IMG/VR virus record: IMGVR_UViG_3300045988_095676
Coordinates: 26,969-90,968 of that record
Length of the DNA stretch: 64,000 bases
Source: a virus
Direction: 5' to 3' (one strand)
Shown here: positions 1 through 64,000 of the stretch, piece by piece
How the letters are laid out: each line of letters starts with the position of its first letter
Numbering within the stretch: the first letter of the stretch is position 1
The notes under the pieces: generated by a model
Databases searched by the model: none
Told to the model about the DNA's origin: nothing
The model's input: the letters and a program-made list of their open reading frames with translations, nothing else
Program-made: the position numbers and the translations under genes

Positions 1-2
1 AA

Positions 3-428
3 GTTACAGGATTTGATGGCAAGAAAAGCCTCGATTATTCAGCTCAAAACAACTTTACTTATCAGAAGATTACTGAATATTCAAACAGGTTCAATGCTTC
101 TATTAAAGACATCAGAGCCGGTATAATGGCTAAATTAGGTTTAGGAGGAAATACTCAGCAAGAGCCGGTAGCTCCTCAGACTTATACCCAGCAGCCGGCC
201 GCGCCTCAACAGGTTCAACAACCCAAGTCTGTTCCGAGTGCTATTCCGTATCAGAATTACCAACAGCCTGCTCAACAGCCTGCTCAGTATCAGGCCCCGG
301 CTCAGCCGGCTGCACCTGCCCCGGCACCTACTACAAGGAGCACCAAGCCTCAGCATCAGACGCAGCCACAGCCGCAAGCACAGATGCCGAACTTCCCTCC
401 TATGGAAGAAGATGACCTTCCATTTTAA
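3..428 (+). CDS. ssb: single-stranded DNA-binding protein, 5' end outside window
   Basis: The frame is open from the window edge into the 126..428 ORF. It has a Gln/Pro/Ala-rich linker and a C-terminal acidic tip EEDDLPF typical of SSB tails. Confidence 0.6.
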   Translation, partial: VTGFDGKKSLDYSAQNNFTYQKITEYSNRFNASIKDIRAGIMAKLGLGGNTQQEPVAPQTYTQQPAAPQQVQQPKSVPSAIPYQNYQQPAQQPAQYQAPAQPAAPAPAPTTRSTKPQHQTQPQPQAQMPNFPPMEEDDLPF

Positions 429-438
429 TATAAACATC

Positions 439-469
439 AGCCCAGGAGAATAACATCTCTTGGGCTTTT
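439..469 (+). terminator. intrinsic terminator after ssb
   Basis: 9-bp stem agcccagga/tcttgggct (one G-T pair), 10-nt loop, then TTT. Confidence 0.5.
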
Positions 470-552
470 AAAGATTGTGTAGAATGATGGTAGAAATAGT
501 TACAAGATTTCCCCTTATTAAACTTCGTAGGAAAGTGACAGAAGAAAGGATT

Positions 553-732
553 ATGGCGAAGCATGGGGATAAATTATGTATGATCTACTCAGAAACCAGA
601 GAAAAATATAAGCAAGGAGATGAGTGGGTCGATGATCCTAATGATGCAGACATAAGTACTTTTCGTGAGTGTTATGAATCAACGAAGGATATAAAAAAAG
701 AAGGTATTGTTTATTGTACTATAAAAATATAA
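553..732 (+). CDS. hypothetical protein (59 aa from the ATG inside the 475..732 ORF)
   Basis: ORF track. The ATG at 553 follows the terminator. No recognisable motif. Confidence 0.4.
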   Translation: MAKHGDKLCMIYSETREKYKQGDEWVDDPNDADISTFRECYESTKDIKKEGIVYCTIKI

Positions 733-734
733 TT

Positions 735-1385
735 ATGGACAAGTTAGAAGATATTGAAAGACTTCTTTCTGAAAAAGAAGATAGCAAGAAGGATACTGTT
801 TCTGAAAAGAACAACAAACATAAAAAAGAAGATAAGGTTGTTAATAAAATACCTGAATCGTATTTGACTCCAGGTTATCAGAAGACTGTGCAGGTAGGTA
901 TTAAGAAGCTGTATCCCGATGTCGTGATACCTGAATACAAGCATGATGGTGATGCATGTTGTGATATTCGTGCATATAGAGTGGTGAAGATGGTGAATGA
1001 CATGGGAGTGGAAATAGATGTTCCTTCCGATTTTGAATCAATCACCTTATATCAAGGTTATTCTGTTAGAATCGGAACAGGATTCAAATTGAATATCCCA
1101 GAAGGATGGTGCGTGAATGTAGAAGGAAGATCAGGATTCTCTTTTGACGAGGGAGTGGTAGTTACTAACGCGCCCGGTAAATGCGAATTTACCTACAAAG
1201 GAGAGTATATGGTTAATCTTACTAAAATCAATAAAAAACCGACCGTAATCCATAAAAACGATCGAATAGCTCAGATGGAAATCGTTCCACAATACAAAAT
1301 GGTATTGGAAGAGGTGACAGATATTGAGGTAGAAGACGGAAATGAACGTGGAGAAAAAGGTCTTGGTAGTTCTGGAGTTAAGTAA
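735..1385 (+). CDS. dut: dUTPase with N-terminal Lys/Glu-rich extension
   Basis: Trimeric dUTPase motifs: GKCEFTYKGEYMVNL (motif 3-like) and C-terminal RGEKGLGSSG (motif 5). ATG at 735 lies within the 714..1385 ORF. Confidence 0.8.
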   Translation: MDKLEDIERLLSEKEDSKKDTVSEKNNKHKKEDKVVNKIPESYLTPGYQKTVQVGIKKLYPDVVIPEYKHDGDACCDIRAYRVVKMVNDMGVEIDVPSDFESITLYQGYSVRIGTGFKLNIPEGWCVNVEGRSGFSFDEGVVVTNAPGKCEFTYKGEYMVNLTKINKKPTVIHKNDRIAQMEIVPQYKMVLEEVTDIEVEDGNERGEKGLGSSGVK

Positions 1386-1403
1386 TGTTTAAATATTTTG
1401 AAA

Positions 1404-2138
1404 ATGAGCATGTTAGGTTTTACATTCATCACAGACAGCAAGCTGTCAATGTACAGGGAGAAAGCTATTAAATCCGAAAATCTTGCAAAAGAAATTGAGG
1501 AAATGCAGGATAAGGCTGATTTTTACAAGGAAAGGCTTTCCGAACTTAAGTCAGATATCGCTTCAAAGGATAAAGAGATTTTATCTATTGGCAAAGATCT
1601 TTCTGAGTCTAAGGAAAAGATTGACGCCTTGAAGGAAAATCAGAAAAAGCTGATAAAAAGCGTCAAGAAGAAAACGGAAGAACTTGATGCGGCCAAGGCT
1701 GATCTTGACAAAGCTAAGTCTGATCTTGATGAGGCTAATTACAAAATCAGTAACTTGGAAGAAAAGAAAAACAGTATATCATTTGAATTAAAAAAGAAAT
1801 CAAATGCATTGATTGAAGCCAGGATCAGAATCGGAGATTTGGAAAACGAGGTTTCGGTTGGGTCCAAAACAATACAAGAGTTAGAATCGAAGCTGAAATT
1901 AATGCAAGTAGAATTAAGAGGCTACCAGATAGGTATAATCGGTAAAGACAAAAACGATTCCGCTGAGCCGGAATTGGATAAAGATGAGGAGTCAGATAAG
2001 GATGTGGCTGAGTCGGAGAAGTCTGATGTTGTTCCTGAGATGGATGTGATTCAGGAAGAAGCCGGTGATATTGTGGAGCCCGAAAACGAAGCTGAACGAG
2101 TAAAAGACACTAAAAAGAAGAAGAAAAAAAAGAAGTAG
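1404..2138 (+). CDS. coiled-coil protein with acidic region and poly-Lys C-terminus
   Basis: ORF track. Heptad-like K/E/L-rich sequence, ends KKKKKKKK. Confidence 0.6.
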   Translation: MSMLGFTFITDSKLSMYREKAIKSENLAKEIEEMQDKADFYKERLSELKSDIASKDKEILSIGKDLSESKEKIDALKENQKKLIKSVKKKTEELDAAKADLDKAKSDLDEANYKISNLEEKKNSISFELKKKSNALIEARIRIGDLENEVSVGSKTIQELESKLKLMQVELRGYQIGIIGKDKNDSAEPELDKDEESDKDVAESEKSDVVPEMDVIQEEAGDIVEPENEAERVKDTKKKKKKKK

Positions 2139-2244
2139 GTATTTTAATCCTTTTTATATTTTAATGTTTGCCATATTATGGGTTAGTACTTAACTTTGCG
2201 TTGAGAGAGTTTTTAGGATAATTATTGGTTAATATTTAGCTGTT

Positions 2245-2276
2245 ATATGCAGGCGTCTGTTAAGGCTCCTGCATAT
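2245..2276 (+). promoter_or_regulatory. conserved-loop hairpin A (terminator-like, followed by TTTT)
   Basis: 9-bp stem atatgcagg/cctgcatat. The 14-nt loop cgtctgttaaggct shares the CTGYKAAGR core with hairpins B, D and F. Confidence 0.6.
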
Positions 2277-2282
2277 TTTTAA

Positions 2283-2355
2283 GGTCCTGTAGCTTAGTGG
2301 TGAAAGCAGGCGGCTCATAACCGCAAGATCGTGGGTTCAAATCCCTCTGGGACCA
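2283..2355 (+). tRNA. tRNA-Met (or Ile2), anticodon CAT
   Basis: Hand-folded cloverleaf: acceptor ggtcctg/tgggacc, anticodon loop ctCATaa, T-loop ttcaaat. No encoded CCA. Confidence 0.8.
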
Positions 2356-2356
2356 C

Positions 2357-2427
2357 TGTCCAATGGTGTAGTGGTAGCACAACAGATTTTGGTTCTGTTA
2401 GCGGAGGTTCGAATCCTCCTTGGATAA
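2357..2427 (+). tRNA. tRNA-Gln, anticodon TTG
   Basis: Acceptor tgtccaa/ttggata, anticodon stem acaga/tctgt with loop ttTTGgt, T-arm ggagg-ttcgaat-cctcc. No encoded CCA. Confidence 0.8.
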
Positions 2428-2497
2428 CGGTACATATTTTGTGTAAAGTGTTAATTATCTCGGTGTTTGCGGTGTGTGAACATAGCAAACATTAAAT

Positions 2498-2569
2498 AGC
2501 CTGGTAGTTAAACGGATATAACAAAAGTTTCCTAAACTTTAGTTCCGGGTTCGACTCCCGGTTGGGCTA
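2498..2569 (+). tRNA. tRNA-Arg, anticodon CCT
   Basis: Anticodon stem aaagt/acttt with loop ttCCTaa, T-arm ccggg-ttcgact-cccgg. The acceptor has several G-U pairs, so the ends are +/-1 nt. Confidence 0.7.
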
Positions 2570-2572
2570 CAT

Positions 2573-2644
2573 GGCTTGTTGGATGAGTGGTTTAGTCAGG
2601 GATCTGCAAAATCTCGTAGGGCGGTTCGATTCCGCCACAAGCCT
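2573..2644 (+). tRNA. tRNA-Cys, anticodon GCA
   Basis: Acceptor ggcttgt/acaagcc, anticodon loop ctGCAaa, T-arm ggcgg-ttcgatt-ccgcc. No encoded CCA. Confidence 0.8.
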
Positions 2645-2660
2645 CTAAAAAAGTAAGACA

Positions 2661-3353
2661 ATGAACTACCCAGAGCAACAAATGCTTAAGATCCTTAATA
2701 GGGATCTGCTAAGTAATCCGATGTATGTTATTAACAATCTCCATATATATGATTGGGAATCTGACTTCTTGGCCATAACAAGATCATTGTACGCTTATGA
2801 AGTAGAGGTCAAGATGTCTAAACAAGATTTCTTTAACGACTTCAAAAAGGATAAAAAACATAAGGTTCTTAAAGACGGCATTATTAAAGTAGGTGGTGTC
2901 ATAAGCTATCCTCCAAACTATTTCTACTACGCCTGTCCGCCTAATATGATTGACGTAAATGAAGTTCCGTCTTATGCCGGGCTGATTTATGTCGATGTTA
3001 GTAAAAATAGGAAGAACGTCGTTAAGGTCGCACCTTTAATTCATAGACAGAAGTTTGATGTAGTGGGTAGGAAACTGGTGGATAAGTTTTACTACAATAT
3101 GCTTACTTGGAAGAAAAGAGCTATTTCAAACGTGTATGCTGACCCAGCCAAGGAAAGAGAGAAAGGCGTGCGTGCCGGGGCTGAGGCTGTGAGGAAGTCG
3201 GCCTGGGATGCGTTCAGGGCGCAGTGCCCGCACATTGCTTTCCCCTATGGAAAAGAATTTCCGATGTGTGACGATCACGAACAAGATCATCCCATGAGAG
3301 ACTGCATACTTCAGTGTGAAAAAGGTGGAATATTTAAAAACAGATTGAAATGA
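2661..3353 (+). CDS. hypothetical protein, possible PD-(D/E)XK-fold nuclease (MmcB-like)
   Basis: ORF track. D...ExK-type pattern (ESDFLAIT...YAYEVEVK) near the N-terminus. The functional call is weak. Confidence 0.45.
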   Translation: MNYPEQQMLKILNRDLLSNPMYVINNLHIYDWESDFLAITRSLYAYEVEVKMSKQDFFNDFKKDKKHKVLKDGIIKVGGVISYPPNYFYYACPPNMIDVNEVPSYAGLIYVDVSKNRKNVVKVAPLIHRQKFDVVGRKLVDKFYYNMLTWKKRAISNVYADPAKEREKGVRAGAEAVRKSAWDAFRAQCPHIAFPYGKEFPMCDDHEQDHPMRDCILQCEKGGIFKNRLK

Positions 3354-3619
3354 GCACCCCACGTGAATTAAGTAGAATAGCTAATAGGATAGCCGGTAAG
3401 ATGACTGATGATGGATGGGTTAGCCCCGGTAGAAAGAATCTCGTTTCCGATAAGAAGGTTATGGAGTTAATAGATTCGATTTTTAATGAAATTTGGAGAG
3501 AATTAGATGACGGGAAAAGAGTCCATATCAGGAAACAGATGATTTTCAAAAAGATTTTTGTCAGTAGGCAAAAAGATAAATACTATATACAATGCATAGA
3601 AAAAAGGGACGCCAAATAG
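3350..3619 (+). CDS. hypothetical protein
   Basis: ORF track. ATGA start/stop overlap with the upstream gene. Confidence 0.6.
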   Translation: MSTPRELSRIANRIAGKMTDDGWVSPGRKNLVSDKKVMELIDSIFNEIWRELDDGKRVHIRKQMIFKKIFVSRQKDKYYIQCIEKRDAK

Positions 3620-3636
3620 ACGTCCCTTTTTGTTTT
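3601..3636. terminator. bidirectional terminator between convergent genes
   Basis: Perfect 10-bp stem aaaagggacg/cgtccctttt, 9-nt loop, A-run upstream and T-run downstream. Confidence 0.7.
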
Positions 3637-3666
3637 TTATAAGCAATACAGACGTGAATAATCACA

Positions 3667-4323
3667 TCACTTCATTACTGTCCTTACCAACTTAGAAACA
3701 GCTTGTGTGATAGTCCACCTGATGTTAGCATTAACATTGATAGTCTGAGGAGTACCGTTTGCATCCAAGTTGATTACCTCCTTGTCTATTTCCAAGAACG
3801 GATCACCTGCTGTCTGGGTAATAACCGTATTAGCTGTCTGACCACCGGCGGCCGTCACCTTAAGAGTATTTACCAGATCATTTACATCAGCGTTTTCTGG
3901 AATACCGGAGAATACGATACTGAAAGCAAATCCCCCTGTTGCACCAGGGTCGTCGGCAATAACAGCACCGTTATTGGTAGCCTTGCCTGCTGCCTGATAG
4001 GAGGCTGGTATTTCCAGCGTCAGAGGATGAGACTCGTCTGGAGTTAAGGAGAACGTTAATTTAGTTGAGTTACTTGTGCCGTTGATTGTTACAGTACCAC
4101 CTTCTTTCCCTACAGATGCAGTAGGATCTATTTTTACGAACTCAGCTACCGGAGCTTGGTTTATGGTAGCACTTTTCTTAACATCCCCGGATTCGGCACC
4201 AAATTCTACTTGTAACGTACGCTGTACACGACCTTCGTATTTTTCACCTGATACGGTAACTGCCTGATCACCGTCACCTGATCCCGGATTGAAGGTTACA
4301 AAACCTATTTTCATTTCTGCCAT
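3667..4323 (-). CDS. Ig-like (BACON/Big-like) repeat surface or virion-decoration protein
   Basis: Thr/Gly/Asn-rich beta-strand repeats (GDQAVTVSG, GGTVTINGTSN, GTPQTINVNANIRWTI) resemble Bacteroidetes BACON/Ig modules. It is the only - strand gene in the first 54 kb. Confidence 0.45.
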   Translation of the reverse strand: MAEMKIGFVTFNPGSGDGDQAVTVSGEKYEGRVQRTLQVEFGAESGDVKKSATINQAPVAEFVKIDPTASVGKEGGTVTINGTSNSTKLTFSLTPDESHPLTLEIPASYQAAGKATNNGAVIADDPGATGGFAFSIVFSGIPENADVNDLVNTLKVTAAGGQTANTVITQTAGDPFLEIDKEVINLDANGTPQTINVNANIRWTITQAVSKLVRTVMK

Positions 4324-4439
4324 GATATAAATGATTTTTTTAGTTAATTAATATCTTGACAAATATAGTTTTATTATACGGAAATCCTATTATTGATCTT
4401 CATAAATTAAAACTATCTTTATCCCAAAATAAGACAATT

Positions 4440-5554
4440 ATGAGAAGAAGATTTTTTAACAAAATAGGGGGGGGTATTTACCTACTGATAATTTTATAGT
4501 TTTTGATAAATCTGTATCAGATCCGGCTAATATAACAATAAGCGAAGACAGTGATTTTTTAAATAGGTTGATTACAAGTGGCTTTTATAGAGTTCTTTGC
4601 AAGAGCGCTATGGGAGGAGGAGAGGTTTTTGTATGTAGGTTGAAGGAAGACAACAGCAATTTGTATCTTGATGGTAGTCAGGCTAATCTTACCGGACCAG
4701 AAGGTGATGTGATGGTCGTTTTCTTAGAATTTTGGTATAAATGGTATAAGGTGGATGATAATAGATTTCTTTATCATTTTGCTGATCATGATATTGACGG
4801 CACTTACATCCATGTCCCGGAATCTCTTGTTGGAGCATATAAAGGATATGTATCTTTGAATGGATTATATAGCTGGAGTGGTGTTAGTCCTACAACTTCA
4901 AAATCATTCAACGATTTTGAAGGTTATGCGAAAGCGCGTGGTACCGGGTTTCAGATGATAGATTTTCAACAACATTGCGTGATTGCTATGATGTTGTATG
5001 CTAAGTACAAAACACGTAATATTCAATCTGTATTAGGATTAGGTGGCGCAAATAATAATCCGGCTACAACAACGGGAAGCAGCAACGCAACCGGCGGTGC
5101 GGATACCAAAAACGAAAGTTCAAAGTACGTTTGCGGCTTAGGTTTGGAAGGGGTTTTTGGTGGTATCTATGAATGGGTTGAAGGTGTAGAAATCAACAAC
5201 CGAGTTTGGAAAATCACCGACCCAGACGGATCGACTCGCAATGTGAACGCCGGAACTTCCAATGGCTGGATAACGAATATCGCAGCGGAAAACGGTCCGT
5301 TTTTCGATGTGGTGCCGACAAATGTTGGCGGTAACGATTCCATGCATTATTCAGATTACTATAGTCAGACATCGAGCAACTCCATTGTTTTGGCGCGCTC
5401 CTATAGCGGCTCGGATACGAGTAGTGGCGTGGCGTATGCGTATGCGTCTCGCAACGCGTTGAGCGCGAGTTCGTACTTCGGTTCGCGTCTTGCTTTCCGT
5501 GGAATCATATCCGAGGTGGCTCCAGAGCAGTTCAAAAAATTACCTGTATTATAA
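4440..5554 (+). CDS. fibre/receptor-binding-like protein with C-terminal FGE/C-type-lectin-like fold, interrupted at a G8 run (needs -1 shift)
   Basis: ATG 4440 encodes MRRRFFNKIGGG. The frame of ORF 4568..5554 is open back to 4460 through G8 at 4467-4474. GLGLEGVFGGIYEWVEG and the terminal ...GSRLAFRG resemble the GNVWEW / GFR motifs of FGE-type lectin folds. Confidence 0.5.
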
Positions 5555-5600
5555 TATCATATTTTAATTGTTTTTAAATTGTATTGTTTATATTATTGCG

Positions 5601-5608
5601 TATATTTG
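5601..5608 (+). promoter_or_regulatory. Bacteroidota-type -7 promoter box TATATTTG
   Basis: Matches TAnnTTTG, 26 nt upstream of ATG 5634. Confidence 0.45.
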
Positions 5609-5633
5609 CGATACAATTTAAAAACATTATATC

Positions 5634-6056
5634 ATGAAGATAAACTTTTTAAGCAGTAAAACCTATGTAGGTTCTAAGACAAAAGAAGCTAAAATCAGAA
5701 AGCTTTCTATTAGCAAAGATCGGATTATGACCATATCGGTGGACAATCTGAAATGGATGGGTATCGAAGATGCGGTTATTATTGGTATGGAAGAAGGAGC
5801 TGAGTTTAAAGGGGTGTTGGATTCTAATTTGTATATAGCTCCTTCTAAGGTAGAAGACGAGAGATCGTTTTTATTAAATAAACAAGGTGAGAAATATAGA
5901 CGTATTTACCTCCGTGATGTACTGTCTTCGTTAGGTTGGGATATCGGTGATAATCAGTATGCGGTTTATGATATTGTGAAGGTTAAGGACGAAGATGGTG
6001 TGTTCTGCCTGGTTCCGAGAGAGATTAAGAAAAGTAAGTTTGAGAAAGGAGAATGA
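5634..6056 (+). CDS. hypothetical protein
   Basis: ORF track. Promoter-like box upstream. Confidence 0.65.
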   Translation: MKINFLSSKTYVGSKTKEAKIRKLSISKDRIMTISVDNLKWMGIEDAVIIGMEEGAEFKGVLDSNLYIAPSKVEDERSFLLNKQGEKYRRIYLRDVLSSLGWDIGDNQYAVYDIVKVKDEDGVFCLVPREIKKSKFEKGE

Positions 6057-6057
6057 T

Positions 6058-6936
6058 ATGGTACAAGATATTGATATAAAATCCAAACGAATATTATTGT
6101 TTGATTTTGATGGAACGCTTATAGAAACCGCTTCTGGGAATACGTTCGCTACAGACTTGACAGATATGAGGATTAAGATGGATGTGGTGAATAAGGCTCT
6201 TGACCTCATGCAGGAGAACGGTGTTAAGGTATTTGCTATCGTAAGCAATCAAGGAGGAGTAGAAGCTGGGTTTGTTTCTGGAGCTGATATTGAAGCTAAG
6301 ATAGAATACGTACTGAGGTCCGTACATGATCTGGCGGTAAAGAGAGGTATAAGAGGCGTCCTATATGAAAAAAGGTTGTGTTATTCAAATGACGAACAAA
6401 ATCCGATGAGGAAGCCTAATACGGGCATGATTGATGATATTCTTATGAAGTGTAAAGACACGGTAATGCGCGGTATGAACTTCAGTCAACTTAAGGGATG
6501 TTCGTTGATGGTCGGGGACGCCAGTGGTCTGCCAGGGCAGTTCTCTGATTCGGATAAGGTATGTGCCTATAATTCCGGTATTAACTATATGGATATTACT
6601 ACATTTTTGGATAAAGATCTTGATTTAGAATATGTATTGTCCAAAGAACATACAAGTGAAGGAATAGTTATTCTAAACAACGATCATATATATATCCTTG
6701 AAAATCCATATGGGGTTGGTCTTAATATAAAAATCACTTTAAAAGATTTTTATAAGATTGAAACCGATGATGGAAAAACTGCAACCGTAGATGATGTGCT
6801 GAATATAAGGATTGATAAAGATCAGAATTTTAATTCATATAGTGATGTTATAAAAATAGAAACATTAAAAGACGGTAGTATCAAATATACAAGCTTATAT
6901 CATGAAAGTAAAGAAAACAGCGATAGTTTATCATAA
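6058..6936 (+). CDS. HAD-superfamily phosphatase (polynucleotide 3'-phosphatase / GmhB-like) with unknown C-terminal domain
   Basis: HAD motif I LLFDFDGTLIE, motif II VSNQGG, Lys motif MRKPNTGM, motif IV MVGDASG. ATG 6058 lies 1 nt after the upstream stop. No kinase P-loop. Confidence 0.7.
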   Translation: MVQDIDIKSKRILLFDFDGTLIETASGNTFATDLTDMRIKMDVVNKALDLMQENGVKVFAIVSNQGGVEAGFVSGADIEAKIEYVLRSVHDLAVKRGIRGVLYEKRLCYSNDEQNPMRKPNTGMIDDILMKCKDTVMRGMNFSQLKGCSLMVGDASGLPGQFSDSDKVCAYNSGINYMDITTFLDKDLDLEYVLSKEHTSEGIVILNNDHIYILENPYGVGLNIKITLKDFYKIETDDGKTATVDDVLNIRIDKDQNFNSYSDVIKIETLKDGSIKYTSLYHESKENSDSLS

Positions 6937-7858
6937 ATCGGATTTAGATGGCGTTGTATCGGCAGCCATCGCAACCATGTACGAAAACAGTAAAAACAAG
7001 GATGTTGTTTATATCCCGTATTCGTATGAAGATGATGTTAAGAAAGTTGTTGACCAAGTACGTGACTTAGATGTTGTTTATGTTCTTGACGTGTCTTTTG
7101 GAGCCGATTCTAAAACTGTTTTCAAAAAGTGGCTTGATGAAGGGAAGAGCCTGATGTGGATAGATCACCACAAGGGAATTATTGAGGACAGTAAGACATG
7201 GGGGTTCGTAGTTCCAGGGTTGAGGAGGGTCGGTGTCGGTGCGTGCGCTCTGGCTTCGGACCTGCTTATGGGGAAGGTGCCGGCGATCGTCCGATGCCTG
7301 TCAGACTACGATGTGTGGAATAAAGAATCTGGCTTAGGCTGGGATACGGTAGTAGCTGTCCAGTATGCCTTGAGATCAAAAATAAGACTCAATGTATTGA
7401 TTGCATTGTCGTATTTATATGATCACTTTAAAGAAAACATGAAAGACAATGAAATTGATCTTATTTTTTATGATCTTGCTAAAGAAGGACGTGCTATAAT
7501 TAATTACATGGCTTGTAAAAACGAAGATGAGGTAAGTAGGTACTCGTTCGAAGCTTACGTCGACGAGGTTAAGGTTATGGCTATGAATACCGCTGAATTT
7601 AGCTCTAAGGTATTTGATTCTCTTACACCGGACTGGTTAGACGGTAGAAAAATTAAAGCCCTGATGCCATTTTGTATCATGCCATGTGGAAAAGTTAGGT
7701 TCTCTCTTTACGAATGCGTAGAAGACAGCGTAGATTGCTGTGAGGTAAGTAAGAGATTCGGTGGTGGAGGACATGCTGGTGCTGCTGGATTCGTTATAGA
7801 CGTATCAAGTGACCAGTTTAAGGACTTCCTTGAAAGTAAAAAACTTTTATCGAAATGA
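6902..7858 (+). CDS. DHH/DHHA1-family phosphoesterase (NrnA/RecJ-like)
   Basis: Motifs HKSDLDGV, DVSF, WIDHHKG (DHH) and GGGGHAGAAGF (DHHA1 GGGH). Confidence 0.8.
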   Translation: MKVKKTAIVYHKSDLDGVVSAAIATMYENSKNKDVVYIPYSYEDDVKKVVDQVRDLDVVYVLDVSFGADSKTVFKKWLDEGKSLMWIDHHKGIIEDSKTWGFVVPGLRRVGVGACALASDLLMGKVPAIVRCLSDYDVWNKESGLGWDTVVAVQYALRSKIRLNVLIALSYLYDHFKENMKDNEIDLIFYDLAKEGRAIINYMACKNEDEVSRYSFEAYVDEVKVMAMNTAEFSSKVFDSLTPDWLDGRKIKALMPFCIMPCGKVRFSLYECVEDSVDCCEVSKRFGGGGHAGAAGFVIDVSSDQFKDFLESKKLLSK

Positions 7859-8226
7859 AGCGTGAATTATATCAGTTCTATCCGGAAGTCTATCCTTTTA
7901 ATCTGTGGATATACGTAGGAAAAGATGTATCTGGCATGGTAGAATGTTTCAATAACGATTTTAGTTACGTAGATAATAGCAAGGCTGTAACTGTATCCGT
8001 TCCATACGGAGGGTGTAAATTAAATCCTAATACGGGATTTTTGATATGGTTTCTTAATAAGAAAATAATTGATTTTGAAACAGTTTGCCATGAAGCATCC
8101 CATGTTTCTACTGAAGCTTTTAATTTCTTAGGAGAAGAAGTAAAAAACTTCAGAACCATTCTCGTATCTCAATGGATGGATAGGGAGAAAGTGCGAGGAA
8201 GTAAAGATCGGAATAGCCGAAGATAA
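7855..8226 (+). CDS. small protein with HExxH motif (possible minimal zinc metallopeptidase)
   Basis: CHEASHVSTEA contains HEASH. ATGA overlap with the DHH gene. The functional call is weak. Confidence 0.4.
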   Translation: MKRELYQFYPEVYPFNLWIYVGKDVSGMVECFNNDFSYVDNSKAVTVSVPYGGCKLNPNTGFLIWFLNKKIIDFETVCHEASHVSTEAFNFLGEEVKNFRTILVSQWMDREKVRGSKDRNSRR

Positions 8227-8267
8227 ACTAATATGGGAAAGTAAATAATTACCGTCGTAAAATAAGT

Positions 8268-8300
8268 ATGGGGAACTTTGGATAGGTTCCCCATATTTTT
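8268..8300 (+). terminator. intrinsic terminator
   Basis: 9-bp stem atggggaac/gttccccat, loop tttggatag, then ATTTTT. Confidence 0.7.
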
Positions 8301-8380
8301 ATGTGATGAGGGAGAGGAATGGTGAAATGTTTATGTGATGGGAGAGATATGAGAAAGAGGTTTATGTGATGGGAGAGAGG
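8299..8380 (+). repeat. three direct repeats TTATGTGATGrGrGAGAG (iteron-like)
   Basis: Copies at 8299-8317, 8331-8347 and 8362-8380, with period 31-32 bp. Confidence 0.8.
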
Positions 8381-8408
8381 GGGTACCTATCACGAACCTC
8401 CCGCCCCC

Positions 8409-8463
8409 GAAACGCGTTTTCTCCCCCGCACCCCCCTTCGCTGGAAAACCGGAAACGCGTTTT
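8409..8463. repeat. two copies of palindromic GAAACGCGTTTT embedded in C-runs
   Basis: Copies at 8409-8420 and 8452-8463. C-runs at 8400-02, 8404-08, 8423-27 and 8431-36. Confidence 0.8.
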
Positions 8464-8474
8464 ACCTCAAACCC

Positions 8475-8520
8475 ACAAACTCTCTGATTATCAATCACTT
8501 ATTTAAATTATTGATAATCA
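8475..8520. repeat. 11-bp perfect inverted repeat TGATTATCAAT / ATTGATAATCA
   Basis: Arms at 8475-8485 and 8510-8520. Related TGATWATCA copies near 8540 and 8623. Confidence 0.8.
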
Positions 8521-8705
8521 ATGTGTTATTATAACATATTGATTATAAGCCACTTAAATAAGCATATATCCTACATATTAATGTACGCGTATAACACTGC
8601 TCTCGTTCGTTTTATAACTTTCTGATAATCAGATAATATAATCGAAATTAATACAAATTAACAAAAAAAAGATATCATATATATTTGTAGTATTGATAAA
8701 TGTCG

Positions 8706-8713
8706 TATATTTG
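8706..8713 (+). promoter_or_regulatory. -7 promoter box TATATTTG (second copy at 8680-8687)
   Basis: Matches TAnnTTTG. It is followed by the hairpin cgtgatc-gagaga-gatcacg. Confidence 0.4.
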
Positions 8714-8858
8714 CGTCGTGATCGAGAGAGATCACGAGTTAACATAGTGAACCTATATAGTGTACCCGTTGGGCTAACTATATATGTATCTGTAATTGCC
8801 TGCGTTGTGGGTCATTAATTTGAATATCATTTGTTTAACAATTAAAATATATTGGGAT

Positions 8859-9398
8859 ATGATTACGAAAAAAAATGTAAACAAACTACAGAATGCCGTT
8901 ATCAAAGAAAATGCTGCAAATTTGGTAGGTGCTGTTAAACTGTACAACGCTCTATTTGCTAATGGAGCTGATCTAAAGGCTATTTGCAAGGCTTTGGAAA
9001 TACCGGCAGAATACGCCGTAAAGGTTGCAGCCCTCGCCAAGGATAAAAAACGCCTGGTAGCCGTGTGTAGCCAAATGTTACCGAAAGTTGATAATACCTT
9101 TGTTAAATTTGCTTTATACTCTAAAGTATATAAGGATACCAATGCGGACAAAGAAAAAGGAATTGAAGCTAAAACGGCTGATTGGTGCGCTGAGAATGTG
9201 GTTTACGGTAGCGAATATAAAGCATTTGGTTTTACTACTGCCGAATCATTGGAGAATAAAAAAAGTACTAAATGGTTGGTAAAAGAAACCGACGAGTACA
9301 AATCTACTTATGTGGCTGTTAAGATCAAATCTTATTCTATTCGCACTGTGGCAAAGTGTGTAAGTGAATACCTCGCACATGAAAGCAACCAGCAGTAA
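8859..9398 (+). CDS. hypothetical protein
   Basis: ATG 8859 inside ORF 8796..9398, preceded by the 19-nt element TGTTTAACAATTAAAATAT. Isolated between two long non-coding regions. Confidence 0.6.
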   Translation: MITKKNVNKLQNAVIKENAANLVGAVKLYNALFANGADLKAICKALEIPAEYAVKVAALAKDKKRLVAVCSQMLPKVDNTFVKFALYSKVYKDTNADKEKGIEAKTADWCAENVVYGSEYKAFGFTTAESLENKKSTKWLVKETDEYKSTYVAVKIKSYSIRTVAKCVSEYLAHESNQQ

Positions 9399-9960
9399 CA
9401 AGGCACGGAGAGCGCCGTTAAGCTCTCCAAAGGTTTGACGCGTACCGTTAAACGCGTCTGTACGCCGTTGTCAGTGGGTGCACGTCCCGCGTATGCTTTA
9501 GACTGAAGCTGACAAAACAGAGAGTTATTTTACATATTGGAGATAGATATACCGGTATCGAGGCCGTTGGCAATTAAAAATACGGTATTGCTGCATGAAC
9601 TGCACTAAATAAGTGTGGTTTATGTTAGGTATGTTAGTACAGTTTGGAAAACATACCGTTGTACGCGGTTTATCTCCAGACCGAAACGTGTCTTACTTGC
9701 CTACACGTAAAATAGGACAAGGCTGTAGATTAAATTACAGGGTATAAACATGTAGCCTACCATGTAGGAGCGTGATATATCAAAGCGCAAGGACACAATC
9801 GCCTTTATTTGTGGCTAAGTTGTGTAGCAGACGGAAAATATAATAACAACATAGTACGAGCCTGTACGCAAGAACTACGTACTAATTACGGGCTGTTGGT
9901 TGTAGCATAAAATCTCTATAGGATAGGAATGCGTGTCCGGTTCGATTCCGGAGCAACCTC
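9399..9960 (+). ncRNA. candidate large structured non-coding RNA ending in a tRNA/tmRNA-like T-arm
   Basis: No ORF. Many local hairpins, five CCGTTR motifs, an 8-bp long-range pairing (9538-45 with 9671-78) and a 3' end tccgg-ttcgatt-ccgga-gcaacc. Confidence 0.35.
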
Positions 9961-9983
9961 TAAATTATAAATAATATAATAGC

Positions 9984-10154
9984 ATGGAAAAGAAAGCAAT
10001 GATCAACGCTTTAATTGAAGCGTTCAATAAATCTAAAAACAGTTGCGTAAAAATAACATTGCGTAACTATATCGAGACGGTGGAAACATTGAGCGAAAGT
10101 GAGTACAAAGAGGCGGAAGGTTTCTATATCGAAGCACTTAACCGCTGGAGTTAA
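9984..10154 (+). CDS. hypothetical protein (56 aa, below the ORF-track cutoff)
   Basis: Hand-translated ATG..TAA ORF MEKKAMINALIEAF...NRWS. Confidence 0.45.
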   Translation: MEKKAMINALIEAFNKSKNSCVKITLRNYIETVETLSESEYKEAEGFYIEALNRWS

Positions 10155-10176
10155 TCATAATTAAAGCATAAAGAAA

Positions 10177-10383
10177 ATGGAAAGGAAATTTAAATCTTAT
10201 ATGGTAGACGTCCGCGGTCTGTCCAGGAAAGAAGCTAAAGAAAAGCGGAAAAGAGCGTATCGGGAATTTATGTTGTATCGTGATCTCAAAGAAGCGTATC
10301 ATGCCGATACAGGAAAGGACAAATGCAAACGTAAAGTCCATACATCACGAACATACGTGAAAGAAAACATAAACAGTATTTAA
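10177..10383 (+). CDS. small basic hypothetical protein
   Basis: ORF track, followed directly by a strong terminator. Confidence 0.55.
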   Translation: MERKFKSYMVDVRGLSRKEAKEKRKRAYREFMLYRDLKEAYHADTGKDKCKRKVHTSRTYVKENINSI

Positions 10384-10391
10384 ATAGGGAT

Positions 10392-10426
10392 AGGGTTGTT
10401 CCGAATATCGGAGCAGCCCTATTTTT
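10392..10426 (+). terminator. intrinsic terminator
   Basis: 12-bp stem agggttgttccg/cggagcagccct (two G-T pairs), 5-nt loop, then ATTTTT. Confidence 0.75.
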
Positions 10427-10488
10427 GTATCCTACTCTTTCTATTTACGGGTAGGATATTCTGAGAGTGAACGGCGGATGTAAGCTAT

Positions 10489-10581
10489 ATTGGTCTAAAA
10501 CGAAACTAAAATATGAGAGTTTGGATACAATGCCGGTATTTTGTCTATATCATGTCGTTGAAATTGGTCTAAAACGAAACT
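10489..10581 (+). repeat. 19-bp perfect direct repeat ATTGGTCTAAAACGAAACT, two copies
   Basis: Copies at 10489-10507 and 10563-10581 (74-bp period). Confidence 0.85.
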
Positions 10582-10583
10582 TT

Positions 10584-10629
10584 AGGCGGTTTTCTGACCC
10601 AAAATAGGGCGTCGGATGCCGCCTTTTTC
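10584..10629 (+). terminator. terminator-like hairpin with internal sub-hairpin
   Basis: aggcgg...ccgcct stem enclosing ccc-aaaata-ggg, followed by TTTTC. Confidence 0.5.
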
Positions 10630-10754
10630 GTCTCTATGGATTGAAAATTAGGCTTATTGTACTTTTCTTAAAAATAAGGTATGCTTGATTATCAATTAGT
10701 TAGGTTTTATGATACCCGTATTTTCGGACACACTTATTGTAAATTTTTTATTTT

Positions 10755-10922
10755 ATGTGGTGGTTTTTATTAGTAGCTGACCTGTATTTTTTATCGGTTG
10801 GAGTAAGGTCTATGTTGGAGTACGGACCGGATCAGTATAATATTGTAATGGTCTTTTGCTTTTCTTTATTGGCTTTGATTATAGGCTTAAATATCTATCT
10901 TGATAGGAGGAGCAGGCGGTAG
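10755..10922 (+). CDS. small membrane protein (55 aa, two hydrophobic helices)
   Basis: Hand-translated MWWFLLVADLYFL...LALIIGLNIYLDRRSRR, TAG stop. Below the ORF-track cutoff. Confidence 0.4.
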   Translation: MWWFLLVADLYFLSVGVRSMLEYGPDQYNIVMVFCFSLLALIIGLNIYLDRRSRR

Positions 10923-11110
10923 GGCGTGGGCTGAAGGCTCTCTATTCTCTCTATGGAATGATATTATCTCTAAATACCCCATACTTCATGCCAGAGTATA
11001 AGCTTGTAGCGCTCTCCGTATGCCGGTAGTGAGGCCGAGAGCGCAGGTTCTATGCGGAAAGCCGGAGGATTAGCCGGGGTTGGAGAGGGGGAGAGGGAGG
11101 GCACTCCCTA

Positions 11111-11250
11111 CCAACAAAATTCAATAGATAAGCGTTTTAAAACAGTGTTCTGTAGATCATTTCCACAAAATTCAATATGATAAGGGTTTAAAACAGCATT
11201 ATATAGGTTCCTTCCAACAGATTAAGGGTTGAGGACTGCATTATGTGAGT
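11111..11250 (+). repeat. three imperfect tandem repeats (core ATWAAGSGTTTAAAACAG..TAG), period about 52 then 42 bp
   Basis: Cores start at 11128, 11180 and 11222. The first two units also share ACAAAATTCAATA. Confidence 0.7.
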
Positions 11251-11285
11251 ATTTTTTTTTAAGCGGGATGTTTAACAATTAAAAT

Positions 11286-11555
11286 ATGGATGGTATGAAC
11301 GTATATGACTTTGCGCCTGACTTAGATTTGAGTAAGGAGGTAGAAGGTTCTATTTTCGGGGTAAAAGGAATAGAAGGCAGTGATGGAATAGTATATGCTA
11401 AGGTAGTTAGCTGTGTAGACGTTAAGGATTACAGTTGTGATAGGTGTATTTTTTATGATTGTTATAAGGATAAATGTTTATTATCGCGTAGTGATAGTTG
11501 TATAGATGGAGATTGGATTTGTAGGTACGAACAGGCTGCCATAGAGGGGGAGTAG
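11286..11555 (+). CDS. Cys-rich hypothetical protein
   Basis: ORF track, preceded by the same 19-nt element as the 8859 gene. Confidence 0.65.
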   Translation: MDGMNVYDFAPDLDLSKEVEGSIFGVKGIEGSDGIVYAKVVSCVDVKDYSCDRCIFYDCYKDKCLLSRSDSCIDGDWICRYEQAAIEGE

Positions 11556-11663
11556 GCGGCGCCTTGGGCTAAGGCCTGCGGTTGTAGGTGGAACGTAGGT
11601 CGGAGCAGAGCCGGAACAGTTTATTGTGGAACTAAAAAAAAATAAAAAGGAGGAGATAGCGAT

Positions 11664-11744
11664 ATGAAAAAGGCATTTAAGATATTTTCTATTATGTTTG
11701 TCATAGAAATAGTGCTGATAGCTATTTTAGATGCTATGGCGTAA
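11664..11744 (+). CDS. 26-aa hydrophobic peptide
   Basis: MKKAFKIFSIMFVIEIVLIAILDAMA, preceded by an unusually strong AAAGGAGGAG Shine-Dalgarno-like sequence. Confidence 0.4.
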   Translation: MKKAFKIFSIMFVIEIVLIAILDAMA

Positions 11745-11787
11745 GTGAGAAAAATTTCTTCATTAATTTTCTTATGCTTTAGACAGA

Positions 11788-11815
11788 ATGCTCCCATCTG
11801 CGAAGATCGGAGCAT
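11788..11815 (+). promoter_or_regulatory. conserved-loop hairpin B
   Basis: 7-bp stem atgctcc/ggagcat, 14-nt loop catctgcgaagatc. Confidence 0.6.
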
Positions 11816-11823
11816 TTGCTTTA

Positions 11824-11868
11824 TGGGATTCATGGTGCAGCAAGTCGGTTCGATTCCGGCGATCTCAC
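11824..11868 (+). ncRNA. tRNA-like acceptor/T-arm minihelix (not a full cloverleaf)
   Basis: Acceptor tgggatt/gatctca (7 bp including G3:U70), 13-nt linker, T-arm gtcgg-ttcgatt-ccggc. No D or anticodon arm. Confidence 0.4.
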
Positions 11869-11891
11869 ACAACATTAAAATAGGGAAGAAC

Positions 11892-12296
11892 ATGTTAAAA
11901 GAAGAATTTGAAGAACTGATTAAAAGGGAGGTAAACGAAAATCAGTATAAAAACATAGAAACGGCATACGAGGCTTTGCCGGAGTATATGGATAAGATGT
12001 ATTTAGCAAGTGCTATTTCAAATGATATTGGGAAAGCTATTAATGTCTTATCGTTTTTAGGATCGCATATAAGCGAGTTAATGGGTTCGATAATAATCGA
12101 AAGGCAAAAGGTGGAATCATGTGCCTATGATTTAATAAACAAATCGCATGAGGAGGATGACTTGAAAGCAAGAGAGATTGCCGTGCGATTAATAGGAGAG
12201 AGGGAAACAGTGGCATACACAGTAAAAGAAGGGCTGCCATTGTGGGAACAAGATAAAAAGTTTATAATAGAATTAATAAAGGAGGATAGAAAATGA
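11892..12296 (+). CDS. hypothetical protein
   Basis: ATG 11892 inside ORF 11745..12296. The upstream part of that ORF overlaps the RNA elements. Confidence 0.65.
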   Translation: MLKEEFEELIKREVNENQYKNIETAYEALPEYMDKMYLASAISNDIGKAINVLSFLGSHISELMGSIIIERQKVESCAYDLINKSHEEDDLKAREIAVRLIGERETVAYTVKEGLPLWEQDKKFIIELIKEDRK

Positions 12297-12622
12297 AAGA
12301 CGGTATTGTATTGCATCCAGAGCATGGGTTGAATCCATCCATAGAACTATGCATAGTATGCGGTGAAGAGATGGGGATTGCTTTATTAGGGAATAACATC
12401 AAAGGGCAGGCGCCGCATCATATATGCACGGGAGAAATATGTGACAATTGCAAAAAGATAATAGATGACGGAGGTTGTTTTATTATCGAAGTTGAGGATG
12501 GATCAGATCAAAAGAATCCGTATCGTACAGGGAGATATTGCGCGATAAAGAAAGAAGCAGCAAAGAAAATACTTGGACAGGAGCATAGTATTGTGTACAT
12601 GGAAAAGTCTGCGTACAGTTAA
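12293..12622 (+). CDS. zinc-ribbon hypothetical protein
   Basis: ORF track, CIVCG...CDNC cysteine pairs, ATGA overlap. Confidence 0.65.
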   Translation: MKDGIVLHPEHGLNPSIELCIVCGEEMGIALLGNNIKGQAPHHICTGEICDNCKKIIDDGGCFIIEVEDGSDQKNPYRTGRYCAIKKEAAKKILGQEHSIVYMEKSAYS

Positions 12623-12648
12623 ATAATACCACAAAAATAAAGAAAGAT

Positions 12649-12963
12649 ATGTTTGCAAAAGAAGAGCGATTATTCATATGGAAAAAGGTATATGAGATGA
12701 TTGATAGGTTAGAGGATGGGGAATACATATGTGTTGCGTTAAGAAATGTAGTGTTTATGTATTTCAAAACACATAAAAATATCTATGAGTTTCGTTCAGA
12801 CGAAATGGTGAGAATATATTTCCCGGAATTGGAAGAGAAGATAAGTATGGCCACAGAACCAGAGGAAACAAGAACGTTTTATGGGTGGTTTGGTTGTCTT
12901 AGTCCAGAAACGAAGGAGGTAAGGCTGAATATTGTGAAAGATATTATAAAAGAATTAGAATAG
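12649..12963 (+). CDS. hypothetical protein
   Basis: ORF track. Confidence 0.6.
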   Translation: MFAKEERLFIWKKVYEMIDRLEDGEYICVALRNVVFMYFKTHKNIYEFRSDEMVRIYFPELEEKISMATEPEETRTFYGWFGCLSPETKEVRLNIVKDIIKELE

Positions 12964-13009
12964 TATTTTTGTTAATCTATTTTATTCATCAAATTAAGTT
13001 TTGGGTTTT

Positions 13010-13039
13010 GGCATGTCGGTTCGTGAGGATAGGCATGCC
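13010..13039 (+). promoter_or_regulatory. conserved-loop hairpin C
   Basis: 6-bp stem ggcatg/catgcc. The 18-nt loop tcggttcgtgaggatagg matches the hairpin E loop at 14 of 18 positions. Confidence 0.6.
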
Positions 13040-13056
13040 TATTTCTGCATCATAGA

Positions 13057-13117
13057 GGGGATGACGCGGCGTGCCGGTGCGTATGTGCCGGTCCTGGTTC
13101 GATTCTGGGCATCTCAC
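13057..13117 (+). ncRNA. tRNA-like acceptor/T-arm element (not a full cloverleaf)
   Basis: ggggatg/catctca pairing (6 bp including G3:U70), 29-nt GC-rich linker with a gtgccggt direct repeat, T-arm cctgg-ttcgatt-ctggg. Confidence 0.35.
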
Positions 13118-13138
13118 AAACAATAAAACAAAAAAGTT

Positions 13139-13372
13139 ATGAGAATATATAAGAATGATATTATAAAGGCGTCAGCAATAAGCACCGGAGCCGACAGAGG
13201 CGTGTTGCTGTGTTCAATAACAGATTCAGGCTTTACGTCTATAGCGGGCGTAATATCGGCTGTTAAGGATAGGTTACCAAACGAAGATCACAAGAAGATG
13301 GTTTTTGAAATCTTGAATGATACGAAAAAAGAGTACGGAAGATATAATAATTGCGGAACAAAAGTATTGTAA
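13139..13372 (+). CDS. hypothetical protein
   Basis: ORF track. Confidence 0.6.
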   Translation: MRIYKNDIIKASAISTGADRGVLLCSITDSGFTSIAGVISAVKDRLPNEDHKKMVFEILNDTKKEYGRYNNCGTKVL

Positions 13373-13426
13373 TAAAGAGTAGAAAACAATATGTTTATGT
13401 AATATTAGTTTTTTCATTTTTATTGA

Positions 13427-13460
13427 AAGGAGCGCCGGCCTGTGAAGGTATGCGCTCTTT
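13427..13460 (+). promoter_or_regulatory. conserved-loop hairpin D
   Basis: 9-bp stem aaggagcgc/gcgctcttt (one G-T pair), 16-nt loop cggcctgtgaaggtat. Confidence 0.6.
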
Positions 13461-13491
13461 GTATTTGTATAATGCATAAAACAATAATAAT

Positions 13492-13746
13492 ATGACAGAG
13501 AATAGTATATACGTAAATATCGTACCTGTAAAGAATGGTATGAAACGTGTTGTGGTATCATATTACCATTATTCACGCAAGGAGAAAGATCGCATGAGTT
13601 CCCAAACGGATTACGTTTGGGAAACAAAGAATGAAGAAATGTTTAAATACTTTGAGGCCAGGAGGACAAAAGTATTTTATAGTCAGATTCGTGCCATGTG
13701 TAGATTCTATGGCAAGAAAAATGTACGTAAATACAAAAAGTTATGA
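13492..13746 (+). CDS. hypothetical protein
   Basis: ORF track. Confidence 0.6.
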   Translation: MTENSIYVNIVPVKNGMKRVVVSYYHYSRKEKDRMSSQTDYVWETKNEEMFKYFEARRTKVFYSQIRAMCRFYGKKNVRKYKKL

Positions 13747-14552
13747 TATTAAAAACGACAACCAACGAGTTTTGTTTCATTAACGTAAGTTTCTACGAAA
13801 CAATAGCAGATCCTCGTCATTTCTTTGAACAGGATTATGAAGAGATGCCAGAATATGAGGAGGAATCGGATTTTGATTTTGATTCTTATTACAATAAGTT
13901 TATTCCTTTTGTACAGGAATGGGCGAATGAGGTAAGTGAACGCCTTTACGGATATGGCGTGAATAGTATAAAGGTAACATCGGTCGGATATCCGAAAGAA
14001 TATAATTATGGTACTGATTGGATGAACGTAGAGGTAGAGTTTTGTGATGAATGGAGGCAAAAGATGTTATCTAACATTAGTAAGATTGTCAATGATGATA
14101 AATGCAAGAAGTATGCGGAGACTAATTACCGGTCGGTATCAGGATACATCTTTTTAGGACCTGAAGATTTAAAGGAATTTGAAAAGGAAATAATAGAAAG
14201 AAAGTCGGATTCCGGATATGATGTAACAATATTATTAAATATGTATCTAACTTTGGCTTTTGTAAAAGAATTTGGATTTAAAGCCGGAGAAGCATGGAGT
14301 GAAATAACAGAATATGCTTACGGATGTTTATCGTATTCCGATTTTGCAACAACAGAGATGCTTATACCGGAAGGTTCGGAGCATTTATTCAAAGACATTT
14401 ACACGGCAAAGGCCGACGAATTATATCATCATGTCCTGGATAAATTCGGATGGGCGTGGCGTGATCCGAAATATAAGTCAGAAACAGAATTATGCGCGAT
14501 GCTAAAGTGGGCAAAAGAAAAAGGCTTGACCATTGAAGAGTTAAGTATTTAA
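13743..14552 (+). CDS. acidic hypothetical protein
   Basis: ORF track, ATGA overlap. Confidence 0.7.
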   Translation: MILKTTTNEFCFINVSFYETIADPRHFFEQDYEEMPEYEEESDFDFDSYYNKFIPFVQEWANEVSERLYGYGVNSIKVTSVGYPKEYNYGTDWMNVEVEFCDEWRQKMLSNISKIVNDDKCKKYAETNYRSVSGYIFLGPEDLKEFEKEIIERKSDSGYDVTILLNMYLTLAFVKEFGFKAGEAWSEITEYAYGCLSYSDFATTEMLIPEGSEHLFKDIYTAKADELYHHVLDKFGWAWRDPKYKSETELCAMLKWAKEKGLTIEELSI

Positions 14553-14565
14553 TTGTTAAACATAA

Positions 14566-14597
14566 GGCAGTAGTGGTGCGTGAGTATAGGTGCTGCC
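14566..14597 (+). promoter_or_regulatory. conserved-loop hairpin E
   Basis: 7-bp stem ggcagta/tgctgcc, 18-nt loop gtggtgcgtgagtatagg. Confidence 0.6.
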
Positions 14598-14615
14598 GTT
14601 AAAATATTTTATAAG

Positions 14616-14864
14616 ATGAAAAAAGAAGAGATTCAAACTATTTTATACACAATCAAAGAAGGAGACAGTATTAAAATCAAAGTACAAGACAAAAGTGAAG
14701 AGATAAGACTGCGGGATCATGTAAGAAGAGTACAGAAATACGGATACAGGTTTTGTTTGTCTCATTTACATGATGGAATTTTCTATCTGGAGAAGTTGAA
14801 AGAAGGGGATAAGGATAAATACTATAGAGTAATAAACAGAGGAAATGGAAAGACCGGAGTATAA
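14616..14864 (+). CDS. hypothetical protein
   Basis: ATG 14616 inside ORF 14580..14864, downstream of hairpin E. Confidence 0.55.
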   Translation: MKKEEIQTILYTIKEGDSIKIKVQDKSEEIRLRDHVRRVQKYGYRFCLSHLHDGIFYLEKLKEGDKDKYYRVINRGNGKTGV

Positions 14865-15138
14865 TAAGCTACGCAAAATGGCTAAGACTACTCCAGGTCT
14901 GATAGTGGACGAGGTGCAAAACATGATGCGTGTATCGCTATACGATAATGGGGAACTTAAGAAGGTGGTAGTAGTAATGAAATGCGATTCTTTTTTACAG
15001 TCAAAAAGTAACATAGAAAAGATAATGTTATTATCATCTTCTATAGAAGATAGAAAAAACAAAGAAAAAAATAAAACAAAATCAGAAAATGAACAGAATA
15101 ACAAAAATAAGAGAAGAAATAGGAGGAAAACAGGTTGA
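14845..15138 (+). CDS. hypothetical protein with Lys/Asn/Arg-rich tail
   Basis: ORF track. Confidence 0.5.
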   Translation: MERPEYNKLRKMAKTTPGLIVDEVQNMMRVSLYDNGELKKVVVVMKCDSFLQSKSNIEKIMLLSSSIEDRKNKEKNKTKSENEQNNKNKRRNRRKTG

Positions 15139-15472
15139 TTTGACCTTTTACGGGCGCTTTTGCAGCCTTATCGAAGGTGATAGGAAGATAATACTAAGGG
15201 CAATAAAAAACGGTCGTAAAAAAGGCGTAATCGGGGCCATTCAGCCTGGGAGACATGACAGAATTTGGACCACATGGTCTATTGCTTTTGATGATCTGAG
15301 GGTAGGGGATACGGTAGAGTTCAGTACATCTGGAAAATACAATCCCGGATTTCATGCTACGGAAAAGTATGTAGGGTGTGTAGAATGGATAAGGGGATCG
15401 GAATGTGCGATAAAAACCGGCAATGGAATAGCAGTAGTATTAATTAAACATGTAGAAAGGGTGGTAAAATAA
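15089..15472 (+). CDS. hypothetical protein
   Basis: ORF track. Confidence 0.6.
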   Translation: MNRITKIREEIGGKQVDLTFYGRFCSLIEGDRKIILRAIKNGRKKGVIGAIQPGRHDRIWTTWSIAFDDLRVGDTVEFSTSGKYNPGFHATEKYVGCVEWIRGSECAIKTGNGIAVVLIKHVERVVK

Positions 15473-15753
15473 TGGATTTAAGGATGTTTATAGACCTATT
15501 TCAGGAGATTGAGGTAGAGAACTTGTTTAAAGCGTTAGATTTATGTATGGAATATGTAAGATTAGATTTACATGTGTTTAATGTAGGAGCTTATGTAACG
15601 TGTTCATACAGTAATGATCTTGAATCTCTTTCACAGGCAGAAGGTTGTAATGTGAATATGATAATAGAGGTACCCCACTTATTCGAAGCATTCATGGAAT
15701 ATGCTTCACCGGAAATGAAGTTGTATTATGAAAAACTAACAGAGATAGTATAA
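15472..15753 (+). CDS. hypothetical protein
   Basis: ORF track. Confidence 0.6.
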   Translation: MDLRMFIDLFQEIEVENLFKALDLCMEYVRLDLHVFNVGAYVTCSYSNDLESLSQAEGCNVNMIIEVPHLFEAFMEYASPEMKLYYEKLTEIV

Positions 15754-15754
15754 T

Positions 15755-16228
15755 ATGAAAGAAGAAGTAGAACGGATAAAGAAGTTGGTAGGCATAGATC
15801 ATAACAGATGGGAGCAACCTTGTACATGTGATAAATGCAAGAACATGTGTAAGGTTCCTTGTATTGGTACGCCAAAAGACATAGAGGCTATCATAGATGC
15901 CGGATACGCTGACAGGTTAAAAGAAACAATGTGGATGGTAGGGTATCTTGCAGTGAAAGAAAAACCAATAGCGATGATCCAGCCAACAGAGAAAGACGGG
16001 TGGTGCGCATTCCGCCGGCCGGACGGTCTATGCGAGCTGCATGACCGTGGACTAAAGCCGACTGAAGGAGTTCTGGCTTCTTGTAAGGTGGTTAAAGAAG
16101 ACAATGTCCCAACATATGAAACGTCTGTACTTAGAGCAGTAGCTCATGAGTGGGTTAAGGTAGAGAACTTCGCAACTATAATGAGGGTCGTTTTTAAATT
16201 TTTGCATGAAAATGAACGTAGAAAATAA
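15755..16228 (+). CDS. Cys-rich metal-binding protein (YkgJ/CxxCxxCC-like)
   Basis: CTCDKCKNMCKVPC plus DGWCAF...DGLCELH resemble the zinc/iron-chelating UPF0153 pattern. Confidence 0.45.
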   Translation: MKEEVERIKKLVGIDHNRWEQPCTCDKCKNMCKVPCIGTPKDIEAIIDAGYADRLKETMWMVGYLAVKEKPIAMIQPTEKDGWCAFRRPDGLCELHDRGLKPTEGVLASCKVVKEDNVPTYETSVLRAVAHEWVKVENFATIMRVVFKFLHENERRK

Positions 16229-16616
16229 ATTAGATAAAGTGGTTAATATCCTAAAAGAAAAAGGATTTGTAGTATATAGAAAGGGCGGGAAGGAGCCAGG
16301 TGTGTTTTACGCTAAAGAAGGTGACAGCCGGATAGGATTCGTTTATCCCAACAACGGATATATATATGATAGAATAAAAATGTGGTCTTTTTCAAGGATA
16401 TATAAACCACATAAGAAAACCGGGTCTTCGTGTTTAATGAGCGTCAGCGACGAATTTACGATAGAGAATGCGATTAAGAACATAGAGGATAGACTGTGGG
16501 TGAATTATATAAAAGATGGTAACAGAAAACGACCAGAAGAATATAAAAATATAAGAGAATTTGTTGGTAGCTTCACTAAATTCTACAGCTCTGTAGAATT
16601 AGTTGAGGTTAAGTAG
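16206..16616 (+). CDS. hypothetical protein
   Basis: ORF track. Confidence 0.6.
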   Translation: MKMNVENKLDKVVNILKEKGFVVYRKGGKEPGVFYAKEGDSRIGFVYPNNGYIYDRIKMWSFSRIYKPHKKTGSSCLMSVSDEFTIENAIKNIEDRLWVNYIKDGNRKRPEEYKNIREFVGSFTKFYSSVELVEVK

Positions 16617-16637
16617 TTTTCCATGTAAGTTAGTTAC

Positions 16638-16672
16638 CGGCACTGGTCTGCGAAGATAGGCGCCGTTTTTTT
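16638..16672 (+). terminator. conserved-loop hairpin F with T7 run (terminator)
   Basis: Stem cggc(a)c / g(c)gccg. The 14-nt loop ggtctgcgaagata shares TCTGCGAAGAT with hairpin B. Followed by TTTTTTT. Confidence 0.6.
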
Positions 16673-16693
16673 ATTCAAGGAAGGAGGACAAAG

Positions 16694-16945
16694 ATGGGAA
16701 AAAGAGACAAGGAGATACCTTATGAGGTAGTCATACAGGAAAGAAAAAGAGTGGATTTATATGGTAACGTAGTGTATTATATCTATTGGTTTGATAAATA
16801 TGGGTACAATATCACAAACGAATGGAAATTCTGGAGCAAGGGTCCGAAAAAGAAATACGATAGAGTTAATCGTTATCTAACGGATAGTTGGCTGAAGGAA
16901 TACTGTGGGAATAACAATTTAAAGATAAGGAGAATAAAGGAATGA
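16694..16945 (+). CDS. hypothetical protein
   Basis: ORF track. Confidence 0.6.
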   Translation: MGKRDKEIPYEVVIQERKRVDLYGNVVYYIYWFDKYGYNITNEWKFWSKGPKKKYDRVNRYLTDSWLKEYCGNNNLKIRRIKE

Positions 16946-17032
16946 AGCCGGGAAAGTATGTTATGGTAACAAACGAGTGCGGTGCTTTGGATATTATAAA
17001 AGAAAAATTTGACAATATAAATATAGTGGAAT

Positions 17033-17394
17033 ATGGATCTGAATGAATTGTACAAAGAAATAGAAAAAGCAGAGATTGATCTGAATGCAAAAAGATTAAA
17101 GTACATCAAAGAGGCATTAGTGGAGAATGGTGGAAGTATAAAGCTAAAATTTAAAAAATGGGGAGAAGATAATAATGCGTTTGACTTTGATGATCAGTTT
17201 CCGGTGATAATAGAAATTGCTGGGATTCCTATGTTTTTAACGGAGGTGTATGTCAAAAAAAAACGATTTTCGTATGGTTCTGCTGGACTATGATGATATG
17301 ACTTTAGGTGATTTTGATAATACAGGGGAAAATGAACAGGTTGCTTATTTTATTAACTATTGCTTAAATCAAGACAAAGATGGGAAAGAGTAGA
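17033..17394 (+). CDS. hypothetical acidic protein interrupted at an A9 run
   Basis: ORF 17033..17293 passes through A9 (17255-17263). With A8 the reading continues ...VKKNDFRMVLLDYDDMTLGDFDNTGENEQVAYFINYCLNQDKDGKE to the TAG at 17392-94. Confidence 0.4.
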
Positions 17395-17568
17395 AAAGAT
17401 TATGAGAAGTTTCTTAACTCCATATCTCCAGATAGAGACGATGAGGCATGGATCATTGGAGGAAAGAACAGGTATTGCGGTAGAGAGAATTATGGTACTA
17501 TGATCAAAAGGTATGATCCTATTGGTTTTAACGTAGGATACAGGGAGTGGGCAGAGCAGCCAGGGTAA
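17380..17568 (+). CDS. hypothetical protein
   Basis: ORF track. Confidence 0.5.
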   Translation: MGKSRKDYEKFLNSISPDRDDEAWIIGGKNRYCGRENYGTMIKRYDPIGFNVGYREWAEQPG

Positions 17569-17813
17569 GGAGGCGCCCGTCCTGCCATGAGGCCAGCCTG
17601 GCTGTTCGTGGCCAGGGCCATACATTAATCAGATAGTGAACGGCGAAAACAATACATAAAATGGGAAACGAATTAAAACTTAACAGCGCAGAAGAAGCAG
17701 AAGTAATTTTAAGAAATGGTGGCTGATTATAAAGGTCGCATATATGAATATTACGAGTTCAAGAGAGAGGTCATTGATAAGATAAGATAATTATATACCT
17801 AAAATAATAGTTT

Positions 17814-18128
17814 ATGACATTCAAAGAATTTATGAAAGAAGTGGGCTATAACCTACTGACTACCTTTTGGGAAGATTTTAGTATAGCCGACAAGTATGGT
17901 ATAGTAGGTGTCAAAGATACCTACAGACGTGCGTTCAATGAATGGAAAGACGATTATAAGTTCTTCACGGAATTAACGCTCGTATTGAATCATAAAATCT
18001 GGCAGCATTATGAAAGCAATCGTGAACTGGCTGCATTGTATGACCGGTTGTGGCGAGAAGCTGACGAGTATGCCATGAGCAACTTTAAGGGAGAAGAACT
18101 TGATTATTATTACAGAATAACCGATTAG
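17814..18128 (+). CDS. hypothetical protein
   Basis: ORF track. Confidence 0.65.
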   Translation: MTFKEFMKEVGYNLLTTFWEDFSIADKYGIVGVKDTYRRAFNEWKDDYKFFTELTLVLNHKIWQHYESNRELAALYDRLWREADEYAMSNFKGEELDYYYRITD

Positions 18129-18130
18129 CT

Positions 18131-18307
18131 ATGTTATACCCGTTTTCATTGACGCTTGACTTATATATACAAGCCGAATCGTTTGAAGAAGCCAAGAAAT
18201 TAGCAGAAGCATACGTACAAGATGCTTCGTTAGATACAACTGACTATCCGGAAATAGTACAGGATGTGTTGGAAGTGGCAGAGTATGGAATAATTGATGT
18301 AGAATAA
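18131..18307 (+). CDS. acidic hypothetical protein (58 aa)
   Basis: Hand-translated ATG..TAA ORF MLYPFSLTLDLYIQAESFEEAKK..., below the ORF-track cutoff. Confidence 0.45.
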   Translation: MLYPFSLTLDLYIQAESFEEAKKLAEAYVQDASLDTTDYPEIVQDVLEVAEYGIIDVE

Positions 18308-18319
18308 TAAATTAATATT

Positions 18320-18595
18320 ATGACAGCAGCAGAAAAATTGCGTATGGAAATAGCGCAAGAAGCACCATTTAGTAAGGACGAATTTATTAGTAAAATCTCT
18401 CGTCTAATTAAGGCGTATGGATATGCAAGTTTTATTTGCGACAAGCATATTCGAGAAACCGATGTATCGCCTAACGGTAACACGATTCGTATGGTACATG
18501 AACAGATAGCAATTGATTTTGCTCGTTATGAGGGTTTCTTAGTATCATACAAACATAACAGTTATGGTGTTAGATATATAGTATTCACTCTTTGA
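18320..18595 (+). CDS. hypothetical protein
   Basis: ORF track. Confidence 0.6.
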   Translation: MTAAEKLRMEIAQEAPFSKDEFISKISRLIKAYGYASFICDKHIRETDVSPNGNTIRMVHEQIAIDFARYEGFLVSYKHNSYGVRYIVFTL

Positions 18596-18781
18596 CATAC
18601 TCCCATAGCTAAAGCAAACGGGATTAAAAGAATGTAGCAGGGAAGAGGCATTTGACATCATTCAAGGGTGGGCTAAAGAGTTTGCAGAGGAATATGGGAA
18701 TTGTGATTTTGATGGATCATACTATGATGAAATAGATGCATTTATCGAAGAAAAATTAAGAACTATTTAAAATATAAAGAC

Positions 18782-19591
18782 ATGGAAGACGATCTTATTA
18801 CAACAAAAGAAGTAGGCGATTATCGCATTAAAGTGTATTATTGCCGTGATTCAGAATGTCCTATAACTAATTGGGGTTTGTTTGGGTCATTCTTTTTTGA
18901 ATACTCAGATACACATCGATTACATGATGAATGCAATTGGAAAACTTTCTTCTACGATAACAAGCATGATCTTAGAGATGTTATTGATGCTATTGTAATG
19001 AAGCATATAGAACAGAAAGACATTGTAAAATATTTAAAGAAAGGGGAAGCGAATGGGATCTCATTCACATACAACAGAGGTGGCAATGTATGGGAGTTGA
19101 AACATAAGACAAGTCTATATATAGGTCAAGAGTTTTCACCAGGTGATTTGAAGGACTTTGATTGCAGAGGAGAATTAATAGAGGATCTGGATGATGAAGA
19201 CCTGTTAGATATCATATCCAAATATGGAAAAGATGTGGTAGCTATAGAGTGGTCGACAAGGGGTTATAATCAAGGTGATTATATAAAAGGGATAGCATAC
19301 GTTACAAAAGAAAAATATGATAATGAAGTCTGCAACAAAGAAGGAGACTGGAAAGAAGATTGTGCCAAAATTATAGATAATGAAGTAAAGTCCATAGGTA
19401 TGTGGATGTGGGGAGATGTAAAAGGGTACGTTCTTGAAAAGAAGGTAGCATTTACCAAGAAATACAAAGACGAATCAAGAGAGGATGAAGATTGCGAAGA
19501 ATGGGAAGAGGTTGATTCTTGCTGGGGATGTTACGAGGAGACAGATGAATTGATAAAGGAAGTCATGATAGAGAATGGCTTAGAAGAATAG
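18782..19591 (+). CDS. acidic hypothetical protein
   Basis: ORF track. Confidence 0.7.
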   Translation: MEDDLITTKEVGDYRIKVYYCRDSECPITNWGLFGSFFFEYSDTHRLHDECNWKTFFYDNKHDLRDVIDAIVMKHIEQKDIVKYLKKGEANGISFTYNRGGNVWELKHKTSLYIGQEFSPGDLKDFDCRGELIEDLDDEDLLDIISKYGKDVVAIEWSTRGYNQGDYIKGIAYVTKEKYDNEVCNKEGDWKEDCAKIIDNEVKSIGMWMWGDVKGYVLEKKVAFTKKYKDESREDEDCEEWEEVDSCWGCYEETDELIKEVMIENGLEE

Positions 19592-19735
19592 GTTGTAATG
19601 GCTGATAGTGACGGACGCCGCAGGAGACAGGTGGGTAAAGCGCGAAGAGTTCCGGTTCAGAGGAGACGCGGCCTGCTCTGCGTGGCGTAATGCTACAGTA
19701 GATGAAATTGTTGAACATTTTAAAAACAGATAATT

Positions 19736-20149
19736 ATGGGATATATATGTACAAGATGTGGTGGAACAAATGTTGCCTGTGAAGCCATAGTAAATCCGAA
19801 TACCGGAAAAATAATAGATTATTTTGATGGATCTTTCATGCATGCTATTTGCTCGAATTGTGAAAACGAGGTGATAATATCCAACATTGAAGAAGTCAAA
19901 CATGAAATTGATTTAAGATTTCATGAATTTGTAGAAAGAACAGGGAAGGAGCCTGAATACGTAGAATGTCAGATTGTACGGAAAGAGACAGGAGATGAAC
20001 AAAGAAAGACAATAAAACTATCATTGAGCATCAACGATGATGACAATGATGATGTTTTTTGTGATTGCAATGGGATAGAATCGTTTAAGCAACTTGCTGA
20101 ATACGGAGTGGGAGGATTTATCGTAACATTTTGTTGGAGTTTCTTTTAA
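19736..20149 (+). CDS. zinc-ribbon hypothetical protein
   Basis: ORF track, CTRCG...CSNC pairs. Confidence 0.65.
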   Translation: MGYICTRCGGTNVACEAIVNPNTGKIIDYFDGSFMHAICSNCENEVIISNIEEVKHEIDLRFHEFVERTGKEPEYVECQIVRKETGDEQRKTIKLSLSINDDDNDDVFCDCNGIESFKQLAEYGVGGFIVTFCWSFF

Positions 20150-20162
20150 AACCTATACAGAT

Positions 20163-20528
20163 ATGAAAATAATAAAAATTCCTATTACAGAGCAAAACAG
20201 AGAAGTCTATTGGTCTAGAAACAAAGATAAGAAGGCTTGGGAGAAGTTAATGAGTGAGTGCCCATCCATGACATCAAAAGAGTTTTGGAATAATGAATGG
20301 GAAGAATTTGATAAAGAAGAGATTTCGACGCATTGGTATTTCATTGTTGGCAAACCGGAATCGATAATAGATGAGTTGATTAATTTGGAGATAGGGGACA
20401 CAAACGTATTCTATCCACATATAAAGGAGAATAGACCTTGGGATATTGAAGAAATGGACTGGTATGATCTTAGAGAACATGCCAATACCATGAGTGATTT
20501 TATTCAGAAGTTATATAACTACATTTAA
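20163..20528 (+). CDS. hypothetical protein
   Basis: ORF track. Confidence 0.65.
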   Translation: MKIIKIPITEQNREVYWSRNKDKKAWEKLMSECPSMTSKEFWNNEWEEFDKEEISTHWYFIVGKPESIIDELINLEIGDTNVFYPHIKENRPWDIEEMDWYDLREHANTMSDFIQKLYNYI

Positions 20529-20538
20529 AAAATGCTTT

Positions 20539-21012
20539 ATGAATGGAATAATATTTGAATTAGAAGAAAAGTCGAAATATACAGGGAGATACATGGATGG
20601 GGAAATCTCCTATAATAACACATCTATAGATTACACGAAAGAAATACGAGAATGTGACAGAAAGAGTGAGATCAAGGATTTATTAAATGACCCTTGTCTT
20701 GGTAAAATATTTGAAAAGGGGGAAGTTGATGATGAAATTATATATAATGGTAATATAGAAGATGTAAAAGAGGAATGGATGCGTGCTATACAAAATGGGG
20801 TAGATAAAATGAATGTTAACAAAGATATGAATGGGCATAATCTTATTTATGTAATAAAATATGGGATTTGCAGATACGCGTATCGTATTTGCATTGATTC
20901 ATATCCGGGATATGTTGTAAAAGATCCAATAACACTAATAGAATGGGTTCAAGGTTTAAAGCCTGGAACCGTCATTAAAATAAGAGGAATATTCATTTAT
21001 CATTTTTTATAA
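20539..21012 (+). CDS. hypothetical protein
   Basis: ATG 20539 inside ORF 20494..21012, after the upstream stop. Confidence 0.6.
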   Translation: MNGIIFELEEKSKYTGRYMDGEISYNNTSIDYTKEIRECDRKSEIKDLLNDPCLGKIFEKGEVDDEIIYNGNIEDVKEEWMRAIQNGVDKMNVNKDMNGHNLIYVIKYGICRYAYRICIDSYPGYVVKDPITLIEWVQGLKPGTVIKIRGIFIYHFL

Positions 21013-21020
21013 CATATTTT

Positions 21021-21413
21021 ATGAAAACACAAGAAGAATACGCACTTGAAATTGACGAAATTGTTCGCCGGGATGTGGAGAGTTGCCAGAATGACTGGTT
21101 TAGGATTGACAGGGAGATATTTATGCAACCGGAAAACAGGAATAAGATATTTATTCTTGGAACCCGGAAGACCGGATGTGATTTAATAATACTGGGTGGC
21201 ACTAATTGTAATGAAGGCAGTATGGATTGGCTTTTTGGGAGTCTTGGCAATGAAAATTTCTATGTATGTCAGCCGTTATCTTTCCAAAAATCATCGCAGG
21301 AAATCGAGAAAGTGAATCCCTTGTACGCTTTTAAGTTAGCTACTGCTTATTTCAGGGGACAGGGTATGGTTCCGGTATTTGAAGATTGTCATTGCAGACT
21401 GGTGAAACTATGA
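21021..21413 (+). CDS. hypothetical protein
   Basis: ORF track. Confidence 0.65.
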   Translation: MKTQEEYALEIDEIVRRDVESCQNDWFRIDREIFMQPENRNKIFILGTRKTGCDLIILGGTNCNEGSMDWLFGSLGNENFYVCQPLSFQKSSQEIEKVNPLYAFKLATAYFRGQGMVPVFEDCHCRLVKL

Positions 21414-21646
21414 GTGTAGAAGTGATAAGATATAGGCTTCCGGTTTATTGGGCTTGCGCTCTGATAAATGATGATTATACCGGACTGGAAGATAAAGAAT
21501 GCGAGAAAATAAAACGCTTCTTAGAAATAGCAGAAGGTTATCCGGTAGATGTAGATTGGGAAACACAAGGGTTTTACCATTGTAATGACGCAGGAACACT
21601 TCCCGGAGAGTGTGCAGATTTTATTTTTCATAAGTGTAATGATTAA
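21410..21646 (+). CDS. hypothetical protein
   Basis: ATGA overlap at 21410 inside ORF 21386..21646. Confidence 0.6.
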   Translation: MSVEVIRYRLPVYWACALINDDYTGLEDKECEKIKRFLEIAEGYPVDVDWETQGFYHCNDAGTLPGECADFIFHKCND

Positions 21647-21657
21647 ACTAAAATAAT

Positions 21658-22554
21658 ATGGAAACTACAAACAAACTGTTTTATTCAGGTACAAAATTCT
21701 TTACAGAAAATGAAGAAGATTATAGAATAACAGTTAGAATCTCTTTGGATGATGACTGCAAAAATAACATATGCGACTGGAGCATAACAGCCGACGTTGA
21801 CTGGAAAAACAAGCATGGAAAATATGAGGATTACTTAGGAGGCTGCTGCCATGATGAAGTTGCAAAACATTTTCCGGAATTGGCAAAATTCATATCGTTG
21901 CATCTTTGTAACCATTATGGTGCTCCTATGTATCCGGTGGAAAATGGCATATATCACGTTAGAAGAAGCGGTATGTCTGTGGCAATGGAGTATTTGCGTA
22001 TATCAGAACAAGAATGCGTAGAATTATATAAAGCCTCTGAGGATAAGTTGTATTTCAGGTATATGCTTTTCAATCTGGGGATCGTGGATAGATGGAAAAG
22101 AGAATCAGAAGAACTTATTGCGGAACTTGAAAAATTGTGTGGAAAGAAGTGGGTTAATCCATATAAGCCGGAAGAAGAAAGATTTGTTTTAACACTAACG
22201 GACGAGGAACGATCTCTTATTGAAGAGCGTATTAAAGCCGGGCATTATTCCTCAGAAAATATAGAGAAACGCAGAGTGGAAGCCCATAAAGCAAAGATGG
22301 CGGCAAAACGTGCTGAAATTTGTGAGCGATACGATAAAAAAATCAGACAAGCAGAAGCAGAAAAGAAGATAATACTCTGTGTGTTTGATTATGGATTGCC
22401 AATTAATAATGTTATATATTATCCTCACACGAACACTTTATCTTTCAACTGGAACGATTATGGAGGAAAAATCACACAGGAAGAGTTTGATGATTTTGTG
22501 AATAACGTAGACCGCTCTCAGTTGCCGGAAGGCATCAAGTTTGAACTTAAATAA
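21658..22554 (+). CDS. hypothetical protein
   Basis: ORF track. Confidence 0.7.
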   Translation: METTNKLFYSGTKFFTENEEDYRITVRISLDDDCKNNICDWSITADVDWKNKHGKYEDYLGGCCHDEVAKHFPELAKFISLHLCNHYGAPMYPVENGIYHVRRSGMSVAMEYLRISEQECVELYKASEDKLYFRYMLFNLGIVDRWKRESEELIAELEKLCGKKWVNPYKPEEERFVLTLTDEERSLIEERIKAGHYSSENIEKRRVEAHKAKMAAKRAEICERYDKKIRQAEAEKKIILCVFDYGLPINNVIYYPHTNTLSFNWNDYGGKITQEEFDDFVNNVDRSQLPEGIKFELK

Positions 22555-22562
22555 TACAGGAT

Positions 22563-22853
22563 ATGGAAAGGTTGGATTTTGAAACGTTACTTCGTGTCGT
22601 AATATGGGATTACAACCGTTGTTTTAAAGATGAATCGTTGGACAAGGATTTGTTCATAGAAAAATACGGGAAAGTTATGGGAGAACATTATTACAATAAG
22701 TTTGTCCATGAGTTTAACGGGAATATCCTGAAGATGATCGGTTACTTCAGAGGTTCCGAAAAAGATGGGCAAGTCTTCTGCGATATGATAATCGAACGTA
22801 TTGAAAAATACGAAAAAAGAATGTCATATGATAAAGGTAAGTTAAACAATTAA
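22563..22853 (+). CDS. hypothetical protein
   Basis: ORF track. Confidence 0.65.
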   Translation: MERLDFETLLRVVIWDYNRCFKDESLDKDLFIEKYGKVMGEHYYNKFVHEFNGNILKMIGYFRGSEKDGQVFCDMIIERIEKYEKRMSYDKGKLNN

Positions 22854-22865
22854 AAAGATATTTAT

Positions 22866-23930
22866 ATGAACAATTCAATGGTCGCTCACTTGTGGGCAAA
22901 CGAAAAGCAAGAATCTGCAAATGGTAGTAATTTCTATTTTGAAGGTGAAAGTATTTACTCCTATGGAAGACATTTTGAGGTCGGAAGAATCGTGCGAAAC
23001 AAGCGTGGAGAAAAGGCGTATTTGATTAATGATACATACTATTCTTCTACTACAAGCAAGCATCAATATTATGTTCGTGAAGCAATACCAACTGGCTCAA
23101 AGGTGTTCTATGTTGAATGTAATATATCATATTGTATCGGTAACATGCTCTTTGTTACCAATATGTTGGAATGTATTAAAGATGCTATTGAAAAATACAA
23201 GAAAGCCAGAACCGAATTGTCTTATCGGGATGTTTGGGGGAATTTTAAAAATCTGATGGATTATATTGAGTTCTTCGATATGGGGACTCCCCGGCGTCTT
23301 CTTAAAAAGAGCGCAAACGAATGGCTTGGAACTAACCATGAATTATCATGGAAATCAGATAAGATTAAACGTGAACATGTCCGTGAGTTGAAACGTGTTT
23401 TCCAGATATTATTGAATCATCAAGCACTGGAAGTCCTTGGAACCGTTATTGTGATTGTAGATGAAGTTTGTGGTGAAGGAACTTGGTTGAAATATCGGGA
23501 AAGAGTTGAAAAATATAGAATAAATATAGAAGCAAAACAGGAAAAAAAGCGAAGGGCAAGGGAAGAAGAATTAGACAAATTTCGTAAGGATTTTTATGAA
23601 AAATTAGAAAAATGGAAGTCGGGAGAACTTAATTTCTTGCATTCATATTATTTTATTGATTGTGCTGACGTAAATGCTTGGATGCGCATAAAAGGGGGAA
23701 TTATTGAAACGAGCAAACAAATAAAAATCGGGATAGAAGAAGCCAGAAGGATGTGGCAGATGGTGTCACTGTTGCACCGGGGAGGCCAGTTCCGGCATGG
23801 CCTGGTAGAGGACGTGGGTGGCAATAAGTGGAGCATAAACCGGTATGAAAACGATATACTGACAGCCGGATGTCATCGTATTGCGTATAGTGAGATGGAA
23901 AGTATTGCAAAGCAACTGGGATGGGCGTAA
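22866..23930 (+). CDS. hypothetical protein
   Basis: ORF track (354 aa). Confidence 0.7.
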   Translation: MNNSMVAHLWANEKQESANGSNFYFEGESIYSYGRHFEVGRIVRNKRGEKAYLINDTYYSSTTSKHQYYVREAIPTGSKVFYVECNISYCIGNMLFVTNMLECIKDAIEKYKKARTELSYRDVWGNFKNLMDYIEFFDMGTPRRLLKKSANEWLGTNHELSWKSDKIKREHVRELKRVFQILLNHQALEVLGTVIVIVDEVCGEGTWLKYRERVEKYRINIEAKQEKKRRAREEELDKFRKDFYEKLEKWKSGELNFLHSYYFIDCADVNAWMRIKGGIIETSKQIKIGIEEARRMWQMVSLLHRGGQFRHGLVEDVGGNKWSINRYENDILTAGCHRIAYSEMESIAKQLGWA

Positions 23931-23971
23931 GTAACCCATCTTATTTTATAACAACTAAAAACAAGAAAAAT

Positions 23972-24712
23972 ATGGAAAATGCAATTATTATTCCGTTTGA
24001 TTTAAATACGGCGAGAAAAATTAAAAGCGGAGAAATAGAAGGTTCGGTATTAATTGATAATATTGAAATAGAATTTGTATATGAGTCGAAAGACTGTGCA
24101 GGTCCTTATAATTTGCTTTTTGTAAAAAAAGATGGATATGGGATAAGTGCTATATATGCCAACACGGAAGGTTGTATTATTGGCGGCACCACTCTGGAAT
24201 TGAGGGTAGAGGCTGGAGCGTATTTTAAGAAAGGAGATGTATTAACAAGCACTAAAGGATGTCAATTTATATATGATGGACTTATTACCAAAGGGGTAAT
24301 GGGAAGTATATGTGGAATGGTAACATCTGGAGATATTAAGTTTGATCATAGCGGATTATGGACTGATGTGTATGATGAAGATAAAAAACGGCATGTAAGA
24401 AAGGCTATAGAAGAAGAGAAGAAATTTTTAGCAGAAAAGATTATAAAAGCCGAAGACAGTAGAAAAATAGATATAATAAAACGATATTTAAGTGAATATG
24501 AGTATCTATTAGATGAGATGCCGAAACGTGACTTCAAACCATTTGAACGAGTGCTGGTGAGAAGAACTAACCAAGAGAGGTGGAAATTGCATCTATTTTC
24601 CAGAGAATCAGTAGGAGATAATAAATACGAATGCTTAGGAGGGGTAGGATTTAGTCAGTGTATCCCATACGAAGGGAACGAACATCTTTTAGGAACCAAT
24701 AAAAACAAATAA
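23972..24712 (+). CDS. hypothetical protein, paralog 1 of a tandem pair
   Basis: ATG 23972 inside ORF 23921..24712. Shares IPFDL..A.KI and FKPF..VL...W...KYECL.G...CIP.EGNE.LLGT with the next gene. Confidence 0.7.
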   Translation: MENAIIIPFDLNTARKIKSGEIEGSVLIDNIEIEFVYESKDCAGPYNLLFVKKDGYGISAIYANTEGCIIGGTTLELRVEAGAYFKKGDVLTSTKGCQFIYDGLITKGVMGSICGMVTSGDIKFDHSGLWTDVYDEDKKRHVRKAIEEEKKFLAEKIIKAEDSRKIDIIKRYLSEYEYLLDEMPKRDFKPFERVLVRRTNQERWKLHLFSRESVGDNKYECLGGVGFSQCIPYEGNEHLLGTNKNK

Positions 24713-24716
24713 GATT

Positions 24717-25451
24717 ATGGAATATAAAATGGTAACAATCCCGTTTGATTTAGAAACGGCGAAAAAAATAAACATAGGGGAAAGAGTAGGTCAGATTGTG
24801 ACAGAGAAAGGACGAAATAGAGCAGAAATAGTATATGAAGACAATTCGTCAATTTGTCCGTTATTGGTTGTAATTCATTCTATTTCTGTATCGGCAGATT
24901 GGTTTTCTGCTACAGGAAAAGCATTTAGCAGCGAAAATCGCCTCCTTCTTGAAGTCCCGGAATATACTACATTTAAAGATGGAGATGTGTTAAGCAGCAA
25001 AGATGGAAGTTATATTTTTATTTTAAATACGCATGGGAAATATTTAACATCTTTTTATGCGAGTCTTGCAGCGGGAAAAAGTCTTAATATATCGGATAAT
25101 TTGGCTGCACACGAAAACCACATAGAATGTTATAGACTTGCAACAGATTCGGAAAAACAGAAGATGATTAAAGCGTTAAAGAAAAGCAAAAATCCTAAAG
25201 CAAAAGAATATCTAAAACGCTTCTTCGGAATTGAAGAAAGGACGAAATATGAGTTTAAGCCGTTTGACAAAGTGTTAGCAAAATATTATGAGGACGATAA
25301 TTGGGAGGCCAGTTTATTCATAAGAACAATTACAGACGATCAGGATGGGGAGATTAAATATGAATGCTTGAATGGAACAGTGTATGTTTATTGCATTCCT
25401 TTTGAGGGCAATGAATATCTTTTAGGAACTGCTGAAAATCCAGAAAAATGA
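24717..25451 (+). CDS. hypothetical protein, paralog 2 of a tandem pair
   Basis: ORF track. See paralog 1. Confidence 0.7.
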   Translation: MEYKMVTIPFDLETAKKINIGERVGQIVTEKGRNRAEIVYEDNSSICPLLVVIHSISVSADWFSATGKAFSSENRLLLEVPEYTTFKDGDVLSSKDGSYIFILNTHGKYLTSFYASLAAGKSLNISDNLAAHENHIECYRLATDSEKQKMIKALKKSKNPKAKEYLKRFFGIEERTKYEFKPFDKVLAKYYEDDNWEASLFIRTITDDQDGEIKYECLNGTVYVYCIPFEGNEYLLGTAENPEK

Positions 25452-25642
25452 AAACGGTAAAATTATCTGATTTTTCTCCTTATGACAGAAACAAAGGAGG
25501 AATACAAGAATTGCATCATAAAATTGAGCCTAAAACACTTCAGTATTGGGGCGAAGATAGTGGTATTCTGATCGGCATCACTCCGATATATAAGAGACAT
25601 TTGTGGGGCGAAGAAGTAAATGTTATAAATGATAAACAATAA
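25448..25642 (+). CDS. hypothetical protein
   Basis: ORF track, ATGA overlap. Confidence 0.55.
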   Translation: MKTVKLSDFSPYDRNKGGIQELHHKIEPKTLQYWGEDSGILIGITPIYKRHLWGEEVNVINDKQ

Positions 25643-25644
25643 AT

Positions 25645-25944
25645 ATGAAAACAAGAACATACGAAGGGGTGCAGCATGGAGACTGGGTGAGATGTACTCA
25701 ATGTGGAGTACAAATGCTTCTTCCACGTGGAGCTGACCAATGTCCAGAATGTTATGGATACGACACGTTGGTGTGGGTAGATGAAGATAGGCAAGAAATG
25801 GACACTAAGCATCTGGATTGCCTTGCTCCAATGCGCAAATTGGAGCTACAAGAATATTTGTCTCAAGATGTTTTGGCGATAGAGCATAGCGAATATTATA
25901 AACAATTGATAGGGGAGGATGAATGGTGTGAAGAAGAAATATAA
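25645..25944 (+). CDS. zinc-ribbon hypothetical protein
   Basis: ORF track, CTQCG...CPEC. Confidence 0.6.
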   Translation: MKTRTYEGVQHGDWVRCTQCGVQMLLPRGADQCPECYGYDTLVWVDEDRQEMDTKHLDCLAPMRKLELQEYLSQDVLAIEHSEYYKQLIGEDEWCEEEI

Positions 25945-25978
25945 TAAAGAGTATCATTATTAAAACAATAGAGAAATT

Positions 25979-26233
25979 ATGAACGAGGATATTTTAAGCA
26001 ATATGTTTGGGTGTGATACATATTGCATATGTGACAGTTCTTCAAATAGGTACTGTTTTATTGGGCCTATTGAATGTAACGGGAAGTTAATAGAAGAGTT
26101 TAGGAAGGGAATAATAGTAAAATTGAAACATGTGGAAAAGAGGGTTCTGGATACATTCAAAGAAAATGGGGTTGATCTGGATAACTATACCCACTGTGTT
26201 ATAGTAAAGCGGAATTTTTATCTCGCTTGGTGA
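25979..26233 (+). CDS. hypothetical protein
   Basis: ORF track. Confidence 0.55.
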   Translation: MNEDILSNMFGCDTYCICDSSSNRYCFIGPIECNGKLIEEFRKGIIVKLKHVEKRVLDTFKENGVDLDNYTHCVIVKRNFYLAW

Positions 26234-26251
26234 CAGTAAAATACAAACAAT

Positions 26252-26863
26252 ATGAACAATTTTATAATAGATACTCCAGATAATTTCTGGCAAATAAGAT
26301 GGCTTGACAAATATATGGAAGGTCACAAGGGGTTCATAGCTGGTGGATGTTTTAAGAATATCCTTTCCGGAGAAAAAGTAAAAGATATTGATATTTTCTT
26401 TGAAAGCGAAGACGATTTTCAGGAAGCTGTTGATTTGTTCAATGATGAAAAACATCAGAAAGAAGGATGGAAATTTAAGTACAGGAATGAGAAGGTATGT
26501 GCGTTCCATAAAGAGGGAGAAAGGGTATGGATAGAGTTCATAGAGTCAGAGTTCGGAAAGCCTGAAGAGATTCTCAGGAGCTTCGACTTTACTGTGGCAA
26601 AAATGGCTTACTACAAGGAGCCTAAATACGAAGAAGAGGAAGATGATTATTTTCCATTCTCATCTGCAAGTATAGTAGCATACGAGTACAAACTACTCTA
26701 CCATGAGAAATTCTTTGAACATCTTCATATGAAGAGGCTGGTCATTGATGAAAATATTCCTTTTCCAGTAAGCACATGGGAACGCTCATATCGGTATAAA
26801 GGATATGGTTACAATATGTGCCGGGAGACAAAGAAAAACTTCTACAGGCTCTTAAAGGTGTAA
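26252..26863 (+). CDS. Pol-beta superfamily nucleotidyltransferase, CCA-adding/poly(A)-polymerase head-domain-like
   Basis: IAGGCFKNILSGEKVKDIDIFF fits the GG-x-x-[RK]-[DN]-x-L-x-G...DxD signature of tRNA nucleotidyltransferase/PolyA_pol heads. At 203 aa it is only a minimal enzyme. Confidence 0.55.
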   Translation: MNNFIIDTPDNFWQIRWLDKYMEGHKGFIAGGCFKNILSGEKVKDIDIFFESEDDFQEAVDLFNDEKHQKEGWKFKYRNEKVCAFHKEGERVWIEFIESEFGKPEEILRSFDFTVAKMAYYKEPKYEEEEDDYFPFSSASIVAYEYKLLYHEKFFEHLHMKRLVIDENIPFPVSTWERSYRYKGYGYNMCRETKKNFYRLLKV

Positions 26864-26903
26864 ATGTAGAGGAGGAAGATGTTTCTTTGTATGCTACTGG
26901 AGG

Positions 26904-27371
26904 ATGGGATTAACCTATAAAACAAAATTGCTTATGAAAACATTAGAACAACTTAAAGAATTAACATCAAAATGTTTAGACGGTAGAGATTTTAACAGAC
27001 TGGCTAAATTTGTTCCATATAGCATGATAAAGGATTTCGGTATGGAGCCGAATGAAGAATATGACAACGAGGAAAAGTGGAACAGTACTGTAGTTGAATT
27101 TACCAGAGAAAATGTCCTGAAACAGCTTGAAGAAGACGTAAGATTCGGTTTTGAAAAGGCATTAAATCAGAGAGGAATATCAGCCAGTTTGATGTTTGAA
27201 TGTGTGATGATGTGGAACTACATTCTGGAAGAAGGTCTTGAAGGCTGGGGTGAGGATGATTATGCATTTTATGGACTCCCTCTATTTAAAGCTACGGCTG
27301 TAAAATATGGATGGGACAATCCGATAGGGGAAGACAGCGGGAGAGAAAGAAAATATGATTCACAATATTAA
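26904..27371 (+). CDS. hypothetical protein
   Basis: ORF track. An alternative ATG at 26934 is possible. Confidence 0.6.
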   Translation: MGLTYKTKLLMKTLEQLKELTSKCLDGRDFNRLAKFVPYSMIKDFGMEPNEEYDNEEKWNSTVVEFTRENVLKQLEEDVRFGFEKALNQRGISASLMFECVMMWNYILEEGLEGWGEDDYAFYGLPLFKATAVKYGWDNPIGEDSGRERKYDSQY

Positions 27372-27382
27372 ATCGGTATATT

Positions 27383-28237
27383 ATGAGCACAAGTAAAGAA
27401 TACAAGGCAGTAAGGAACTATATATTAAATGAACTTCACCTTACCAAAGAAGATATAATCAAAAACATAGAGCTGTTATTAGAGAAACACGTAAAACGGT
27501 ACATGGTTAATACATATGGAGGTGACAACCAGATAGAAAACTGGATCAGATGCATGGTGAATGATGAACTCAAACAAAGAGATCATGATTTTGTAAGAAG
27601 AGCATGCGAGAGCGTCATCAGGGATCATGTATTAAATGAGTTGAATATAATCGTAAGATCCAAAAGTGAGAAATGTACATGTGAAAACAGAGTACCATCC
27701 GAAGAGGATAAGAAAGAGTCAACTGACGGACTGTATATAATCTACAAAGATGGACATGCAGAGCCGTTTACCGGCGATAACTCCAAAGATTGTGTACGAT
27801 ACATTGGGTTGAAGCACAGATACATGTCATTTGCAATCTCACTGACGGAACATGATATCGTACAATTGCTTGACGATGATAGCCGTGAAGAATCCGGAAG
27901 TGGGACATATTACGAACGTGAATGTGATGCGCTGTTTGACATTGACGGACGCGGCAATACGGAACGCCTTGTAGCCAGAAATCCAAAATTGAGAAATCTG
28001 CTGGAAGATGGCGAGTATATACCATCTCTTGGTCAATTAAATTTAATGGCCCATTATATGGACGAACTAAACAAAGCATTCACTTATGTTTCGGCATCTC
28101 CCCTCTCCTCGACGTGGTATTGGTCCAGCACTGAGAGCAGCCAGGCCGTCGCGTGGTACGTGGTCTTCTCCAGTGGCCTCACGGGCACCGGCAACAAGCA
28201 CATCGGAGACATGGTTCGGACGGTAATTGATTTTTAA
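27383..28237 (+). CDS. DUF1566 (Lcl C-terminal-like) domain protein
   Basis: C-terminal IPSLGQLNLM...YWSSTESSQAVAWYVVFSSG...VRTV matches the DUF1566 pattern. The last ~125 nt are strikingly GC-rich. Confidence 0.6.
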   Translation: MSTSKEYKAVRNYILNELHLTKEDIIKNIELLLEKHVKRYMVNTYGGDNQIENWIRCMVNDELKQRDHDFVRRACESVIRDHVLNELNIIVRSKSEKCTCENRVPSEEDKKESTDGLYIIYKDGHAEPFTGDNSKDCVRYIGLKHRYMSFAISLTEHDIVQLLDDDSREESGSGTYYERECDALFDIDGRGNTERLVARNPKLRNLLEDGEYIPSLGQLNLMAHYMDELNKAFTYVSASPLSSTWYWSSTESSQAVAWYVVFSSGLTGTGNKHIGDMVRTVIDF

Positions 28238-28248
28238 AAAGGATTACA

Positions 28249-29046
28249 ATGATAACATCAGTAAAAATAAAAGACAATACAAAAACTCCATTTGAATATG
28301 TTTCGGATATAGAAGCATTTGAAAATGGCAGAGAATTTATTTTCAAGTCAGGAGTGAATGTAATTATAGGTAAAAACGGTAGTGGAAAGTCAACTTTGCT
28401 TAACATCATATCAATGTATATGTTATGCGAGAAATCCATGTGCTCTGAAATGCCGACCGAGGCACTGGATTTTCCACCTATATTTGATGACGATGATAAG
28501 GTTTTTGATGGGATTGACATATCATCCGATTATGCAGGGAAAGTATTCCGTTTATTGCCATCGGCGGAGATGAATCGAGATAGCGTATTGAAAAACATCA
28601 GCAATTTCGATTTGTATGTGAATAATATTCGAAGATCTTATGGAGAGAAAGTGGTGTTATCATTGGAATCACTCTTCAATTTAATGTTCGGTCAAAAGGA
28701 TTATACATTTCCAATACAAGATCTTGTAGAATACAAGAAAAAATCAAATGCGTTTTGGATTAAAAGAATTGATAACCTGTTGAAGTATTATGGAAGAAAC
28801 CGCATAACATTAACAGAAAGCAGTTTTGAATACACGGTTCTCATGGATGAGCCAGATAGGAATCTTGACATTGACAACGTAATGCAAATTTATAATGTAT
28901 TGTCATTCCATAAACCACAAACGCAAATTATAGCCATAGTACACAATCCGGCATTGATTTACAAGTTAAGCAAATTAGATTGTGTGAATTTCATAGAGAT
29001 GACAGAAGGATATCTAAACAAAATTAGCATATTTGCATCTAATTAA
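28249..29046 (+). CDS. stand-alone ABC/SMC-type ATPase
   Basis: Walker A GKNGSGKST, signature-like SYGEK, Walker B VLMDEPDRNLD, H-loop IAIVHN. Confidence 0.7.
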   Translation: MITSVKIKDNTKTPFEYVSDIEAFENGREFIFKSGVNVIIGKNGSGKSTLLNIISMYMLCEKSMCSEMPTEALDFPPIFDDDDKVFDGIDISSDYAGKVFRLLPSAEMNRDSVLKNISNFDLYVNNIRRSYGEKVVLSLESLFNLMFGQKDYTFPIQDLVEYKKKSNAFWIKRIDNLLKYYGRNRITLTESSFEYTVLMDEPDRNLDIDNVMQIYNVLSFHKPQTQIIAIVHNPALIYKLSKLDCVNFIEMTEGYLNKISIFASN

Positions 29047-29087
29047 TTGAAGTAATTATATACCATTTTTTTTATAAACTTATCACA

Positions 29088-29471
29088 ATGAGCTATTTTA
29101 TATTAATGGGAAGAAGAATCCCCAAGCAAGCCATAACAGGCTTCAAATTTCAAAATGAAACAGATAACATTCGTCCTTTCTTGTCAATCAGGATAAGGGG
29201 AAAGGACGAAATTATACCTTTCAAAGATAAAAAGGAGATACAGTCTGTAAAAGCGCATCTGTGTTCTATCTTTTCTGGGTTTGTAAAAATAGGTGACTGG
29301 TATCTCAAGATGTCGGAAGTTAAGGAATATAAGCCGGTGACTGCCGAAGACATGAATCCTTACATCTTATTCAAGACATCTAAGTTCGGAAACATAAAAG
29401 TTCGTTTTCCGAAAGATGAAGATATGGATGCCGAATTATTGGTGTTAGATCAGCTTTTTGATGTAGAATAA
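29088..29471 (+). CDS. hypothetical protein
   Basis: ORF track. Confidence 0.6.
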   Translation: MSYFILMGRRIPKQAITGFKFQNETDNIRPFLSIRIRGKDEIIPFKDKKEIQSVKAHLCSIFSGFVKIGDWYLKMSEVKEYKPVTAEDMNPYILFKTSKFGNIKVRFPKDEDMDAELLVLDQLFDVE

Positions 29472-29495
29472 ACTATTAATCATCTTTTGAAAATC

Positions 29496-29747
29496 ATGAC
29501 TTGGAAAGAATTGAAAGACAAAATATCTCTTATGACAGAAGAAGAGCAACGACAAGAAGTTGCAGTATGGGGAGAAAATATGAATCTAATGAAAGATTGT
29601 TCCTTGGAAAAAACAAACGAGGATATGTACTACAACTCTGAATGGGATTATACTCTTGAAGAGAGCGAATTGGAACCGGAAGACAAGAATGACCCTGATG
29701 TACATAAGGTATATGAAGCAGGAATGCATTATATTTATTCGAATTGA
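29496..29747 (+). CDS. acidic hypothetical protein
   Basis: ATG 29496 inside ORF 29487..29747. Confidence 0.6.
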   Translation: MTWKELKDKISLMTEEEQRQEVAVWGENMNLMKDCSLEKTNEDMYYNSEWDYTLEESELEPEDKNDPDVHKVYEAGMHYIYSN

Positions 29748-29767
29748 TATTAAAACAAACTAAAGAT

Positions 29768-30079
29768 ATGAAACCGATATTAAACATAGAAGACATCCAC
29801 AAATTGAAGATGGATGAAAAGTTAATTGAATGTATAGCAGGGAAAGTGAATTATTACAGATTCTTGTGTTTTCATCCGAGAAATTCCAATTTTGTGATTT
29901 TACTAAATCATTGTGAAGAACCTGTACGGTTTTATTATAATAGCCTGATAGACAGATTTTTTACGGATTATACGCAACGTGATATTATCACCTATCGTAA
30001 GGAATACGCCTTAAAGGAAATAAAGGAATTTGAACAAGTATTATCTGAATTAGAAGGTAAGGATAATTTAGAAGATTAA
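29768..30079 (+). CDS. hypothetical protein
   Basis: ATG 29768 inside ORF 29744..30079. Confidence 0.6.
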   Translation: MKPILNIEDIHKLKMDEKLIECIAGKVNYYRFLCFHPRNSNFVILLNHCEEPVRFYYNSLIDRFFTDYTQRDIITYRKEYALKEIKEFEQVLSELEGKDNLED

Positions 30080-30103
30080 ATAACAACTAAAAAGAACTAA
30101 GTC

Positions 30104-30304
30104 ATGGATAACGAGTATGTCTACTACAATAAACTAATACCTAAAGAGCCTATTTTTGTGGATGAAATAGAAGCCAGCCTCCCGATGTGGGAAAATAGAC
30201 CGCCAGCATGTAAAGGTTCTTCTTGCAAATCCGGAAGAAGCGAAAAACAGATCAAGAAAGATCGTAAGAAGAAGAAAATGAATAAACGTAATCGTAAAAA
30301 ATAA
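30104..30304 (+). CDS. small protein with highly basic tail
   Basis: ORF track. Confidence 0.55.
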   Translation: MDNEYVYYNKLIPKEPIFVDEIEASLPMWENRPPACKGSSCKSGRSEKQIKKDRKKKKMNKRNRKK

Positions 30305-30756
30305 GTGAGCTATGACAGCCGAGAAGTTTAAATCTATTTGCAAAGAGAAAAGAGAAAGGAATAACTTGGAATGATCTTGTCCGCATTAGGGTTATCAAAC
30401 CAAAGAAATTTCTCGGATTCTTTAGGCAATTAACAGGTATAACAATCGAAGGTGCATTCAATAGATGTTCTGCTTGTGTTGAAATAATGACTGATGATGA
30501 CAACGGTGTTTCAATGATGCACTATATTGATTACGAAAATATTATAGGAGTTGAATTAATTAAAAATTAAAAATAATTGAGTGAACAGTTTGCAAAAATC
30601 AGTACGAATGCGTTGTTAGGATTATCAACATCCGCCACATAAGAACCATCTAATCCCGTAAATATCGTGATGCGTTGGTAGTATGTGTACAGATAGCAAG
30701 CAGGCGTTGGGATAAAGCATTTGGCAAACATTCACTCTAAATAAGAAATAGTAGAT

Positions 30757-31212
30757 ATGAATACAGAATTTGAAAACATGGCTTTGCTGAATATAGAAGA
30801 CTACAATGAGCTTAAAGCTAAAGCCGAAGCAACAGATGAGCAGATAAAGAAACAAGCCGAAGAAATGGCTAAGCCTGAAGTTGTCACATTGAAAGTGTGC
30901 TTTGACACATATGGATTATTATACAGGCCAAATACTTGTGTTGATGTTGAAATACCATTCTATGATGATGAAAAAATCAGAGATATGCTTAACAAAGCAA
31001 GTGCTGATATAATGAAATGGTGCGACAAAAATATGGTAAAATACAACAAAGAACTCAAAGAATCCAAATCTACAAAAAAACATTGCGAAGGACTAAGAAA
31101 GCATATCGCAAATCTCGAAAGGCGCCTCTTAAAGCATGCATTGGCAAACGTTATTTTATCTATTATATCAGTTGCGGCTATAATTGCTCTTTTCACATTA
31201 ATTCAAAACTAA
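30757..31212 (+). CDS. tail-anchored membrane protein, coiled-coil
   Basis: ORF track. C-terminal hydrophobic helix VILSIISVAAIIALFTLI. Confidence 0.6.
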   Translation: MNTEFENMALLNIEDYNELKAKAEATDEQIKKQAEEMAKPEVVTLKVCFDTYGLLYRPNTCVDVEIPFYDDEKIRDMLNKASADIMKWCDKNMVKYNKELKESKSTKKHCEGLRKHIANLERRLLKHALANVILSIISVAAIIALFTLIQN

Positions 31213-31218
31213 ATAGAC

Positions 31219-31479
31219 ATGGAACAAGAATATGCTATTCCTCTTTTTAAAGCTGGTGCAGAGTGGCGCATTAACAGCGTGTGGCATTCTATAACAGTAA
31301 TTCCAGATTGCCACCGTTTTATTGTGTTTCTCCCTAAGAAATCAACAATAGGATCAAAGAATCCAATTATGGGTATATTGGAAGAGAACAAAACTTTTAT
31401 ATCCAGCCGTCCAGGATGTATTTTATGCAGATTAGATGAAATGGAATCATGGGCTTATTTGGATGATCTATTACCTTAG
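31219..31479 (+). CDS. hypothetical protein
   Basis: ORF track. Confidence 0.6.
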   Translation: MEQEYAIPLFKAGAEWRINSVWHSITVIPDCHRFIVFLPKKSTIGSKNPIMGILEENKTFISSRPGCILCRLDEMESWAYLDDLLP

Positions 31480-31512
31480 GTAATTATATACTCAATTTTA
31501 AAAGTTAGAATT

Positions 31513-31761
31513 ATGAAAAAATATTTAACAGACAAAGAAAAAGAGGAAAGAATGAATTACCTTACCATTCATAAATGTAAAAACGAGGATGAACGTAAAG
31601 AGTTAAAAGAATTATGTGATTGGTATTTTAAGGATACTCCTGTGTTAACTATGTCTTTTTCTTTAACAGAAGAAGATCTTCGGGTAACAATGGAAAGGGA
31701 CGTGGAGTTGTCGGCGGTAGCCGGAGCGGTAAAGAATCAACACCATAAGAAGAAAATTTGA
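31513..31761 (+). CDS. hypothetical protein
   Basis: ORF track. Confidence 0.6.
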   Translation: MKKYLTDKEKEERMNYLTIHKCKNEDERKELKELCDWYFKDTPVLTMSFSLTEEDLRVTMERDVELSAVAGAVKNQHHKKKI

Positions 31762-31767
31762 AAGGTT

Positions 31768-31983
31768 ATGACCGACAGAGAACTTCTTGAAGAAAACAAT
31801 AAGATGTTAAAGGAAATTCTAAGTTTTGTGAGAAAAGTTGATTCTGCTGAATACAGGGATCATCAAGACTTTATGGAATTTCTTAGAAATGTAGCAGCCG
31901 ATATATGGGTGGAATATACGGAGCCCGAACAAAGAGGTAGATTGTTTAATTTAATGAATAAAAGAAATGAAAACAGTTTTTGA
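31768..31983 (+). CDS. hypothetical protein
   Basis: ORF track. Confidence 0.55.
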   Translation: MTDRELLEENNKMLKEILSFVRKVDSAEYRDHQDFMEFLRNVAADIWVEYTEPEQRGRLFNLMNKRNENSF

Positions 31984-32635
31984 TTTAAGCAGAGATGAGA
32001 TTGTGGCATTGACAGACGAAGAGATAAGTCTGTATATAGACAAAGAGCTTGCTGGTAAGGGTATTCCAATTGAAGCTAAAAATTGGAATATAAAGAACGA
32101 AAAGGAAGTTGTGTACCCGGATTGCGGGGTTCCGATATTTGTTATTAAAGACATAGGTGTAGGATTTAGAAAGATAGAGGACGCTACAGAGGTGGTGAAT
32201 TTACTGGTCAGGTCCAGGGCTTTTAAGGTGGGTTCAAAGTATTTAAACCGATCTTATGAGAGGTTAAACGTCATAAACGAGGGCGTCGTGCCGGCAGTAG
32301 AGGGTTGCGTAGGATACACCAATGAAGAATTTGAAAGAGTTAACAAAGAAAACAATGATCCTGAATCAGCAAAAATAGGATCATTTAATAAGACAGTAGA
32401 GGAAGCCAACAACATAAGAAGCCGAGTGTTGAAATACGTGGACAAGATAAAACAGGAGCGTGCGTACAACATCGACCTTTGCATGACTTTCGAGAGATAT
32501 ATTGAGATAGCAGATAAAGATGCGGAGCGGGCTATGGCTTTCTTGAAAGAAGCCTACCCGTTTAATGAAGAAACAGAAGTCTTTATCAGGAAAAGATACA
32601 ATATGTCTATCGATGTTAACCCAGAAGAAAATTAA
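31967..32635 (+). CDS. hypothetical protein
   Basis: ORF track. Confidence 0.65.
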   Translation: MKTVFDLSRDEIVALTDEEISLYIDKELAGKGIPIEAKNWNIKNEKEVVYPDCGVPIFVIKDIGVGFRKIEDATEVVNLLVRSRAFKVGSKYLNRSYERLNVINEGVVPAVEGCVGYTNEEFERVNKENNDPESAKIGSFNKTVEEANNIRSRVLKYVDKIKQERAYNIDLCMTFERYIEIADKDAERAMAFLKEAYPFNEETEVFIRKRYNMSIDVNPEEN

Positions 32636-32703
32636 TTTATATTAAATCATTTTGTTTCTTATTAAGCAACAAAAGACATATCTTTGTCCGAAAAATAAGA
32701 AAC

Positions 32704-32964
32704 ATGAAAGAGGAAGAAGAAAAGATTAAAGAGGCTATGACTGAAGCCCTGATACATTTAGAAGGTTGCAAATATTTTGTGGCCACGATAGTAAACGAAG
32801 AAGAATGTAGGTTTGATATGAGTCAGCGTATGTCTCCTCGTCAACTGGCTTTGGTTATAAAAGGTGTATTATCAAATAATAATATGATGATGATGGATGT
32901 ACTACAATGGTGCTCAGCCAGGCTTCAAACAGAAATAGAAAAAGGAAAGAAATCAACTAATTAA
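32704..32964 (+). CDS. hypothetical protein
   Basis: ORF track. Confidence 0.6.
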   Translation: MKEEEEKIKEAMTEALIHLEGCKYFVATIVNEEECRFDMSQRMSPRQLALVIKGVLSNNNMMMMDVLQWCSARLQTEIEKGKKSTN

Positions 32965-32975
32965 ATATTAATACA

Positions 32976-33446
32976 ATGAATCGCTGGTTTGAAATTACGG
33001 TAAAAGCCGAGATTGATAATATCGAGAACGGCAAAAAAAAGAAAGTAACTGAAAAGTATTTAGTGGATGCCTTGTCTTACACAGAGGCAGAATCAAGATC
33101 GTTGGAGATCTTCAAGGATTTGTACAATTCTTTCGAGGTTGTAAAAATTAATCCTATTAAAGTGTCGGAAATCTTCTTCAACGGAGAAGCTGAGTACTGG
33201 TATAAGTGTAAGGTGAATTACATTACACTGGATGAAAAGAAAGGTAAAGAAAAGAAAACTCCATGCTATATGTATATCCAGGCCGGAAATCCTAAGGATG
33301 CCGAAGCTGTGTTGACTAAAGGTATGCAGGGTACGTTAGGAGACTGGAATTGCGAGTCTATTGTGGAAACGAAAATCATTGAAGTGTTTAAATACGATCT
33401 TCAGAAGGGAGCTGAAAAATTAGGCGAGAAGAAGAGTGAAGAGTAA
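32976..33446 (+). CDS. hypothetical protein
   Basis: ORF track. Confidence 0.65.
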   Translation: MNRWFEITVKAEIDNIENGKKKKVTEKYLVDALSYTEAESRSLEIFKDLYNSFEVVKINPIKVSEIFFNGEAEYWYKCKVNYITLDEKKGKEKKTPCYMYIQAGNPKDAEAVLTKGMQGTLGDWNCESIVETKIIEVFKYDLQKGAEKLGEKKSEE

Positions 33447-33675
33447 GGCTGATGTAGTTTCCAACATAGCGCTTGTTGTGGCGATAATATCATTGCTTTC
33501 AGCAGGCGCTTTCCTTCTGATAGTGATTAAGACAGACGAGGTATCTAAATTATTAATGAACGTACCTTATCTACTGGCTTCAGCGGGATTGTTCTTTTCA
33601 ATAATATCATTATTATTCGAATGGAAAGCAAGGAAAAGAAGCTATACGTCTGCGAACGATGTGGACGAAAAGTGA
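33436..33675 (+). CDS. small membrane protein (two TM helices)
   Basis: ORF track (GTG start). Hydrophobic segments IALVVAIISLLSAGAFLLIVI and LLASAGLFFSIISLLF. Confidence 0.5.
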   Translation: MKSKADVVSNIALVVAIISLLSAGAFLLIVIKTDEVSKLLMNVPYLLASAGLFFSIISLLFEWKARKRSYTSANDVDEK

Positions 33676-34145
33676 TGATAAGAAGTCATGGCTTATGCCA
33701 GGCTTGCAGGAGCAAAGAGTTGACTCCGAAGAAAAAAAACAGAATTACATCCATTAAAAACAGCAGCAAGAAGAAAAAGTTAGAGAACCCGGATTTATCC
33801 GGGTTTTTTCGTCTTATGTTGGAGGAGTTGAGTACTATTCGAATGTCTATGACTGGTAAAGCTATTCATTTTCCTACAGTATGTAACGTCTGTCACATAC
33901 TTCCGAAAAGGTTATATAAGTCGGTTGCCACTTGCAGGGATAATATAGTTTTCCTTCATGAATCAGAGCATACGGTATTCGACATGTATCTTGACCGGAT
34001 GGAATTTGATAAACTTGAAACAGAATTTCCTTTTGTGTGGAAGTATGCGGTAAAGAAGGTGCTGGATATGGAAAGCAGGGGAATGATTAAAGAAAGAGGT
34101 AGATTAATTATTGAAATAATTGACAGATATGAGAAAACTTTATAA
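33621..34145 (+). CDS. zinc-ribbon protein, possible HNH/NinG-like nuclease
   Basis: CERCG...CQAC ribbon plus CNVCHILPKR...N...EH pattern. The functional call is weak. Confidence 0.4.
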   Translation: MESKEKKLYVCERCGRKVMIRSHGLCQACRSKELTPKKKNRITSIKNSSKKKKLENPDLSGFFRLMLEELSTIRMSMTGKAIHFPTVCNVCHILPKRLYKSVATCRDNIVFLHESEHTVFDMYLDRMEFDKLETEFPFVWKYAVKKVLDMESRGMIKERGRLIIEIIDRYEKTL

Positions 34146-34305
34146 AATAAGAATAGAAGCTGACGATGAAACTATCTTTTATGCTCACATACAGAGAGAA
34201 AGTTATGGTAAGGATATAGCTATCGCAGTGAAAGATAGAGATAAAGATGAAGTGGAAACAGTGTTACATTGTATTAAAGAAGAATTGATTAGAGGAAGAT
34301 CATGA
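34120..34305 (+). CDS. hypothetical protein
   Basis: ORF track. Confidence 0.5.
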   Translation: MTDMRKLYKIRIEADDETIFYAHIQRESYGKDIAIAVKDRDKDEVETVLHCIKEELIRGRS

Positions 34306-35618
34306 AAGAGAAAATAAAAATATTGACAGATTTAGGATTTGTCCCTATGGTGGAAGGAGAAGGAAATACGTTGTTTAGAATGAACGATGTTGTGATGTCG
34401 GTGTCAGATCCTAACCAAACACCAGAGCAGTTGAAGAAGGAGGTTATGTCTTTAATAAAGAACAGAGACATAGCAGAAAGAGGCGGACAGGTTCCAGTAG
34501 TTGAAGAGCCGGCGCCTGAGACAGAGCAGGCCCAGAAGGAGGAACCGGAAGCTCCGGCGGAGGAAGCCGCTCCTAACCCTGGAGAAGAGGATTCGAATCC
34601 GTTTACAGAAAATCAGGAAACGTTAGAACCGTTTTATATCTGTGATGAGTTAAAGAAGATTGAGACTCCCAAATTCGTAAGATTGACATTAGACGACAAT
34701 CGTTTTTATGTAAGGAAGATGGATGATGGAACGGCCAAGATATATGCTTCGGTAACAACTTTAATCAAAGATGGGTATGTAGATGATAAGACCGCACTTC
34801 AGGAATGGAAGCAAGAGATGAAGATGCTTGGTCGCAATCCGGAAGAGGTGGCACAGTATGAAGCCGACAGGGGAACGATCATGCACTATCTGTACGGATT
34901 GTACCTAACAGGTAGAGATATGGTCTTAAATCGAAGCTTTGTAGTTAAGACAGTGCAAGAAGGCAAGCTGAAAATATCTAAGAAAAATCTTGATCGGTTT
35001 TTTAACAGTATTGATGATCTTGATGATATGATTGTCAGAATTATGAAGTTTGCCAAATTTTGTTCAGAGTATAAGGTTAAGCCGATGATGATTGAAAGAA
35101 TATTGTCATTAGAAGACTATTTAGTAGCTACGCCGATAGATGCGATGGTTAAAATGACATTCAAATACAAAGAAGAAGGTTATTTTGGAGCCGTGTATCA
35201 AAGGGCTACAGGGCAGTTTAAAAAAGGTGATCCGAAGAAGGAGGTAAGAGACGTGGAGAAGGAAGAAGTGGTTATTCTCGACTTTAAATCAGGGGGAATA
35301 TGGGAATCATACGCATTTCAATTAGAAGCTGAAAGAAGAATGGTTAAAGCATGGTATGGGATTGATGCACGTATTATGAACTTTTCTCCAAAAAGCACGA
35401 GCAGCAAAGGATATACGTTGAAAGAATGGACAGAAGACAGTATAGCACTTGAAAAGGCGGACTGCGTGTTCCAACAAGGTATGTTGAATCACCTTAGAAA
35501 AGATAAGAAGTTCAAAGTGAGAAAAGGAGTGCTGAATATCAATAAGCCGTACAATGAAGAGGATCATACGGTCGTGTATGATATTGCAGAGGAAATGTCT
35601 AAAAGATTCATAATATGA
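34302..35618 (+). CDS. hypothetical protein, possible PD-(D/E)XK exonuclease
   Basis: ATPIDAMVKM...VVILDFKSGG resembles a D...(D/E)xK nuclease core (compare VIDWKSG in the 45520 nuclease). Acidic Pro/Glu linker near the N-terminus. Confidence 0.4.
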   Translation: MKEKIKILTDLGFVPMVEGEGNTLFRMNDVVMSVSDPNQTPEQLKKEVMSLIKNRDIAERGGQVPVVEEPAPETEQAQKEEPEAPAEEAAPNPGEEDSNPFTENQETLEPFYICDELKKIETPKFVRLTLDDNRFYVRKMDDGTAKIYASVTTLIKDGYVDDKTALQEWKQEMKMLGRNPEEVAQYEADRGTIMHYLYGLYLTGRDMVLNRSFVVKTVQEGKLKISKKNLDRFFNSIDDLDDMIVRIMKFAKFCSEYKVKPMMIERILSLEDYLVATPIDAMVKMTFKYKEEGYFGAVYQRATGQFKKGDPKKEVRDVEKEEVVILDFKSGGIWESYAFQLEAERRMVKAWYGIDARIMNFSPKSTSSKGYTLKEWTEDSIALEKADCVFQQGMLNHLRKDKKFKVRKGVLNINKPYNEEDHTVVYDIAEEMSKRFII

Positions 35619-35848
35619 ACGATATTGTTATTCCTGAAGGAGATTATATAGAAATCGTAAAACCGATATGCATCAATCCTTTTGGTGGTTATTTTATTAA
35701 CATCAAAAGGGGTTCGAGATTAAGATTATCGAAAGATTTGAAAATAGGAGATAAATATGCAATATGTGTACTTGCATCTCATAAGAAATATGGCAAGACC
35801 ATCGAAATAATAATGCCTATATTGGTCAGAAATACAAGAAGAGTATGA
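35615..35848 (+). CDS. hypothetical protein
   Basis: ORF track, ATGA overlap. Confidence 0.6.
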   Translation: MNDIVIPEGDYIEIVKPICINPFGGYFINIKRGSRLRLSKDLKIGDKYAICVLASHKKYGKTIEIIMPILVRNTRRV

Positions 35849-36195
35849 AAAGAAAAATTAGAAGAACAGGAGAGATAATAGACGTAATCACTTTCAGTAG
35901 CTCAACTACAAGAAGCGACCATGACAGAATACAGTTCTATGGTGATAATGGGAATGTGATAAGTGAGAGTTTAAATTTTTATCTCGATACCCTTCCTGTA
36001 AATGACGAAAACAAAGATGTAGACTGGGAGCAACGTAGATTCGATCTTATCAAGGCTTATTCTATTGAGTTTGTTAAAGCACAAAATAGAAAAGGTGAAA
36101 TAGATTGCGGAGTATATGTACCAGATGTGGTGTCATGGTCTATAACTATAGCAGATAGAATCATAGAGGCGATGAGAGGAGTTAAAAATGCTTGA
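35845..36195 (+). CDS. hypothetical protein
   Basis: ORF track, ATGA overlap. Confidence 0.6.
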   Translation: MKRKIRRTGEIIDVITFSSSTTRSDHDRIQFYGDNGNVISESLNFYLDTLPVNDENKDVDWEQRRFDLIKAYSIEFVKAQNRKGEIDCGVYVPDVVSWSITIADRIIEAMRGVKNA

Positions 36196-37201
36196 TTTTA
36201 GAAAATACGAAAACGTACCTCGGTTTCAACTTGACCGCAGGCCGGGCAGGAGCCGACTGAAGCTAACCTGCCCAGCTTGCGGGAAAAGCCGGTGCCTCAC
36301 TCCTTATATTGATGTGGCAACAGGTCAGGTTGTTGGCAACGAGTTCGGAAGATGCGATCATGAACGGACTTGCGGTTACGATAAACGACCTACCGGCAAG
36401 GATGTAGGTGACAAAGATCTTTGGATTTCGGGAAACAAGTGTATAAGAGCTTATCGTCCTCCTGTAAATCCTGACGTTGTAAATTACATACCTTTTAGCG
36501 AGTTTGAGAGGACTGTGGTTCCAGACGATAGAAACACCGTATTTAGATTTTTATCGTCTCTATGGGGAAAAGAAAGGGTATCTGATGTGTTCAGAAGGTA
36601 TCATGTCGGAACAATGGACTTATGGGGATGGAAAGGGTGTTGTATATTCTGGCAGATAGACAAAGATTTTGTATGCAGAACCGGCAAGATCATGGACTTT
36701 TGTATAAAGACCGACAGCCAGGGGAATGAGATTGATGTAAAAAGAGTGAAAGAAAAAGACGGTGACAATGAGCGGCCTCATGTTATGTTTTATCACTCGT
36801 TGCATGCAAGGGACTTCTTGTTTAGACAATGCCTGTTCGGGGAGCATCTTCTAAGCCAGTATCCGGATAAGGTGGTTAATCTGGTGGAATCAGAAAAGAC
36901 GGCTATTATATGCGCTGTGAATAAACCGGATGAGTTATTTGTAGCTACCGGTGGGTTGCAGAATCTAAGACCGGAAGTGATAGATGTTTTAAAAGATAGA
37001 AAGACTGTAGCTTTTCCGGACAAAGGACAAGCATTTGAGACATGGAGTAAAAAGATAGATGGGATGATGATGAAGTCAAGGATAAAAGTATCAGACTATC
37101 TTCAAAATGTTGAAAATGTAGGAGACGGAGATGATGTGGCAGATTTGATAATTAGTAACAAAGTAAAAGAGAAATATTATGAGCCTGGACGTTTATATTA
37201 A
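36188..37201 (+). CDS. putative DNA primase (zinc finger + Toprim-like domain)
   Basis: N-terminal CPACG...CDHERTCGY zinc-binding element. C-terminal VNLVESEKTAI...VATGG...AFPDKG resembles the Toprim Glu and DxD-region. Sits next to the replicative helicase. Confidence 0.5.
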   Translation: MLDFRKYENVPRFQLDRRPGRSRLKLTCPACGKSRCLTPYIDVATGQVVGNEFGRCDHERTCGYDKRPTGKDVGDKDLWISGNKCIRAYRPPVNPDVVNYIPFSEFERTVVPDDRNTVFRFLSSLWGKERVSDVFRRYHVGTMDLWGWKGCCIFWQIDKDFVCRTGKIMDFCIKTDSQGNEIDVKRVKEKDGDNERPHVMFYHSLHARDFLFRQCLFGEHLLSQYPDKVVNLVESEKTAIICAVNKPDELFVATGGLQNLRPEVIDVLKDRKTVAFPDKGQAFETWSKKIDGMMMKSRIKVSDYLQNVENVGDGDDVADLIISNKVKEKYYEPGRLY

Positions 37202-37532
37202 GAGCAAGAAGAAAGAAGAGGATCGTAAATGGGTTGCAAACATCACCCACAACATGAACAAGATGGCACAAAAAATATTCGTATCAGAAAACAAAGAAAC
37301 ACTATACGATTATGTTTGGAGACCGGAAGAATTGGGCAGGGAAATAGATACTAAGGAGATGGTGAAGATACTCACAAAAGGTATATATATTATGATCTCC
37401 AAGAGAAAGAGTCTTTTGAGATACGAACCAGAAAACGGATGGGGGTCTTATGATTCATTTCTTAAGTTTCTTATCAAATACAAAGAGGCGTGTGAAGATC
37501 ATCCGGGTTATATAATTGAAGCAAGTAGATAA
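37179..37532 (+). CDS. hypothetical protein
   Basis: ORF track. Confidence 0.6.
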   Translation: MSLDVYIKSKKKEEDRKWVANITHNMNKMAQKIFVSENKETLYDYVWRPEELGREIDTKEMVKILTKGIYIMISKRKSLLRYEPENGWGSYDSFLKFLIKYKEACEDHPGYIIEASR

Positions 37533-37536
37533 CAAC

Positions 37537-37794
37537 ATGGAAAATTATAAAAATACTTTAAATGAGGTAGTGGTGATCGAATCGTCACCAGAAACGTATT
37601 TTGTTTACGCTATTCGTAATGCTATTCGTATCTCTAAATGTGCGTATCCGACAGCCAAGAAAGTAATTTTCAAAAGAGAGGACGTAGAGGTAGAGATCTC
37701 AGAAATGGAAACTGAAAGCAGTTTGTATGAAAAGTTTAAAGAAAAACAAAAGAATAGGGTATGGAACTTAATGAGCGCCAACAACGGGTTTTAA
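37537..37794 (+). CDS. hypothetical protein
   Basis: ATG 37537 inside ORF 37516..37794. Confidence 0.55.
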   Translation: MENYKNTLNEVVVIESSPETYFVYAIRNAIRISKCAYPTAKKVIFKREDVEVEISEMETESSLYEKFKEKQKNRVWNLMSANNGF

Positions 37795-38327
37795 GAGGCG
37801 AAATTTGTCCTTATTGCGGAAGAGAAACTGAGCTGGTAAATGCCGATAAAATATATAGCAGAAAAGGCTTAGGGATGGTTATGATGTGCAAACCATGCAA
37901 CGCTTATGTCGGTGTTCATGAATCAGGGCCGAATAAGGGAAAAGCTAAAGGCCGGCTTGCGGGGCCATCACTGAGGTCTCTTAAGATAAGAGTCCATGCC
38001 GAACTTGACAGATTATGGTCTACGCCGGAGGAACGGGAAAGGATGTATAAAGATTTATCTGAATTTCTATCTATACCGGAAGAGTACACACATATAGGTA
38101 TGTTTGGCGAGAAGACGATGGGAAAAGTCTTTCAGTTCTGTCATGTAAACAAAGAACGATCAGGTTCGAGAATAGAATGGCATAAGCCTGGAGATAAGTG
38201 CCCTAATAAGAACAATCAAATAGTGTCAGGAAGTAGCGCATGTAGAGGATGTCCTGAGTATCTCCATGATGAGAAAGATGGGTATGTCTGGTGTGATCCT
38301 GATATGAGCTACGGCAGGTTGAAATAG
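37761..38327 (+). CDS. zinc-ribbon protein (DUF3268-like)
   Basis: CPYCGRE...CKPCNAYVGVH pattern. Confidence 0.45.
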   Translation: MELNERQQRVLRGEICPYCGRETELVNADKIYSRKGLGMVMMCKPCNAYVGVHESGPNKGKAKGRLAGPSLRSLKIRVHAELDRLWSTPEERERMYKDLSEFLSIPEEYTHIGMFGEKTMGKVFQFCHVNKERSGSRIEWHKPGDKCPNKNNQIVSGSSACRGCPEYLHDEKDGYVWCDPDMSYGRLK

Positions 38328-38379
38328 GGCGCGAATTGCCTATCTTTGTGCTATTATTAATCAAAAAAAATATAAGCAC

Positions 38380-38658
38380 ATGGGCAGATCAACAGAGTAC
38401 TACAGGACTCATCCAGAAGCCAGGAAGAAAAAGGCTAAAAAGGACAAGGAGATAAATGCCAGACCGGAACAGAAAGCCAAACGCCGGGAGCTTGGTCGTA
38501 AAAACTACGAAACGGACAAGAAGAAGGGCAAGGGCTGGAGGAAAGGCAAGGATTGTTCTCATACCAAGAACGGTCTTAGGTATAAATCAGTAAAAGCTAA
38601 TAGGGGATCCAAGTCGGATACGAAAGGTGACAAAAATGCAAGAGGAGATAGCAAATAG
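38380..38658 (+). CDS. highly basic Lys/Arg-rich protein
   Basis: ORF track. About one residue in three is K or R. Confidence 0.55.
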   Translation: MGRSTEYYRTHPEARKKKAKKDKEINARPEQKAKRRELGRKNYETDKKKGKGWRKGKDCSHTKNGLRYKSVKANRGSKSDTKGDKNARGDSK

Positions 38659-39736
38659 GATAGATATAAGAAGGATATTCAAGACCTCTAAACAAGTTAT
38701 GGAAGAGGCGTATGAGAATATCTTGAAATACAGGCGGGGAGAGCTTATCCCCGCTAAAACCGGATACGATTATATTGATGAGGCTTTGCTTGGAGGTATT
38801 TTCCCTCAGCATGCTATTGCCATAGGAGCCCGGCCATCTGTAGGTAAATCGTATGTGGCCCAAAAGATATTGGAAAATGTGATGAATCCGATGATCAACC
38901 CGCAAGCAGAAGATTATTTTCTTGTTAATTGCGAGTTCGAAATGAATCCTCAAGATCTTCTTCTTCGTAGAATGAGCCAGGATATGAAAAAGCGGGCTCC
39001 TGAAATATTAAGAAGGCAAGATTCTAATACAGTAGAAGAGATGAGGATGTTTGAAATCCTTCAAGGTGAAATCAGAAATAATATAATATACATCGATGCT
39101 CCGTGTACGGTAAAAGAGTTTGAGGCGGCTGTGTATCATATAGCTACCAAACATAAAGACAAACGTCTTATAATATTTAAAGTCGATCATATTGCTTTGA
39201 TAAAAAGAATGGGATTAGATCCTAAGTCGGCTATAGATGATTTGGTGGCGGTTATGAATGAGGCTAAATTAGTATATAAAAACATATTTTTCCTCATCAT
39301 ATCCCAATTCAACAGAGAGATAGAAGGAAGGATAAAAAGTCCACAAGAGCAGCCTCCGCGTCTTTCTGATTTTTACCAATCTGATACACTGGGTCAGTTA
39401 TGTACGTTAATGATAGGTTTGCATAATCCTCGTCGGTACGGGCTGGATAAGTATATGATATTTGGGAAAGACTGGTATCAGACTCTTGATCGGTTTAAAA
39501 CTGAAAACAAAACATCATTCAGAACAGCCGGACTGGTGTTTCATCATATACTGAAAGTAAGGCAGGTTAGCATGGAAGAGCTTACTAACACAATCCACCC
39601 AGAGATTCTGCCAGGACATGGATGGATGTACGGGGAGGGCGGGACGAAGTTCGTGAATCCCAACCAGCCGCCGACGCCGCCCAAGCTCTATACTGTGGAA
39701 GACGTTACGGATAATCAAGAACAGTCAGTATATTAA
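38627..39736 (+). CDS. DnaB-like replicative helicase (RecA-like C-terminal domain only)
   Basis: Walker A GARPSVGKS, Walker B-like IFKVDHIALI, SQFNREIE. No DnaB N-terminal domain. Confidence 0.75.
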   Translation: MTKMQEEIANRIDIRRIFKTSKQVMEEAYENILKYRRGELIPAKTGYDYIDEALLGGIFPQHAIAIGARPSVGKSYVAQKILENVMNPMINPQAEDYFLVNCEFEMNPQDLLLRRMSQDMKKRAPEILRRQDSNTVEEMRMFEILQGEIRNNIIYIDAPCTVKEFEAAVYHIATKHKDKRLIIFKVDHIALIKRMGLDPKSAIDDLVAVMNEAKLVYKNIFFLIISQFNREIEGRIKSPQEQPPRLSDFYQSDTLGQLCTLMIGLHNPRRYGLDKYMIFGKDWYQTLDRFKTENKTSFRTAGLVFHHILKVRQVSMEELTNTIHPEILPGHGWMYGEGGTKFVNPNQPPTPPKLYTVEDVTDNQEQSVY

Positions 39737-39742
39737 AAAGGT

Positions 39743-41008
39743 AATAAAATTGAAATTTCAAATAGTAAAATTGATTGATGAGATTGGTTGAAAAACATAT
39801 TATTAAAGATAACAGATTTGAAGATATTTGCCTCAAATCAGGATTGCTATATAATTATGTCTTGTATAATGCGCGTAAAGGTATCTTCAATAAAGAATAT
39901 CTGAATGAATATGAATTTTCAACCAAACTTTGTAGAGAAAATCAATTTGATTTCAGGAATTTGCCCACTTCTGTTTCTCAACAAGTAGTTGGCCAAGTTT
40001 TTAAAAATATAAAATCATGGATTAGACTCAAGAAGGATTTTGAAAACAATCCTTCCAAATACGATAATTGTTGTCCTCATCTACCTTCGTACAAGAAAGG
40101 CAAGAAACAGAACATGGTTGTGTTCACAACTTCTGCTTGTAGGCTAAAGAAGGATGGTTGTATTCATTTTGTTAAAAATATAATTCAACCAATTAAAACT
40201 GAAATAGGAGATAGTAAATTATGTCAGGTTAGAATCATTCCACAATCTACATGCTATGTGGTTGAAGTAATTTATGAAAAGAAAGAACATAATCTAAGTC
40301 TTGATAAGGATAATGTTCTTTCGATTGATTTAGGATTGAATAATTTATGTTCATGTATCAGCAATGCCGGATTGGTTCCTTTCATTGTAAACGGGCGGAT
40401 TATGAAATCTTTTAATCAGTGGTACAATAAGAGGAAAGCTAAGTTAATGTCTTATGTTGGAGGTAAGGGTACTTCTGAAAGACTTAGACAGCTAAATAAT
40501 TATAGGAATTTTTGGATAGAAGACTACATCCACAAGGTTAGTCGATATATTGTCAATTATTGTATTACTAACAACATTGGTAGTATCGTAATAGGTTTAA
40601 ATAAAGGATGGAAACAAAAGATTAATCTTGGAAAGAAGATTAATCAAAAGTTTGTTGAAATACCTTTTTCAAGACTTATAGACAAAATATCCTATAAATG
40701 TAAGTTGGTAGGTATCAGCTTTCAAATTAATGAAGAATCCTATACATCAAAGGTTGATCATTTAGCTTTTGAGAAATTAGGGAAGCATGATGTTTACTTA
40801 GGCAAAAGAAAGAAACGTGGATTATTCCAAAGCTCAGTTGGAAAGTTGTTAAATGCGGATATCAATGGAGCTATTGGGATAGGTAGAAAAGTATTCGGTG
40901 ATTCATTTGTAAACATGATAATCGATAGTGGGTTTGCGTTTAACCCGATTAGAGTAAACATTTTGTAATATAGATGTGAATTTAATGAATAAAATTTAAA
41001 ATTTTAAT
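39743..41008 (+). mobile_element. solo tnpB insertion (IS200/IS605-family remnant without tnpA)
   Basis: The tnpB gene is bracketed by imperfect AT-rich direct repeats AATAAAATTgAAAtTT (39743-39763) and AATAAAATTtAAAaTT (40988-41008). It is lower in GC than its neighbours, and there is a palindrome ttgaaatttcaa at the left edge. Confidence 0.5.
39778..40968 (+). CDS. tnpB: TnpB-like RNA-guided-nuclease family protein (OrfB), RuvC triad present, zinc finger absent
   Basis: RuvC-I SIDLGLNN, RuvC-II EESYTSK, RuvC-III NADINGAIGI. There are no CxxC pairs between II and III. Confidence 0.8.
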   Translation: MRLVEKHIIKDNRFEDICLKSGLLYNYVLYNARKGIFNKEYLNEYEFSTKLCRENQFDFRNLPTSVSQQVVGQVFKNIKSWIRLKKDFENNPSKYDNCCPHLPSYKKGKKQNMVVFTTSACRLKKDGCIHFVKNIIQPIKTEIGDSKLCQVRIIPQSTCYVVEVIYEKKEHNLSLDKDNVLSIDLGLNNLCSCISNAGLVPFIVNGRIMKSFNQWYNKRKAKLMSYVGGKGTSERLRQLNNYRNFWIEDYIHKVSRYIVNYCITNNIGSIVIGLNKGWKQKINLGKKINQKFVEIPFSRLIDKISYKCKLVGISFQINEESYTSKVDHLAFEKLGKHDVYLGKRKKRGLFQSSVGKLLNADINGAIGIGRKVFGDSFVNMIIDSGFAFNPIRVNIL

Positions 41009-41011
41009 AAC

Positions 41012-41614
41012 GTGAGACTTACAGTAGAAGAAAACGAATACCTGATAAGTAAGTTCCTTTTGGTTCTTACTGAGTTTGCAGGGGATGAAAGAGAGATGTT
41101 TTTAATCAACTCCATACATGATAAGGCGGTGGCGGATATGAATTATCGTCTTCCGTCTTTAATAAGCAGAGAACGTAAAAGACGAGTTATTGAACTCCTT
41201 AAAGAAGGAACCAGAATAATCAAGGACTTTTCCGGCTATGCAGGTGATATGGGTATGATTAACGAATACGATCGCCTAAAGAAAGAAATAGGAACCGTCC
41301 AAGATCAGCTTGGCGACGTAGAAGGTCAACTTCGGGCAGCAGGAGAAGTCATAAAAAAAGAACTTGATATGATTGCTGACCGAATCAAAGAAGATCTTCT
41401 TGACCGAGAGCTGGCTAAGAGTAATGCCGAGGCCGAAAGAAAAGCCAAAGTAGATCCGAGATATGAAGTAGCTTTAGGTGATTACAAGGAGATGCTGGAA
41501 GTGATTTTTACAACCAGAAACAAGTATTCTACGGTAGATTCTGTACATGACGATCTTCGACAGTCGGTATCTACCGGTAGAAATTCGATTATCAAAGAAG
41601 GGTACAACAGTTAA
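41012..41614 (+). CDS. coiled-coil hypothetical protein
   Basis: ORF track (GTG start). Confidence 0.6.
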   Translation: MRLTVEENEYLISKFLLVLTEFAGDEREMFLINSIHDKAVADMNYRLPSLISRERKRRVIELLKEGTRIIKDFSGYAGDMGMINEYDRLKKEIGTVQDQLGDVEGQLRAAGEVIKKELDMIADRIKEDLLDRELAKSNAEAERKAKVDPRYEVALGDYKEMLEVIFTTRNKYSTVDSVHDDLRQSVSTGRNSIIKEGYNS

Positions 41615-41629
41615 AAACAAGGAGGAAAT

Positions 41630-41839
41630 ATGGAAAAGAAGGAATTTAAAGTAGGAGAAGTGTTTGATGCCGGACTTGTGAGATTAAAATGTGTGGATGC
41701 TCCAGAGCCAGACTTAGGATGTGAAGGATGTATATTTAATGACCACATTACATGCGGGTCGGTAGATGTAGTCGCAGGCCCGTGTAATCACGTAGAGAGG
41801 GAGGATGGTAAGGATGTTATTTTTATTAAAGCTGATTAG
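41630..41839 (+). CDS. small Cys-containing hypothetical protein
   Basis: ORF track, GGAGG-like SD upstream. Confidence 0.6.
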   Translation: MEKKEFKVGEVFDAGLVRLKCVDAPEPDLGCEGCIFNDHITCGSVDVVAGPCNHVEREDGKDVIFIKAD

Positions 41840-41841
41840 GC

Positions 41842-42555
41842 ATGTACATCAATTTCAGACAACTTGCAGCATCAGACATGACTCCTAATGATCTGGCTAA
41901 TCTTCTTGCTATAAGACAGAAGGATACGGTTATGATCGAAGCCATGCTGGAAAAAGATGCTGGGAGGTATATAGAGCTTGGCCTGGTTGAGAAATTAAAA
42001 TCAGGCGTGATGAGATTGACCAACAAAGGAACGTCTTTTGTGAATTATATAGAGACACCGGAGATGACAGACGAGGTTCTGGAAACGTTGAAGATTATGA
42101 TAGGAATGTACGAATCGTATTCAAAAGACATAGGTGTCAGCAGAAAAGAAGCGGAATCCAGGTTGTGTTGGTTTATGGGTAACACCTCATTCAAGAAAGA
42201 GGTCATACTTCAGGTAACGGAATCTTATATAGCAGAGTCAGGAGATTATACAATGAGCTTATGTAACTTCATATGGAAACCGCCTTCTCAGGCCTTTTCG
42301 GTCCATATGAACCTTAAAAATTCAAAGCTCTTTGACTTAATAGCTGAAAAATTTAAGATCGCTACCGAGCCTTATTTGGAGTCTAAGAAGAATAAGGAAA
42401 TGGATTGGTTGTTTGCCGTATCTAAATTGCCTACGCCGCCGGCTAAAGGCAATCCGGATTATTTGTTTACCGGAAGTTCTGAAACAGACAAAGAGCGATT
42501 GAAAAACATAAAAACGTATTTATTTAACAAAATTAGAAAGCAATGGAAAAAGTAA
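41842..42555 (+). CDS. hypothetical protein
   Basis: ORF track. Confidence 0.65.
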   Translation: MYINFRQLAASDMTPNDLANLLAIRQKDTVMIEAMLEKDAGRYIELGLVEKLKSGVMRLTNKGTSFVNYIETPEMTDEVLETLKIMIGMYESYSKDIGVSRKEAESRLCWFMGNTSFKKEVILQVTESYIAESGDYTMSLCNFIWKPPSQAFSVHMNLKNSKLFDLIAEKFKIATEPYLESKKNKEMDWLFAVSKLPTPPAKGNPDYLFTGSSETDKERLKNIKTYLFNKIRKQWKK

Positions 42556-42794
42556 GAATCAGAAAGATAATAGAGGATATAATTATTACTCAGTTTCTTA
42601 ATTCGGAAATAGATATAGTTCATGAAGAAGATGTGACGTTTAAAGAACTTGGATTAGATTCTATCGATCAAATTGAACTGGAAGTGATGGTGGAACAAAA
42701 ATTCAATATTGTTATTAATGATTATGATATGGAGACCATCAAAGATATGACTGATCTTGTTTACAAAATAATAACAGAAGGATATGGGAAGTGA
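42543..42794 (+). CDS. acyl carrier protein-like
   Basis: 83 aa, acidic. LGLDSIDQIEL matches the phosphopantetheine attachment DSL/DSI motif. Confidence 0.6.
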   Translation: MEKVRIRKIIEDIIITQFLNSEIDIVHEEDVTFKELGLDSIDQIELEVMVEQKFNIVINDYDMETIKDMTDLVYKIITEGYGK

Positions 42795-43278
42795 CATAAT
42801 TTTATGCATGGCTTTAATAGCGTCATTTGCTTTTGTTATACAGTTTTTGTTGTCGATATTAGGATCTGATCTGGATACGGATATTGATATTGATGATGCT
42901 TCTGATTTAAGTATGTCTTTGTCGGACATCATATCATTCAAGGGCATAACACATTTTATTCTTGGATATAGCTGGACTACCTACTTTTCGGGTTCCCATT
43001 TAGTAGGGGTTGTGATAGGGTCGTTTTTCTTTATCGTTTTGTTTTACGTATATAAGTTACTTCTTAAGTTAAAGCAAGAAATGGTGTACGAATGTCCGGA
43101 AGATTTAAATGGCAGAGAGGTGGAGATAGTGTTTAGATCAGGGAAGAATCATTATATGGTAAATATTTCGAAAAATGGAAGACAGGAGCAAATGAGAGTA
43201 AGATGCTTGTCTGGAAAAACTTACAAAAACGGTGACAAGGTGAATATAAAATACGAAGAAGGAGAATTAATTATCTAA
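42784..43278 (+). CDS. NfeD-like membrane protein
   Basis: N-terminal TM helices plus a C-terminal beta-rich soluble domain. It sits immediately upstream of an SPFH gene, as in bacterial nfeD-SPFH operons. Confidence 0.55.
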   Translation: MGSDIILCMALIASFAFVIQFLLSILGSDLDTDIDIDDASDLSMSLSDIISFKGITHFILGYSWTTYFSGSHLVGVVIGSFFFIVLFYVYKLLLKLKQEMVYECPEDLNGREVEIVFRSGKNHYMVNISKNGRQEQMRVRCLSGKTYKNGDKVNIKYEEGELII

Positions 43279-43309
43279 TTTTTTTATCAACAATTAAATT
43301 TTAAAAGTT

Positions 43310-45010
43310 ATGACAACAATTATGTACGTGTCAGCCATCTTAGCTGTAGTGATTATTTTGACAATCATCGGAGTCTTATCAAGGTATCGTAGATGTAAGC
43401 CTAATCAGGTCTTGGTCGTTTACGGTAAGACAGGTGGGGAAAAGAAGTCGGCAAAATTATATCATGGTGGAGCGGCATTTGTCTTGCCTATTATTCAAAG
43501 CTATGATGTTTTGTCTATGGAGCCTATGCAAATAGATTGTAGGCTTACCGGTGCTTTGTCATCTCAGAATATTAGAGTAGATGTGCCTACAACTATTACA
43601 GTAGCTATCAGTACAAATCCTGAAATCATGCAAAATGCAGCAGAAAGACTTTTGGGGATGGATACCGAATCTACTGAAAATCTTATTACAGACATCGTTT
43701 ACGGTCAGATGCGTTTGATTATTGCCGAAATGACAATCGAAAAACTTAATTCTGATAGGGATGAGTTTTTGGATAAGGCAAGAAAAAACATTGATAACGA
43801 ACTTAATAAATTGGGTCTTTATCTTTTGAACATTAACATCAGTGACATCAGAGATGAAGCCGGCTACATCATGAATCTTGGTAAAGAGGCTGAAAGCAAG
43901 GCTCTGAACGAAGCACAGGCTAATATCGAAGAACAGGAAAAGCTGGGTGCTATTAAGATTGCTGTACAACAGAAGGAAAAAGAAACGGCTGTAGCTAATA
44001 CCCAAAAAGAGCAAGAGATTCAAATTGCCTATACTGAAAAAGAAAAAGAAACGGTAGTAGCTGAAACAAAGAAAGAAAAAGAAGTAGCTTTGGCTTTAAC
44101 CGATAAAGAAAAACAGATCGGTGTAGCTCAAGCCGATAGAGATAGGGCTGCGGCTATAGCAAAGACTTTGGCTGACAAGGAATCAGCGATTGCAAGATCT
44201 AAGGCGGAACTTGAAGTAAACAAAGCTGAAGCCGAAAGAATGGAAGAAGTTGGAAAGAATAAAGCTGAAGCTGACAAACAAGCAGCTATAGCAATACAAG
44301 ACTCTGAAGCTCAGATTAAGAAAGCTGAGGCTGAGAAAAATGCTTCTGTAGGCTACAACAATGCCCAGAAAGAGGTTGCTGTATCAGAATCAGAATTGCA
44401 GGTTATCAAAGCTCAATCAGAAAAGAAAGCCGGAGAAGAGAAAGTTAAATCGGAAGCGGCTGTGAAAACGGCAAAAGAGCTTGCTGATAAAGAAGTGGAA
44501 GAAGCTAAAGCTAAGAAGGTTCAAGCTGCGCTTAAAGCTGAAAAGATTGTGCCGGCTGAAATTCAGAAGCAGGAGGCTATGTTGCAAGCTGATGCCGAGG
44601 CCGAGAAGATCAAACGCCGGGCCGATGCTGAAGCAGCAGCACATTTGGCAAAAGCAGAGGCGGAAGCAAAAGCTATTCAGATGAAGCTGGAAGCGGAAGC
44701 CGAAGGTAAGAAAAAGTCGTTGATGGCAGAAGCCGACGGATTTAAGGCTATGGTGGAAGCAGCAGAATCCAATCCTCAGATCGCCATCCAGTACAAGATG
44801 GTTAATCAGTGGAAAGAAATTGCCGGAGAACAGGTTAAGGCATTTGAGCACATTAACCTCGGAAATATCACGGTATTTGACGGCGGTCAGAACAGTACCG
44901 GTAATTTCCTTAACAATGTTGTTAAGACCGTCGCTCCGGCATTGGGAGTCATTGATCAGCTTCCGATTGCAGATACTTTAAAGAAGCTAAAAGGAGATGA
45001 CAAAAAATAA
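43310..45010 (+). CDS. flotillin/YqiK-like SPFH (band 7) domain protein
   Basis: N-terminal TM helix, SPFH-like core (VVYGKTGG...AAFVLPIIQSYDVLSMEP), then a ~250-aa Ala/Glu/Lys-rich coiled coil typical of flotillins. Confidence 0.75.
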   Translation: MTTIMYVSAILAVVIILTIIGVLSRYRRCKPNQVLVVYGKTGGEKKSAKLYHGGAAFVLPIIQSYDVLSMEPMQIDCRLTGALSSQNIRVDVPTTITVAISTNPEIMQNAAERLLGMDTESTENLITDIVYGQMRLIIAEMTIEKLNSDRDEFLDKARKNIDNELNKLGLYLLNINISDIRDEAGYIMNLGKEAESKALNEAQANIEEQEKLGAIKIAVQQKEKETAVANTQKEQEIQIAYTEKEKETVVAETKKEKEVALALTDKEKQIGVAQADRDRAAAIAKTLADKESAIARSKAELEVNKAEAERMEEVGKNKAEADKQAAIAIQDSEAQIKKAEAEKNASVGYNNAQKEVAVSESELQVIKAQSEKKAGEEKVKSEAAVKTAKELADKEVEEAKAKKVQAALKAEKIVPAEIQKQEAMLQADAEAEKIKRRADAEAAAHLAKAEAEAKAIQMKLEAEAEGKKKSLMAEADGFKAMVEAAESNPQIAIQYKMVNQWKEIAGEQVKAFEHINLGNITVFDGGQNSTGNFLNNVVKTVAPALGVIDQLPIADTLKKLKGDDKK

Positions 45011-45117
45011 ATACAATGGCCCAGGGTTACACTTGGGCCTAATTGAAGAAATAAAAGCAGCATTCATAGATTTCCTGCCGGCAGGAACAGTGCTTTACTA
45101 ATTACGATATTTTTAAC

Positions 45118-45225
45118 ATGGATTTTGGACAAGATTTAGAACCAGAAGAACTGACCAAGCATTATGATCAGTATTATGGAATTGATTTTGAAACAGAAGA
45201 AGAGGAGGATGAAGAGTATGACTGA
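45118..45225 (+). CDS. 35-aa acidic peptide
   Basis: Hand-translated MDFGQDLEPEELTKHYDQYYGIDFETEEEEDEEYD. Confidence 0.35.
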   Translation: MDFGQDLEPEELTKHYDQYYGIDFETEEEEDEEYD

Positions 45226-45523
45226 CGAGGAATTTGTATTGGATAATAAGAAAAGGGTTGTTGTAAGAAAAAGAATATCTTATTTAAGCAAAGGGGATAA
45301 AGTGTGGATTGTGTCTTCCGACGGGTATCTGCTACACACGGACGTGGTTAGAGCCGACCGCGGCCGATCTTATGTGGATATAGACGGTATCCTGTATTGG
45401 AAACGAGGATTGGATGGCAAGCATCGTAATCGTAATAACTACATGCAGTTTGCCATGACACCAGAAGACGGTAAGAAGTATGTCGTATATTACCCGGAAG
45501 GATTTAAAGACAATGACTTATGA
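45218..45523 (+). CDS. hypothetical protein
   Basis: ATG 45218 inside ORF 45164..45523. Confidence 0.55.
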   Translation: MTDEEFVLDNKKRVVVRKRISYLSKGDKVWIVSSDGYLLHTDVVRADRGRSYVDIDGILYWKRGLDGKHRNRNNYMQFAMTPEDGKKYVVYYPEGFKDNDL

Positions 45524-46539
45524 TGGTCCCGGAAACGCATTTGCTATATAAGGAGTTTAATGGTGTGAAACGTCTTGCCATATCTTATTCCCAGATAGAT
45601 ACGTTTCTTACTTGTCCAATGAAATGGTATAAAACTTACGTGGAGGGCAAAAGGTCTACGGAAAAACAAGAAGCTACGTCTTATGGTACGGTTATTCATA
45701 AGACACTGGAATACTTCTTCAAGAACGGAAGACAGCCTTCTGGCAAAGACCTGGGGGAAGCTATAAGTTACTATGCTTACCAAGAAGACATACCTTGGCA
45801 ATCACCGGAAAATATGATGATAGCCATGAAGCAATCTGGAGAGCTTCTTGCTTGGATTGTGGATCTGTTCAAAAAAGACGGCAATAGGTTTATGATAGCT
45901 GATAGTGATCTTAATCCCTGCGAGAAACTTATCAGACACGGCGCTATAGTTGGAGTCGAAGAAGATTTTGTGCTGCCGTACCGTCTTCCTAAGCCTGTTA
46001 ACATAAATGGAGTAATTCATACTCATGTGTACATAGTAGGATCGGTAGACCTTCATCTGGCTATAAAAAGCAAGAACGTAGTTCACCATTATGTCATAGA
46101 TTGGAAATCAGGTAATAAGGTTTTTGATTCTAAGAAGTTGGAAACGAATTTACAGCATCCTATATATTCGTTTTACATCTATAGAAAATATGGTGGAGTT
46201 CTGCCAGATATGAACATCTATTTCTTTACCAGGACCAGACAATACCAAAAGGTTAAGGTGGATGAGGAACGTAAAACAAAATCTATAGAGATGCTAAATG
46301 ACACTTTGTCTAAAATGTATGATTTTGAAGATAATAGTGTAAAAACATTTCAGGCATACATCCAGGGAGCAGAAGGAGCCAGGTATAGCAAGCGGCGTGC
46401 CACCCTAAGCCAGCCTGTTCCGCAAAACAAGCTACCCTGCCCGTCAGCACTGTGTTACTATTGTGACTTTGGATTACATAACAAAAACGAATGCCCTTTC
46501 TCTTCGGATTGGGATCCGTCTAAAAAGATAAAACGATGA
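45520..46539 (+). CDS. Cas4/RecB-like PD-(D/E)XK nuclease with Fe-S cysteines
   Basis: N-terminal Cys (FLTCPMKWY), core GSVDLHL...VIDWKSG, and a C-terminal CPSALCYYC...C cluster. Confidence 0.7.
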   Translation: MMVPETHLLYKEFNGVKRLAISYSQIDTFLTCPMKWYKTYVEGKRSTEKQEATSYGTVIHKTLEYFFKNGRQPSGKDLGEAISYYAYQEDIPWQSPENMMIAMKQSGELLAWIVDLFKKDGNRFMIADSDLNPCEKLIRHGAIVGVEEDFVLPYRLPKPVNINGVIHTHVYIVGSVDLHLAIKSKNVVHHYVIDWKSGNKVFDSKKLETNLQHPIYSFYIYRKYGGVLPDMNIYFFTRTRQYQKVKVDEERKTKSIEMLNDTLSKMYDFEDNSVKTFQAYIQGAEGARYSKRRATLSQPVPQNKLPCPSALCYYCDFGLHNKNECPFSSDWDPSKKIKR

Positions 46540-46709
46540 AATACGAGGACGTTCAAAAGTTAAGAACAAAATACCGGCAAGATCCGGAAGTTATAAACGT
46601 AGAATACATGAGAGACGTTGCTGTAAGATGTGGGAATTTCAAGAAAGCATTTGAACTTCAGGAGAAGCTGGAGGATATATGGTTTAACTACTTAAAGGGA
46701 GTCCAATGA
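46536..46709 (+). CDS. hypothetical protein (57 aa)
   Basis: Hand-translated ORF with ATGA overlaps at both ends. Confidence 0.45.
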   Translation: MKYEDVQKLRTKYRQDPEVINVEYMRDVAVRCGNFKKAFELQEKLEDIWFNYLKGVQ

Positions 46710-47035
46710 AAGAAGATCTAATATGTGGAGTAGCGATCCTTTTGTATTTAGTTTTATTATACTTGCTCACGACAGCTTTCATAAAAACAGGTAGAGCAGT
46801 AGATCGTTATAAGATGAAGAAGAAAACTGACAAAATCAAAGTAGGTCAAAGATACGAACATAAGAACTACTTTGAGGATCCATTTGAAAGAGGCAAGCAT
46901 GTGATTAAGATATTAGACATAAAAGAAGGGTACGTTCTATATGAGTACGAAGAAAAACCATATATACGTTCTTCTGTGAGTCTTGAAGATATTGTTAAAA
47001 AATACATTTTAATTACTGATGTTAAACACAAGTAA
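46706..47035 (+). CDS. membrane-anchored hypothetical protein
   Basis: ORF track, N-terminal hydrophobic helix. Confidence 0.6.
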   Translation: MKEDLICGVAILLYLVLLYLLTTAFIKTGRAVDRYKMKKKTDKIKVGQRYEHKNYFEDPFERGKHVIKILDIKEGYVLYEYEEKPYIRSSVSLEDIVKKYILITDVKHK

Positions 47036-47038
47036 GTC

Positions 47039-47416
47039 ATGAAAAAAGAAGTCACAATCAAGGAAGATATGGCTGTGTTTTATAAAAATACAGGAAAAGA
47101 ACTATGGATTTATAACGGACTTTTCAGAAACAAGGTGTTGTCTATAAAAAAAGATAAAGCCATTATCATGTGTGAAACTGATGCTGAATATGCTGTACTG
47201 ATAGAAGATAATCAGTTTATTGCCGTAGCAAAAAACATGGATTATGATTACTGCTGCGCATTCACATTAGGTAATGCCGAGGCTTATGGGGATCGTATGG
47301 GCATATCGTGCAGTGTATGCTTGCTTGAAGATAACGAAGATAAAGCAAGGGAGATGTTGAAAGAGGCGATAATAGAACTTTCAAAAAACAGTAAAATAGA
47401 TTGCGATGGGCTTTGA
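47039..47416 (+). CDS. hypothetical protein
   Basis: ORF track. Confidence 0.6.
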   Translation: MKKEVTIKEDMAVFYKNTGKELWIYNGLFRNKVLSIKKDKAIIMCETDAEYAVLIEDNQFIAVAKNMDYDYCCAFTLGNAEAYGDRMGISCSVCLLEDNEDKAREMLKEAIIELSKNSKIDCDGL

Positions 47417-48827
47417 ACTTAGACCTTACCAAAAAGAGGCAGTAGATGCCGGGCTTAAGTTCCTTACAGGAAGATCTAAGAAGCCTGGCATAGAAGTCTT
47501 GCCGTGTGCAGCGGGGAAGTCTTTGATAATTAGCAAGATAGCTCATGAATTAAAAAGACCTATCCTTGTATTACAGCCATCTAAAGAGATTCTGGAGCAG
47601 AATTATGCGAAGGCTGTATCATTCGGTTCTAAACCTACCATATATTCTGCTTCATGTAAAAAAAAAGAGTTATCGGCTATGACTTATGCTACACTTAAAA
47701 GCATAAAGAAAGACGTAGCAAGGTTGAAAGATATAGGGATAGACACATTATTGATAGATGAGGTGCATAGCGGGTATTCTCCTGAAGAAGGTTCTGAATT
47801 TATGGAGTTTATGAACAGGTTCCCAGAGGCGAAGGTGCTGGGCTTCACCGCCACGCCCTGCCGCCTCCGGACCTACAGCTCCATGCTGGAAGGAAACTAC
47901 AGCAAACTTAATATGCTGACGAAAGACGAGCATAATTTCTTTAAGAAGATAGTTCATGTGACTCAAATACAAGAGCTAACTTCTCAGGGATTTTGGTGCC
48001 CTCTTAAGTACGAACGATGGTCGTTTGATGAATCGGCTCTGATATTAAACAGTACCGGAGCCGAATATACCAACGAATCTATTAAAGAAAGCATCGTACG
48101 AAACGGCTTAAACAACTCTATCTACAAGCGCCTTCTTCAACTTATGAACGAGCGTAAAGCTATTTTGGTTTGCATGGATTCTATCGAATCATGTAATAGA
48201 ATATCAGAGTTCATGAATGCCAGGATGGGAGCCATAACCGGTGTCGTAACATCGCTAACAACCAAAAAGAAAAGAGAGCAAATCATATCCGATTTCAAAG
48301 AAGGTAAGTTGAAGGTGGTTTTTAATTATTCAACGCTTGCTACCGGATTTGATTTTCCCGAACTTGATTGTGTGATGTTTGGACGACCAACATTCTCATA
48401 TTCAACATATTACCAGGTGCTCGGCAGGTGCGTCCGCATCCATCCTGACAAGAAAGAGGCGCTGATAGTTGACTGCTGCGACAACATGAGGCGCTTTGGT
48501 CGGATAGAAGACCTGACAATCGAGCAATTCCCTTCTAAGGGCTGGTGTATGTTTGCCGGCGATCAACTTCTGTCTAATATAAGGATGGGTGATATTATTA
48601 CCAAAGACGAGATCCTTCGTCGGGCAGCCTCGATTAAATCTGTGAATGGAGATGGTAGGAGAGAAGACGATCTTGACAGTATAATAATGTGGTTTGGAAA
48701 ATATGAAGGAATTAGATTCAAGGACATACCGGTGTCGTATTTTAGGTTCTTGGCTGAGAATATGGCGGTAAAACCGGGAGATAGGAAAGAAAAGATTATC
48801 GAATATTATAATAGGATAAAAGCATGA
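47406..48827 (+). CDS. SF2 DEAD/DEAH-type helicase with C-terminal DUF3820-like tail
   Basis: RPYQKEAV, Walker A AAGKS, DEVH box, motif III GFTATP, motif VI QVLGRCVR. C-terminal WFGKYEGIRFKDIP..YFRFL. Confidence 0.8.
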   Translation: MGFELRPYQKEAVDAGLKFLTGRSKKPGIEVLPCAAGKSLIISKIAHELKRPILVLQPSKEILEQNYAKAVSFGSKPTIYSASCKKKELSAMTYATLKSIKKDVARLKDIGIDTLLIDEVHSGYSPEEGSEFMEFMNRFPEAKVLGFTATPCRLRTYSSMLEGNYSKLNMLTKDEHNFFKKIVHVTQIQELTSQGFWCPLKYERWSFDESALILNSTGAEYTNESIKESIVRNGLNNSIYKRLLQLMNERKAILVCMDSIESCNRISEFMNARMGAITGVVTSLTTKKKREQIISDFKEGKLKVVFNYSTLATGFDFPELDCVMFGRPTFSYSTYYQVLGRCVRIHPDKKEALIVDCCDNMRRFGRIEDLTIEQFPSKGWCMFAGDQLLSNIRMGDIITKDEILRRAASIKSVNGDGRREDDLDSIIMWFGKYEGIRFKDIPVSYFRFLAENMAVKPGDRKEKIIEYYNRIKA

Positions 48828-49186
48828 ACAGCAAAAGACGTAAGAAAATAGAGGATATTATTTCCAATTTGGAAAAGCATAAAACAGATCTTGAGTTTAT
48901 CAAATCAAAGCTGTTAGAGGTCAGGCATAATTTGGATTCAGCCAAGGATGATGTTGATATGATTTTAGACGAGGAGACAGAAGCAAGAGACAATATGCCG
49001 GAGTCATTACAAGATACAGAAAGATATTATCAATCAGATGAGGCTGTAGCTAATATGGAGGCGGTTGTTGATGATATGGAAAGTATTGTAGGGGATTTAG
49101 AGAATGCGGTTTCAACCATTGATGATAAAATCGATGACATAGAAACTGGTATTATAGGGAATTTAGAGGCAGCGATAGGCGCATAG
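48824..49186 (+). CDS. acidic coiled-coil protein
   Basis: ORF track, ATGA overlap. Confidence 0.6.
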   Translation: MNSKRRKKIEDIISNLEKHKTDLEFIKSKLLEVRHNLDSAKDDVDMILDEETEARDNMPESLQDTERYYQSDEAVANMEAVVDDMESIVGDLENAVSTIDDKIDDIETGIIGNLEAAIGA

Positions 49187-49218
49187 TATAAAAAATACAA
49201 TAATAAAATTTAACACAG

Positions 49219-49226
49219 TATATTTG
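49219..49226 (+). promoter_or_regulatory. -7 promoter box TATATTTG followed by a 9-bp leader hairpin
   Basis: Matches TAnnTTTG. The hairpin atacgatac...gtatcgtat lies downstream. Confidence 0.45.
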
Positions 49227-49284
49227 TATAAGTATAATACGATACATATTTTTGTATCGTATTATTTTTTATGTGTTATATTTT

Positions 49285-50019
49285 ATGAAAACAAATGTTA
49301 CAATGGTATCAAAAGACCGAGAATTATTTGGCGTAATAATTAAGCAGGACACTAAAACTTCGTTTATGTCCTTAACAGACCTTCAGGAAGCCTATACGAA
49401 GAAGAGGGTTGAGATGGGGTGGAATGAAAAGAGAATAGAGAATATCCTATCTAATAAGGAGAGTGCGGAACGTGTTTACTATATCCTTGAAAAACAAGGA
49501 TATAAGATAGAATCAGGATTTCCTGGTTTTATACAATCTGTTGAAAAAGAGTCACTTATAAAAGTGATGAAAAAAATGGGAGCTTATAAGACAATGGGTA
49601 GAGGAGAGAATAGGAGAACTATGTGTAATCCATATATATGGGTGCTTGTAGCTATGGAACTAAACCCTATGTTGTATGCTGAGGTTGTTACGTGGTTAAC
49701 AGATAAGCTTATCTTAAACCGAATAGAGGCAGGTGATAAATACAATGTCCTATCAAGAGCTATATCAAGATTTCCGGATGCCGATTACTCCAAGATGGCT
49801 AAAGGCTTAAATTGGATTGTATTTAATGAGCATGAAAGCATGATAAGAAATAGGGCTACACAGGAGCAGTTGAAAGAACTTGAAACCCTACAGTCTAATC
49901 TTGCATTCTGCATAGAGATGGGAACCATCTCTTCTTTCTCTAATTTAATGAACATGATGAGATCTATATATGTAAAGAAATGGGGAGAAGAGGCTGTAAC
50001 TTCTAAAAACGTAAAATAA
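49285..50019 (+). CDS. hypothetical protein, possible KilA-N-like DNA-binding domain
   Basis: ATG 49285 inside ORF 49252..50019. The N-terminal region loosely resembles KilA-N, so the call is weak. Confidence 0.4.
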   Translation: MKTNVTMVSKDRELFGVIIKQDTKTSFMSLTDLQEAYTKKRVEMGWNEKRIENILSNKESAERVYYILEKQGYKIESGFPGFIQSVEKESLIKVMKKMGAYKTMGRGENRRTMCNPYIWVLVAMELNPMLYAEVVTWLTDKLILNRIEAGDKYNVLSRAISRFPDADYSKMAKGLNWIVFNEHESMIRNRATQEQLKELETLQSNLAFCIEMGTISSFSNLMNMMRSIYVKKWGEEAVTSKNVK

Positions 50020-50020
50020 T

Positions 50021-50308
50021 ATGGGAGTAAAAGAAATAAGAGAACTACTTAGACTCTACAATCTCGAACATAGTGTCGTCCAGAACAAAAACTCTGGGCG
50101 GTATTCTATTATTCTCCATAACAACATCATAGGAACGAACGTAGATGGAGAGAAGGTAGTTGTGTTCAGAACCATTCCGGATGGAAGCAATACGTTCTCT
50201 ATGGAGCGAAATAGATTCTATGAGGGGTTTGTAGAGGCTTTTGATGACGATAAGGCGATTGAAGCCGTAAAACAGTATTTTGAGAAAAACAGAAATGATA
50301 GGGTATAA
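50021..50308 (+). CDS. hypothetical protein
   Basis: ORF track. Confidence 0.6.
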   Translation: MGVKEIRELLRLYNLEHSVVQNKNSGRYSIILHNNIIGTNVDGEKVVVFRTIPDGSNTFSMERNRFYEGFVEAFDDDKAIEAVKQYFEKNRNDRV

Positions 50309-50360
50309 GACGAAGATGGATTATATTGCTATCGAAATGAGGTAAAACAACGATAAAGCA

Positions 50361-50918
50361 ATGGAAAAGATGGATGATAATACTAAAAATATCCTTTATC
50401 CAAAAGGATCTATTTTTCGCATATTAAAAGATGATATAATCAGTGCCGAATTTAAAATCGTCAAAGGAGCTATAGCGGAGGCAGTATCAGACATAGAAGT
50501 AAATGATAAATATGCTGAGGTTTGTTGCAATGGGGAGACGTTCGTCATAGAAACGGATATTATGGATATTATTCTTACCAAAGACCCCATAGAAAACAAA
50601 TCGGTGAAAAATGACATCATTGACGACAAACTACGATGGGATTTGCTTCCAATGAAAGAGATTGAGGATATTGTAAGAGTCTATCATGCTGGTGCAAAGA
50701 AGTACGGACCCAATAAATGGCAGAACCTTGACAACGGGTTTGAACGGTATCGTGCTGCGGCTGCCAGACACCTAATGGAATACATGAAAGGGGAAAGAGT
50801 GGATTCCGATACAGGATGTTTTCATCTTGCACAATGTGCATGGAACTGTATAGCTATGCTGTGGTATGATAAGCATGGAAAAGGGTTGATACCATTAAAC
50901 AAGGAGGAAAAGAAATGA
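50361..50918 (+). CDS. possible dATP/dGTP diphosphohydrolase-like (DUF5664-like) protein
   Basis: The C-terminal half LRWDLLP...VYHAGAKKYGPNKW...HLAQCAWN resembles the phage dNTP pyrophosphohydrolase N-domain from memory. Not verified. Confidence 0.4.
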   Translation: MEKMDDNTKNILYPKGSIFRILKDDIISAEFKIVKGAIAEAVSDIEVNDKYAEVCCNGETFVIETDIMDIILTKDPIENKSVKNDIIDDKLRWDLLPMKEIEDIVRVYHAGAKKYGPNKWQNLDNGFERYRAAAARHLMEYMKGERVDSDTGCFHLAQCAWNCIAMLWYDKHGKGLIPLNKEEKK

Positions 50919-51223
50919 CAATAGAACAACTAAATTATTTATTAAGAAACGAGCTTTATGCTATAAAAAATCATAAAGACAATATTGATAGAATCAAAAA
51001 AGAATACTTTGATTCCAATTATGGGTTAAAAGAAGGAGATAAGATCCGTATTTTACACGAAACAGGAGATGAAATGATAGGCTTCTTGAAAAAAGTTGAA
51101 GTATGTGAAGACGGAGATCTGTACTTGACAATCCAAAAACAAAACGAAAAAGGTGACAGAGGCAGAGGAAAATGGAATATGTATCTATCATCAAAATCAA
51201 TTAAAATTGAAAAATGTGTATAA
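50915..51223 (+). CDS. hypothetical protein
   Basis: ORF track. Confidence 0.6.
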   Translation: MTIEQLNYLLRNELYAIKNHKDNIDRIKKEYFDSNYGLKEGDKIRILHETGDEMIGFLKKVEVCEDGDLYLTIQKQNEKGDRGRGKWNMYLSSKSIKIEKCV

Positions 51224-51227
51224 TGCC

Positions 51228-52304
51228 ATGAGAGTGTTAAGTTTATTTGACGGAATGTCATGTGGTCAAATAGCGCTAAAAGAAATAGGGATCACACCTG
51301 AAGTATATTATGCTTCCGAGATAGACAAGTTTGCTATTAAACAAACTCAACTAAATTTCCCGAATACAATACAGGTGGGAGATGTTAGGAAAGTAAATGT
51401 ATTGGATTTACAACCCATTGATTTATTAATAGGAGGGTCGCCATGTACCAACCTATCTTCCATAGGGTCAAGAAAAGGTCTTTGCACAAAAGAAAATATT
51501 GAAATCCTATCGCTCGATCAATACATTGAACTAAAAGAACAAGGCTTTGAATTTGAAGGGCAATCCTATTTATTTTGGGAGTACATGAGAATACTTACAG
51601 AAATAAGAGAATACAACCCCAATATATTGTTTCTATTGGAAAATGTAGAAATGGGAAAGAAATGGGAGTCTGTTTTTAATAAAGCCATTGGAACGCAAGG
51701 AATCCATATTAATTCATCTCTTGTATCTGCTCAAAGCAGGAAAAGGATATATTGGACGAACATAAATGGCGGAAACATTCCGCAACCTAAAGATGAAGGA
51801 TTGTTTTTAAGAGATATATTGGAAGATGAAGTGGATGAACACTTCTTTCTTTCTGAAAAGGCTCTTAAAGGGATCGAACTTCACAAAGAAAGAAACAAAG
51901 AAAAGAAAAACGGGTTCGGTGCAGACATAAGAAAACCTTCTGACAAATTCCAAACCATACGAGTAGGTGGAAAAGGCGTATATGATTTGGTAAGTATTCC
52001 TTCAAGAAAAGTAATCCAGTTGAACAAAACAAATGAATTTGGGAAACAACCAAGACAACAGAACAGGATATATGATCCACAAGGAATATCCCCTGCGGTT
52101 TTGGCAAACATGAGTTGCGGAAGCCATGCTATATTAGATAATTTCCGCATACGAAGACTTACTCCTACTGAATGTGCAAAATTGCAAACCATTCCTGAGT
52201 GGTACAAATGGCAATGCAGCAACACTCAACAGTACAAGATGTTGGGAAACGGGTGGACTATTAAAGTGATTGAACATATACTTAAAAGAATAAAAGAATC
52301 ATGA
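51228..52304 (+). CDS. DNA (cytosine-5)-methyltransferase, orphan
   Basis: Motif I SLFDGMSCG, motif IV GGSPCT, motif VI LLENV, motif VIII QSRKRIYW, motif X GNGWTI. ATG 51228 inside ORF 51153..52304. No restriction partner is evident. Confidence 0.85.
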   Translation: MRVLSLFDGMSCGQIALKEIGITPEVYYASEIDKFAIKQTQLNFPNTIQVGDVRKVNVLDLQPIDLLIGGSPCTNLSSIGSRKGLCTKENIEILSLDQYIELKEQGFEFEGQSYLFWEYMRILTEIREYNPNILFLLENVEMGKKWESVFNKAIGTQGIHINSSLVSAQSRKRIYWTNINGGNIPQPKDEGLFLRDILEDEVDEHFFLSEKALKGIELHKERNKEKKNGFGADIRKPSDKFQTIRVGGKGVYDLVSIPSRKVIQLNKTNEFGKQPRQQNRIYDPQGISPAVLANMSCGSHAILDNFRIRRLTPTECAKLQTIPEWYKWQCSNTQQYKMLGNGWTIKVIEHILKRIKES

Positions 52305-52843
52305 TTAAAGCAAGATTTTACATTAAAAAATCCGATTGCGGTAACGACTACCGTCCAGTCAAATGGCCTATAAAATATCCATATTGGTGTAGTGGTGAAT
52401 CCGATGATTCATTCATACTTGTAGTGTATGCCGAAGACGAAGACAGCATAAAAGAGCTGTGGCCGGAAGCATACGATATTAATGTCTTAGAAAAAGATAC
52501 TGAGGTTAAATTCACATTAAGATTTCCTAAGCCTAAATGGTATGAATTGCAAGAAGAGAGATTAGAAGAGTATGATAAATTATATGGTAAATTCGTATGG
52601 GTTACGGACATGTGTCTAAAAGATGGGAAAATAAGAAAGGTAAAAGCCAGAATAGAAGATTGTGGTGGTCTTTTATTAGCCGACACTCCTGGTCGTTACA
52701 CCCCTTATCAGATAGGGGATTGTGCTTTTGAAAGCAAGGAAGAGGCTTTAAAACATGCAGAGGAACAGAGAACGGATTTAATTAAGTCTCTTAGGTTACA
52801 AATACTCGAACTTGAAAATCTAAAATTTGAATGCGATGATTAA
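52301..52843 (+). CDS. hypothetical protein
   Basis: ORF track, ATGA overlap. Confidence 0.65.
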   Translation: MIKARFYIKKSDCGNDYRPVKWPIKYPYWCSGESDDSFILVVYAEDEDSIKELWPEAYDINVLEKDTEVKFTLRFPKPKWYELQEERLEEYDKLYGKFVWVTDMCLKDGKIRKVKARIEDCGGLLLADTPGRYTPYQIGDCAFESKEEALKHAEEQRTDLIKSLRLQILELENLKFECDD

Positions 52844-53549
52844 TTACGCGGCAAAAGCCAGAAAAGCTTATTTGATAAACAATTTCGATAAGATTCTTAA
52901 CAGTCTTAACACGCTTCATTCAACGGTTGAGACCATGACGTTGTTCGTAAACGACCAGGCTTATAATTACATTCTTAAGCTAAAGGAAGTAATTAAAACC
53001 AGTCCTATGTATAAGCACAATATCAAGCGTCTTTTAAATGACATGGACAAAGAGATAAAGAGGTACAATGCTTCTATCTACTACATAAATAAAGAGCGTA
53101 GTGAGGTTATAGCTGATATAACACAAGCGATGGAGGATTGCCTCATGCCATACATAGACGACCTGGCCGGCGCTATAAGGGCAGCCGTGTGGTCGAGGGG
53201 TGTGTCCGAGGAGCGGACGGAAGCGGCGGTACTGTCCCTAATCGTATCCTCCTTGGCCACGACATCAGGCAGACTTATCTCAGGTGGATATCAGATCATG
53301 AAAGAAATGGGTGGTGGCTGGGGTGGTAATCCATTTACGTTTATGAGCATTGATAAGATAAGACACTTATCTACATCATTATCTGATGCTATTACCGGTG
53401 GGGAAATAGCTCTTGAAGAAAAAGAAGCCAATGATATAACTAAGGCAATGGATGTTTTTATTGAGAAAATGTCTGATTCGGATATTGTCGATAAGGTAAT
53501 TAGCATACTCGAAGAGGCAGAATCTAAAAATAAGGAGGAACGATCATGA
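52827..53549 (+). CDS. hypothetical protein
   Basis: ORF track. Confidence 0.65.
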   Translation: MNAMINYAAKARKAYLINNFDKILNSLNTLHSTVETMTLFVNDQAYNYILKLKEVIKTSPMYKHNIKRLLNDMDKEIKRYNASIYYINKERSEVIADITQAMEDCLMPYIDDLAGAIRAAVWSRGVSEERTEAAVLSLIVSSLATTSGRLISGGYQIMKEMGGGWGGNPFTFMSIDKIRHLSTSLSDAITGGEIALEEKEANDITKAMDVFIEKMSDSDIVDKVISILEEAESKNKEERS

Positions 53550-53737
53550 ATTACTTAGATGGGTACGTAGAAGAGGTTCTTTCCGAGCCGTACTATGATG
53601 ATTACGGTTCTGGTATTTTTAGGTGGTGGGTGAAAGTGTCTTACATTTGCGAAGGCATAGGAGCTGTCACTACCTTAATGTTTGATACGAGAGAAGAAGC
53701 AGAGGCAGTAAAACCAGGTTACAAATTTTTATGTTGA
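53546..53737 (+). CDS. hypothetical protein
   Basis: ORF track, ATGA overlap. Confidence 0.55.
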   Translation: MNYLDGYVEEVLSEPYYDDYGSGIFRWWVKVSYICEGIGAVTTLMFDTREEAEAVKPGYKFLC

Positions 53738-53744
53738 AAATAAT

Positions 53745-53978
53745 ATGAAGTATTTTATTTTATTGATGACATTAGTATTATCATCATGTTCAAATAATCA
53801 TCAGGTTAATGACGGATGGGTTATATATGATCTACGTCCTTTACAGGGTGGACGTGTGATGTATTATGCTGAAGACGAAAGAATTTCAATATTTAAACAT
53901 AATAGAATCATAAAATTCGTTGGATACCAAGGAGAATACAATATCGGAGATTCTATTAAGATCGTAAAAGTTAAATAA
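53745..53978 (+). CDS. small lipoprotein
   Basis: Signal peptide plus lipobox MKYFILLMTLVLSSC. Confidence 0.55.
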   Translation: MKYFILLMTLVLSSCSNNHQVNDGWVIYDLRPLQGGRVMYYAEDERISIFKHNRIIKFVGYQGEYNIGDSIKIVKVK

Positions 53979-53979
53979 T

Positions 53980-54468
53980 ATGGAAAAGAATTTAAAACTC
54001 ATATGTCCAAAATGTGGCACCCCTCACCAGCCTCATTCTCCGCACACGATGGATGCAGATGGATTTGAAAGGAGTGAGATAAGAACTGTCATGGAAGACA
54101 GGGGATGGTGCTACGAATGCTCTTTTTGGCAAAACTTGTACGACAAGCACAAAGACGATCCTGGATGGGTTAGGATAGACGGTGTAAGCTGGGTGCTTAA
54201 GCCTATGGTGGAAAACGTACCGAGCGGATGGAACAGCCTTGGATGTGGTGGAAGAAAAATGTATATCAATATCGAAGGGAAAGGCATTGTTACATCAAAT
54301 AACTGCTGGTGTCAAGGTGATGTTTCGGGCGCATTCAAGGATCTTATGCCTGATAATGCTACTTGGGCTACGAAGGAGGAATTTGACAAAGCTCCTGTAG
54401 TAGGACATATCATAGAAGGTATTGGTTTAGTTTTCACAGATAGGGGAGGTCATGAAGTTAATGCTTAG
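53980..54468 (+). CDS. zinc-ribbon hypothetical protein
   Basis: ORF track, CPKCG...CYEC. Confidence 0.65.
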   Translation: MEKNLKLICPKCGTPHQPHSPHTMDADGFERSEIRTVMEDRGWCYECSFWQNLYDKHKDDPGWVRIDGVSWVLKPMVENVPSGWNSLGCGGRKMYINIEGKGIVTSNNCWCQGDVSGAFKDLMPDNATWATKEEFDKAPVVGHIIEGIGLVFTDRGGHEVNA

Positions 54469-54511
54469 AAACTTATTTCATGTTCTGCTTATACAAGAAA
54501 AGATGGTAACT

Positions 54512-54558
54512 ACAACAATCCCCAACCATACAATAGGCGTACGGTTGGGGATTGTTGT
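54512..54558. terminator. bidirectional terminator at the convergence of + and - strand blocks
   Basis: Perfect 16-bp stem acaacaatccccaacc/ggttggggattgttgt with a 15-nt loop. Confidence 0.75.
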
Positions 54559-55293
54559 CATATCGTAAAATTAAGTGTTTTTTCTAATATCAGATATTCA
54601 GTATGAACTTTACTTCCGCCATCATTTATCAAGTCCAAATTAATATAAGCTGTATATGATACATGATGATCACCAGGAGCAAGACGTTTCATATCTGATA
54701 AGAACATAGAATTTAAACCTTGGCCAGACCATGATTCTGGATATGGCAAAGGTTTAAAGTCGGCGTCTGTACATCTTACAACCCAAGTAAGATTAGGATC
54801 TGCCCTAACTATTCTATCATGAGGTCCATCAATTACAAGATCTGGCATCTCATATTGGTAACTATCATAATTAAGGACAATAGGATCACCAAAGTTTACA
54901 CCGTATATAGCAGCAGGTGGAGTAAAGCTTGTTATTAAAAAGGTTCTATTAATCCTATTGGTTGTTCTTAGCGTAAACTCATCAGGTGCTATCACACTTA
55001 CTCTAAATCCATAATAAGGAGAGGTTGTTAAAGCAATAGCAAGAACCACCGAATCCTGTTCAAGCAATTCCTCTGTCGTATCAACCTGACTATCGATCTC
55101 TTGCCTATCTTCCATTGGAACACCGCCTTGGACACTTATGGAATCCAGCCGTTCTTTTTTAGACAGAAAGATAAATTGCCCGCCCTGTGGAATGGTGCCT
55201 ACTTTCTTTCCTTCTACGATTACCCCCCCCTATACAATCGCTAACTATCTTATACTCATATAGTTTAGCATTATTTTCAAATCTTCTTCTCAT
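54558..55293 (-). CDS. MRRRF-family fibre-like protein interrupted at a G8 run (needs +1 shift)
   Basis: ATG at 55293 encodes MRRRFENNAKLYEYKIVSDCIGGG. The coding-strand G8 is plus-strand C8 at 55223-55230. The frame of ORF 54558..55115 is open up to 55229. Confidence 0.5.
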
Positions 55294-55297
55294 AATT

Positions 55298-55916
55298 TCA
55301 TAAAATTAATTCGGTAAAGGGGCGGACATAACGTGGATTACTCCTTGTACTTGTATCCAAATGATCTCCTTGGATGTTTATATCATAATACCACGAATAG
55401 GTAAATTGTGTAGATTGAGTGGATGTCCACATTTTATTACTCATTATCGTACCTCCTACCATTAAAAGGCATTCGTTTATTTCATTCGCATACAATGATA
55501 TCAAAAAAAAACTCTCCGGCGCCACCTACATATCCATTTTGACCATTTTTAAATAAATAGCTATTAGCTTTATTAAAAGCGTAATTTTCATTACTGGTAT
55601 CATATTCAAGATACGCATTCTGATTTTCACGCCCCCAATAATCCTTTTTAACGGTCTTCATATAAGAACTATTTTGTGCAAATACATTGTCTACTCTTCC
55701 ATCCTTACCCCAACTAAATGTGCCAATATATTCGGTGGCTATAACAAAACACACTTTATCTACAAGAGCTATTCCATTGCATAGATCATTGGAATATCCT
55801 TTATTAGACCAATTTTCTTTTGTATATAATCCTCCATCTACATGTTGGATGTATATGCCTTTATTGATTATAAGCGAGGGATTTACCCCCATCCCTATTT
55901 GAAATCTTCGTCTCAT
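55298..55916 (-). CDS. MRRRF-family fibre-like protein with C-terminal DUF1566 domain, interrupted at a T9 run (needs +1 shift)
   Basis: ATG at 55916 encodes MRRRFQIGMGV. ORFs 55482..56003 and 55298..55525 join across plus-strand A9 at 55503-55511 to give ...GAGEFFLISLYANEINECL...MWTSTQSTQ...YVRPF, a contiguous DUF1566 pattern. Confidence 0.5.
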
Positions 55917-56130
55917 GATTTTTGTTTGCAAGATAGCAATAATTGACAACATAAAAGAAACCGGTTCTCTATCATCTCTGACTGAGAACCGGTAAGAAAA
56001 CAATTTCAGAAAAAATTAAACCTACATAATCTTTCAAGTAAGAACAAAAAAACGTACAATCTACTCTTTGACGATGCTAATATAACATATTGGAATCATA
56101 CAAAAACAATGCAAGTCCGATATTCTTCGT

Positions 56131-59100
56131 CTATTTGTAACTAACGTCATCGTCTCCTTCCGAATCAGGAGTAGCGCCGATGAAGAACATCATTGACTTG
56201 TTGTTCGTCTGCTGCCACCAATTATAGGCGCGCGCTACGTCTTCCGGCGTCTTGATATTATACCATTGTTTGATAAACGTCTGTTTGGCGAGTTGCCTAA
56301 ATAACTTAGACTCTCCCTTGTATGTACCGGATGTTACTTTATCAAGTGAATAATTCCTAAGATCGGTAAGATCCTTCAGTTTTCGCCCCATAACAAACGG
56401 ATCGTTAATGATATCTACCACGTTAAGCTCCATAATAAACGGCATCTGTGAAGCTATTTCGTTTATGGTTCTGAATCCGACATAGGATCCAAATTGAGTA
56501 AGCCAACTTTCTTCGTTTTCATCATCATCACGCCATCCGGCAAGAAGCATAGATACGGCCTGCATGATAAGGAACGTGCCGGCATAGACACTGAGGCGTT
56601 TGAGATTAGTTTTTTCTACCTCATTCATATTGTCTTTATTTTCGTTCCAGGCATCTATGATGTTTTTCATACCAGACTCGGAAGCCAGGCTAAATGTTTT
56701 GGCTATCATATTCTTTAACGTAATTGACAACCCTTCCTCTTCTTGCATTGTCTGGAAATTGAAGCCACGTCTTTTCCACAGACGTTGAGCTGCCAGCACC
56801 AGCCAGCCTCGGTGGGCGGTCATGAACCTGGCTATCCAGTTGCGCGATGCGGCAGTTCGGTTTTCTTCATTCAAAGATCCGTTACATATCTGCGACAAGC
56901 TACGGACTTGATTCCTGGTTATAGCCATCTGGGTTTCAACTTCCTCAACAGTAACACCCGATCCCGGCTTTACAACCACCTTTCCATCCACGACGTCTAC
57001 CATACTCCATAAAGTACGATCTTTTAATGCGTTCCATTCTCTTTTTATGGTACTCTGTTCTTTATTGCGTTCTTTTTCCATCTTGAAATCTTGGAACGTG
57101 TAGAACCGGCCTTTGTAATAACGAACATTGTCCATAGTAGCAATCATAACCTGCGGATCAAGAGGGTAGTTCAGGATTTCCATAAAAGCATACATAGGCG
57201 AACGCATTAAGGTCCTGGCCGCTCTATTGTATCCGGCACCATACATACGATTTCGGATATTGAATATCCCCATTCTCTCACCTATGACATATAATTTGCT
57301 TTTCCTATCTATGTCTCCGGTTTCTGCTATACAAGATGGCGCAAGACGGGAAAACTCAGCCGATGCGTATTTAAGGGAATCTTTGCTTATATACTGTCCT
57401 ACGGCTGATTCCATGATGAGGTTGATATGGCCTGTCAGGGCGCCGGTAGCTGCCACAAACGGAGACAGTGCCAAGTTCATAACCGACATAAATCTTTCAA
57501 CAGCCATCATAATTCTTGTAAGGTCTACCGTATATCCTCCGATGTTCACCGTAAGTTTTTTGGTGTTCATCCTAATGCCATAATAATGATCGTTGAAGAA
57601 GTCCCTGAACATCTGATATGCTTGGGTTGCTTCAGCCTTTTTACCACCTTCAAATTGTTTATTTAGTAACATCTGCTCCAGTCCTTGGGCAAGCTCTATA
57701 GACTTCTGCTTTTCGTTGTATAACGATGATTGCATCATAAGCATCGAATAAGAGTAGCCAAAATCGTGAGATACATCATCTTGGTTCTCCAATTCATATA
57801 TGTAGTATTTAGGTATAGACCTAAGCCTGTCTTCTGGATCATACACTTCTCCTTGCCTGGTCTTACCATATAGAGAATCGTCTACTCTGTCCAGGCACAG
57901 ATCTGATACAAAATTACGAACCGTATTTTTGAAGTTAATACCCAATCCTTCTACACGTTCTATATCTTGTTTGGATATCTGTGGAATAGCATACAGGTTC
58001 GGGCTCTGCTCTTTGTATAGATCAAGGGATTGTCTTTTTATTTCCTTGAGTTTTTGAATCATATTCCACTGCTCTACGTTTTTAGTAGCAACCTCATTAC
58101 CGTCAGCATCATACTTGATACCAAAGTCATTGAAATACGATTCGTCACGATACAGGCTTTTCTTAGGCATTCGATGACCATACCCATGATCTTTTACATA
58201 ATCAGGATTACGACCGCTATTTTCGGCTTCAGATTCAGCCACCCATGCCCTTGCAGGGTCGAAAGACAAGTACGATATGTCCATGCCATAATCTTGGGTG
58301 GATGTACCGTTTTGTACGTCCTTAACCATTTGCGCCACATCTATCTCACCTCGACCGATTTTGTCGATCATAGCTGCATATCCGGTAGGCGCCATGCGTT
58401 TATAGTACGAAAAAACCTGGCTTCTGGCAAATTCATTAACAATAGCATTAGCTTCTTCTACGCCCTCTTCTCTTGTATTATTTAAAAATAAGCTGGCCAT
58501 CTTAGCATTAACAGCATTCCTGAAATCTCTACCGTCTAATTCTTTGCTTATACCAAGCTTTTCTGACAGGTAGTTGGTTTCAGATACGGTAAACAGATAT
58601 CGGTTATCAGCAGCCTTAAACAGCTTATCCCTTAAAGCCTGAATCCTTTTTGCTTTCTTCGCCGTAGTATGACGTTGTACGAACTTCCATTCCACTTCCT
58701 TGGAGTCAGCAAGAGCATTTAAATAAGACTGATTTACTTCGTTTTCAGCCTTACTGCTTTTAGTAAGGTACTTATCAATATCTTCAAGACCCACCATCTT
58801 AGCATAATCTATCAAAATAGCGTAATCGGCTTCAATAGCTTCAGATGCGGCCCTAAAAGCATCTCTTTCGGATGAGGTAAATGTCGCTTCGTTAATTTCT
58901 CCGATATCAGCCACATCGCGATTGTTTCCGATTATTTCCTTGATAATAGCCTTATTTTTTTCTATATCTTTCACAATAGAATCCACGTCAGTCGCATCTC
59001 TATCACTTGTCGTAGAACTAATGATATCATGCGCCATTTTAAGATACGAAGCCTTGTTATTTGATTCGGTACGTGCCGACTGTTCTGATTCTACATCATT

Positions 59101-62100
59101 CCAAAACCGATCGTTGAATGACAGGTGACCTCCCAACATAAGTGTCTTCAGCGCAGCTTCTCCTCCAGACTCGCTCTGAATCGTTCTTAATTTTTGCAAA
59201 AACGATTCTGATACGGCATTAGTGGCATTATTTGATTCCTTTCTCCAAACTTCATTTATAGCTTGTATTTCTTTGGCCATCTTAAGTTGGTCGCCGGTTT
59301 TTTCCACTCTCCTGGTTCCTACATATATGTATTCTGAAGCTGCTTCCTTACGTTGTTTACGAAGCAGTCCTTCTTCTTCGTAATTGCTGCTTTTAAAATA
59401 GGCAACCTCATCAAAATTACCACCGCTATCAATAAAAGGCTGCCTCAATATCCGTTTTTGCCGGGATAGGGCATTAAGATATTCTTTGGTTGTTTGAGAA
59501 ACCGGATACCCTAATTCTTCTTCAGCCTTTTTGTATATGGATTCCATTCTTGTGGCATAACTTTCGCTAAATTCCAATTCCGAATTTTCAGCATCCCACT
59601 TTTCCATCTGCTCTGTATAGATCTTTTCCTGCTCGATGGTAAAAATATCGGTATTAACCCTATCAGACGATGGTTTGAATTTAGCGTTTTCAGTAACCGT
59701 ATTTCCATCCTTGTCAACTACTTCTCTTTTAAATACGTAATTACGGTTATTGTCAACCACATCACCAATTTCTTCTTCTGATATCTCTATGTTCATGGCA
59801 GTCGCAAACGCTCGCATCTGCGCCAGCTTCTTATTACGATCGTATTTAGCCATATCAAGAGCACTACGAAGGTAATTAGAAGTTTTGCCGTCTACTTTCT
59901 GAAGCAGTTTTTCAAATTCAGATTTGTTAAAACCATGCTTTTTCGCATATGCCAGGAAATCGGATATGGCGGGCTGGGCATTCACCATCGCATTGTAATT
60001 GTCTTTGGCAATCATAGCTCCAAGAGCGTTATTGAACGGACTGGAAGAATGCTCTAATATACCGAACCACCTACTTATCCAAGAAACATCGTGTTGAACC
60101 TTGTCGAAAAATTCTTTTACTCTCTTTACCTTATCTGCCGGCACATGAAGTTCGTTCATTAACTTATCAAGCAACGTACTTTCATCAAGGTCTTGTACTG
60201 ATTTAATATCAGACTGAATACCATTGATGTCGGCAATGACGGTATTGATCCTATTTGTATAATCCTGCTTTTCACGTTCATCAAATTCGGTACTTCTGTT
60301 ACGGATATATCCTCGAAGATCGTTCATGATCGGAAGAACCTGATTGTTGATAATATCTACGTTCTTTCGATCATTGGTATTGAAGTGAAGCTTACCGTCT
60401 TTGGTATCACCATGAAGGATGGTGTTCACCACATTGCTTAAGTATCTGACCTGAGCTTCGGCTGTAGAGATCATGCTGTTCATGGCAGCCGCCATCTCAT
60501 TCTTGTCTATTTCGGTCTCTACCTTATTTATCTTATCTTCTATGGTCTTAAGCTGAGCAAGGGTCATAGACGTAGTTACAGCCCTATCAGAGCTTATCTG
60601 ACGTAAGTCTCTTAATGTTTTCCTTAATGCCAGGATCTTAGACTCAAGAAACTTGTTCTTGTTCATAGAAGAAAGGGAGTATAATGTAAAGTCATTATCC
60701 TTTAACAGAGAGGTGTCAAATCCTTTATCTATGTCAGTAATGGCAAGATCACGAATGTTTTTAATAACGTTATTCAAATCTTGTCTTTGGGTTGATAAAG
60801 CTGATTTAAGCCAGCTTACGATTCCAGAGAAAAGCTGCCGGACGCGCCCCAGGAAGGAGGTGGGCTCTACCGGCGCCTGTGCTGTGCCGGTCTGCATCTC
60901 CCTGGCGAGGATCTTTCCAAGAATTTCTCTCCTAACAGCATTATCAAGCTCAGCTCCTTCATATACTTTACCGTATGTATTATAATACTGACCTGCATAT
61001 TGGTTCCACTCTTCCGTACCTTCCACATCTTGCAGAACAGCCTCAACAGCATTCTGATCTCTGTATGCCTCTACAAGGAAGTGGGCTGTTTCTTCTACTA
61101 AATCAGATAAAGTAGCATCTTCACCAACTGCTATTACGTTATTGGCAATATCCGCCAATGCCTTAGCAGAAGGTTCGTGCCCGTATTTGGTTTGGTACTT
61201 CTCTATATAATCGGTCATACCTATGACACTAACGCCAAGAGTTTTCAGTATCTCGACAATAGAATTTCGTTGGTCACGTTCCTGCCTGCTATAATCTGAT
61301 ACGATCTTAGCTTTAGTATCAGCATAAAGATCGTTGTCTTCTAATATGAATGAAACTACAAGCGCATCAAAATGATCGTACTTGGCGTCCAATTCATTGT
61401 ATCTTCCTGACTTGAGATCGTTCTTTATCTGTTCCCTACTAATCCTTTCCGTTCCTCCGGTGGCGAGTCTCATAGTTACCTTACTGTTATCCAACGAGCT
61501 TATGGTTATCATACCTTGGTCGTTCATGGAAACATCGGAACCAAAATGATTACGGAGCTCGGTGTAGGATAAGGCTGAATTGAAAAGTCTAATTTGTCCT
61601 GTATGACCTTCTCCTGTAAGATAATAGCTTCTTGTTTCAGGATCGAATATCTTAGATCCGGACAAAAGACCTTTCTTTATAAGGTAGTTAATTATACCAC
61701 CTTTTGTTGATAAAGAAGTAGAAGCAGAAGCGGTCATGACCGGTATAAAAGATTTGGGATTATTAAGAACATACTTTCCAGCCTTGTAAGTAATGTCTGC
61801 CACGCCATCCACGGCAGATTCTTGAACGGTGCCGGATAAGAATCCTATTCTAATATCATTCCCGCCAGAGCGAAGAGCTTCTCCGTAATCTTCAAATAAT
61901 TGATTACGATCATTCATGAAAAACAAACGAGGCTCTCCGGTCTGATACGTTACACCCACAGGATTAGAATCTGTCTGTGGTAACTCCTCTGGGCTAAATA
62001 TCTTAAGACCGTCTTTTATAACCATATAATTAACACCCTTATCCTGTACCATAGATACGGGAGTAAAGTCCGAAGATATAGCATCTTGTAGATACTGCCC

Positions 62101-62553
62101 GGCGTCTATTCCCGGTCCTTCCGGTACGGAAATACTTGACGGGACCATAGCATCTACCAACATAATATTATCACCCAGATCTTGGCTGTAGAATCCAAAG
62201 CCTGATTCTTGGATTTCATAAGGTGCATCTGATTTTGACACAAGAACAGGGTTACTCATCTTAGAAGCCTTATCCAGCACCCTTTCTCTATAGGCTTCCG
62301 GAATAAGATCGATGTTGGATTTCACCTTATTGTAGGCCGGTTTATTAACAGGTACATTCCTTCTCCAGTCGCCAAAAGCCTTCAAGAACTTATTAGAAAA
62401 TACGGTTTTAAAAACAGTAGTAGCCCGTTCCCTGTTCTCCATAAGAGGAATAGATGCTATCTTATCAAACAACATAGACCTGTCCCCTGATCTGGTAGAG
62501 ACAGAAACAACTTTCTTTTTATTATCTCTTTTAATAATACACGTTGATGTCAT
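56131..62553 (-). CDS. giant (2140 aa) virion-associated protein of unknown function
   Basis: Single uninterrupted ORF. Long coiled-coil-like central part, hydrophobic segments near the C-terminus (ALSPFVAATGALTG, TFLIMQAVSMLLAG). Located in the structural block next to fibre-like genes. Confidence 0.75.
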   Translation of the reverse strand: MTSTCIIKRDNKKKVVSVSTRSGDRSMLFDKIASIPLMENRERATTVFKTVFSNKFLKAFGDWRRNVPVNKPAYNKVKSNIDLIPEAYRERVLDKASKMSNPVLVSKSDAPYEIQESGFGFYSQDLGDNIMLVDAMVPSSISVPEGPGIDAGQYLQDAISSDFTPVSMVQDKGVNYMVIKDGLKIFSPEELPQTDSNPVGVTYQTGEPRLFFMNDRNQLFEDYGEALRSGGNDIRIGFLSGTVQESAVDGVADITYKAGKYVLNNPKSFIPVMTASASTSLSTKGGIINYLIKKGLLSGSKIFDPETRSYYLTGEGHTGQIRLFNSALSYTELRNHFGSDVSMNDQGMITISSLDNSKVTMRLATGGTERISREQIKNDLKSGRYNELDAKYDHFDALVVSFILEDNDLYADTKAKIVSDYSRQERDQRNSIVEILKTLGVSVIGMTDYIEKYQTKYGHEPSAKALADIANNVIAVGEDATLSDLVEETAHFLVEAYRDQNAVEAVLQDVEGTEEWNQYAGQYYNTYGKVYEGAELDNAVRREILGKILAREMQTGTAQAPVEPTSFLGRVRQLFSGIVSWLKSALSTQRQDLNNVIKNIRDLAITDIDKGFDTSLLKDNDFTLYSLSSMNKNKFLESKILALRKTLRDLRQISSDRAVTTSMTLAQLKTIEDKINKVETEIDKNEMAAAMNSMISTAEAQVRYLSNVVNTILHGDTKDGKLHFNTNDRKNVDIINNQVLPIMNDLRGYIRNRSTEFDEREKQDYTNRINTVIADINGIQSDIKSVQDLDESTLLDKLMNELHVPADKVKRVKEFFDKVQHDVSWISRWFGILEHSSSPFNNALGAMIAKDNYNAMVNAQPAISDFLAYAKKHGFNKSEFEKLLQKVDGKTSNYLRSALDMAKYDRNKKLAQMRAFATAMNIEISEEEIGDVVDNNRNYVFKREVVDKDGNTVTENAKFKPSSDRVNTDIFTIEQEKIYTEQMEKWDAENSELEFSESYATRMESIYKKAEEELGYPVSQTTKEYLNALSRQKRILRQPFIDSGGNFDEVAYFKSSNYEEEGLLRKQRKEAASEYIYVGTRRVEKTGDQLKMAKEIQAINEVWRKESNNATNAVSESFLQKLRTIQSESGGEAALKTLMLGGHLSFNDRFWNDVESEQSARTESNNKASYLKMAHDIISSTTSDRDATDVDSIVKDIEKNKAIIKEIIGNNRDVADIGEINEATFTSSERDAFRAASEAIEADYAILIDYAKMVGLEDIDKYLTKSSKAENEVNQSYLNALADSKEVEWKFVQRHTTAKKAKRIQALRDKLFKAADNRYLFTVSETNYLSEKLGISKELDGRDFRNAVNAKMASLFLNNTREEGVEEANAIVNEFARSQVFSYYKRMAPTGYAAMIDKIGRGEIDVAQMVKDVQNGTSTQDYGMDISYLSFDPARAWVAESEAENSGRNPDYVKDHGYGHRMPKKSLYRDESYFNDFGIKYDADGNEVATKNVEQWNMIQKLKEIKRQSLDLYKEQSPNLYAIPQISKQDIERVEGLGINFKNTVRNFVSDLCLDRVDDSLYGKTRQGEVYDPEDRLRSIPKYYIYELENQDDVSHDFGYSYSMLMMQSSLYNEKQKSIELAQGLEQMLLNKQFEGGKKAEATQAYQMFRDFFNDHYYGIRMNTKKLTVNIGGYTVDLTRIMMAVERFMSVMNLALSPFVAATGALTGHINLIMESAVGQYISKDSLKYASAEFSRLAPSCIAETGDIDRKSKLYVIGERMGIFNIRNRMYGAGYNRAARTLMRSPMYAFMEILNYPLDPQVMIATMDNVRYYKGRFYTFQDFKMEKERNKEQSTIKREWNALKDRTLWSMVDVVDGKVVVKPGSGVTVEEVETQMAITRNQVRSLSQICNGSLNEENRTAASRNWIARFMTAHRGWLVLAAQRLWKRRGFNFQTMQEEEGLSITLKNMIAKTFSLASESGMKNIIDAWNENKDNMNEVEKTNLKRLSVYAGTFLIMQAVSMLLAGWRDDDENEESWLTQFGSYVGFRTINEIASQMPFIMELNVVDIINDPFVMGRKLKDLTDLRNYSLDKVTSGTYKGESKLFRQLAKQTFIKQWYNIKTPEDVARAYNWWQQTNNKSMMFFIGATPDSEGDDDVSYK

Positions 62554-62576
62554 AGTAAAACATTTTTGTTATGAGA

Positions 62577-62584
62577 CAAAGGTA
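62577..62584 (-). promoter_or_regulatory. -7 promoter box TACCTTTG upstream of the giant gene
   Basis: The reverse complement of caaaggta matches TAnnTTTG, about 25 nt upstream of the ATG at 62553. Confidence 0.4.
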
Positions 62585-62613
62585 GTTAAAAATCAAGCAT
62601 ATCATAGAAAATA

Positions 62614-62643
62614 AAGCCATCTAACTTCTCAGTCTGATGGCTT
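62614..62643 (-). terminator. intrinsic terminator after the 62696..63019 gene
   Basis: 8-bp stem aagccatc/gatggctt, with a T-rich tract following on the - strand. Confidence 0.55.
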
Positions 62644-62695
62644 AAAAATAATATGAAAAAAAATTATAATCTGACGAAAAATCGTCAAGTTCAGC

Positions 62696-63019
62696 TTATA
62701 TGTAATGCATGTACCCATCTCGGTGTATAAACCTTCCCGATTCAAAGCGCTCAATATCTTCAGGGCAAATAGAGCCTGAATCTTCTCTCCTGGCTTCAAA
62801 CCAAAGCCCTGGCTTGCGAAGTCGGCAAGTTATGATATAATTGAAGCAATTGTGCGTAAAATGGAAAACAGATCCTACAGGGAAATACCTATCAGCTTGA
62901 AATACGATTCTTTTTCGTTTAGTATCAAACGTGATATCCCCTACTATCTTAGCCACGTAATAGCTTCTGCCATTTAACGTTTCATCTGTTTGTGGTATCC
63001 AATAATAACCTCTTGCCAT
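62696..63019 (-). CDS. hypothetical protein
   Basis: ATG at 63019 (MARGYYW...) inside ORF 62696..63088. The longer ORF would run through a terminator and promoter. Confidence 0.6.
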   Translation of the reverse strand: MARGYYWIPQTDETLNGRSYYVAKIVGDITFDTKRKRIVFQADRYFPVGSVFHFTHNCFNYIITCRLRKPGLWFEARREDSGSICPEDIERFESGRFIHRDGYMHYI

Positions 63020-63023
63020 GCCA

Positions 63024-63031
63024 CAAATATA
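63024..63031 (-). promoter_or_regulatory. -7 promoter box TATATTTG only 5 nt upstream of the ATG (near-leaderless)
   Basis: The reverse complement of caaatata matches TAnnTTTG. Confidence 0.4.
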
Positions 63032-63032
63032 T

Positions 63033-63070
63033 AAAAAAAAGTCGGACAAGATACATGTCCGACTTTTTTT
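63033..63070. terminator. bidirectional terminator
   Basis: 8-bp stem gtcggaca/tgtccgac flanked by A8 and T7. Confidence 0.7.
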
Positions 63071-63239
63071 ACTTTGATTCGTTTTCAAACCGCTTTATAA
63101 GAGAAGCAATATCATCACCACAAACAAACATCATTCGACGTTCTTCTTTTGGTTTATGAGACACTGGGATGGTTTTGTTTATCTTAATCTGATTCGCCAG
63201 ACCTCTGCCTAAACGAATATCAACTTTTTTACCTTTCAT
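63069..63239 (-). CDS. hypothetical protein (56 aa)
   Basis: Hand-translated MKGKKVDIRLGRGLANQIK...FENESK. The start overlaps the upstream gene's stop. Confidence 0.45.
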   Translation of the reverse strand: MKGKKVDIRLGRGLANQIKINKTIPVSHKPKEERRMMFVCGDDIASLIKRFENESK

Positions 63240-63546
63240 GAATTATTTGTTTAAAAAGACCAATTCCATCTATTATAATATGACCGCTTTGCATACGACC
63301 ATTATTAGGATTGTGTAGAAAATTGAAACCACTTTCTTTTTCCTGTCTTTCAAAAGAACTGATATCCTTTCCTCTACGGGCTCTTTCAAAAGCTTTCTTG
63401 AACAACTTGCCTCTAAAGGTCTTGACGAGGATCTTGGTAGCGTTATTGCCGACTCTTACTATTGCTTTCCTTGCCTGGTCCTCCGAGACAAAACTGCTTC
63501 GGAAAATATACGATGCTGCTGCTTGTATATCTTGTTTAGTAATCAT
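63229..63546 (-). CDS. hypothetical protein
   Basis: ORF track. Confidence 0.6.
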   Translation of the reverse strand: MITKQDIQAAASYIFRSSFVSEDQARKAIVRVGNNATKILVKTFRGKLFKKAFERARRGKDISSFERQEKESGFNFLHNPNNGRMQSGHIIIDGIGLFKQIIHER

Positions 63547-63893
63547 ATGACAAACATTTCTTTCAAGATACTATTTTGTATGCTATATATCAATTTCATC
63601 CCATCTCTATCATATACGTCAAAAAAGGATTCACTTAAGTTCTTTGGATTTACATTCAGTTGAATTATGCAATTACCGGTATAAACCTTAATTCCGTAAT
63701 TATCAGAGTATATATCTTGCATAGTCTCAAATGTCTCAATTAAATTTTCAACAAGGACTCTGTTAAATGAAAAAGGTTCTTTACCATTACCTTTAAATGT
63801 GATATGATCTAAATTTATGTTGTCAAATTCATACTCTAACTGATTGCCGTCCATCATATTATAAATGATTGACTTTCTGATTATAAATCCCAT
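63543..63893 (-). CDS. hypothetical protein
   Basis: ORF track, ATGA-type overlap. Confidence 0.6.
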   Translation of the reverse strand: MGFIIRKSIIYNMMDGNQLEYEFDNINLDHITFKGNGKEPFSFNRVLVENLIETFETMQDIYSDNYGIKVYTGNCIIQLNVNPKNLSESFFDVYDRDGMKLIYSIQNSILKEMFVI

Positions 63894-63910
63894 ATTGTTT
63901 TATTTTTTAG

Positions 63911-64000
63911 TTAATACAAATCTTCTGAATACAACTGTTCTCTAATGGCATTCCTATCTACCACCATCTCCTGATTATTGTTTCTAACAAGTTCAGACGC
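63911..64000 (-). CDS. 3' end of a gene whose start lies beyond the window
   Basis: Frame open from the window edge to a TAA (plus-strand tta at 63911-13). Confidence 0.4.
   Translation of the reverse strand, partial: ASELVRNNNQEMVVDRNAIREQLYSEDLY

Follow-up and report, generated by a model that had tools for sequence, protein, structure and literature searches.

Stem-loops at gene ends have been described in several settings with which the hairpins reported here can be compared. Rho-independent terminators are G+C-rich, co-oriented with transcription and commonly capped by a GNRA loop. RNase III sites have stems of about 20 bp or more and are cleaved at internal loops; at the R-sites of T7 and the Bs-RNase III sites of SP82, the cleavage leaves a protective 3′ hairpin. 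Like the present family, the T7 and SP82 sites are intergenic hairpins of early operons whose stems covary and whose internal features are conserved. Lambda boxB and the IRE, hairpins bound by proteins through a specific apex, resemble the family in their conserved top above an unconstrained lower stem and in a loop of GNRA type with a closing U-A pair. In the MALAT1 ENE with mascRNA, as in mitochondrial tRNA punctuation, a structured 3′-end stabiliser lies directly upstream of a tRNA-like RNase P substrate. The theta ribozymes (Kienbeck et al. 2024, PMC10879173) are minimal HDV-like ribozymes of gut phages of Bacteroidota and Bacillota; they sit at the 3′ end of tRNAs, and their fold is a nested double pseudoknot whose catalytic C lies in J4/2. 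They occupy the same niche as the hairpins discussed below, being tRNA-adjacent or isolated in sense-oriented non-coding regions, and both suggest cis-encoded processing of tRNAs or transcripts.

The window analyzed here comprises 64,000 nt of the IMG/VR virus record IMGVR_UViG_3300045988_095676 (positions 26,969–90,968). The first-pass annotation had described in it six related hairpins, all on the plus strand, with covarying stems and conserved loops of 14–18 nt. These six (A to F) are found within 2 nt of the positions given there, and the similarities noted between the loops of B and F, C and E, and A and D are correct. The family is larger, however, as the window holds nine copies, of which A2, G and H are new, and the last two lie on the minus strand. 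The supposed long loops fold further, the conserved part being a GNRA tetraloop together with a non-Watson–Crick triple. The operator, RNase processing site and factor-dependent terminator suggested in that annotation are candidate functions.

The family hairpin has 12–15 bp and the consensus Y-R-G-NNN-GNRA-NNN-U-A-R. Above a lower helix of 6–9 bp and variable sequence, the apex consists of a U·G or C-G pair, a mismatch, a G·U pair, three base pairs and the GNRA tetraloop. The mismatch is purine·A, rarely C·C or C·U. Counted outward from the loop, copies A to F all have the three base pairs, then G·U (A-U in B, G-C in A) and a 1×1 mismatch as the fifth position, on lower stems that are mutually unrelated among the window copies. 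The folding energies (RNAfold) range from −13 to −19 kcal/mol for A to F, which share this architecture, and from −13 to −20 kcal/mol for all nine. In its length of 12–15 bp and its tetraloop, the family differs from RNase III processing sites, which are cut in the stem and span about two turns of dsRNA (about 20 bp or more).

Hairpin A (2245–2276, plus strand) has a GUUA loop, a C·U mismatch at position 5 and the G-C pair at position 4; the GUUA loop is a rare variant, GUGA being present in 76 of the 85 strain copies. The gene for tRNA-Met starts 6 nt further 3′, and a promoter-like TTTG-N20-TAACTTTG lies about 47 nt upstream of the hairpin. Hairpin A2 (2462–2493, plus strand; apex CGGUGU-GUGA-ACAUAG) is located 34 nt past tRNA-Gln and 5 nt ahead of tRNA-Arg. 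The four tRNA genes of this region (2283–2645, plus strand) make up a Met-Gln and an Arg-Cys dimer, and a family hairpin stands in front of each dimer. Hairpin B (11786–11817, plus strand) has a GCGA loop and a C·C mismatch, and its A-U pair at position 4 is G·U in about two-thirds of the strain copies. Hairpins C (13009–13040; apex CGGUUC-GUGA-GGAUAG), D (13428–13459; apex CGGCCU-GUGA-AGGUAU), E (14566–14597; apex UGGUGC-GUGA-GUAUAG) and F (16636–16667; apex UGGUCU-GCGA-AGAUAG, followed by U7), all on the plus strand, carry a G·A mismatch. D is flanked by two small ORFs, with a stop codon 55 nt before it and an ATG 32 nt after it; for E, the corresponding distances are 13 and 19 nt. Hairpins G (55961–55992; apex CAGUCA-GAGA-UGAUAG) and H (62613–62644; apex CAGACU-GAGA-AGUUAG), on the minus strand, have U-rich tails; G is situated 3′ of an ORF of 2140 amino acids, and the promoter-like box of that ORF, TACCTTTG, is found 30 nt downstream of H.

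A scan of the window for a GNNA loop with 4 bp and at least six of seven lower pairs, in which the mismatch at position 5 was not demanded, returned exactly nine hairpins, compared with about 2.2 in shuffled sequence, and the mismatch was present in all nine. A covariance model built from these copies, one of the checks suggested by the first-pass annotation, recovers the same nine alone in the window at E < 1e-4, the next match (E = 0.04) being the reverse strand of hairpin B. Among about 780 strain copies, the stem substitutions preserve pairing and include compensatory double changes, for instance from A-U to G-C in B, and the mismatch is repaired in none. In an alignment of 29 independent copies, 97.5% of the cells are paired and double changes occur at 10 of the 11 pairs, a level of pairing and covariation that none of 500 shuffles matched. 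The hairpin structure is thus real and under selection, and the strain copies and the 29-copy alignment bear out the earlier view: the hairpins are not a chance set, and covarying stems with a conserved apical part are what a recognized RNA element would be expected to show.

The conserved U·G and G·U pairs also show on which strand the element acts, because the opposite strand would have A·C mismatches in their place. Together with the position of the nine window copies, all intergenic and co-oriented with their flanking genes, they place the action of the hairpin on the transcribed strand. The conserved wobble pairs favor RNA, and a single-stranded DNA element of the attC, REP or IS200/IS605-end type, serving in recombination, transposition or priming, is very unlikely. 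Such an element would account for the imperfect palindromes with a fixed mismatch and for copies at the junctions of variable cassettes, where the downstream tRNA or ORF varies between strains, and TnpB genes are present in csAssE-Sib. However, the orientation always follows transcription, including the change to the minus strand at 54.5 kb, and no recombinase is associated with the hairpins. REP and IS200/IS605 end hairpins, whose copies within a genome are near-identical over their full length and recognized by a TnpA/RAYT, were rejected specifically, since the lower stems are unrelated between copies of one genome and no TnpA is annotated in the relative.

The family extends beyond the source phage and, as anticipated if the motif is genuine, copies and covariation recur both in relatives and in unrelated phages. 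The same apical modules, on dozens of unrelated but complementary lower stems, are found in no fewer than 190 viral contigs, among them Bacteroides phage crAss001, as well as in some Bacteroidota assemblies; one Oscillospiraceae contig also carries the family. At least 120 viral contigs carry the C apex; these copies comprise 80 distinct 32-mers, and the stems are complementary in 67 of the 80. All 67 viral stretches matching the F apex are hairpins, with many distinct lower stems, and this apex is found in 21 bacterial assemblies, about 14 of which are Bacteroidota. In many strains, the F apex has its GUGA form (TGGTCTGTGAAGATAGG), and the crAss001 hairpin (MH675552, 1878–1909) has exactly this apex. 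The apex is therefore conserved across copies whose lower stems are unrelated. The hairpin matches no Rfam family, and no description was found in the literature searched.

All nine window copies are stable, G+C-rich, sense-strand hairpins downstream of a gene, and it is natural to ask whether they are ordinary Rho-independent terminators in which the shared apex is a favored, fast-folding cap without specific recognition. Terminator-like copies do exist: F, G and H have canonical U-tracts, U5–U7 tails are seen on these three and on many copies from bacterial assemblies, including most of those in Bacteroidota, and promoter-like TAnnTTTG boxes follow H and G. With at least five U in the 8 nt after the stem as the criterion, however, a U-tract is present in 11 of 38 lineages and, in the window, in F, G and H, partly in A, and not in A2 or E, which agrees with the earlier judgment that plain intrinsic terminators are unlikely. 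Many copies stand 1–5 nt before a tRNA within an array, which leaves too little space for a new promoter, and some copies (hairpin E and X1 of csAssE-Sib) lack both a U-tract and a downstream tRNA. The family apex is, moreover, sequence-specific: identical apices of 16–18 nt on dozens of unrelated stems point to selection on the sequence, and the obligatory purine·A mismatch between wobble pairs is destabilizing and yet conserved. The window also contains plain perfect-stem terminators of another type (e.g., 3601–3631, 10385–10427 and 54514–54556). Taken together, we regard terminators with an unrecognized cap as an unlikely explanation of the family.

Exact TAnnTTTG promoter-like boxes are also located 30–80 nt upstream of A, B and C, so that these hairpins could be elements of 5′ leaders rather than 3′ ends; across the loci, the hairpins show no preference in position for either neighboring ORF, upstream or downstream. 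This arrangement would suit a control of read-through, either by antitermination of the boxB/N or LoaP kind or by factor-dependent attenuation, in which a phage or host factor bound to the apex decides whether RNA polymerase enters the downstream tRNA or gene. Protein-binding hairpins typically combine a conserved apex with a lower stem of free sequence, as here, and F, with its U7, lies inside an operon-like ORF array that offers no space for a downstream promoter. However, boxB has a GNRA-like pentaloop on a stem of 5 bp, adjoins a conserved boxA and occurs once or twice per genome, whereas the present element has a tetraloop and a non-Watson–Crick triple and reaches seven copies per 2 kb, one per tRNA, compared with once per operon for nut-type sites. 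Neither a boxA-like partner nor a conserved linear flanking motif was found at the hairpin copies. A λ-type nut site was rejected on these grounds (tetraloop on a stem of 12–15 bp, no conserved linear flank, many copies per region). As to the factor, no common candidate emerged from the short loci examined, in which TROVE, CCA-enzyme and PNK genes are not enriched. Since the element is present in unrelated Bacteroidota phages and in the Oscillospiraceae contig, the factor would need to be host-universal or frequently transferred. Read-through control thus appears improbable as well.

The first-pass annotation had described the copies as intergenic and just downstream of genes, but had overlooked their defining position, which is directly 5′ of genes for tRNAs or tRNA-like RNAs. 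In the window, A, A2, B and C, four of the nine, are located 5–20 nt upstream of a tRNA gene or tRNA-like element. Hairpin B is followed after 6–7 nt by TLS1 (11824–11868, plus strand), a tRNA-like minihelix that combines an acceptor-like stem of 7 bp with the T-arm GTCGG-TTCGATT-CCGGC and lacks an anticodon arm. Hairpin C is followed after 16–20 nt by TLS2 (13057–13117, plus strand), in which an additional hairpin accompanies the acceptor-like stem and the T-arm; its 3′ end, ATCTCAC, matches that of TLS1. Neither was called as a tRNA by ARAGORN or the Rfam tRNA model, and true tRNAs were rejected for both because, of the tRNA features, the predicted folds have the acceptor-like stem and T-arm only, not a cloverleaf with D, anticodon and T arms. 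In the loci examined, a tRNA starts at −3 to +15 nt for 89 of 265 copies (34%), or 31 of 145 distinct ones, compared with 0.7% of random positions; the association of the hairpin with tRNAs is clear. In L298, five of the seven hairpins lie 1–5 nt ahead of tRNAs.

Such proximity could mean that a very stable hairpin 5′ of the tRNA insulates its folding, blocking pairing between an AU-rich leader and the tRNA, or that it positions or modulates RNase P. The spacing to tRNA position +1 is tight (mode 2–4 nt, range −3 to +11), there is one hairpin per tRNA or tRNA dimer, and the theta ribozymes are a precedent for gut-phage cis elements in tRNA end maturation (PMC10879173). Nevertheless, two-thirds to four-fifths of the copies do not adjoin a tRNA, most tRNAs in hairpin-bearing arrays lack a hairpin (crAss001 has one for about 23–25 tRNAs) and the conserved apex is left unexplained, which makes a role as insulator or RNase P helper quite doubtful. 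A theta or other HDV-like ribozyme was rejected: the covariation supports a simple hairpin without HDV-like features, situated on the 5′ rather than the 3′ side of the tRNA, and at A2 the gap of 34 nt from tRNA-Gln is too short according to manual inspection. No HDV-family Rfam match was obtained, even at E ≤ 10.

The pairing of a hairpin with a tRNA-like element also recalls Y RNAs, and a Ro60 (Rsr)-binding module forming a Y-RNA-like particle was considered. Bacterial Y RNAs combine a Ro-binding stem, with the Rsr motif GNCGAAN0-1G, and a tRNA-like domain (PMC4201824). Rsr is encoded by csAssE-Sib and a TROVE protein by crAss001, and the loops of B and F read UGCGAAG. The apex UGGUC...GAAG.UAG further shows what we take to be a resemblance to the 5′ strands of metazoan Y RNA. 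Against this, the C of CGAA is not conserved, as F has either GCGA or GUGA, and GAGA occurs in other copies. The hairpins do not match the Rfam YrlA model, a distinct YrlA-like candidate adjoins rsr, which itself lies outside the window, and no TROVE gene was seen near the hairpin clusters of other phages in the short loci examined. The YrlA/Y RNA module, characterized by that motif, by mimicry of the D- and T-arms and by a location next to rsr, was accordingly rejected, and Ro60 binding in general is highly improbable.

The explanation that we favor, if tentatively, is that the hairpin is a cis-acting RNA 3′-end or processing element with a recognized apex. The hairpin would become the 3′ terminus of the upstream RNA by one of two routes. 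In the copies with U-tracts (F, G and H), it would itself act as an intrinsic terminator, while in those with a tRNA or tRNA-like element downstream (A, A2, B and C), RNase P would cut at the tRNA 5′ end and leave the upstream RNA ending in the hairpin with a tail too short for 3′ exonucleases. The invariant non-Watson–Crick apex implies recognition by a putative protein or RNase; like this recognition, the RNase P cleavage and the 3′-end protection are inferred. The counterparts of the MALAT1/mascRNA layout would be the pairs B–TLS1 and C–TLS2, in which TLS1 and TLS2 are putative RNase P substrates, although MALAT1/mascRNA and tRNA punctuation are eukaryotic or organellar and the stabilizer there is a triple helix. 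One point speaks against 3′ protection: in tRNA arrays, a hairpin after the preceding tRNA would hinder exonucleolytic 3′ trimming, so that endonucleolytic maturation, by RNase Z or a ribozyme, would be required. The hairpins all represent one sequence-specific stem-loop motif of RNA, widespread among gut phages, mainly those infecting Bacteroidota. In the sense orientation to the flanking genes, this motif would mark the boundaries of transcript units, most characteristically 1–11 nt before a tRNA or tRNA-like gene.

All six hairpins of the first-pass annotation are present, but the 14–18-nt loops ascribed to them pair internally, and the true loop is a GNRA tetraloop. Below it come three Watson-Crick or wobble pairs, a G·U pair at the fourth position (A-U in hairpin B and G-C in A), a 1×1 mismatch at the fifth, and a lower helix of 6–9 bp. 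The mismatch is G·A in C (13009–13040), D (13428–13459), E (14566–14597), and F (16636–16667), C·C in B (11786–11817), and C·U in A (2245–2276), all on the plus strand, and RNAfold gives the same fold for every copy in the window. A scan that does not require the mismatch returns nine hairpins, compared with about 2.2 in shuffled sequence, and all nine carry it; a covariance model built from these copies finds all nine again, with E-values of 7e-8 to 7e-5, and no further convincing match in the window. The three copies missing from the earlier count of six are A2 (2462–2493, +), between tRNA-Gln and tRNA-Arg, and G (55961–55992, −) and H (62613–62644, −). Genes run on the plus strand up to ~54.5 kb and on the minus strand beyond, and since both minus-strand copies sit among minus-strand genes, the orientation of the hairpin follows transcription. 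Next to this co-orientation, the alternative that the conserved fold serves as an ssDNA signal appears very improbable.

The closest relative of the window is csAssE-Sib (OR575929.1), a 151-kb human-gut phage with about 91–94% identity, and near-identical contigs in IMG/VR number more than 160; in INPHARED, csAssE-Sib is the sole close relative, all others having less than 30% protein identity. The host is probably a member of the Bacteroidota, because the annotation of the relative includes BACON-type proteins and TTTG...TAnnTTTG promoter-like sites frequently precede genes. Shine-Dalgarno use is rare in Bacteroidota, and the strong Shine-Dalgarno-like sequence (AAGGAAGGAGGA) at 16668–16693, ahead of the ORF at 16694, would be unusual for such a host.

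A model scan of csAssE-Sib yields orthologues of all nine window hairpins. Three further hairpins of the family architecture lie beyond the region covered by the window, of which the model detects two, the weaker one having a 5-nt loop, while a relaxed scan alone detects the third. Also outside the window, a family copy without a U-tract at ~57.0 kb of the csAssE-Sib record (X1, L004 35998–36029, −) is antisense to both flanking annotated genes, the sole exception to co-orientation seen. In ~780 copies from strain contigs, stem substitutions overwhelmingly preserve pairing, and the position-5 mismatch is never turned into a pair. Hairpin B shows double compensations, A-U to G-C in 46 copies and U-A to C-G in 8, and the GUUA loop of hairpin A is rare, the usual allele being GUGA. 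The covarying stems proposed in the first-pass annotation are borne out by 29 independent copies, with 97.5% of cells paired and 10 of the 11 pairs changed on both sides; neither shuffles nor slid registers come close. Near-invariant across these copies are the G·U pair (27 of 29), the R·A mismatch, the U·G or C-G pair below it, and the G and A of the tetraloop.

Bacteroides phage crAss001 contains one strong match to the model (MH675552 1878–1909), 5 nt upstream of tRNA-Glu, whose apex (TGGTCTGTGAAGATAGG) recurs unchanged in strain variants of F, above a different lower stem. The F apex occurs in 67 stretches of IMG/VR, on contigs of 4–350 kb, and in all 67 it caps a hairpin, the lower stems being many, differing, and complementary. 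GTDB gives 21 matches to this apex, nearly all of them hairpins, ~14 in Bacteroidota assemblies and several with U5–U7 tails; the density of the motif per base is ~30-fold lower in GTDB than in viral contigs, an order-of-magnitude figure that assumes roughly 60 Gb for IMG/VR. The apex of C (CGGTTCGTGAGRATAG) is found in at least 120 contigs, csAssE's own copy left out, and the matches listed comprise at least 80 distinct 32-mers, at least 67 with complementary lower stems. Under a strict definition, 1.83 Mb of fetched loci contain 265 copies (145 distinct) with 23 variants of the apex, of which two dominate, and family hairpins there often form same-strand clusters of 3–7 inside non-coding, tRNA-rich regions. 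Non-coding arrays of ~1–2 kb in other phages (L300 9640–10920, −; L298 8380–10700, +) combine family hairpins with tRNAs, some apparently having long insertions or introns, and a small repeated GGAC-GAAA-GUCC hairpin is mixed in. An Oscillospiraceae assembly (CAVAHD010000003.1, L285 4100–4640, −) has two family hairpins, and downstream of each lies a tRNA-like gene interrupted by a long insertion; the module of hairpin and tRNA-like gene is thus present also outside Bacteroidota-associated sequences.

The tRNAs of the window form two dimers, Met-Gln and Arg-Cys, with a hairpin (A and A2, respectively) 5–6 nt upstream of each. Two related tRNA-like elements, TLS1 (11824–11868, +) and TLS2 (13057–13117, +), begin 6–20 nt downstream of B and C; each has a predicted 7-bp acceptor-like stem and canonical T-arm (GGTTCGATTC), they have the 3′ end ATCTCAC in common, and neither is called as a tRNA by ARAGORN or Rfam. 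Among strains their T-stem changes mostly via wobble intermediates, and in some the extra arm of TLS2 is deleted or TLS1 has recombined with TLS2. In the fetched loci, a same-strand ARAGORN tRNA starts within −3 to +15 nt of 89 of the 265 hairpins (31 of the 145 distinct), compared with 0.7% of random positions; the distance has its mode at 2–4 nt, and in L298 five of seven hairpins lie 1–5 nt before tRNAs. There is no promoter space between hairpin and tRNA, so these hairpins share a transcript with the tRNAs or tRNA-like elements that follow them. Exact TAnnTTTG boxes lie upstream of A, B, and C only, at variable distances (47, 85, and 37 nt, respectively), near-matches being everywhere in AT-rich DNA, and a search across lineages for a conserved motif upstream of the hairpins found none. 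The proximity to tRNAs would suit a helper of pre-tRNA folding or of RNase P, a reading that we hold to be unlikely; the five other window copies (D–H) separate protein-coding genes.

Among the latter, the U-tracts of F, G, and H are good, D ends in a modestly U-rich tail, and E lacks one altogether; promoter-like boxes occur downstream of G and H. A 2140-aa ORF (56131–62553, −), the orthologue of a csAssE-Sib 'structural protein', forms a single unit between H upstream and G downstream. Plain intrinsic terminators had been called unlikely in the first-pass annotation, only A and F being credited with clear U-tracts; the tracts of G and H are good as well, but U-tracts occur in just 11 of 38 lineages, and we also consider plain termination rather unlikely. 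This count, together with the perfect-stem terminators of the window, some of them bidirectional, argues against the family being simply how terminators look here, and a generic terminator scan misses the family because of the mismatches. The perfect-stem hairpins with A-tract and U-tract at 3601–3631 and 54514–54556, between convergent genes, and at 63034–63070, among minus-strand genes, look like bidirectional terminators and are a class distinct from the family. The hairpins could alternatively control read-through when bound by a factor, which we consider rather unlikely too. A bias in position toward the downstream gene is present in the window but absent across the 145 distinct copies.

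Many strong hairpins (for example, 8264–8298, 8357–8400, 9589–9631, 10385–10427, 10584–10624, and 11009–11044) also occur in the ~3 kb at 8227–11285, where plausible ORFs are few. The linear csAssE-Sib record starts and ends at window position ~10466, and candidate identities for this stretch are a terminus, an origin, and an ncRNA region.

Rfam 15, searched over the entire window at gathering thresholds and at E ≤ 10 on 2100–2700, 11600–13500, and the crAss001 spacer, assigns no family to the hairpin, the matches being the tRNAs and, at chance level, terminator hairpins of Bacteroides sRNAs (BTnc231, GibS). Theta ribozymes occur in gut phages of this same kind, located at tRNA 3′ ends and folded as double pseudoknots (PMC10879173), whereas the family hairpin lies on the tRNA 5′ side; an HDV-like or theta ribozyme is rejected on topology, side of the tRNA, and available spacer length. 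Core positions mismatch in a hammerhead-like reading of CUGxGA...GAA, the lower stems vary more than those of REP or IS-end repeats would, and classical RNase III sites would seem to need longer stems. The hairpin lacks the Rsr motif that is conserved in bacterial Y RNAs (PMC4201824), and a Ro60-binding module is a very improbable alternative. A tblastn search with two TROVE proteins, a CCA/PAP enzyme, PNK, and a phosphodiesterase against 1.8 Mb of hairpin-bearing loci, all short, gives one TROVE match, in a crAss001-like locus, and one PNK match.

crAss001 also codes for a TROVE protein (gp96). In csAssE-Sib, outside the window at ~72.6 kb, a sub-threshold YrlA (Y RNA-like) candidate (L003 1601–1705; 28.5 bits against a gathering threshold of 69, E = 0.002) lies upstream of tRNA-Tyr, tRNA-Lys, and a Ro60-related (Rsr) gene on the same strand. 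The YrlA-like element and both tRNAs are each preceded by a conserved leader, (A/G)TGGTGA(T/G)GG...ACTTCG(A/G) (L003 ~1590–1900), distinct from the GNRA hairpin family.

The original observation is thus confirmed and considerably enlarged, its interpretation being supported only in part. The data require an RNA-level element, and we infer that whatever reads its apex is either conserved across hosts or often shared among phages. One reading that would unify both contexts, and that we favor tentatively at somewhat below an even chance, is that the upstream RNA acquires the hairpin as its 3′ terminus. Intrinsic termination would form this end at copies with a U-tract; at those that precede a tRNA or tRNA-like element, cleavage by RNase P would shorten the tail past the hairpin to at most 11 nt. 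It is conceivable, with less confidence, that the hairpins are a new class of phage cis-RNA, a 'tRNA-leader hairpin'. In this view, a dedicated factor of the host or the phage would recognize the conserved U·G / R·A / G·U + GNRA apex and thereby mature, time, or protect the tRNAs and tRNA-like RNAs of the phage and the transcripts next to them. If true, theta ribozymes, which act on phage tRNAs at the 3′ end, would have in this hairpin a counterpart on the 5′ side.

Little is understood of how the large tRNA arrays of Bacteroidota gut phages are expressed and matured, and to our knowledge no dedicated cis element other than the theta ribozyme at tRNA 3′ ends has been described. Rfam 15 and the literature searched (on Bacteroides terminators, csAssE, YrlA, phage tRNA leaders, the crAss001 transcriptome, and tRNA-array hairpins) gave no description of the present motif, and the hairpins constitute a candidate new RNA motif family, widespread in gut phages. 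For annotation, the hairpin is a specific signature that marks non-coding boundaries and helps to locate tRNA-like RNAs missed in annotation, TLS1 and TLS2 for example. It is highly conserved and covariation-supported in hundreds of phage genomes, including that of the culturable crAss001, often 1–5 nt before tRNAs, and given this conservation, spread, and tRNA adjacency, what reads the apex, and whether it controls phage tRNA or early-gene expression, is a directly testable question.

Follow-up and report, generated by a model that had tools for sequence, protein, structure and literature searches.

Short GC-rich blocks in the genome of an epsilon crAss-like phage: discrete, evenly spaced and maintained by a force favouring G and C

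Hotspots of GC-biased gene conversion are known in eukaryotes and have been proposed for bacteria; we know of no hotspot determinant or repair bias of this kind for phages. Short GC-rich elements of another sort, the REP/BIME sequences of enterobacteria and the GC clusters of yeast mitochondria, have been associated with stabilised mRNA, with gyrase binding or with recombination; the yeast clusters stand out in very AT-rich DNA. DGR variable regions are usually found at the C-terminus of a domain of the DUF1566/Lcl_C type.

The DNA analysed here (the window, 64,000 nucleotides of a viral record in IMG/VR) is ~94% identical to crAssE-Sib, an epsilon crAss-like phage, and has a GC content of 37.7%. 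The phage group is very abundant in the human gut, is represented by hundreds of contigs in IMG/VR and reportedly lacks DNA and RNA polymerases of its own (PMC7886860). Scattered through the window are short GC-rich blocks that are undescribed in the literature found: a search for GC-rich islands in phages returned no relevant description and neither the crAssE-Sib paper nor Yutin et al. 2021 mentions GC content or islands. Other AT-rich phages, T4 and Cellulophaga phi17:2 among them, are without such blocks.

The blocks resemble hotspots of GC-biased conversion in that local GC is raised at all classes of site, amino-acid changes included, G/C alleles are favoured in the segregating variation, and positions turn over between lineages; there may also be an association with recombination. 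Unlike those hotspots, with their kilobase-scale gradients, the blocks are ~90 bp long and have sharp edges, flat tops and even spacing. They share with REP/BIME and the yeast mitochondrial clusters their shortness, GC-richness and scattering over the genome, but those elements form repeated palindromic families that are mostly intergenic or inserted, whereas the blocks are unique, non-palindromic and mostly native coding sequence. Rickettsia palindromic elements are likewise ~100 bp long and in frame within protein genes; they are, however, repeats and true insertions that add peptide, whereas the blocks share no sequence and conserved domains run through them. Phage co-conversion tracts associated with homing endonucleases, introns and inteins also appear as short altered patches in conserved genes, but the blocks lie off mobile-element sites, occur in non-coding DNA as well and, in the six checked, are not polymorphic for presence. 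The DGR variable region of crAssE-Sib, at 96 bp, is close to the blocks in length and one block does occupy that C-terminal position in a DUF1566/Lcl_C domain; unlike DGR variable regions, the blocks have no template copy and no adenine-specific depletion, and are unrelated to one another.

Number, shape and position of the blocks

A 60-bp sliding scan for discrete stretches of at least 62% GC called 22 blocks in the window, against 2.71 ± 1.31 (maximum 8 in 300 trials) when codons were permuted inside each gene and bases inside each intergenic stretch. The whole 151-kb genome holds ~50 blocks, or ~1 per 3 kb, both within and between genes. Block GC is 62-70%, the lengths assigned by an HMM centre on a median of 89 bp (interquartile range 81-106 bp), and the centre-aligned GC profile shows a flat top of 0.63-0.69 over ~80-90 bp followed by a straight drop to the baseline of 0.38. 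Spacing is more even than random, both over the whole crAssE-Sib genome (CV 0.65 vs 0.97, P = 0.0005) and in the window (CV 0.61, P = 0.012). The blocks are discrete elements defined by composition, each unique in sequence. They lie far outside normal variance, and the relatives are not GC-rich genome-wide. The first-pass annotation had pointed to GC-rich patches in coding sequence, and all 11 of its examples correspond to called blocks; its description of many genes as affected was wrong, since about 15 of the ~107 called genes carry one. It had also placed GC-rich stretches after four stop codons, three of which match blocks and the last of which, 10920-45, is merely a GC-rich run of ~26 bp.

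Several blocks overlap genes with a recognisable product. In the DHH/DHHA1 phosphoesterase gene (6902..7858) the block at 7194..7306 covers aa 98-135 (p = 0.004, synonymous shuffle), and at 28091..28210 a block with GC3 of 0.85-0.92 (p = 0) falls in the C-terminal Lcl_C/DUF1566 domain of ORF 27383..28237. The primase-like gene 36188..37201 carries a block (36214..36304) in its N-terminal zinc ribbon with an RNA fold z of -3.6, and the DnaB-like helicase gene 38627..39736 one at 39614..39698 in its C-terminal tail (GC3 0.88, p = 0), 25 bp upstream of the insertion of a TnpB element. The block at 46362..46452 covers aa 281-311 of a PD-(D/E)XK (Cas4-like) nuclease gene (45520..46539). That at 47804..47907 lies over motif III, GFTATP, of the SF2 helicase gene 47406..48827 (aa 133-168), with GC3 of 0.86-0.96 (0.96 over 25 codons; p = 0) and a fold z of -3.7. 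Two blocks fall in the giant structural protein gene on the - strand (56131..62553), at 56760..56862 (aa 1898-1932) and at 60814..60922 (aa 544-580; GC3 0.88, p = 0).

Other ORFs with blocks are 2661..3353, annotated as MmcB-like in crAssE-Sib (block 3138..3250, aa 160-197, p = 0.008 in the synonymous shuffle, also in the HMM calls), 15755..16228 (15969..16071, aa 72-106, p = 0.022), 22866..23930 (23742..23836, toward the 3' end, aa 293-324, p = 0.002) and 52827..53549 (53140..53263, aa 105-146, p = 0.006), each by the same shuffle, together with 4568..5554, toward the 3' end of which both the 60-bp scan and the HMM placed a block at 5392..5467. In ORF 34302..35618 the block at 34480..34591 encodes an E/A/P-rich low-complexity linker, and amino-acid composition accounts partly or largely for its GC. 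Composition likewise largely accounts for two adjacent GC-rich stretches in ORF 126..428 (154-213 and 257-379, together 154..379; HMM 164-400, 237 bp), which code for a low-complexity linker rich in P, Q and A; these are probably ordinary.

Non-coding blocks number 6-7. An ORF-poor stretch holds 8368..8462, C-rich on the + strand, and 11006..11116 is intergenic and G-rich. The block at 11520..11619 runs across the stop codon of ORF 11286..11555 and contains the motif TGGGCTAAGGC; that at 13050..13118 is intergenic and contains GGTTCGATTC, which was read as tRNA T-arm-like, and tRNA prediction gave none here. A region variable among relatives, with no convincing gene on the + strand, carries 17530..17632, and 19610..19689 lies immediately past the stop codon of ORF 18782..19591. 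The motif TGGGCT(G)AAGGC, which had been noticed in two of the post-stop stretches, has 2 matches where 0 are expected. Several blocks are directly 3' of stop codons, and within genes the final fifth is weakly over-represented (14/42, p = 0.03); other blocks sit mid-gene in very long genes.

Composition, variation and linkage

When synonymous codons were shuffled with the protein held fixed, clustering of GC3 exceeded the amino-acid expectation at p ≤ 0.008 in 9 genes and at p ≤ 0.05 in 13. The abrupt switch to G/C-ending codons that had been proposed is therefore real beyond any effect of the amino acids, most strongly in the SF2 helicase, the DUF1566 protein, the DnaB-like helicase and the giant protein. 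As GC3 cases the primase (p = 0.25 for GC3 alone) and the Cas4-like nuclease (p > 0.38, beyond the genes listed in the ranking) did not hold up. Nor is the switch confined to synonymous codons, as had been supposed: GC1, GC2 and GC3 in the blocks are 0.42-0.92, 0.42-0.72 and 0.51-0.86, against 0.45, 0.33 and 0.37 genome-wide, so that the encoded residues are altered too, through the rise at the first two positions. Intergenic blocks are likewise raised in GC. Pfam domains and helicase motif III continue through the blocks, which are native in-frame coding sequence and, as the first-pass annotation had held, not insertions.

Similarity between blocks did not go past chance 10-12-mers, no block had a second copy in the 151-kb crAssE-Sib genome and no dominant k-mer or common motif was found across them. 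A and T are both cut to ~0.6 of their genome-wide level, an equal depletion that led to the rejection of DGR adenine mutagenesis, as did the lack of a template copy in the crAssE-Sib genome. RNA folding of the 22 blocks on both strands, compared with dinucleotide shuffles, gave no general signal, with a mean z of -0.24; absolute fold energies are -20 to -48 kcal/mol per block irrespective of base order. A search of Rfam at the gathering threshold found four tRNAs and nothing else, with no block matched, and at E ≤ 1 no matches were found in the 8-20 kb region.

Variation was examined in a population sample of 238 related contigs. At four-fold G/C sites diversity was 0.0875 in blocks vs 0.195 outside, and 26% of such sites were polymorphic in blocks vs 55% outside (Fisher p = 2e-14; 238 contigs). 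Non-coding G/C sites showed the same reduction, 0.050 vs 0.110 (p = 8e-6). Four-fold A/T sites did not differ (0.119 vs 0.130), and at codon positions 1 and 2 diversity was the same in and out of blocks. G/C-to-A/T variants are suppressed ~2-fold in blocks at synonymous and non-coding sites. Short-range sequence context was ruled out as the cause by controls for local GC (±1, ±5 and ±30 bp), which fails to account for the low G/C diversity: in the 0.5-0.6 local-GC bin diversity at G/C sites was 0.085 in blocks vs 0.197 outside, a 2.3-fold difference (p = 7e-6), and outside blocks it stayed within 0.19-0.21 over the whole span of local GC between 20% and 60%. Strong-to-weak and weak-to-strong polymorphisms in blocks stood at 46:35, which is compatible with 1:1 and departs far from the 99:30 expected without any force (p = 1e-4). 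There was no significant rise in weak-to-strong polymorphism (p = 0.27) and the allele-frequency spectrum did not differ from that outside (p = 0.18). Polymorphism rates predict an equilibrium GC of 0.58, against 0.64 observed at four-fold sites. Synonymous variants are tolerated inside blocks, and six blocks checked by haplotype were retained at 55-67% GC in all of 56-80 relatives. Block composition is stationary and at equilibrium, not decaying, and an ongoing force favouring G/C maintains the blocks regardless of coding status.

Linkage disequilibrium (LD) is lower across blocks: the r² of SNPs flanking a block was 0.45 of the distance expectation vs 0.68 for random 100-bp segments (P = 0.015-0.03). 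The normalised step in divergence was 0.85 across blocks vs 0.73 across random segments (p = 0.05-0.07). Both signals of recombination are weak, as they come from 14-18 blocks, from SNP pairs that are not independent and from metagenomic assemblies of mixed origin. A comparison with the sister genus (MCP 58% identical) gave a density there of 2.9 blocks per 10 kb vs 3.25 in this lineage, with mostly different positions and a partial sharing at P ≈ 0.02. One block, in TerL, has the same position in both genera, where identity is 25-30% for amino acids and 42-48% for nucleotides. Density is conserved between the genera and positions turn over.

What may maintain the blocks

Our best guess, a tentative one suggested by the lower LD across blocks (p ≈ 0.02), is that the force favouring G/C is connected with homologous exchange when genomes co-infect a cell. 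On this view strands would preferentially pair and exchange at the blocks, the rest of the genome being AT-rich, and G/C alleles would win there, whether because heteroduplex mismatches are repaired with a GC bias or because stable pairing is itself selected. We infer the molecular cause of the bias as well as the link to recombination, and the causal order could be the reverse, with GC-richness lowering LD. The analysis found neither a motif nor an enzyme that might fix hotspots at the block sites, and a Pfam search for a Vsr-like mismatch endonuclease beside the C5 methyltransferase found none. Peaks produced by biased gene conversion are normally graded, whereas the blocks are flat-topped and sharp-edged with a narrow range of lengths; even spacing is not predicted from biased conversion alone. 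Nearly as likely as homologous exchange and ranked slightly below it, if still on balance doubtful, is selection of the blocks as stable-duplex or stable-RNA elements with a function unrelated to recombination, whether as landmarks for a GC-DNA-binding protein, as barriers in topology, replication or transcription, or as REP-like barriers to 3'-to-5' decay of mRNA. Local stability and length would then be all that counts, and a GC-rich stretch of whatever sequence would do; this agrees with the sharp edges, narrow length range and even spacing, with conserved density and shifting positions between genera, with G/C kept alike in coding and non-coding DNA, with fold energies that are reached at any base order, and with the excess of blocks late in genes or just past stop codons. 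Such selection does not predict the lower LD, and it must contend with the lack of a binding motif, with folds no better than composition gives, with blocks mid-way in very long genes and with T4, Cellulophaga phi17:2 and other AT-rich phages that manage without blocks. Improbable by comparison is a local difference in mutation rate, under which a 90-bp GC-rich duplex opens less, cytosine deamination is therefore rarer and a block once formed sustains itself without selection or conversion. The reduction of polymorphism at G/C sites only, the fewer variable sites with allele frequencies not clearly lower and the closeness of predicted to observed equilibrium GC are what it would give, but diversity at non-block G/C sites does not drop as local GC rises, blocks and non-blocks differ 2.3-fold within one local-GC bin, and sharp edges, fixed length, even spacing and absence from other AT-rich phages are left unexplained.

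The remaining candidates are far less probable. Clusters of rare codons might delay ribosomes at fixed places to aid folding during translation, since G/C-ending codons are a minority in this genome (GC3 0.37), position-specific conservation of such clusters has been reported and the TerL block keeps its place in two genera despite a diverged protein; we consider this very unlikely given non-coding blocks with equal preservation of G/C, the higher GC1 and GC2 of the blocks, and a spacing that tracks the genome and not its genes. The first-pass annotation had favoured patches converted from GC-richer homologues, such as co-conversion scars of homing introns or inteins, and it is true that several blocks resemble in composition and GC1/2/3 pattern in-frame coding DNA of a ~62% GC genome and that a helicase intein and TnpB elements are active in the phage population. 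The intein was rejected as the source since it is located elsewhere in the gene: in relatives it sits in Walker A of the SF2 helicase, ~300 bp upstream of the block. Among 70 indel events in 80 relatives just two, at 35619/36169 and 39723/40994, border a block, and mobile-element insertion sites fail to coincide with blocks; the idea that blocks mark the borders of indels or mobile elements was rejected, as 2/6 in the best-sampled region was judged near chance (~30 breakpoints in 22 kb). A search of 185,579 species genomes for a donor of the helicase block, by its exact DNA and by its peptide written in degenerate codons, gave zero matches. No AT-rich version of the six haplotype-checked blocks was present in any relative sampled, and related contigs match the window in block density. 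Together with the equilibrium composition, the non-coding blocks and the co-positioned TerL blocks at so low a nucleotide identity, this largely refutes conversion patches, to which we attach very little probability. Equally slight is the chance of specific, conserved secondary structures in RNA or DNA, or of recoding to escape nucleases or CRISPR, both of which had also been put forward. Strong folds (z ≈ -3.6, + strand) are found at 36214-36304 and 47804-47907, but z-scores are unremarkable in the other 20/22 blocks, Rfam matches none of the blocks, also with the cut-off relaxed to E ≤ 1 over the 8-20 kb region, and synonymous variation is tolerated; what stands of the proposed selection for local structure is the preservation of G/C, without a specific fold. 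Recoding found no support: escape from CRISPR or restriction takes point changes and not 90-bp GC-rich blocks, and would leave non-coding blocks and even spacing unexplained.

A broader possibility, which we put forward with some reserve and at rather less than even odds, is that the ~50 unique, evenly spaced, composition-defined 90-bp blocks of epsilon crAss-like phages may be a previously unrecognised class of genome element with a genome-wide physical function. Blocks on this reading run through genes and altered protein sequence is the price; candidate functions are nucleation points for strand pairing and exchange, or landmarks for a DNA-organising protein. If the blocks are as they appear they distort scans of these genomes for codon usage, horizontal transfer and selection, and a signal that lies in composition only escapes annotation based on motifs, repeats or homology. 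To our knowledge there is no comparably sharp case of GC-biased conversion in a virus, and if that process does act here at fixed exchange points the phages would offer a tractable system for its debated role in prokaryotic GC content. If the blocks are selected, they would represent a function at the DNA level that is set by base composition alone and that overrides the choice of codons and amino acids in essential genes.

GC-rich blocks and their distribution

The window has a GC content of 37.7%, with a strongly purine-rich coding strand, and at ~94% nucleotide identity it matches csAssE-Sib from the human gut (OR575929.1; 151,256 bp), which is the crAssE-Sib of the literature, an epsilon crAss-like phage for which the genus Epsilonunovirus has been proposed (PMC11054128). 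Hundreds of near-identical contigs are present in IMG/VR. Relatives vary widely in the presence of 43281-45112 and 51042-52301 and at insertion points 38144, 38643, 50022, 52841 and 53745; in many of them a flotillin-like gene and the region of a C5 methyltransferase are missing by deletion, and some carry insertions of 1.3-1.65 kb. Four tRNA genes (Met-CAT, Gln-TTG, Arg-CCT and Cys-GCA) are clustered at 2283-2645. An ORF at 50361-50918 matches the dATP/dGTP diphosphohydrolase N-terminal domain (PF18909), and this family is associated with phages that change nucleotide pools or DNA bases.

A sliding 60-bp scan with a threshold of at least 62% GC identified 22 discrete GC-rich blocks in the window, whereas shuffling of codons within each gene and of bases within each intergenic stretch gave 2.71 ± 1.31 (300 trials, maximum 8). 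Among control phages scanned at the same relative threshold T4 had none in 50 kb, the gut contig MT835597 and Bacteroides phage BS-TP2 had one each and Cellulophaga phi17:2 had four in 41 kb, each within its tRNA gene cluster. Given this excess over the shuffles and the near-absence from the controls, the blocks are real and specific to the window's lineage. The whole crAssE-Sib genome contains 49 such blocks.

The first-pass annotation had described islands of G/C-ending codons in AT-rich genes, and all 11 of its coding examples coincide with blocks, as do three of the four GC-rich stretches it placed after stop codons, the fourth (10920-45) being only a ~26-bp GC-rich run. With the protein held fixed and synonymous codons shuffled, GC3 clustering was significant in 9 genes at p ≤ 0.008 and in 13 at p ≤ 0.05. 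Two of the coding examples did not follow: GC3 alone was not significant for the primase block (p = 0.25), and the Cas4-like nuclease gene (45520-46539, block 46362-46452) is not among the genes listed in the clustering ranking. The codon switch is also only part of the pattern, as GC is raised at all three codon positions rather than the third alone and amino-acid composition therefore shifts too. Three blocks (154-213, 257-379 and 34480-34591) are P/Q/A/E-rich linkers.

Block length, as segmented by a two-state HMM, has a median of 89 bp (interquartile range 81-106 bp), and the centre-aligned GC profile has a flat top of 0.63-0.69 over ~80-90 bp that falls directly, with no tails, to a baseline of 0.38. 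Spacing is more regular than random both in the window (CV 0.61 vs 0.94, P = 0.012) and in the whole crAssE-Sib genome (CV 0.65 vs 0.97, P = 0.0005). The last fifth of genes is weakly enriched for blocks (14/42, p = 0.03) and several lie directly after stop codons. A and T are equally depleted, while on the coding strand C is doubled and G is up 1.5-fold. Comparison of the blocks with each other revealed no common sequence and no dominant k-mer, and each block is present only once in the genome. When both strands were folded as RNA, no general signal emerged among the 22 blocks (mean z -0.24), only 36214-36304 and 47804-47907 reaching z of about -3.6, and Rfam matched nothing but the four tRNAs. 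Pfam domains and helicase motif III continue through the blocks, which are thus not insertions, in agreement with the first-pass reading.

A shared TGGGCT(G)AAGGC was also noted at first pass and stands: AGGCGG-N6-8-TGGGCT(G)AAGGC is present in two copies (10906-10945 and 11536-11580) against an expectation of zero, both within an ORF-poor stretch at 8.2-11.7 kb. Long ORFs are few in these 3.5 kb, and Rfam has no match there; a regulatory site or an RNA of no known family is conceivable. The intergenic block at 13050-13118 contains GGTTCGATTC, which we take to resemble a tRNA T-arm; neither ARAGORN nor Rfam found a tRNA there, and the block may be a tRNA-like element or the remnant of a tRNA. 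A Ro60-related protein is also encoded by the phage, outside the window.

Conservation between lineages and homing elements

Blocks are found at a similar density in a sister lineage (2.9 per 10 kb vs 3.25 in the window's lineage), whose genome is likewise about 150 kb, whose major capsid protein shows 58% identity, and which is perhaps the second of the epsilon genera proposed. In the 20.4 kb that could be aligned through the proteins, block positions are only partly common to both genera, and sites homologous to the other genome's blocks have modestly raised GC (P ≈ 0.02 in each direction). One block in TerL (residues about 220-250) has a high GC content in the two genera alike (0.61-0.67), although its amino-acid identity of 25-30% and nucleotide identity of 42-48% are below those of its flanks. 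Composition, density and sometimes position are therefore conserved, but sequence is not. Compared with crAssE-Sib TerL, that of the sister genus (positions 1946-5878 of L247, a sequence of that lineage) contains an extra ~1.1 kb in frame, probably an intein, and is read as one ORF of 1310 aa.

Conversion from GC-richer donors, for example as scars of homing introns or inteins at the block positions, was one explanation offered at first pass. Most relatives of the SF2 helicase in the database are 817 aa long with a Hom_end_hint intein, but this is located in Walker A (after residue 35), with the block lying ~300 bp further downstream. The window's helicase (47406-48827) lacks the intein, the corresponding insertion point being at about 47511; the sequence around the site reads EVLPCAAGKS as against IVSPCG|SGKS, from which we suspect that the window's allele may resist homing. 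Among 80 relatives 70 insertion/deletion events were catalogued across 36-59 kb and only two border a block, one at 35619/36169 and the other a TnpB element at 39724-40993. This 1270-bp element lies directly downstream of the DnaB-like helicase, carries a gene (ORF 39775-40968) with OrfB_IS605 and Cas12f1-like TNB domains and is missing from crAssE-Sib and 68 of the 80 relatives. Six blocks in the region are kept at 55-67% GC by every adequately covered relative (56-80 per block), and among 185,579 species genomes the helicase block had no match, whether as exact DNA or as its 12-residue peptide under any codon choice. Conversion from a donor, or scarring by homing, is thus largely excluded.

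The DUF1566/Lcl_C protein (27383-28237) has a block at its C-terminus, and the variable regions of DGRs, systems that pair a variable region with a template copy, are usually at C-terminal positions of this kind. This block has no template copy; the DGR of crAssE-Sib, with a 96-bp variable region and a reverse transcriptase at 46419-47816 of OR575929.1, is located elsewhere.

Diversity and recombination at blocks

Diversity was examined in 238 related contigs piled onto the window, which are metagenomic assemblies of unknown relatedness. At four-fold sites with a majority base of G/C it was 0.0875 inside blocks and 0.195 outside (permutation P < 1e-4), with 26% and 55% of sites polymorphic respectively (Fisher p = 2e-14), and at non-coding G/C sites it was 0.050 and 0.110 (Fisher p = 8e-6). 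Four-fold A/T sites showed no difference (0.119 inside, 0.130 outside), and the inside/outside ratio was 0.87 at codon position 1 and 1.04 at position 2. A neighbour or local-GC effect was rejected as the cause, since G/C-site diversity outside blocks was 0.18-0.21 independently of the GC within ±1, ±5 or ±30 bp, and in the 0.5-0.6 local-GC bin it was 0.085 in blocks vs 0.197 outside (p = 7e-6). When polarised by frequency, without an outgroup, taking the minor allele as derived, polymorphisms in blocks comprised 46 strong-to-weak (G/C to A/T) and 35 weak-to-strong changes, compatible with 1:1 and far from the 99:30 expected under genome-wide per-site rates (p = 1e-4). The blocks are therefore a GC-rich equilibrium held by a force against G/C-to-A/T change, and not decaying relics.

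Tests of recombination covered 14-18 blocks, and used SNP pairs that are non-independent. Common SNPs flanking a block had lower r² than pairs at the same distance spanning none (e.g. 0.088 vs 0.163 at 400-500 bp), and r² relative to the distance expectation averaged 0.45 per block, as against 0.68 in randomly drawn 100-bp segments (P = 0.015 by resampling; p = 0.028 by Mann-Whitney). Comparing divergence to the left and right of each block gave a concordant result, with a normalised step of 0.85 vs 0.73 (p = 0.05) and a left-right correlation of 0.34 vs 0.44 (p = 0.07). Lower linkage disequilibrium together with divergence steps is suggestive, though not decisive, of exchange at blocks.

Possible origins and significance

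These data probably require a lasting process that favours GC within discrete DNA tracts of ~90 bp, and two mechanisms fit. Ranked first, as a tentative explanation, is maintenance linked to recombination, in which biased heteroduplex repair and/or selection for stable pairing at strand-exchange sites would favour G/C; this would explain why G/C is favoured in every site class, the amino-acid change, the turnover of positions and the lower linkage disequilibrium. Selection for elements defined by their stability, such as a protein landmark, a topological or replication barrier or a barrier to mRNA decay, gives a better account of the sharp edges, fixed length and even spacing, but leaves the linkage result unexplained and is ranked second, as somewhat less likely than the first. 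A self-sustaining lower mutation rate in stable duplex is improbable, being disfavoured by the local-GC control. Pausing at rare codons has very little probability given that non-coding blocks exist and GC is raised at codon positions 1 and 2, and a specific RNA structure or recoding to escape nucleases is likewise largely excluded.

The nearest analogues of the blocks are GC-biased conversion hotspots, REP/BIME elements and yeast mitochondrial GC clusters, with Rickettsia palindromic elements, homing co-conversion tracts and DGR variable regions as further candidates, but the blocks lack at least one defining feature of each of these apart from the hotspots, from which they differ in their sharp edges and even spacing. 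GC content or GC-rich regions are not mentioned in the crAssE-Sib paper or by Yutin et al. 2021 on epsilon crAss-like phages, and no comparable islands were found in the literature searched. The blocks appear to be compositional islands maintained by a GC-favouring bias, unusual in their 90-bp scale, sharp edges, even spacing, course through reading frames and occurrence in a viral genome, and there is a substantial chance that they are a new class of element.

Follow-up and report, generated by a model that had tools for sequence, protein, structure and literature searches.

Hypermutable polyG tracts have been described in the Fletchervirus phages of Campylobacter (Sorensen et al. 2021, Cell Rep 35:109214, as cited in PMC12823448 and PMC10877375). 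Judging from these citing papers, the resemblance to the locus described here is close: the G tracts lie in genes of receptor-binding type (putatively so here), they occur as ON and OFF length variants, which in Campylobacter phages make the population phenotypically diverse, and several genes are involved per genome. The present system differs in that it belongs to an epsilon crAss-like phage with a presumed Bacteroidales host, shares no protein homology with the Campylobacter phage system and is known from its sequence. Furthermore, its tracts always follow a shared MRRRF leader, where they form a glycine linker. The hosts differ as well, in that Campylobacter itself uses polyG phase variation. 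In Bacteroides, phase variation works mainly through invertible promoters. The Bacteroides examples cited in this connection are capsules and lipoproteins (Porter 2020 and Shkoporov 2021, as cited in PMC12823448).

The contingency loci of bacterial surface genes, built on polyG or polyC in Neisseria, Haemophilus and Campylobacter, offer a second parallel. As in the reading proposed here, the tract is located near the 5' end of the ORF, the frame is switched by slipped-strand mispairing, the targets take part in surface interactions, and several loci switching independently give rise to combinatorial diversity. Here, by contrast, the switch resides in a virus and would act per burst, not per cell lineage. 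Among phages, contingency loci have been reported in T2 and T4, with SSR-driven reversible frameshifts acting as bet-hedging; these SSRs are mostly short runs (at least 6) found in a wide range of gene classes, with coliphage tail-fibre genes having fewer of them than expected (Gomez, Barrick and Waters 2025, bioRxiv 10.1101/2025.10.21.683753). In the phage studied here, unlike T2 and T4, long G runs are confined to one family of putative tail-accessory genes in a genome which otherwise avoids them.

Two further kinds of system share some of these properties. The variable proteins of DGR systems (Bordetella phage Mtd, TaqVP, TvpA and the Hankyphage target) have a C-type-lectin/FGE fold, as the site-1 protein described below appears to have, and both systems diversify ligand-binding proteins, in the present case a putative one. 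DGRs, however, bring about amino-acid diversification by mutagenic retrohoming, whereas the change considered here is an ON/OFF frameshift. In programmed frameshifting and transcriptional slippage (tail assembly chaperone G/GT, the A-runs of IS elements, dnaX) a homopolymer likewise joins two overlapping frames. Such sites have a fixed, conserved length and set a product ratio, while here the length varies in the DNA and many genomes are simply in frame.

A search of the accessible literature found no paper linking crAss-like phages with homopolymer tracts or contingency loci, and the paper on epsilon crAss-like phages (PMC11054128) makes no mention of frameshifts or homopolymers. PolyG switching itself is known, the Campylobacter phages providing the closest case; what is distinctive here is a shared leader-plus-tract module placed on several unrelated gene bodies. 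It is argued below that two G8 runs in this phage are probably slipped-strand polyG contingency loci which switch accessory tail or receptor-binding-type genes.

Two G8 runs separate MRRRF leaders from their gene bodies

The window, by which is meant the whole 64-kb stretch of viral DNA analysed, contains three genes that begin with codons for MRRRF, two of which carry an uninterrupted G8 run shortly after the start codon (Table 1).

Table 1. Positions of the leaders, tracts and reading frames of the three MRRRF genes in the window
Feature	Positions	Strand	Description
Site-1 leader	4440..4466	+	ATG, then codons for MRRRFFNKI; N-terminus of the protein family
Site-1 polyG tract	4467..4474	+	exactly G8 = OFF; 27 nt after ATG 4440
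Site-1 OFF product	4440..4499	+	19-codon ORF, stop TAG 4497-4499
Site-1 gene body	4475..5554	+	360 codons including last Gly codon; stop TAA 5552-5554
Site-2 leader	55231..55293	-	ATG 55293 plus codons for MRRRFENNAKLYEYKIVSDCI
Site-2 polyG tract	55223..55230	-	C8 on + strand; G8 = OFF; 63 nt after ATG 55293
Site-2 OFF product	55159..55293	-	44-codon ORF plus stop
Site-2 gene body	54558..55222	-	221 codons plus stop
Gene 3 (third MRRRF gene, MRRRFQIGMGV...)	55482..55916	-	cut to 144 aa in the window
Gene-3 5' tract GGGATGGGGG	55886..55895	-	interrupted ATA-Gn-GTA module; in frame here
Gene-3 3' T-run	55503..55511	-	T9 here = frameshifted
Junction peptides			KIGGGYLPTDNF; CIGGGVIVEGK; spanning the tracts in the fused products

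At site 1, translation from ATG 4440 begins MRRRFFNKIGGG, and the full OFF reading is MRRRFFNKIGGGIYLLIIL. The gene body lies in the -1 frame relative to this start. A preliminary description, made from the DNA letters, had held that the G8 run separates the start from the body, that the frame carrying the ORF 4568..5554 is open from 4460, and that a G9 allele would fuse the two parts into a protein of about 370 aa. Direct reading confirms the separation; the frame is indeed already open at 4460 and across the whole run; and addition of one G yields a fusion of 371 aa which is 100% identical over 371 aa to the database protein P0001. For the flank type found in the window, ON is G9 (or G6), and the tract, when in frame, encodes a Gly linker. 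Dozens of relatives of 370-372 aa starting with MRRRFFNKIGGG are present in the database. More distant homologues, at 45-60% identity, are without the G run yet start MRRRF or MRRRY, for example MRRRFHSRQSGGPYVSVIFDKS. Because homologues as distant as about 45% identity keep this start in the absence of a G run, the MRRRF leader can be taken as the true N-terminus of the site-1 family, and its proposed conservation upstream of homologous genes holds down to that level.

The same arrangement had been pointed out on the other strand, at site 2. The recurrence is genuine, a 13-mer being shared by the two sites, with the qualification that the sites need opposite frame corrections: G9 (G6) at site 1 and G10 (G7) at site 2. 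Here ATG 55293 reads MRRRFENNAKLYEYKIVSDCIGGGNRRR... and the body lies in the +1 frame relative to it. Relatives with the window's flank are ON at G10, and the window's own site 2 is two steps from ON. The in-frame site-2 proteins, of 245 aa and containing the junction peptide listed second in Table 1, are abundant in the database, equally so as the site-1 ON forms.

Apart from these two G8 runs, no G/C run of at least 7 is present in the 64 kb. Runs of at least 8 number 2 against 0.39 expected, while G/C runs are otherwise depleted, with 18 observed against 41 expected at a length of at least 5 and 3 against 9.2 at a length of at least 6. The shared 13-mer, ATAGGGGGGGGTA, has two occurrences, one per site, and none in 100 shuffles; the start ATGAGAAGAAGATTT (at most one mismatch) occurs three times in the window, against 0.03 expected. 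A large inversion between the two inverted leader copies, which are 15-19 nt long, was considered and rejected: paralogous leaders begin alike, which accounts for the repeat, and there is a third copy.

Fold, homology and location of the encoded proteins

The AF2 model of the site-1 protein has a pLDDT of 92 and a pTM of 0.91, with residues 1-15, corresponding to the leader and Gly tract, disordered. The top PDB matches found with Foldseek comprise three DGR variable proteins, TaqVP (E = 4e-11), TvpA and Mtd, together with formylglycine-generating enzymes (FGE), and a C-type-lectin/FGE fold is thereby supported at the level of the predicted model. The sequence matches PHROG tail-protein families (phrog_5302 tail protein) and is homologous to proteins annotated as tail proteins in Bacteroides and Phocaeicola phages. 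Over its final ~140 residues it shares ~35% identity with the variable end of the DGR target of Hankyphage, and the domain is also found fused to Mfa-like fimbrillin domains in Bacteroidales proteins. Given this predicted fold and these homologies, a ligand-binding role for the site-1 protein is a reasonable inference. The preliminary description had spoken of a lectin-fold fibre. The lectin fold stands, on the AF2 and Foldseek results, but "fibre" goes further than the results do: the protein is globular, with 371 aa, and its gene is an insertion within a replication and nucleotide-metabolism block, outside the tail module. At the corresponding position there is just a gap of 185 bp in crAssE-Sib, the nearest GenBank genome.

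The site-2 protein is all-beta, with a poor AF2 model (pLDDT 55), and searches of Pfam, PHROGs and PDB sequences found no family for it or for the gene-3 protein. Both of these genes are positioned just downstream of a 2140-aa virion structural gene. The MRRRF proteins may be located on the virion and bind host surface structures; against this count the position of the site-1 gene in the replication block, the lack of a recognisable family for the other two proteins and the poor site-2 model.

The possibility that the site-1 gene is itself a DGR target was also considered, as its C-terminus resembles a variable repeat and its fold would fit. No copy of the 3' end of the gene is found anywhere in the 64-kb window, and because there is no template repeat in the window the gene is not regarded as a DGR target here. 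Diversity confined to a VR was likewise not found, variation among relatives being broadly higher in the distal half of the site-1 gene. No reverse transcriptase was found in the window, which covers 64 kb of a ~150-kb genome.

Tract length varies among relatives

Around 100 related viral contigs in total (80-158 kb) were available for comparison of tract length, all lengths being those of consensus assemblies; 48 IMG/VR contigs carry the site-1 leader and 51 carry the site-2 leader. Tracts range from G5 to G11. Site 1 occurs with four flank types, each having its own in-frame length, and the ON or OFF state follows length modulo 3, with 19 contigs ON and 29 OFF (ON ~40%). The window's flank type, TATTTACC, is found with G6 once (ON), G7 twice, G8 ten times, G9 three times (ON), G10 three times and G11 once. 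Site 2 in the window's flank has G8 in 4 contigs, G9 in 20 and G10 in 18 (ON), the overall figures being 23 ON and 28 OFF (ON ~45%). The fixed in-frame run length by which the preliminary description would have recognised a plain assembly error does not occur among these relatives.

With 40% at site 1 and 45% at site 2, ON alleles only modestly exceed the one third that random lengths would give.

Changes in length are found on almost unchanged backgrounds. Of the 27 contig pairs with at least 99.5% identity in the 1 kb that follows site 1, 20 differ in tract length, and one pair that is 100% identical downstream has G6 in one member and G10 in the other. The window's own haplotype was sampled by searching for contigs with a gene call identical to its OFF-type call, and for the exact ON protein. 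At site 1 (independent assemblies from different studies, with the 1080 nt 3' of the tract 99.9-100% identical to the window) G8 is found seven times, G10 once and G9 once, the last being the sole contig with the exact ON protein. At site 2 (665 nt of background, 99.9-100% identical) G8 is found four times and G9 six times. The ON and OFF contigs recovered in this way come from different samples. The proposal of a conserved slippery ON/OFF site is thus upheld, both states being found on near-identical backgrounds over the whole range of lengths.

Control runs in the same contigs are invariant: A8 at 8663 in 25 of 25, A7 at 693 in 25 of 25 and T7 at 58955 in 17 of 17. Certain intergenic A/T runs drift by one or two bases, showing that homopolymer instability is wider than the G tracts. 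All four combinations of ON and OFF at the two loci are observed, which indicates independent switching. In keeping with contingency loci, a tract of at least about 7 lies inside an ORF, its length varies faster than its flanks, and the frame is toggled with the body maintained.

The MRRRF gene family and its genomic context

Genes in the window are strongly strand-biased, and there are four tRNAs, for Met, Gln(TTG), Arg and Cys. A 12-kb replication block aligns over 81% of its length to crAssE-Sib (OR575929.1, 151 kb, human gut) at ~92% identity, crAssE-Sib being an epsilon crAss-like phage (PMC11054128). The phage is an epsilon crAss-like gut phage of ~150 kb, its host being presumed to belong to the Bacteroidales. 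By tblastn the site-1 and site-2 genes are absent from crAssE-Sib, and for this reason it cannot serve as a comparator for tract length. Scans for sigma-70 promoters and terminators were uninformative for this kind of phage.

Gene 3, starting at ATG 55916, lies immediately upstream of site 2 and directly after the 2140-aa structural gene. Its DNA, ATA GGG ATG GGG GTA, corresponds to the site-2 ON tract except for an interruption in the middle codon, and is a stabilised version of the ATA-Gn-GTA module. Among relatives this 5' tract is G3ATG5 in 33 contigs (ON), G3ATG6 in 5 (OFF) and G3ATG8 in 3 (ON), and it is uninterrupted in two, one with G10 and the other with G9. A second run affects the 3' part of the gene: T8 in 40 relatives, T7 in 5 and T9 in 3. 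With T8, as in most relatives, the gene-3 protein has 205 aa and ends at TGA 55300-55298, just before the site-2 ATG. With its G8, G8 and T9 the window has all three MRRRF genes out of frame.

Although it lacks the site-1 and site-2 genes, crAssE-Sib has five MRRR[FY] genes, all of them small ORFs in the structural region. The only long G run in its 150 kb, a G11, is located 19 nt upstream of an MRRRF gene resembling minor tail proteins, and a relative has G10 at the same position. One of its MRRRF genes uses different leader codons, ATG AGG CGT CGT TTC, from which it follows that MRRRF is conserved at the protein level. A fourth type of body is found in another contig, of 147 kb, where MRRRFMSHGG is joined to G8. 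With gene 3, this contig and the long G run beside the minor-tail-like gene of crAssE-Sib, the leader-plus-tract module recurs on at least four unrelated gene bodies.

Probable slipped-strand switching and the alternatives to it

The behaviour of the tracts is best accommodated by the following scheme. The tracts would be hypermutable homopolymers placed just after the start of accessory virion or tail-type genes. Slipped-strand mispairing during replication of the phage DNA would add or remove G's, a change of one or two bases would take the body out of frame with the MRRRF start or bring it back, and every burst would release ON as well as OFF genomes for each gene. Between the short conserved MRRRF... 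peptide and the folded domain, the tract lies in a Gly linker predicted to be disordered, a placement by which in-frame changes in length would be harmless and the OFF state would cost just a peptide of 19-44 residues. We infer slippage as the mechanism, and reversibility within a lineage. The slipping polymerase is presumably that of the host, because epsilon crAss-like phages encode no DNA polymerase (PMC11054128). The MRRRF peptide may serve for docking, and switching may represent adaptive bet-hedging against the phase-variable surfaces of Bacteroidales.

The serious rival is neutral erosion, whereby dispensable genes would become frameshifted at a mutational hotspot and the OFF alleles would be young pseudogenes, lost or replaced by recombination. 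This is unlikely. The site-1 body is intact in 20-21 of 24 scorable OFF alleles, no worse than in ON alleles (15 of 18), and at site 2 practically every contig has an intact body. Pairwise dN/dS at site 1 is 0.32 for OFF-OFF, 0.30 for ON-ON and 0.31 for mixed comparisons; these figures for constraint refer to site 1, divergence at site 2 being too small for a meaningful dN/dS. As the values are equal in all classes, the present state of an allele says nothing about its long-term constraint, and a transient, reversible OFF state would predict such independence. What lends erosion its weight is that none of the three MRRRF genes in the window is in frame and that the site-1 OFF call of the window's haplotype is indexed in 521 blocks as against 1 for the exact ON protein, a ratio that fits a clone with a frameshifted dispensable gene as well as a switch. 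The complete absence of the site-1 gene from crAssE-Sib, and ON fractions near one third, are likewise compatible with dispensable genes. Erosion fits less readily, however, with OFF and ON alleles interleaved on near-identical backgrounds, with long G runs kept only at MRRRF genes in a genome which avoids G/C runs, or with the recurrence of the leader-plus-tract unit on four unrelated bodies.

Programmed recoding at the RNA level, in which the tract would be out of frame by design and RNA polymerase slippage or ribosomal frameshifting would set a fixed ratio of products (dosage control), is improbable. A programmed site should have a conserved length, whereas here lengths between 5 and 11 are found, and 40-45% of genomes need no correction at all. 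It is true that a G run permits re-pairing of tRNA-Gly in the -1 frame, that OFF predominates in the window's clone, and that the OFF lengths seen most often with the window's flank types fall one short of ON (G8 at site 1, G9 at site 2), a deficit for which one additional G in the transcript or a -1 shift of the ribosome would compensate. Other flank types, however, are commonly ON plus one (CGGTCTCC with G9 in five contigs), and the window's site 2 is two steps from ON. Folding of the 86 nt that follow each tract gives an MFE no better than that of shuffles (z = +0.66 and -0.45). The preliminary description had left the level of slippage open; the evidence favours slippage in DNA, and slippage by RNA polymerase or ribosome is unnecessary, although OFF templates may be subject to leaky expression.

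A homopolymer base-calling or assembly error in the window's assembly, the real genome being in frame, might be suspected from three homopolymer frameshifts (G8, G8, T9) in a single 64-kb window, but it is most improbable, and this caveat of the preliminary description no longer applies, the same haplotype having been assembled independently with G8 several times (the seven at site 1, from different studies and 99.9-100% identical over 1080 nt downstream, and the four at site 2); moreover the OFF gene calls are indexed in 521 blocks for site 1 and 288 for site 2, and other homopolymers in coding regions agree with relatives, the 2140-codon ORF being intact. Equally hard to sustain is an alternative code of the kind known from some crAss-like phages, in which TAG stands for Gln and which would render the breaks illusory: only two TAG codons close the site-2 body frame upstream, and ATG 55271 would then be in frame with the G8, but TAG is the stop codon of 7 of the 55 long ORFs, among them the 2140-aa structural gene, code 11 leaves every long ORF intact, the window contains no suppressor tRNA, and site 1 is not rescued since a TAA follows the TAG.

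A possible portable cassette and the reading of virome data

Returning to slipped-strand switching, it is tempting to consider that the MRRRF docking peptide and its polyG-encoded Gly linker form a portable cassette, placed before at least four unrelated binding or decoration domains which compete for a common tail site and flip independently. This extension is put forward tentatively and is rather doubtful. If it were correct, the virions of one burst could be of up to 2^n types, each with its own complement of accessory receptor-binding proteins. The phage would thereby match the phase variation of capsules and surface proteins in its host, and the cassette would exist beside the DGR of related genomes.

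crAss-like phages, which rank with the most abundant viruses in the human gut, persist beside hosts that keep changing their surfaces. DGRs are already on record as a phage-side mechanism (PMC11054128). If the tracts are real switches, they would constitute a second and much cheaper phage-side mechanism of diversity, in which whole accessory binding proteins are turned ON and OFF. The state of each gene in a sample would then be readable from metagenomes, because tract length modulo 3 gives ON or OFF. At present gene callers split or shorten the MRRRF genes, the database calls that derive from OFF alleles being of 352, 314, 226 and 185 aa, and both the prevalence and the real N-terminus of these proteins are therefore missed in virome annotation.

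Additional MRRRF genes and homopolymer tracts

MRRRF genes associated with G runs are also found in other genomes (see the table). In crAssE-Sib (OR575929.1), the nearest GenBank genome, a G11 run precedes an MRRRF gene whose product is similar to minor tail proteins (phrog_416). This is the only long G run in the 150-kb genome, and the related viral contig L130 has G10 in its place. The run may represent a promoter or 5'-UTR type of MRRRF polyG switch. A fourth gene type with the leader-plus-tract module is present in L133, another related contig, where the body of approximately 222 codons (VETQRRFYVKLPH...) is unrelated to the other module bodies and out of frame.

The window itself holds a third MRRRF gene, whose truncation results from a T9 run; 40 of 48 relatives have T8 here, giving a product of 205 aa which ends at TGA 55300-55298. 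At the 5' end the gene carries an interrupted polyG tract (GGGATGGGGG), likewise polymorphic among relatives. Among relatives, the length of some seemingly intergenic A/T runs varies by 1-2 bases, and homopolymer drift therefore extends beyond the G tracts; the run directly upstream of the site-1 promoter region occurs as T7, T8 and T9.

Features in the window and in related genomes
Feature	Location	Strand	Remarks
G11 run, crAssE-Sib	OR575929.1 63256-63285 (L118 13256-13285)		19 nt upstream of MRRRF gene
Fourth gene type	L133 (IMGVR_UViG_3300007797_000006), around 897-928		MRRRFMSHGG + G8
Third MRRRF gene	window 55482-55916	-	adjoins site 2; 144 aa
T9 of third MRRRF gene	window 55503-55511	-	cuts product short
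T7	window 4335-4341		apparently intergenic A/T run
T9	window 11252-11260		apparently intergenic A/T run
A9	window 11634-11642		apparently intergenic A/T run
tRNA T-arm-like motif (three copies)	window 9939-9971, 11847-11879, 13096-13128		GGTTCGATTCCGG...
Perfect 16-bp inverted repeat	window 54512-54558		ACAACAATCCCCAACC / GGTTGGGGATTGTTGT; 15-nt loop

The site-1 gene

Relatives of site 1 carrying ...NFMVFDKS... (many haplotypes, e.g. database proteins P0008 and P0031) possess an internal ATG 19 codons in, from which gene callers predict a 352-aa product in OFF alleles, those with the body out of frame with the MRRRF start. Were this ATG used in vivo, the switch would take off the MRRRF leader only, leaving the rest of the protein. 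The window haplotype has Ile at this position and lacks the start.

The entire gene (window 4324-5633) is an insertion relative to crAssE-Sib (OR575929.1 4819-5004), where homologues of its flanking genes are separated by a 185-bp gap. This lectin-fold, tail-protein-like gene is housed in a replication and nucleotide-metabolism block. Its lectin-fold domain is also C-terminal in Bacteroidales proteins of 600-640 aa (P0111, P0114, P0120), and its co-occurrence there with an Mfa-like fimbrillin domain (PF13149) suggests that host fimbrial adhesins share the domain with tail proteins of phages.

Non-coding and repeat elements

The non-coding stretch at window 8290-8480, possibly an origin or regulatory region, has no match in Rfam. 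In it, TTTATGTGATGGGAGAG occurs as three direct repeats. A GC-rich segment comes next, in which GAAACGCGTTTT is present twice; this segment also includes a C6 at 8431-8436. Besides the G8 tracts of sites 1 and 2, no further G/C run in the window reaches 6 bases. The three T-arm-like copies were not called as tRNA by ARAGORN or Rfam. The inverted repeat, probably a bidirectional terminator, sits exactly between convergent gene blocks and shares the last base of the site-2 stop codon.
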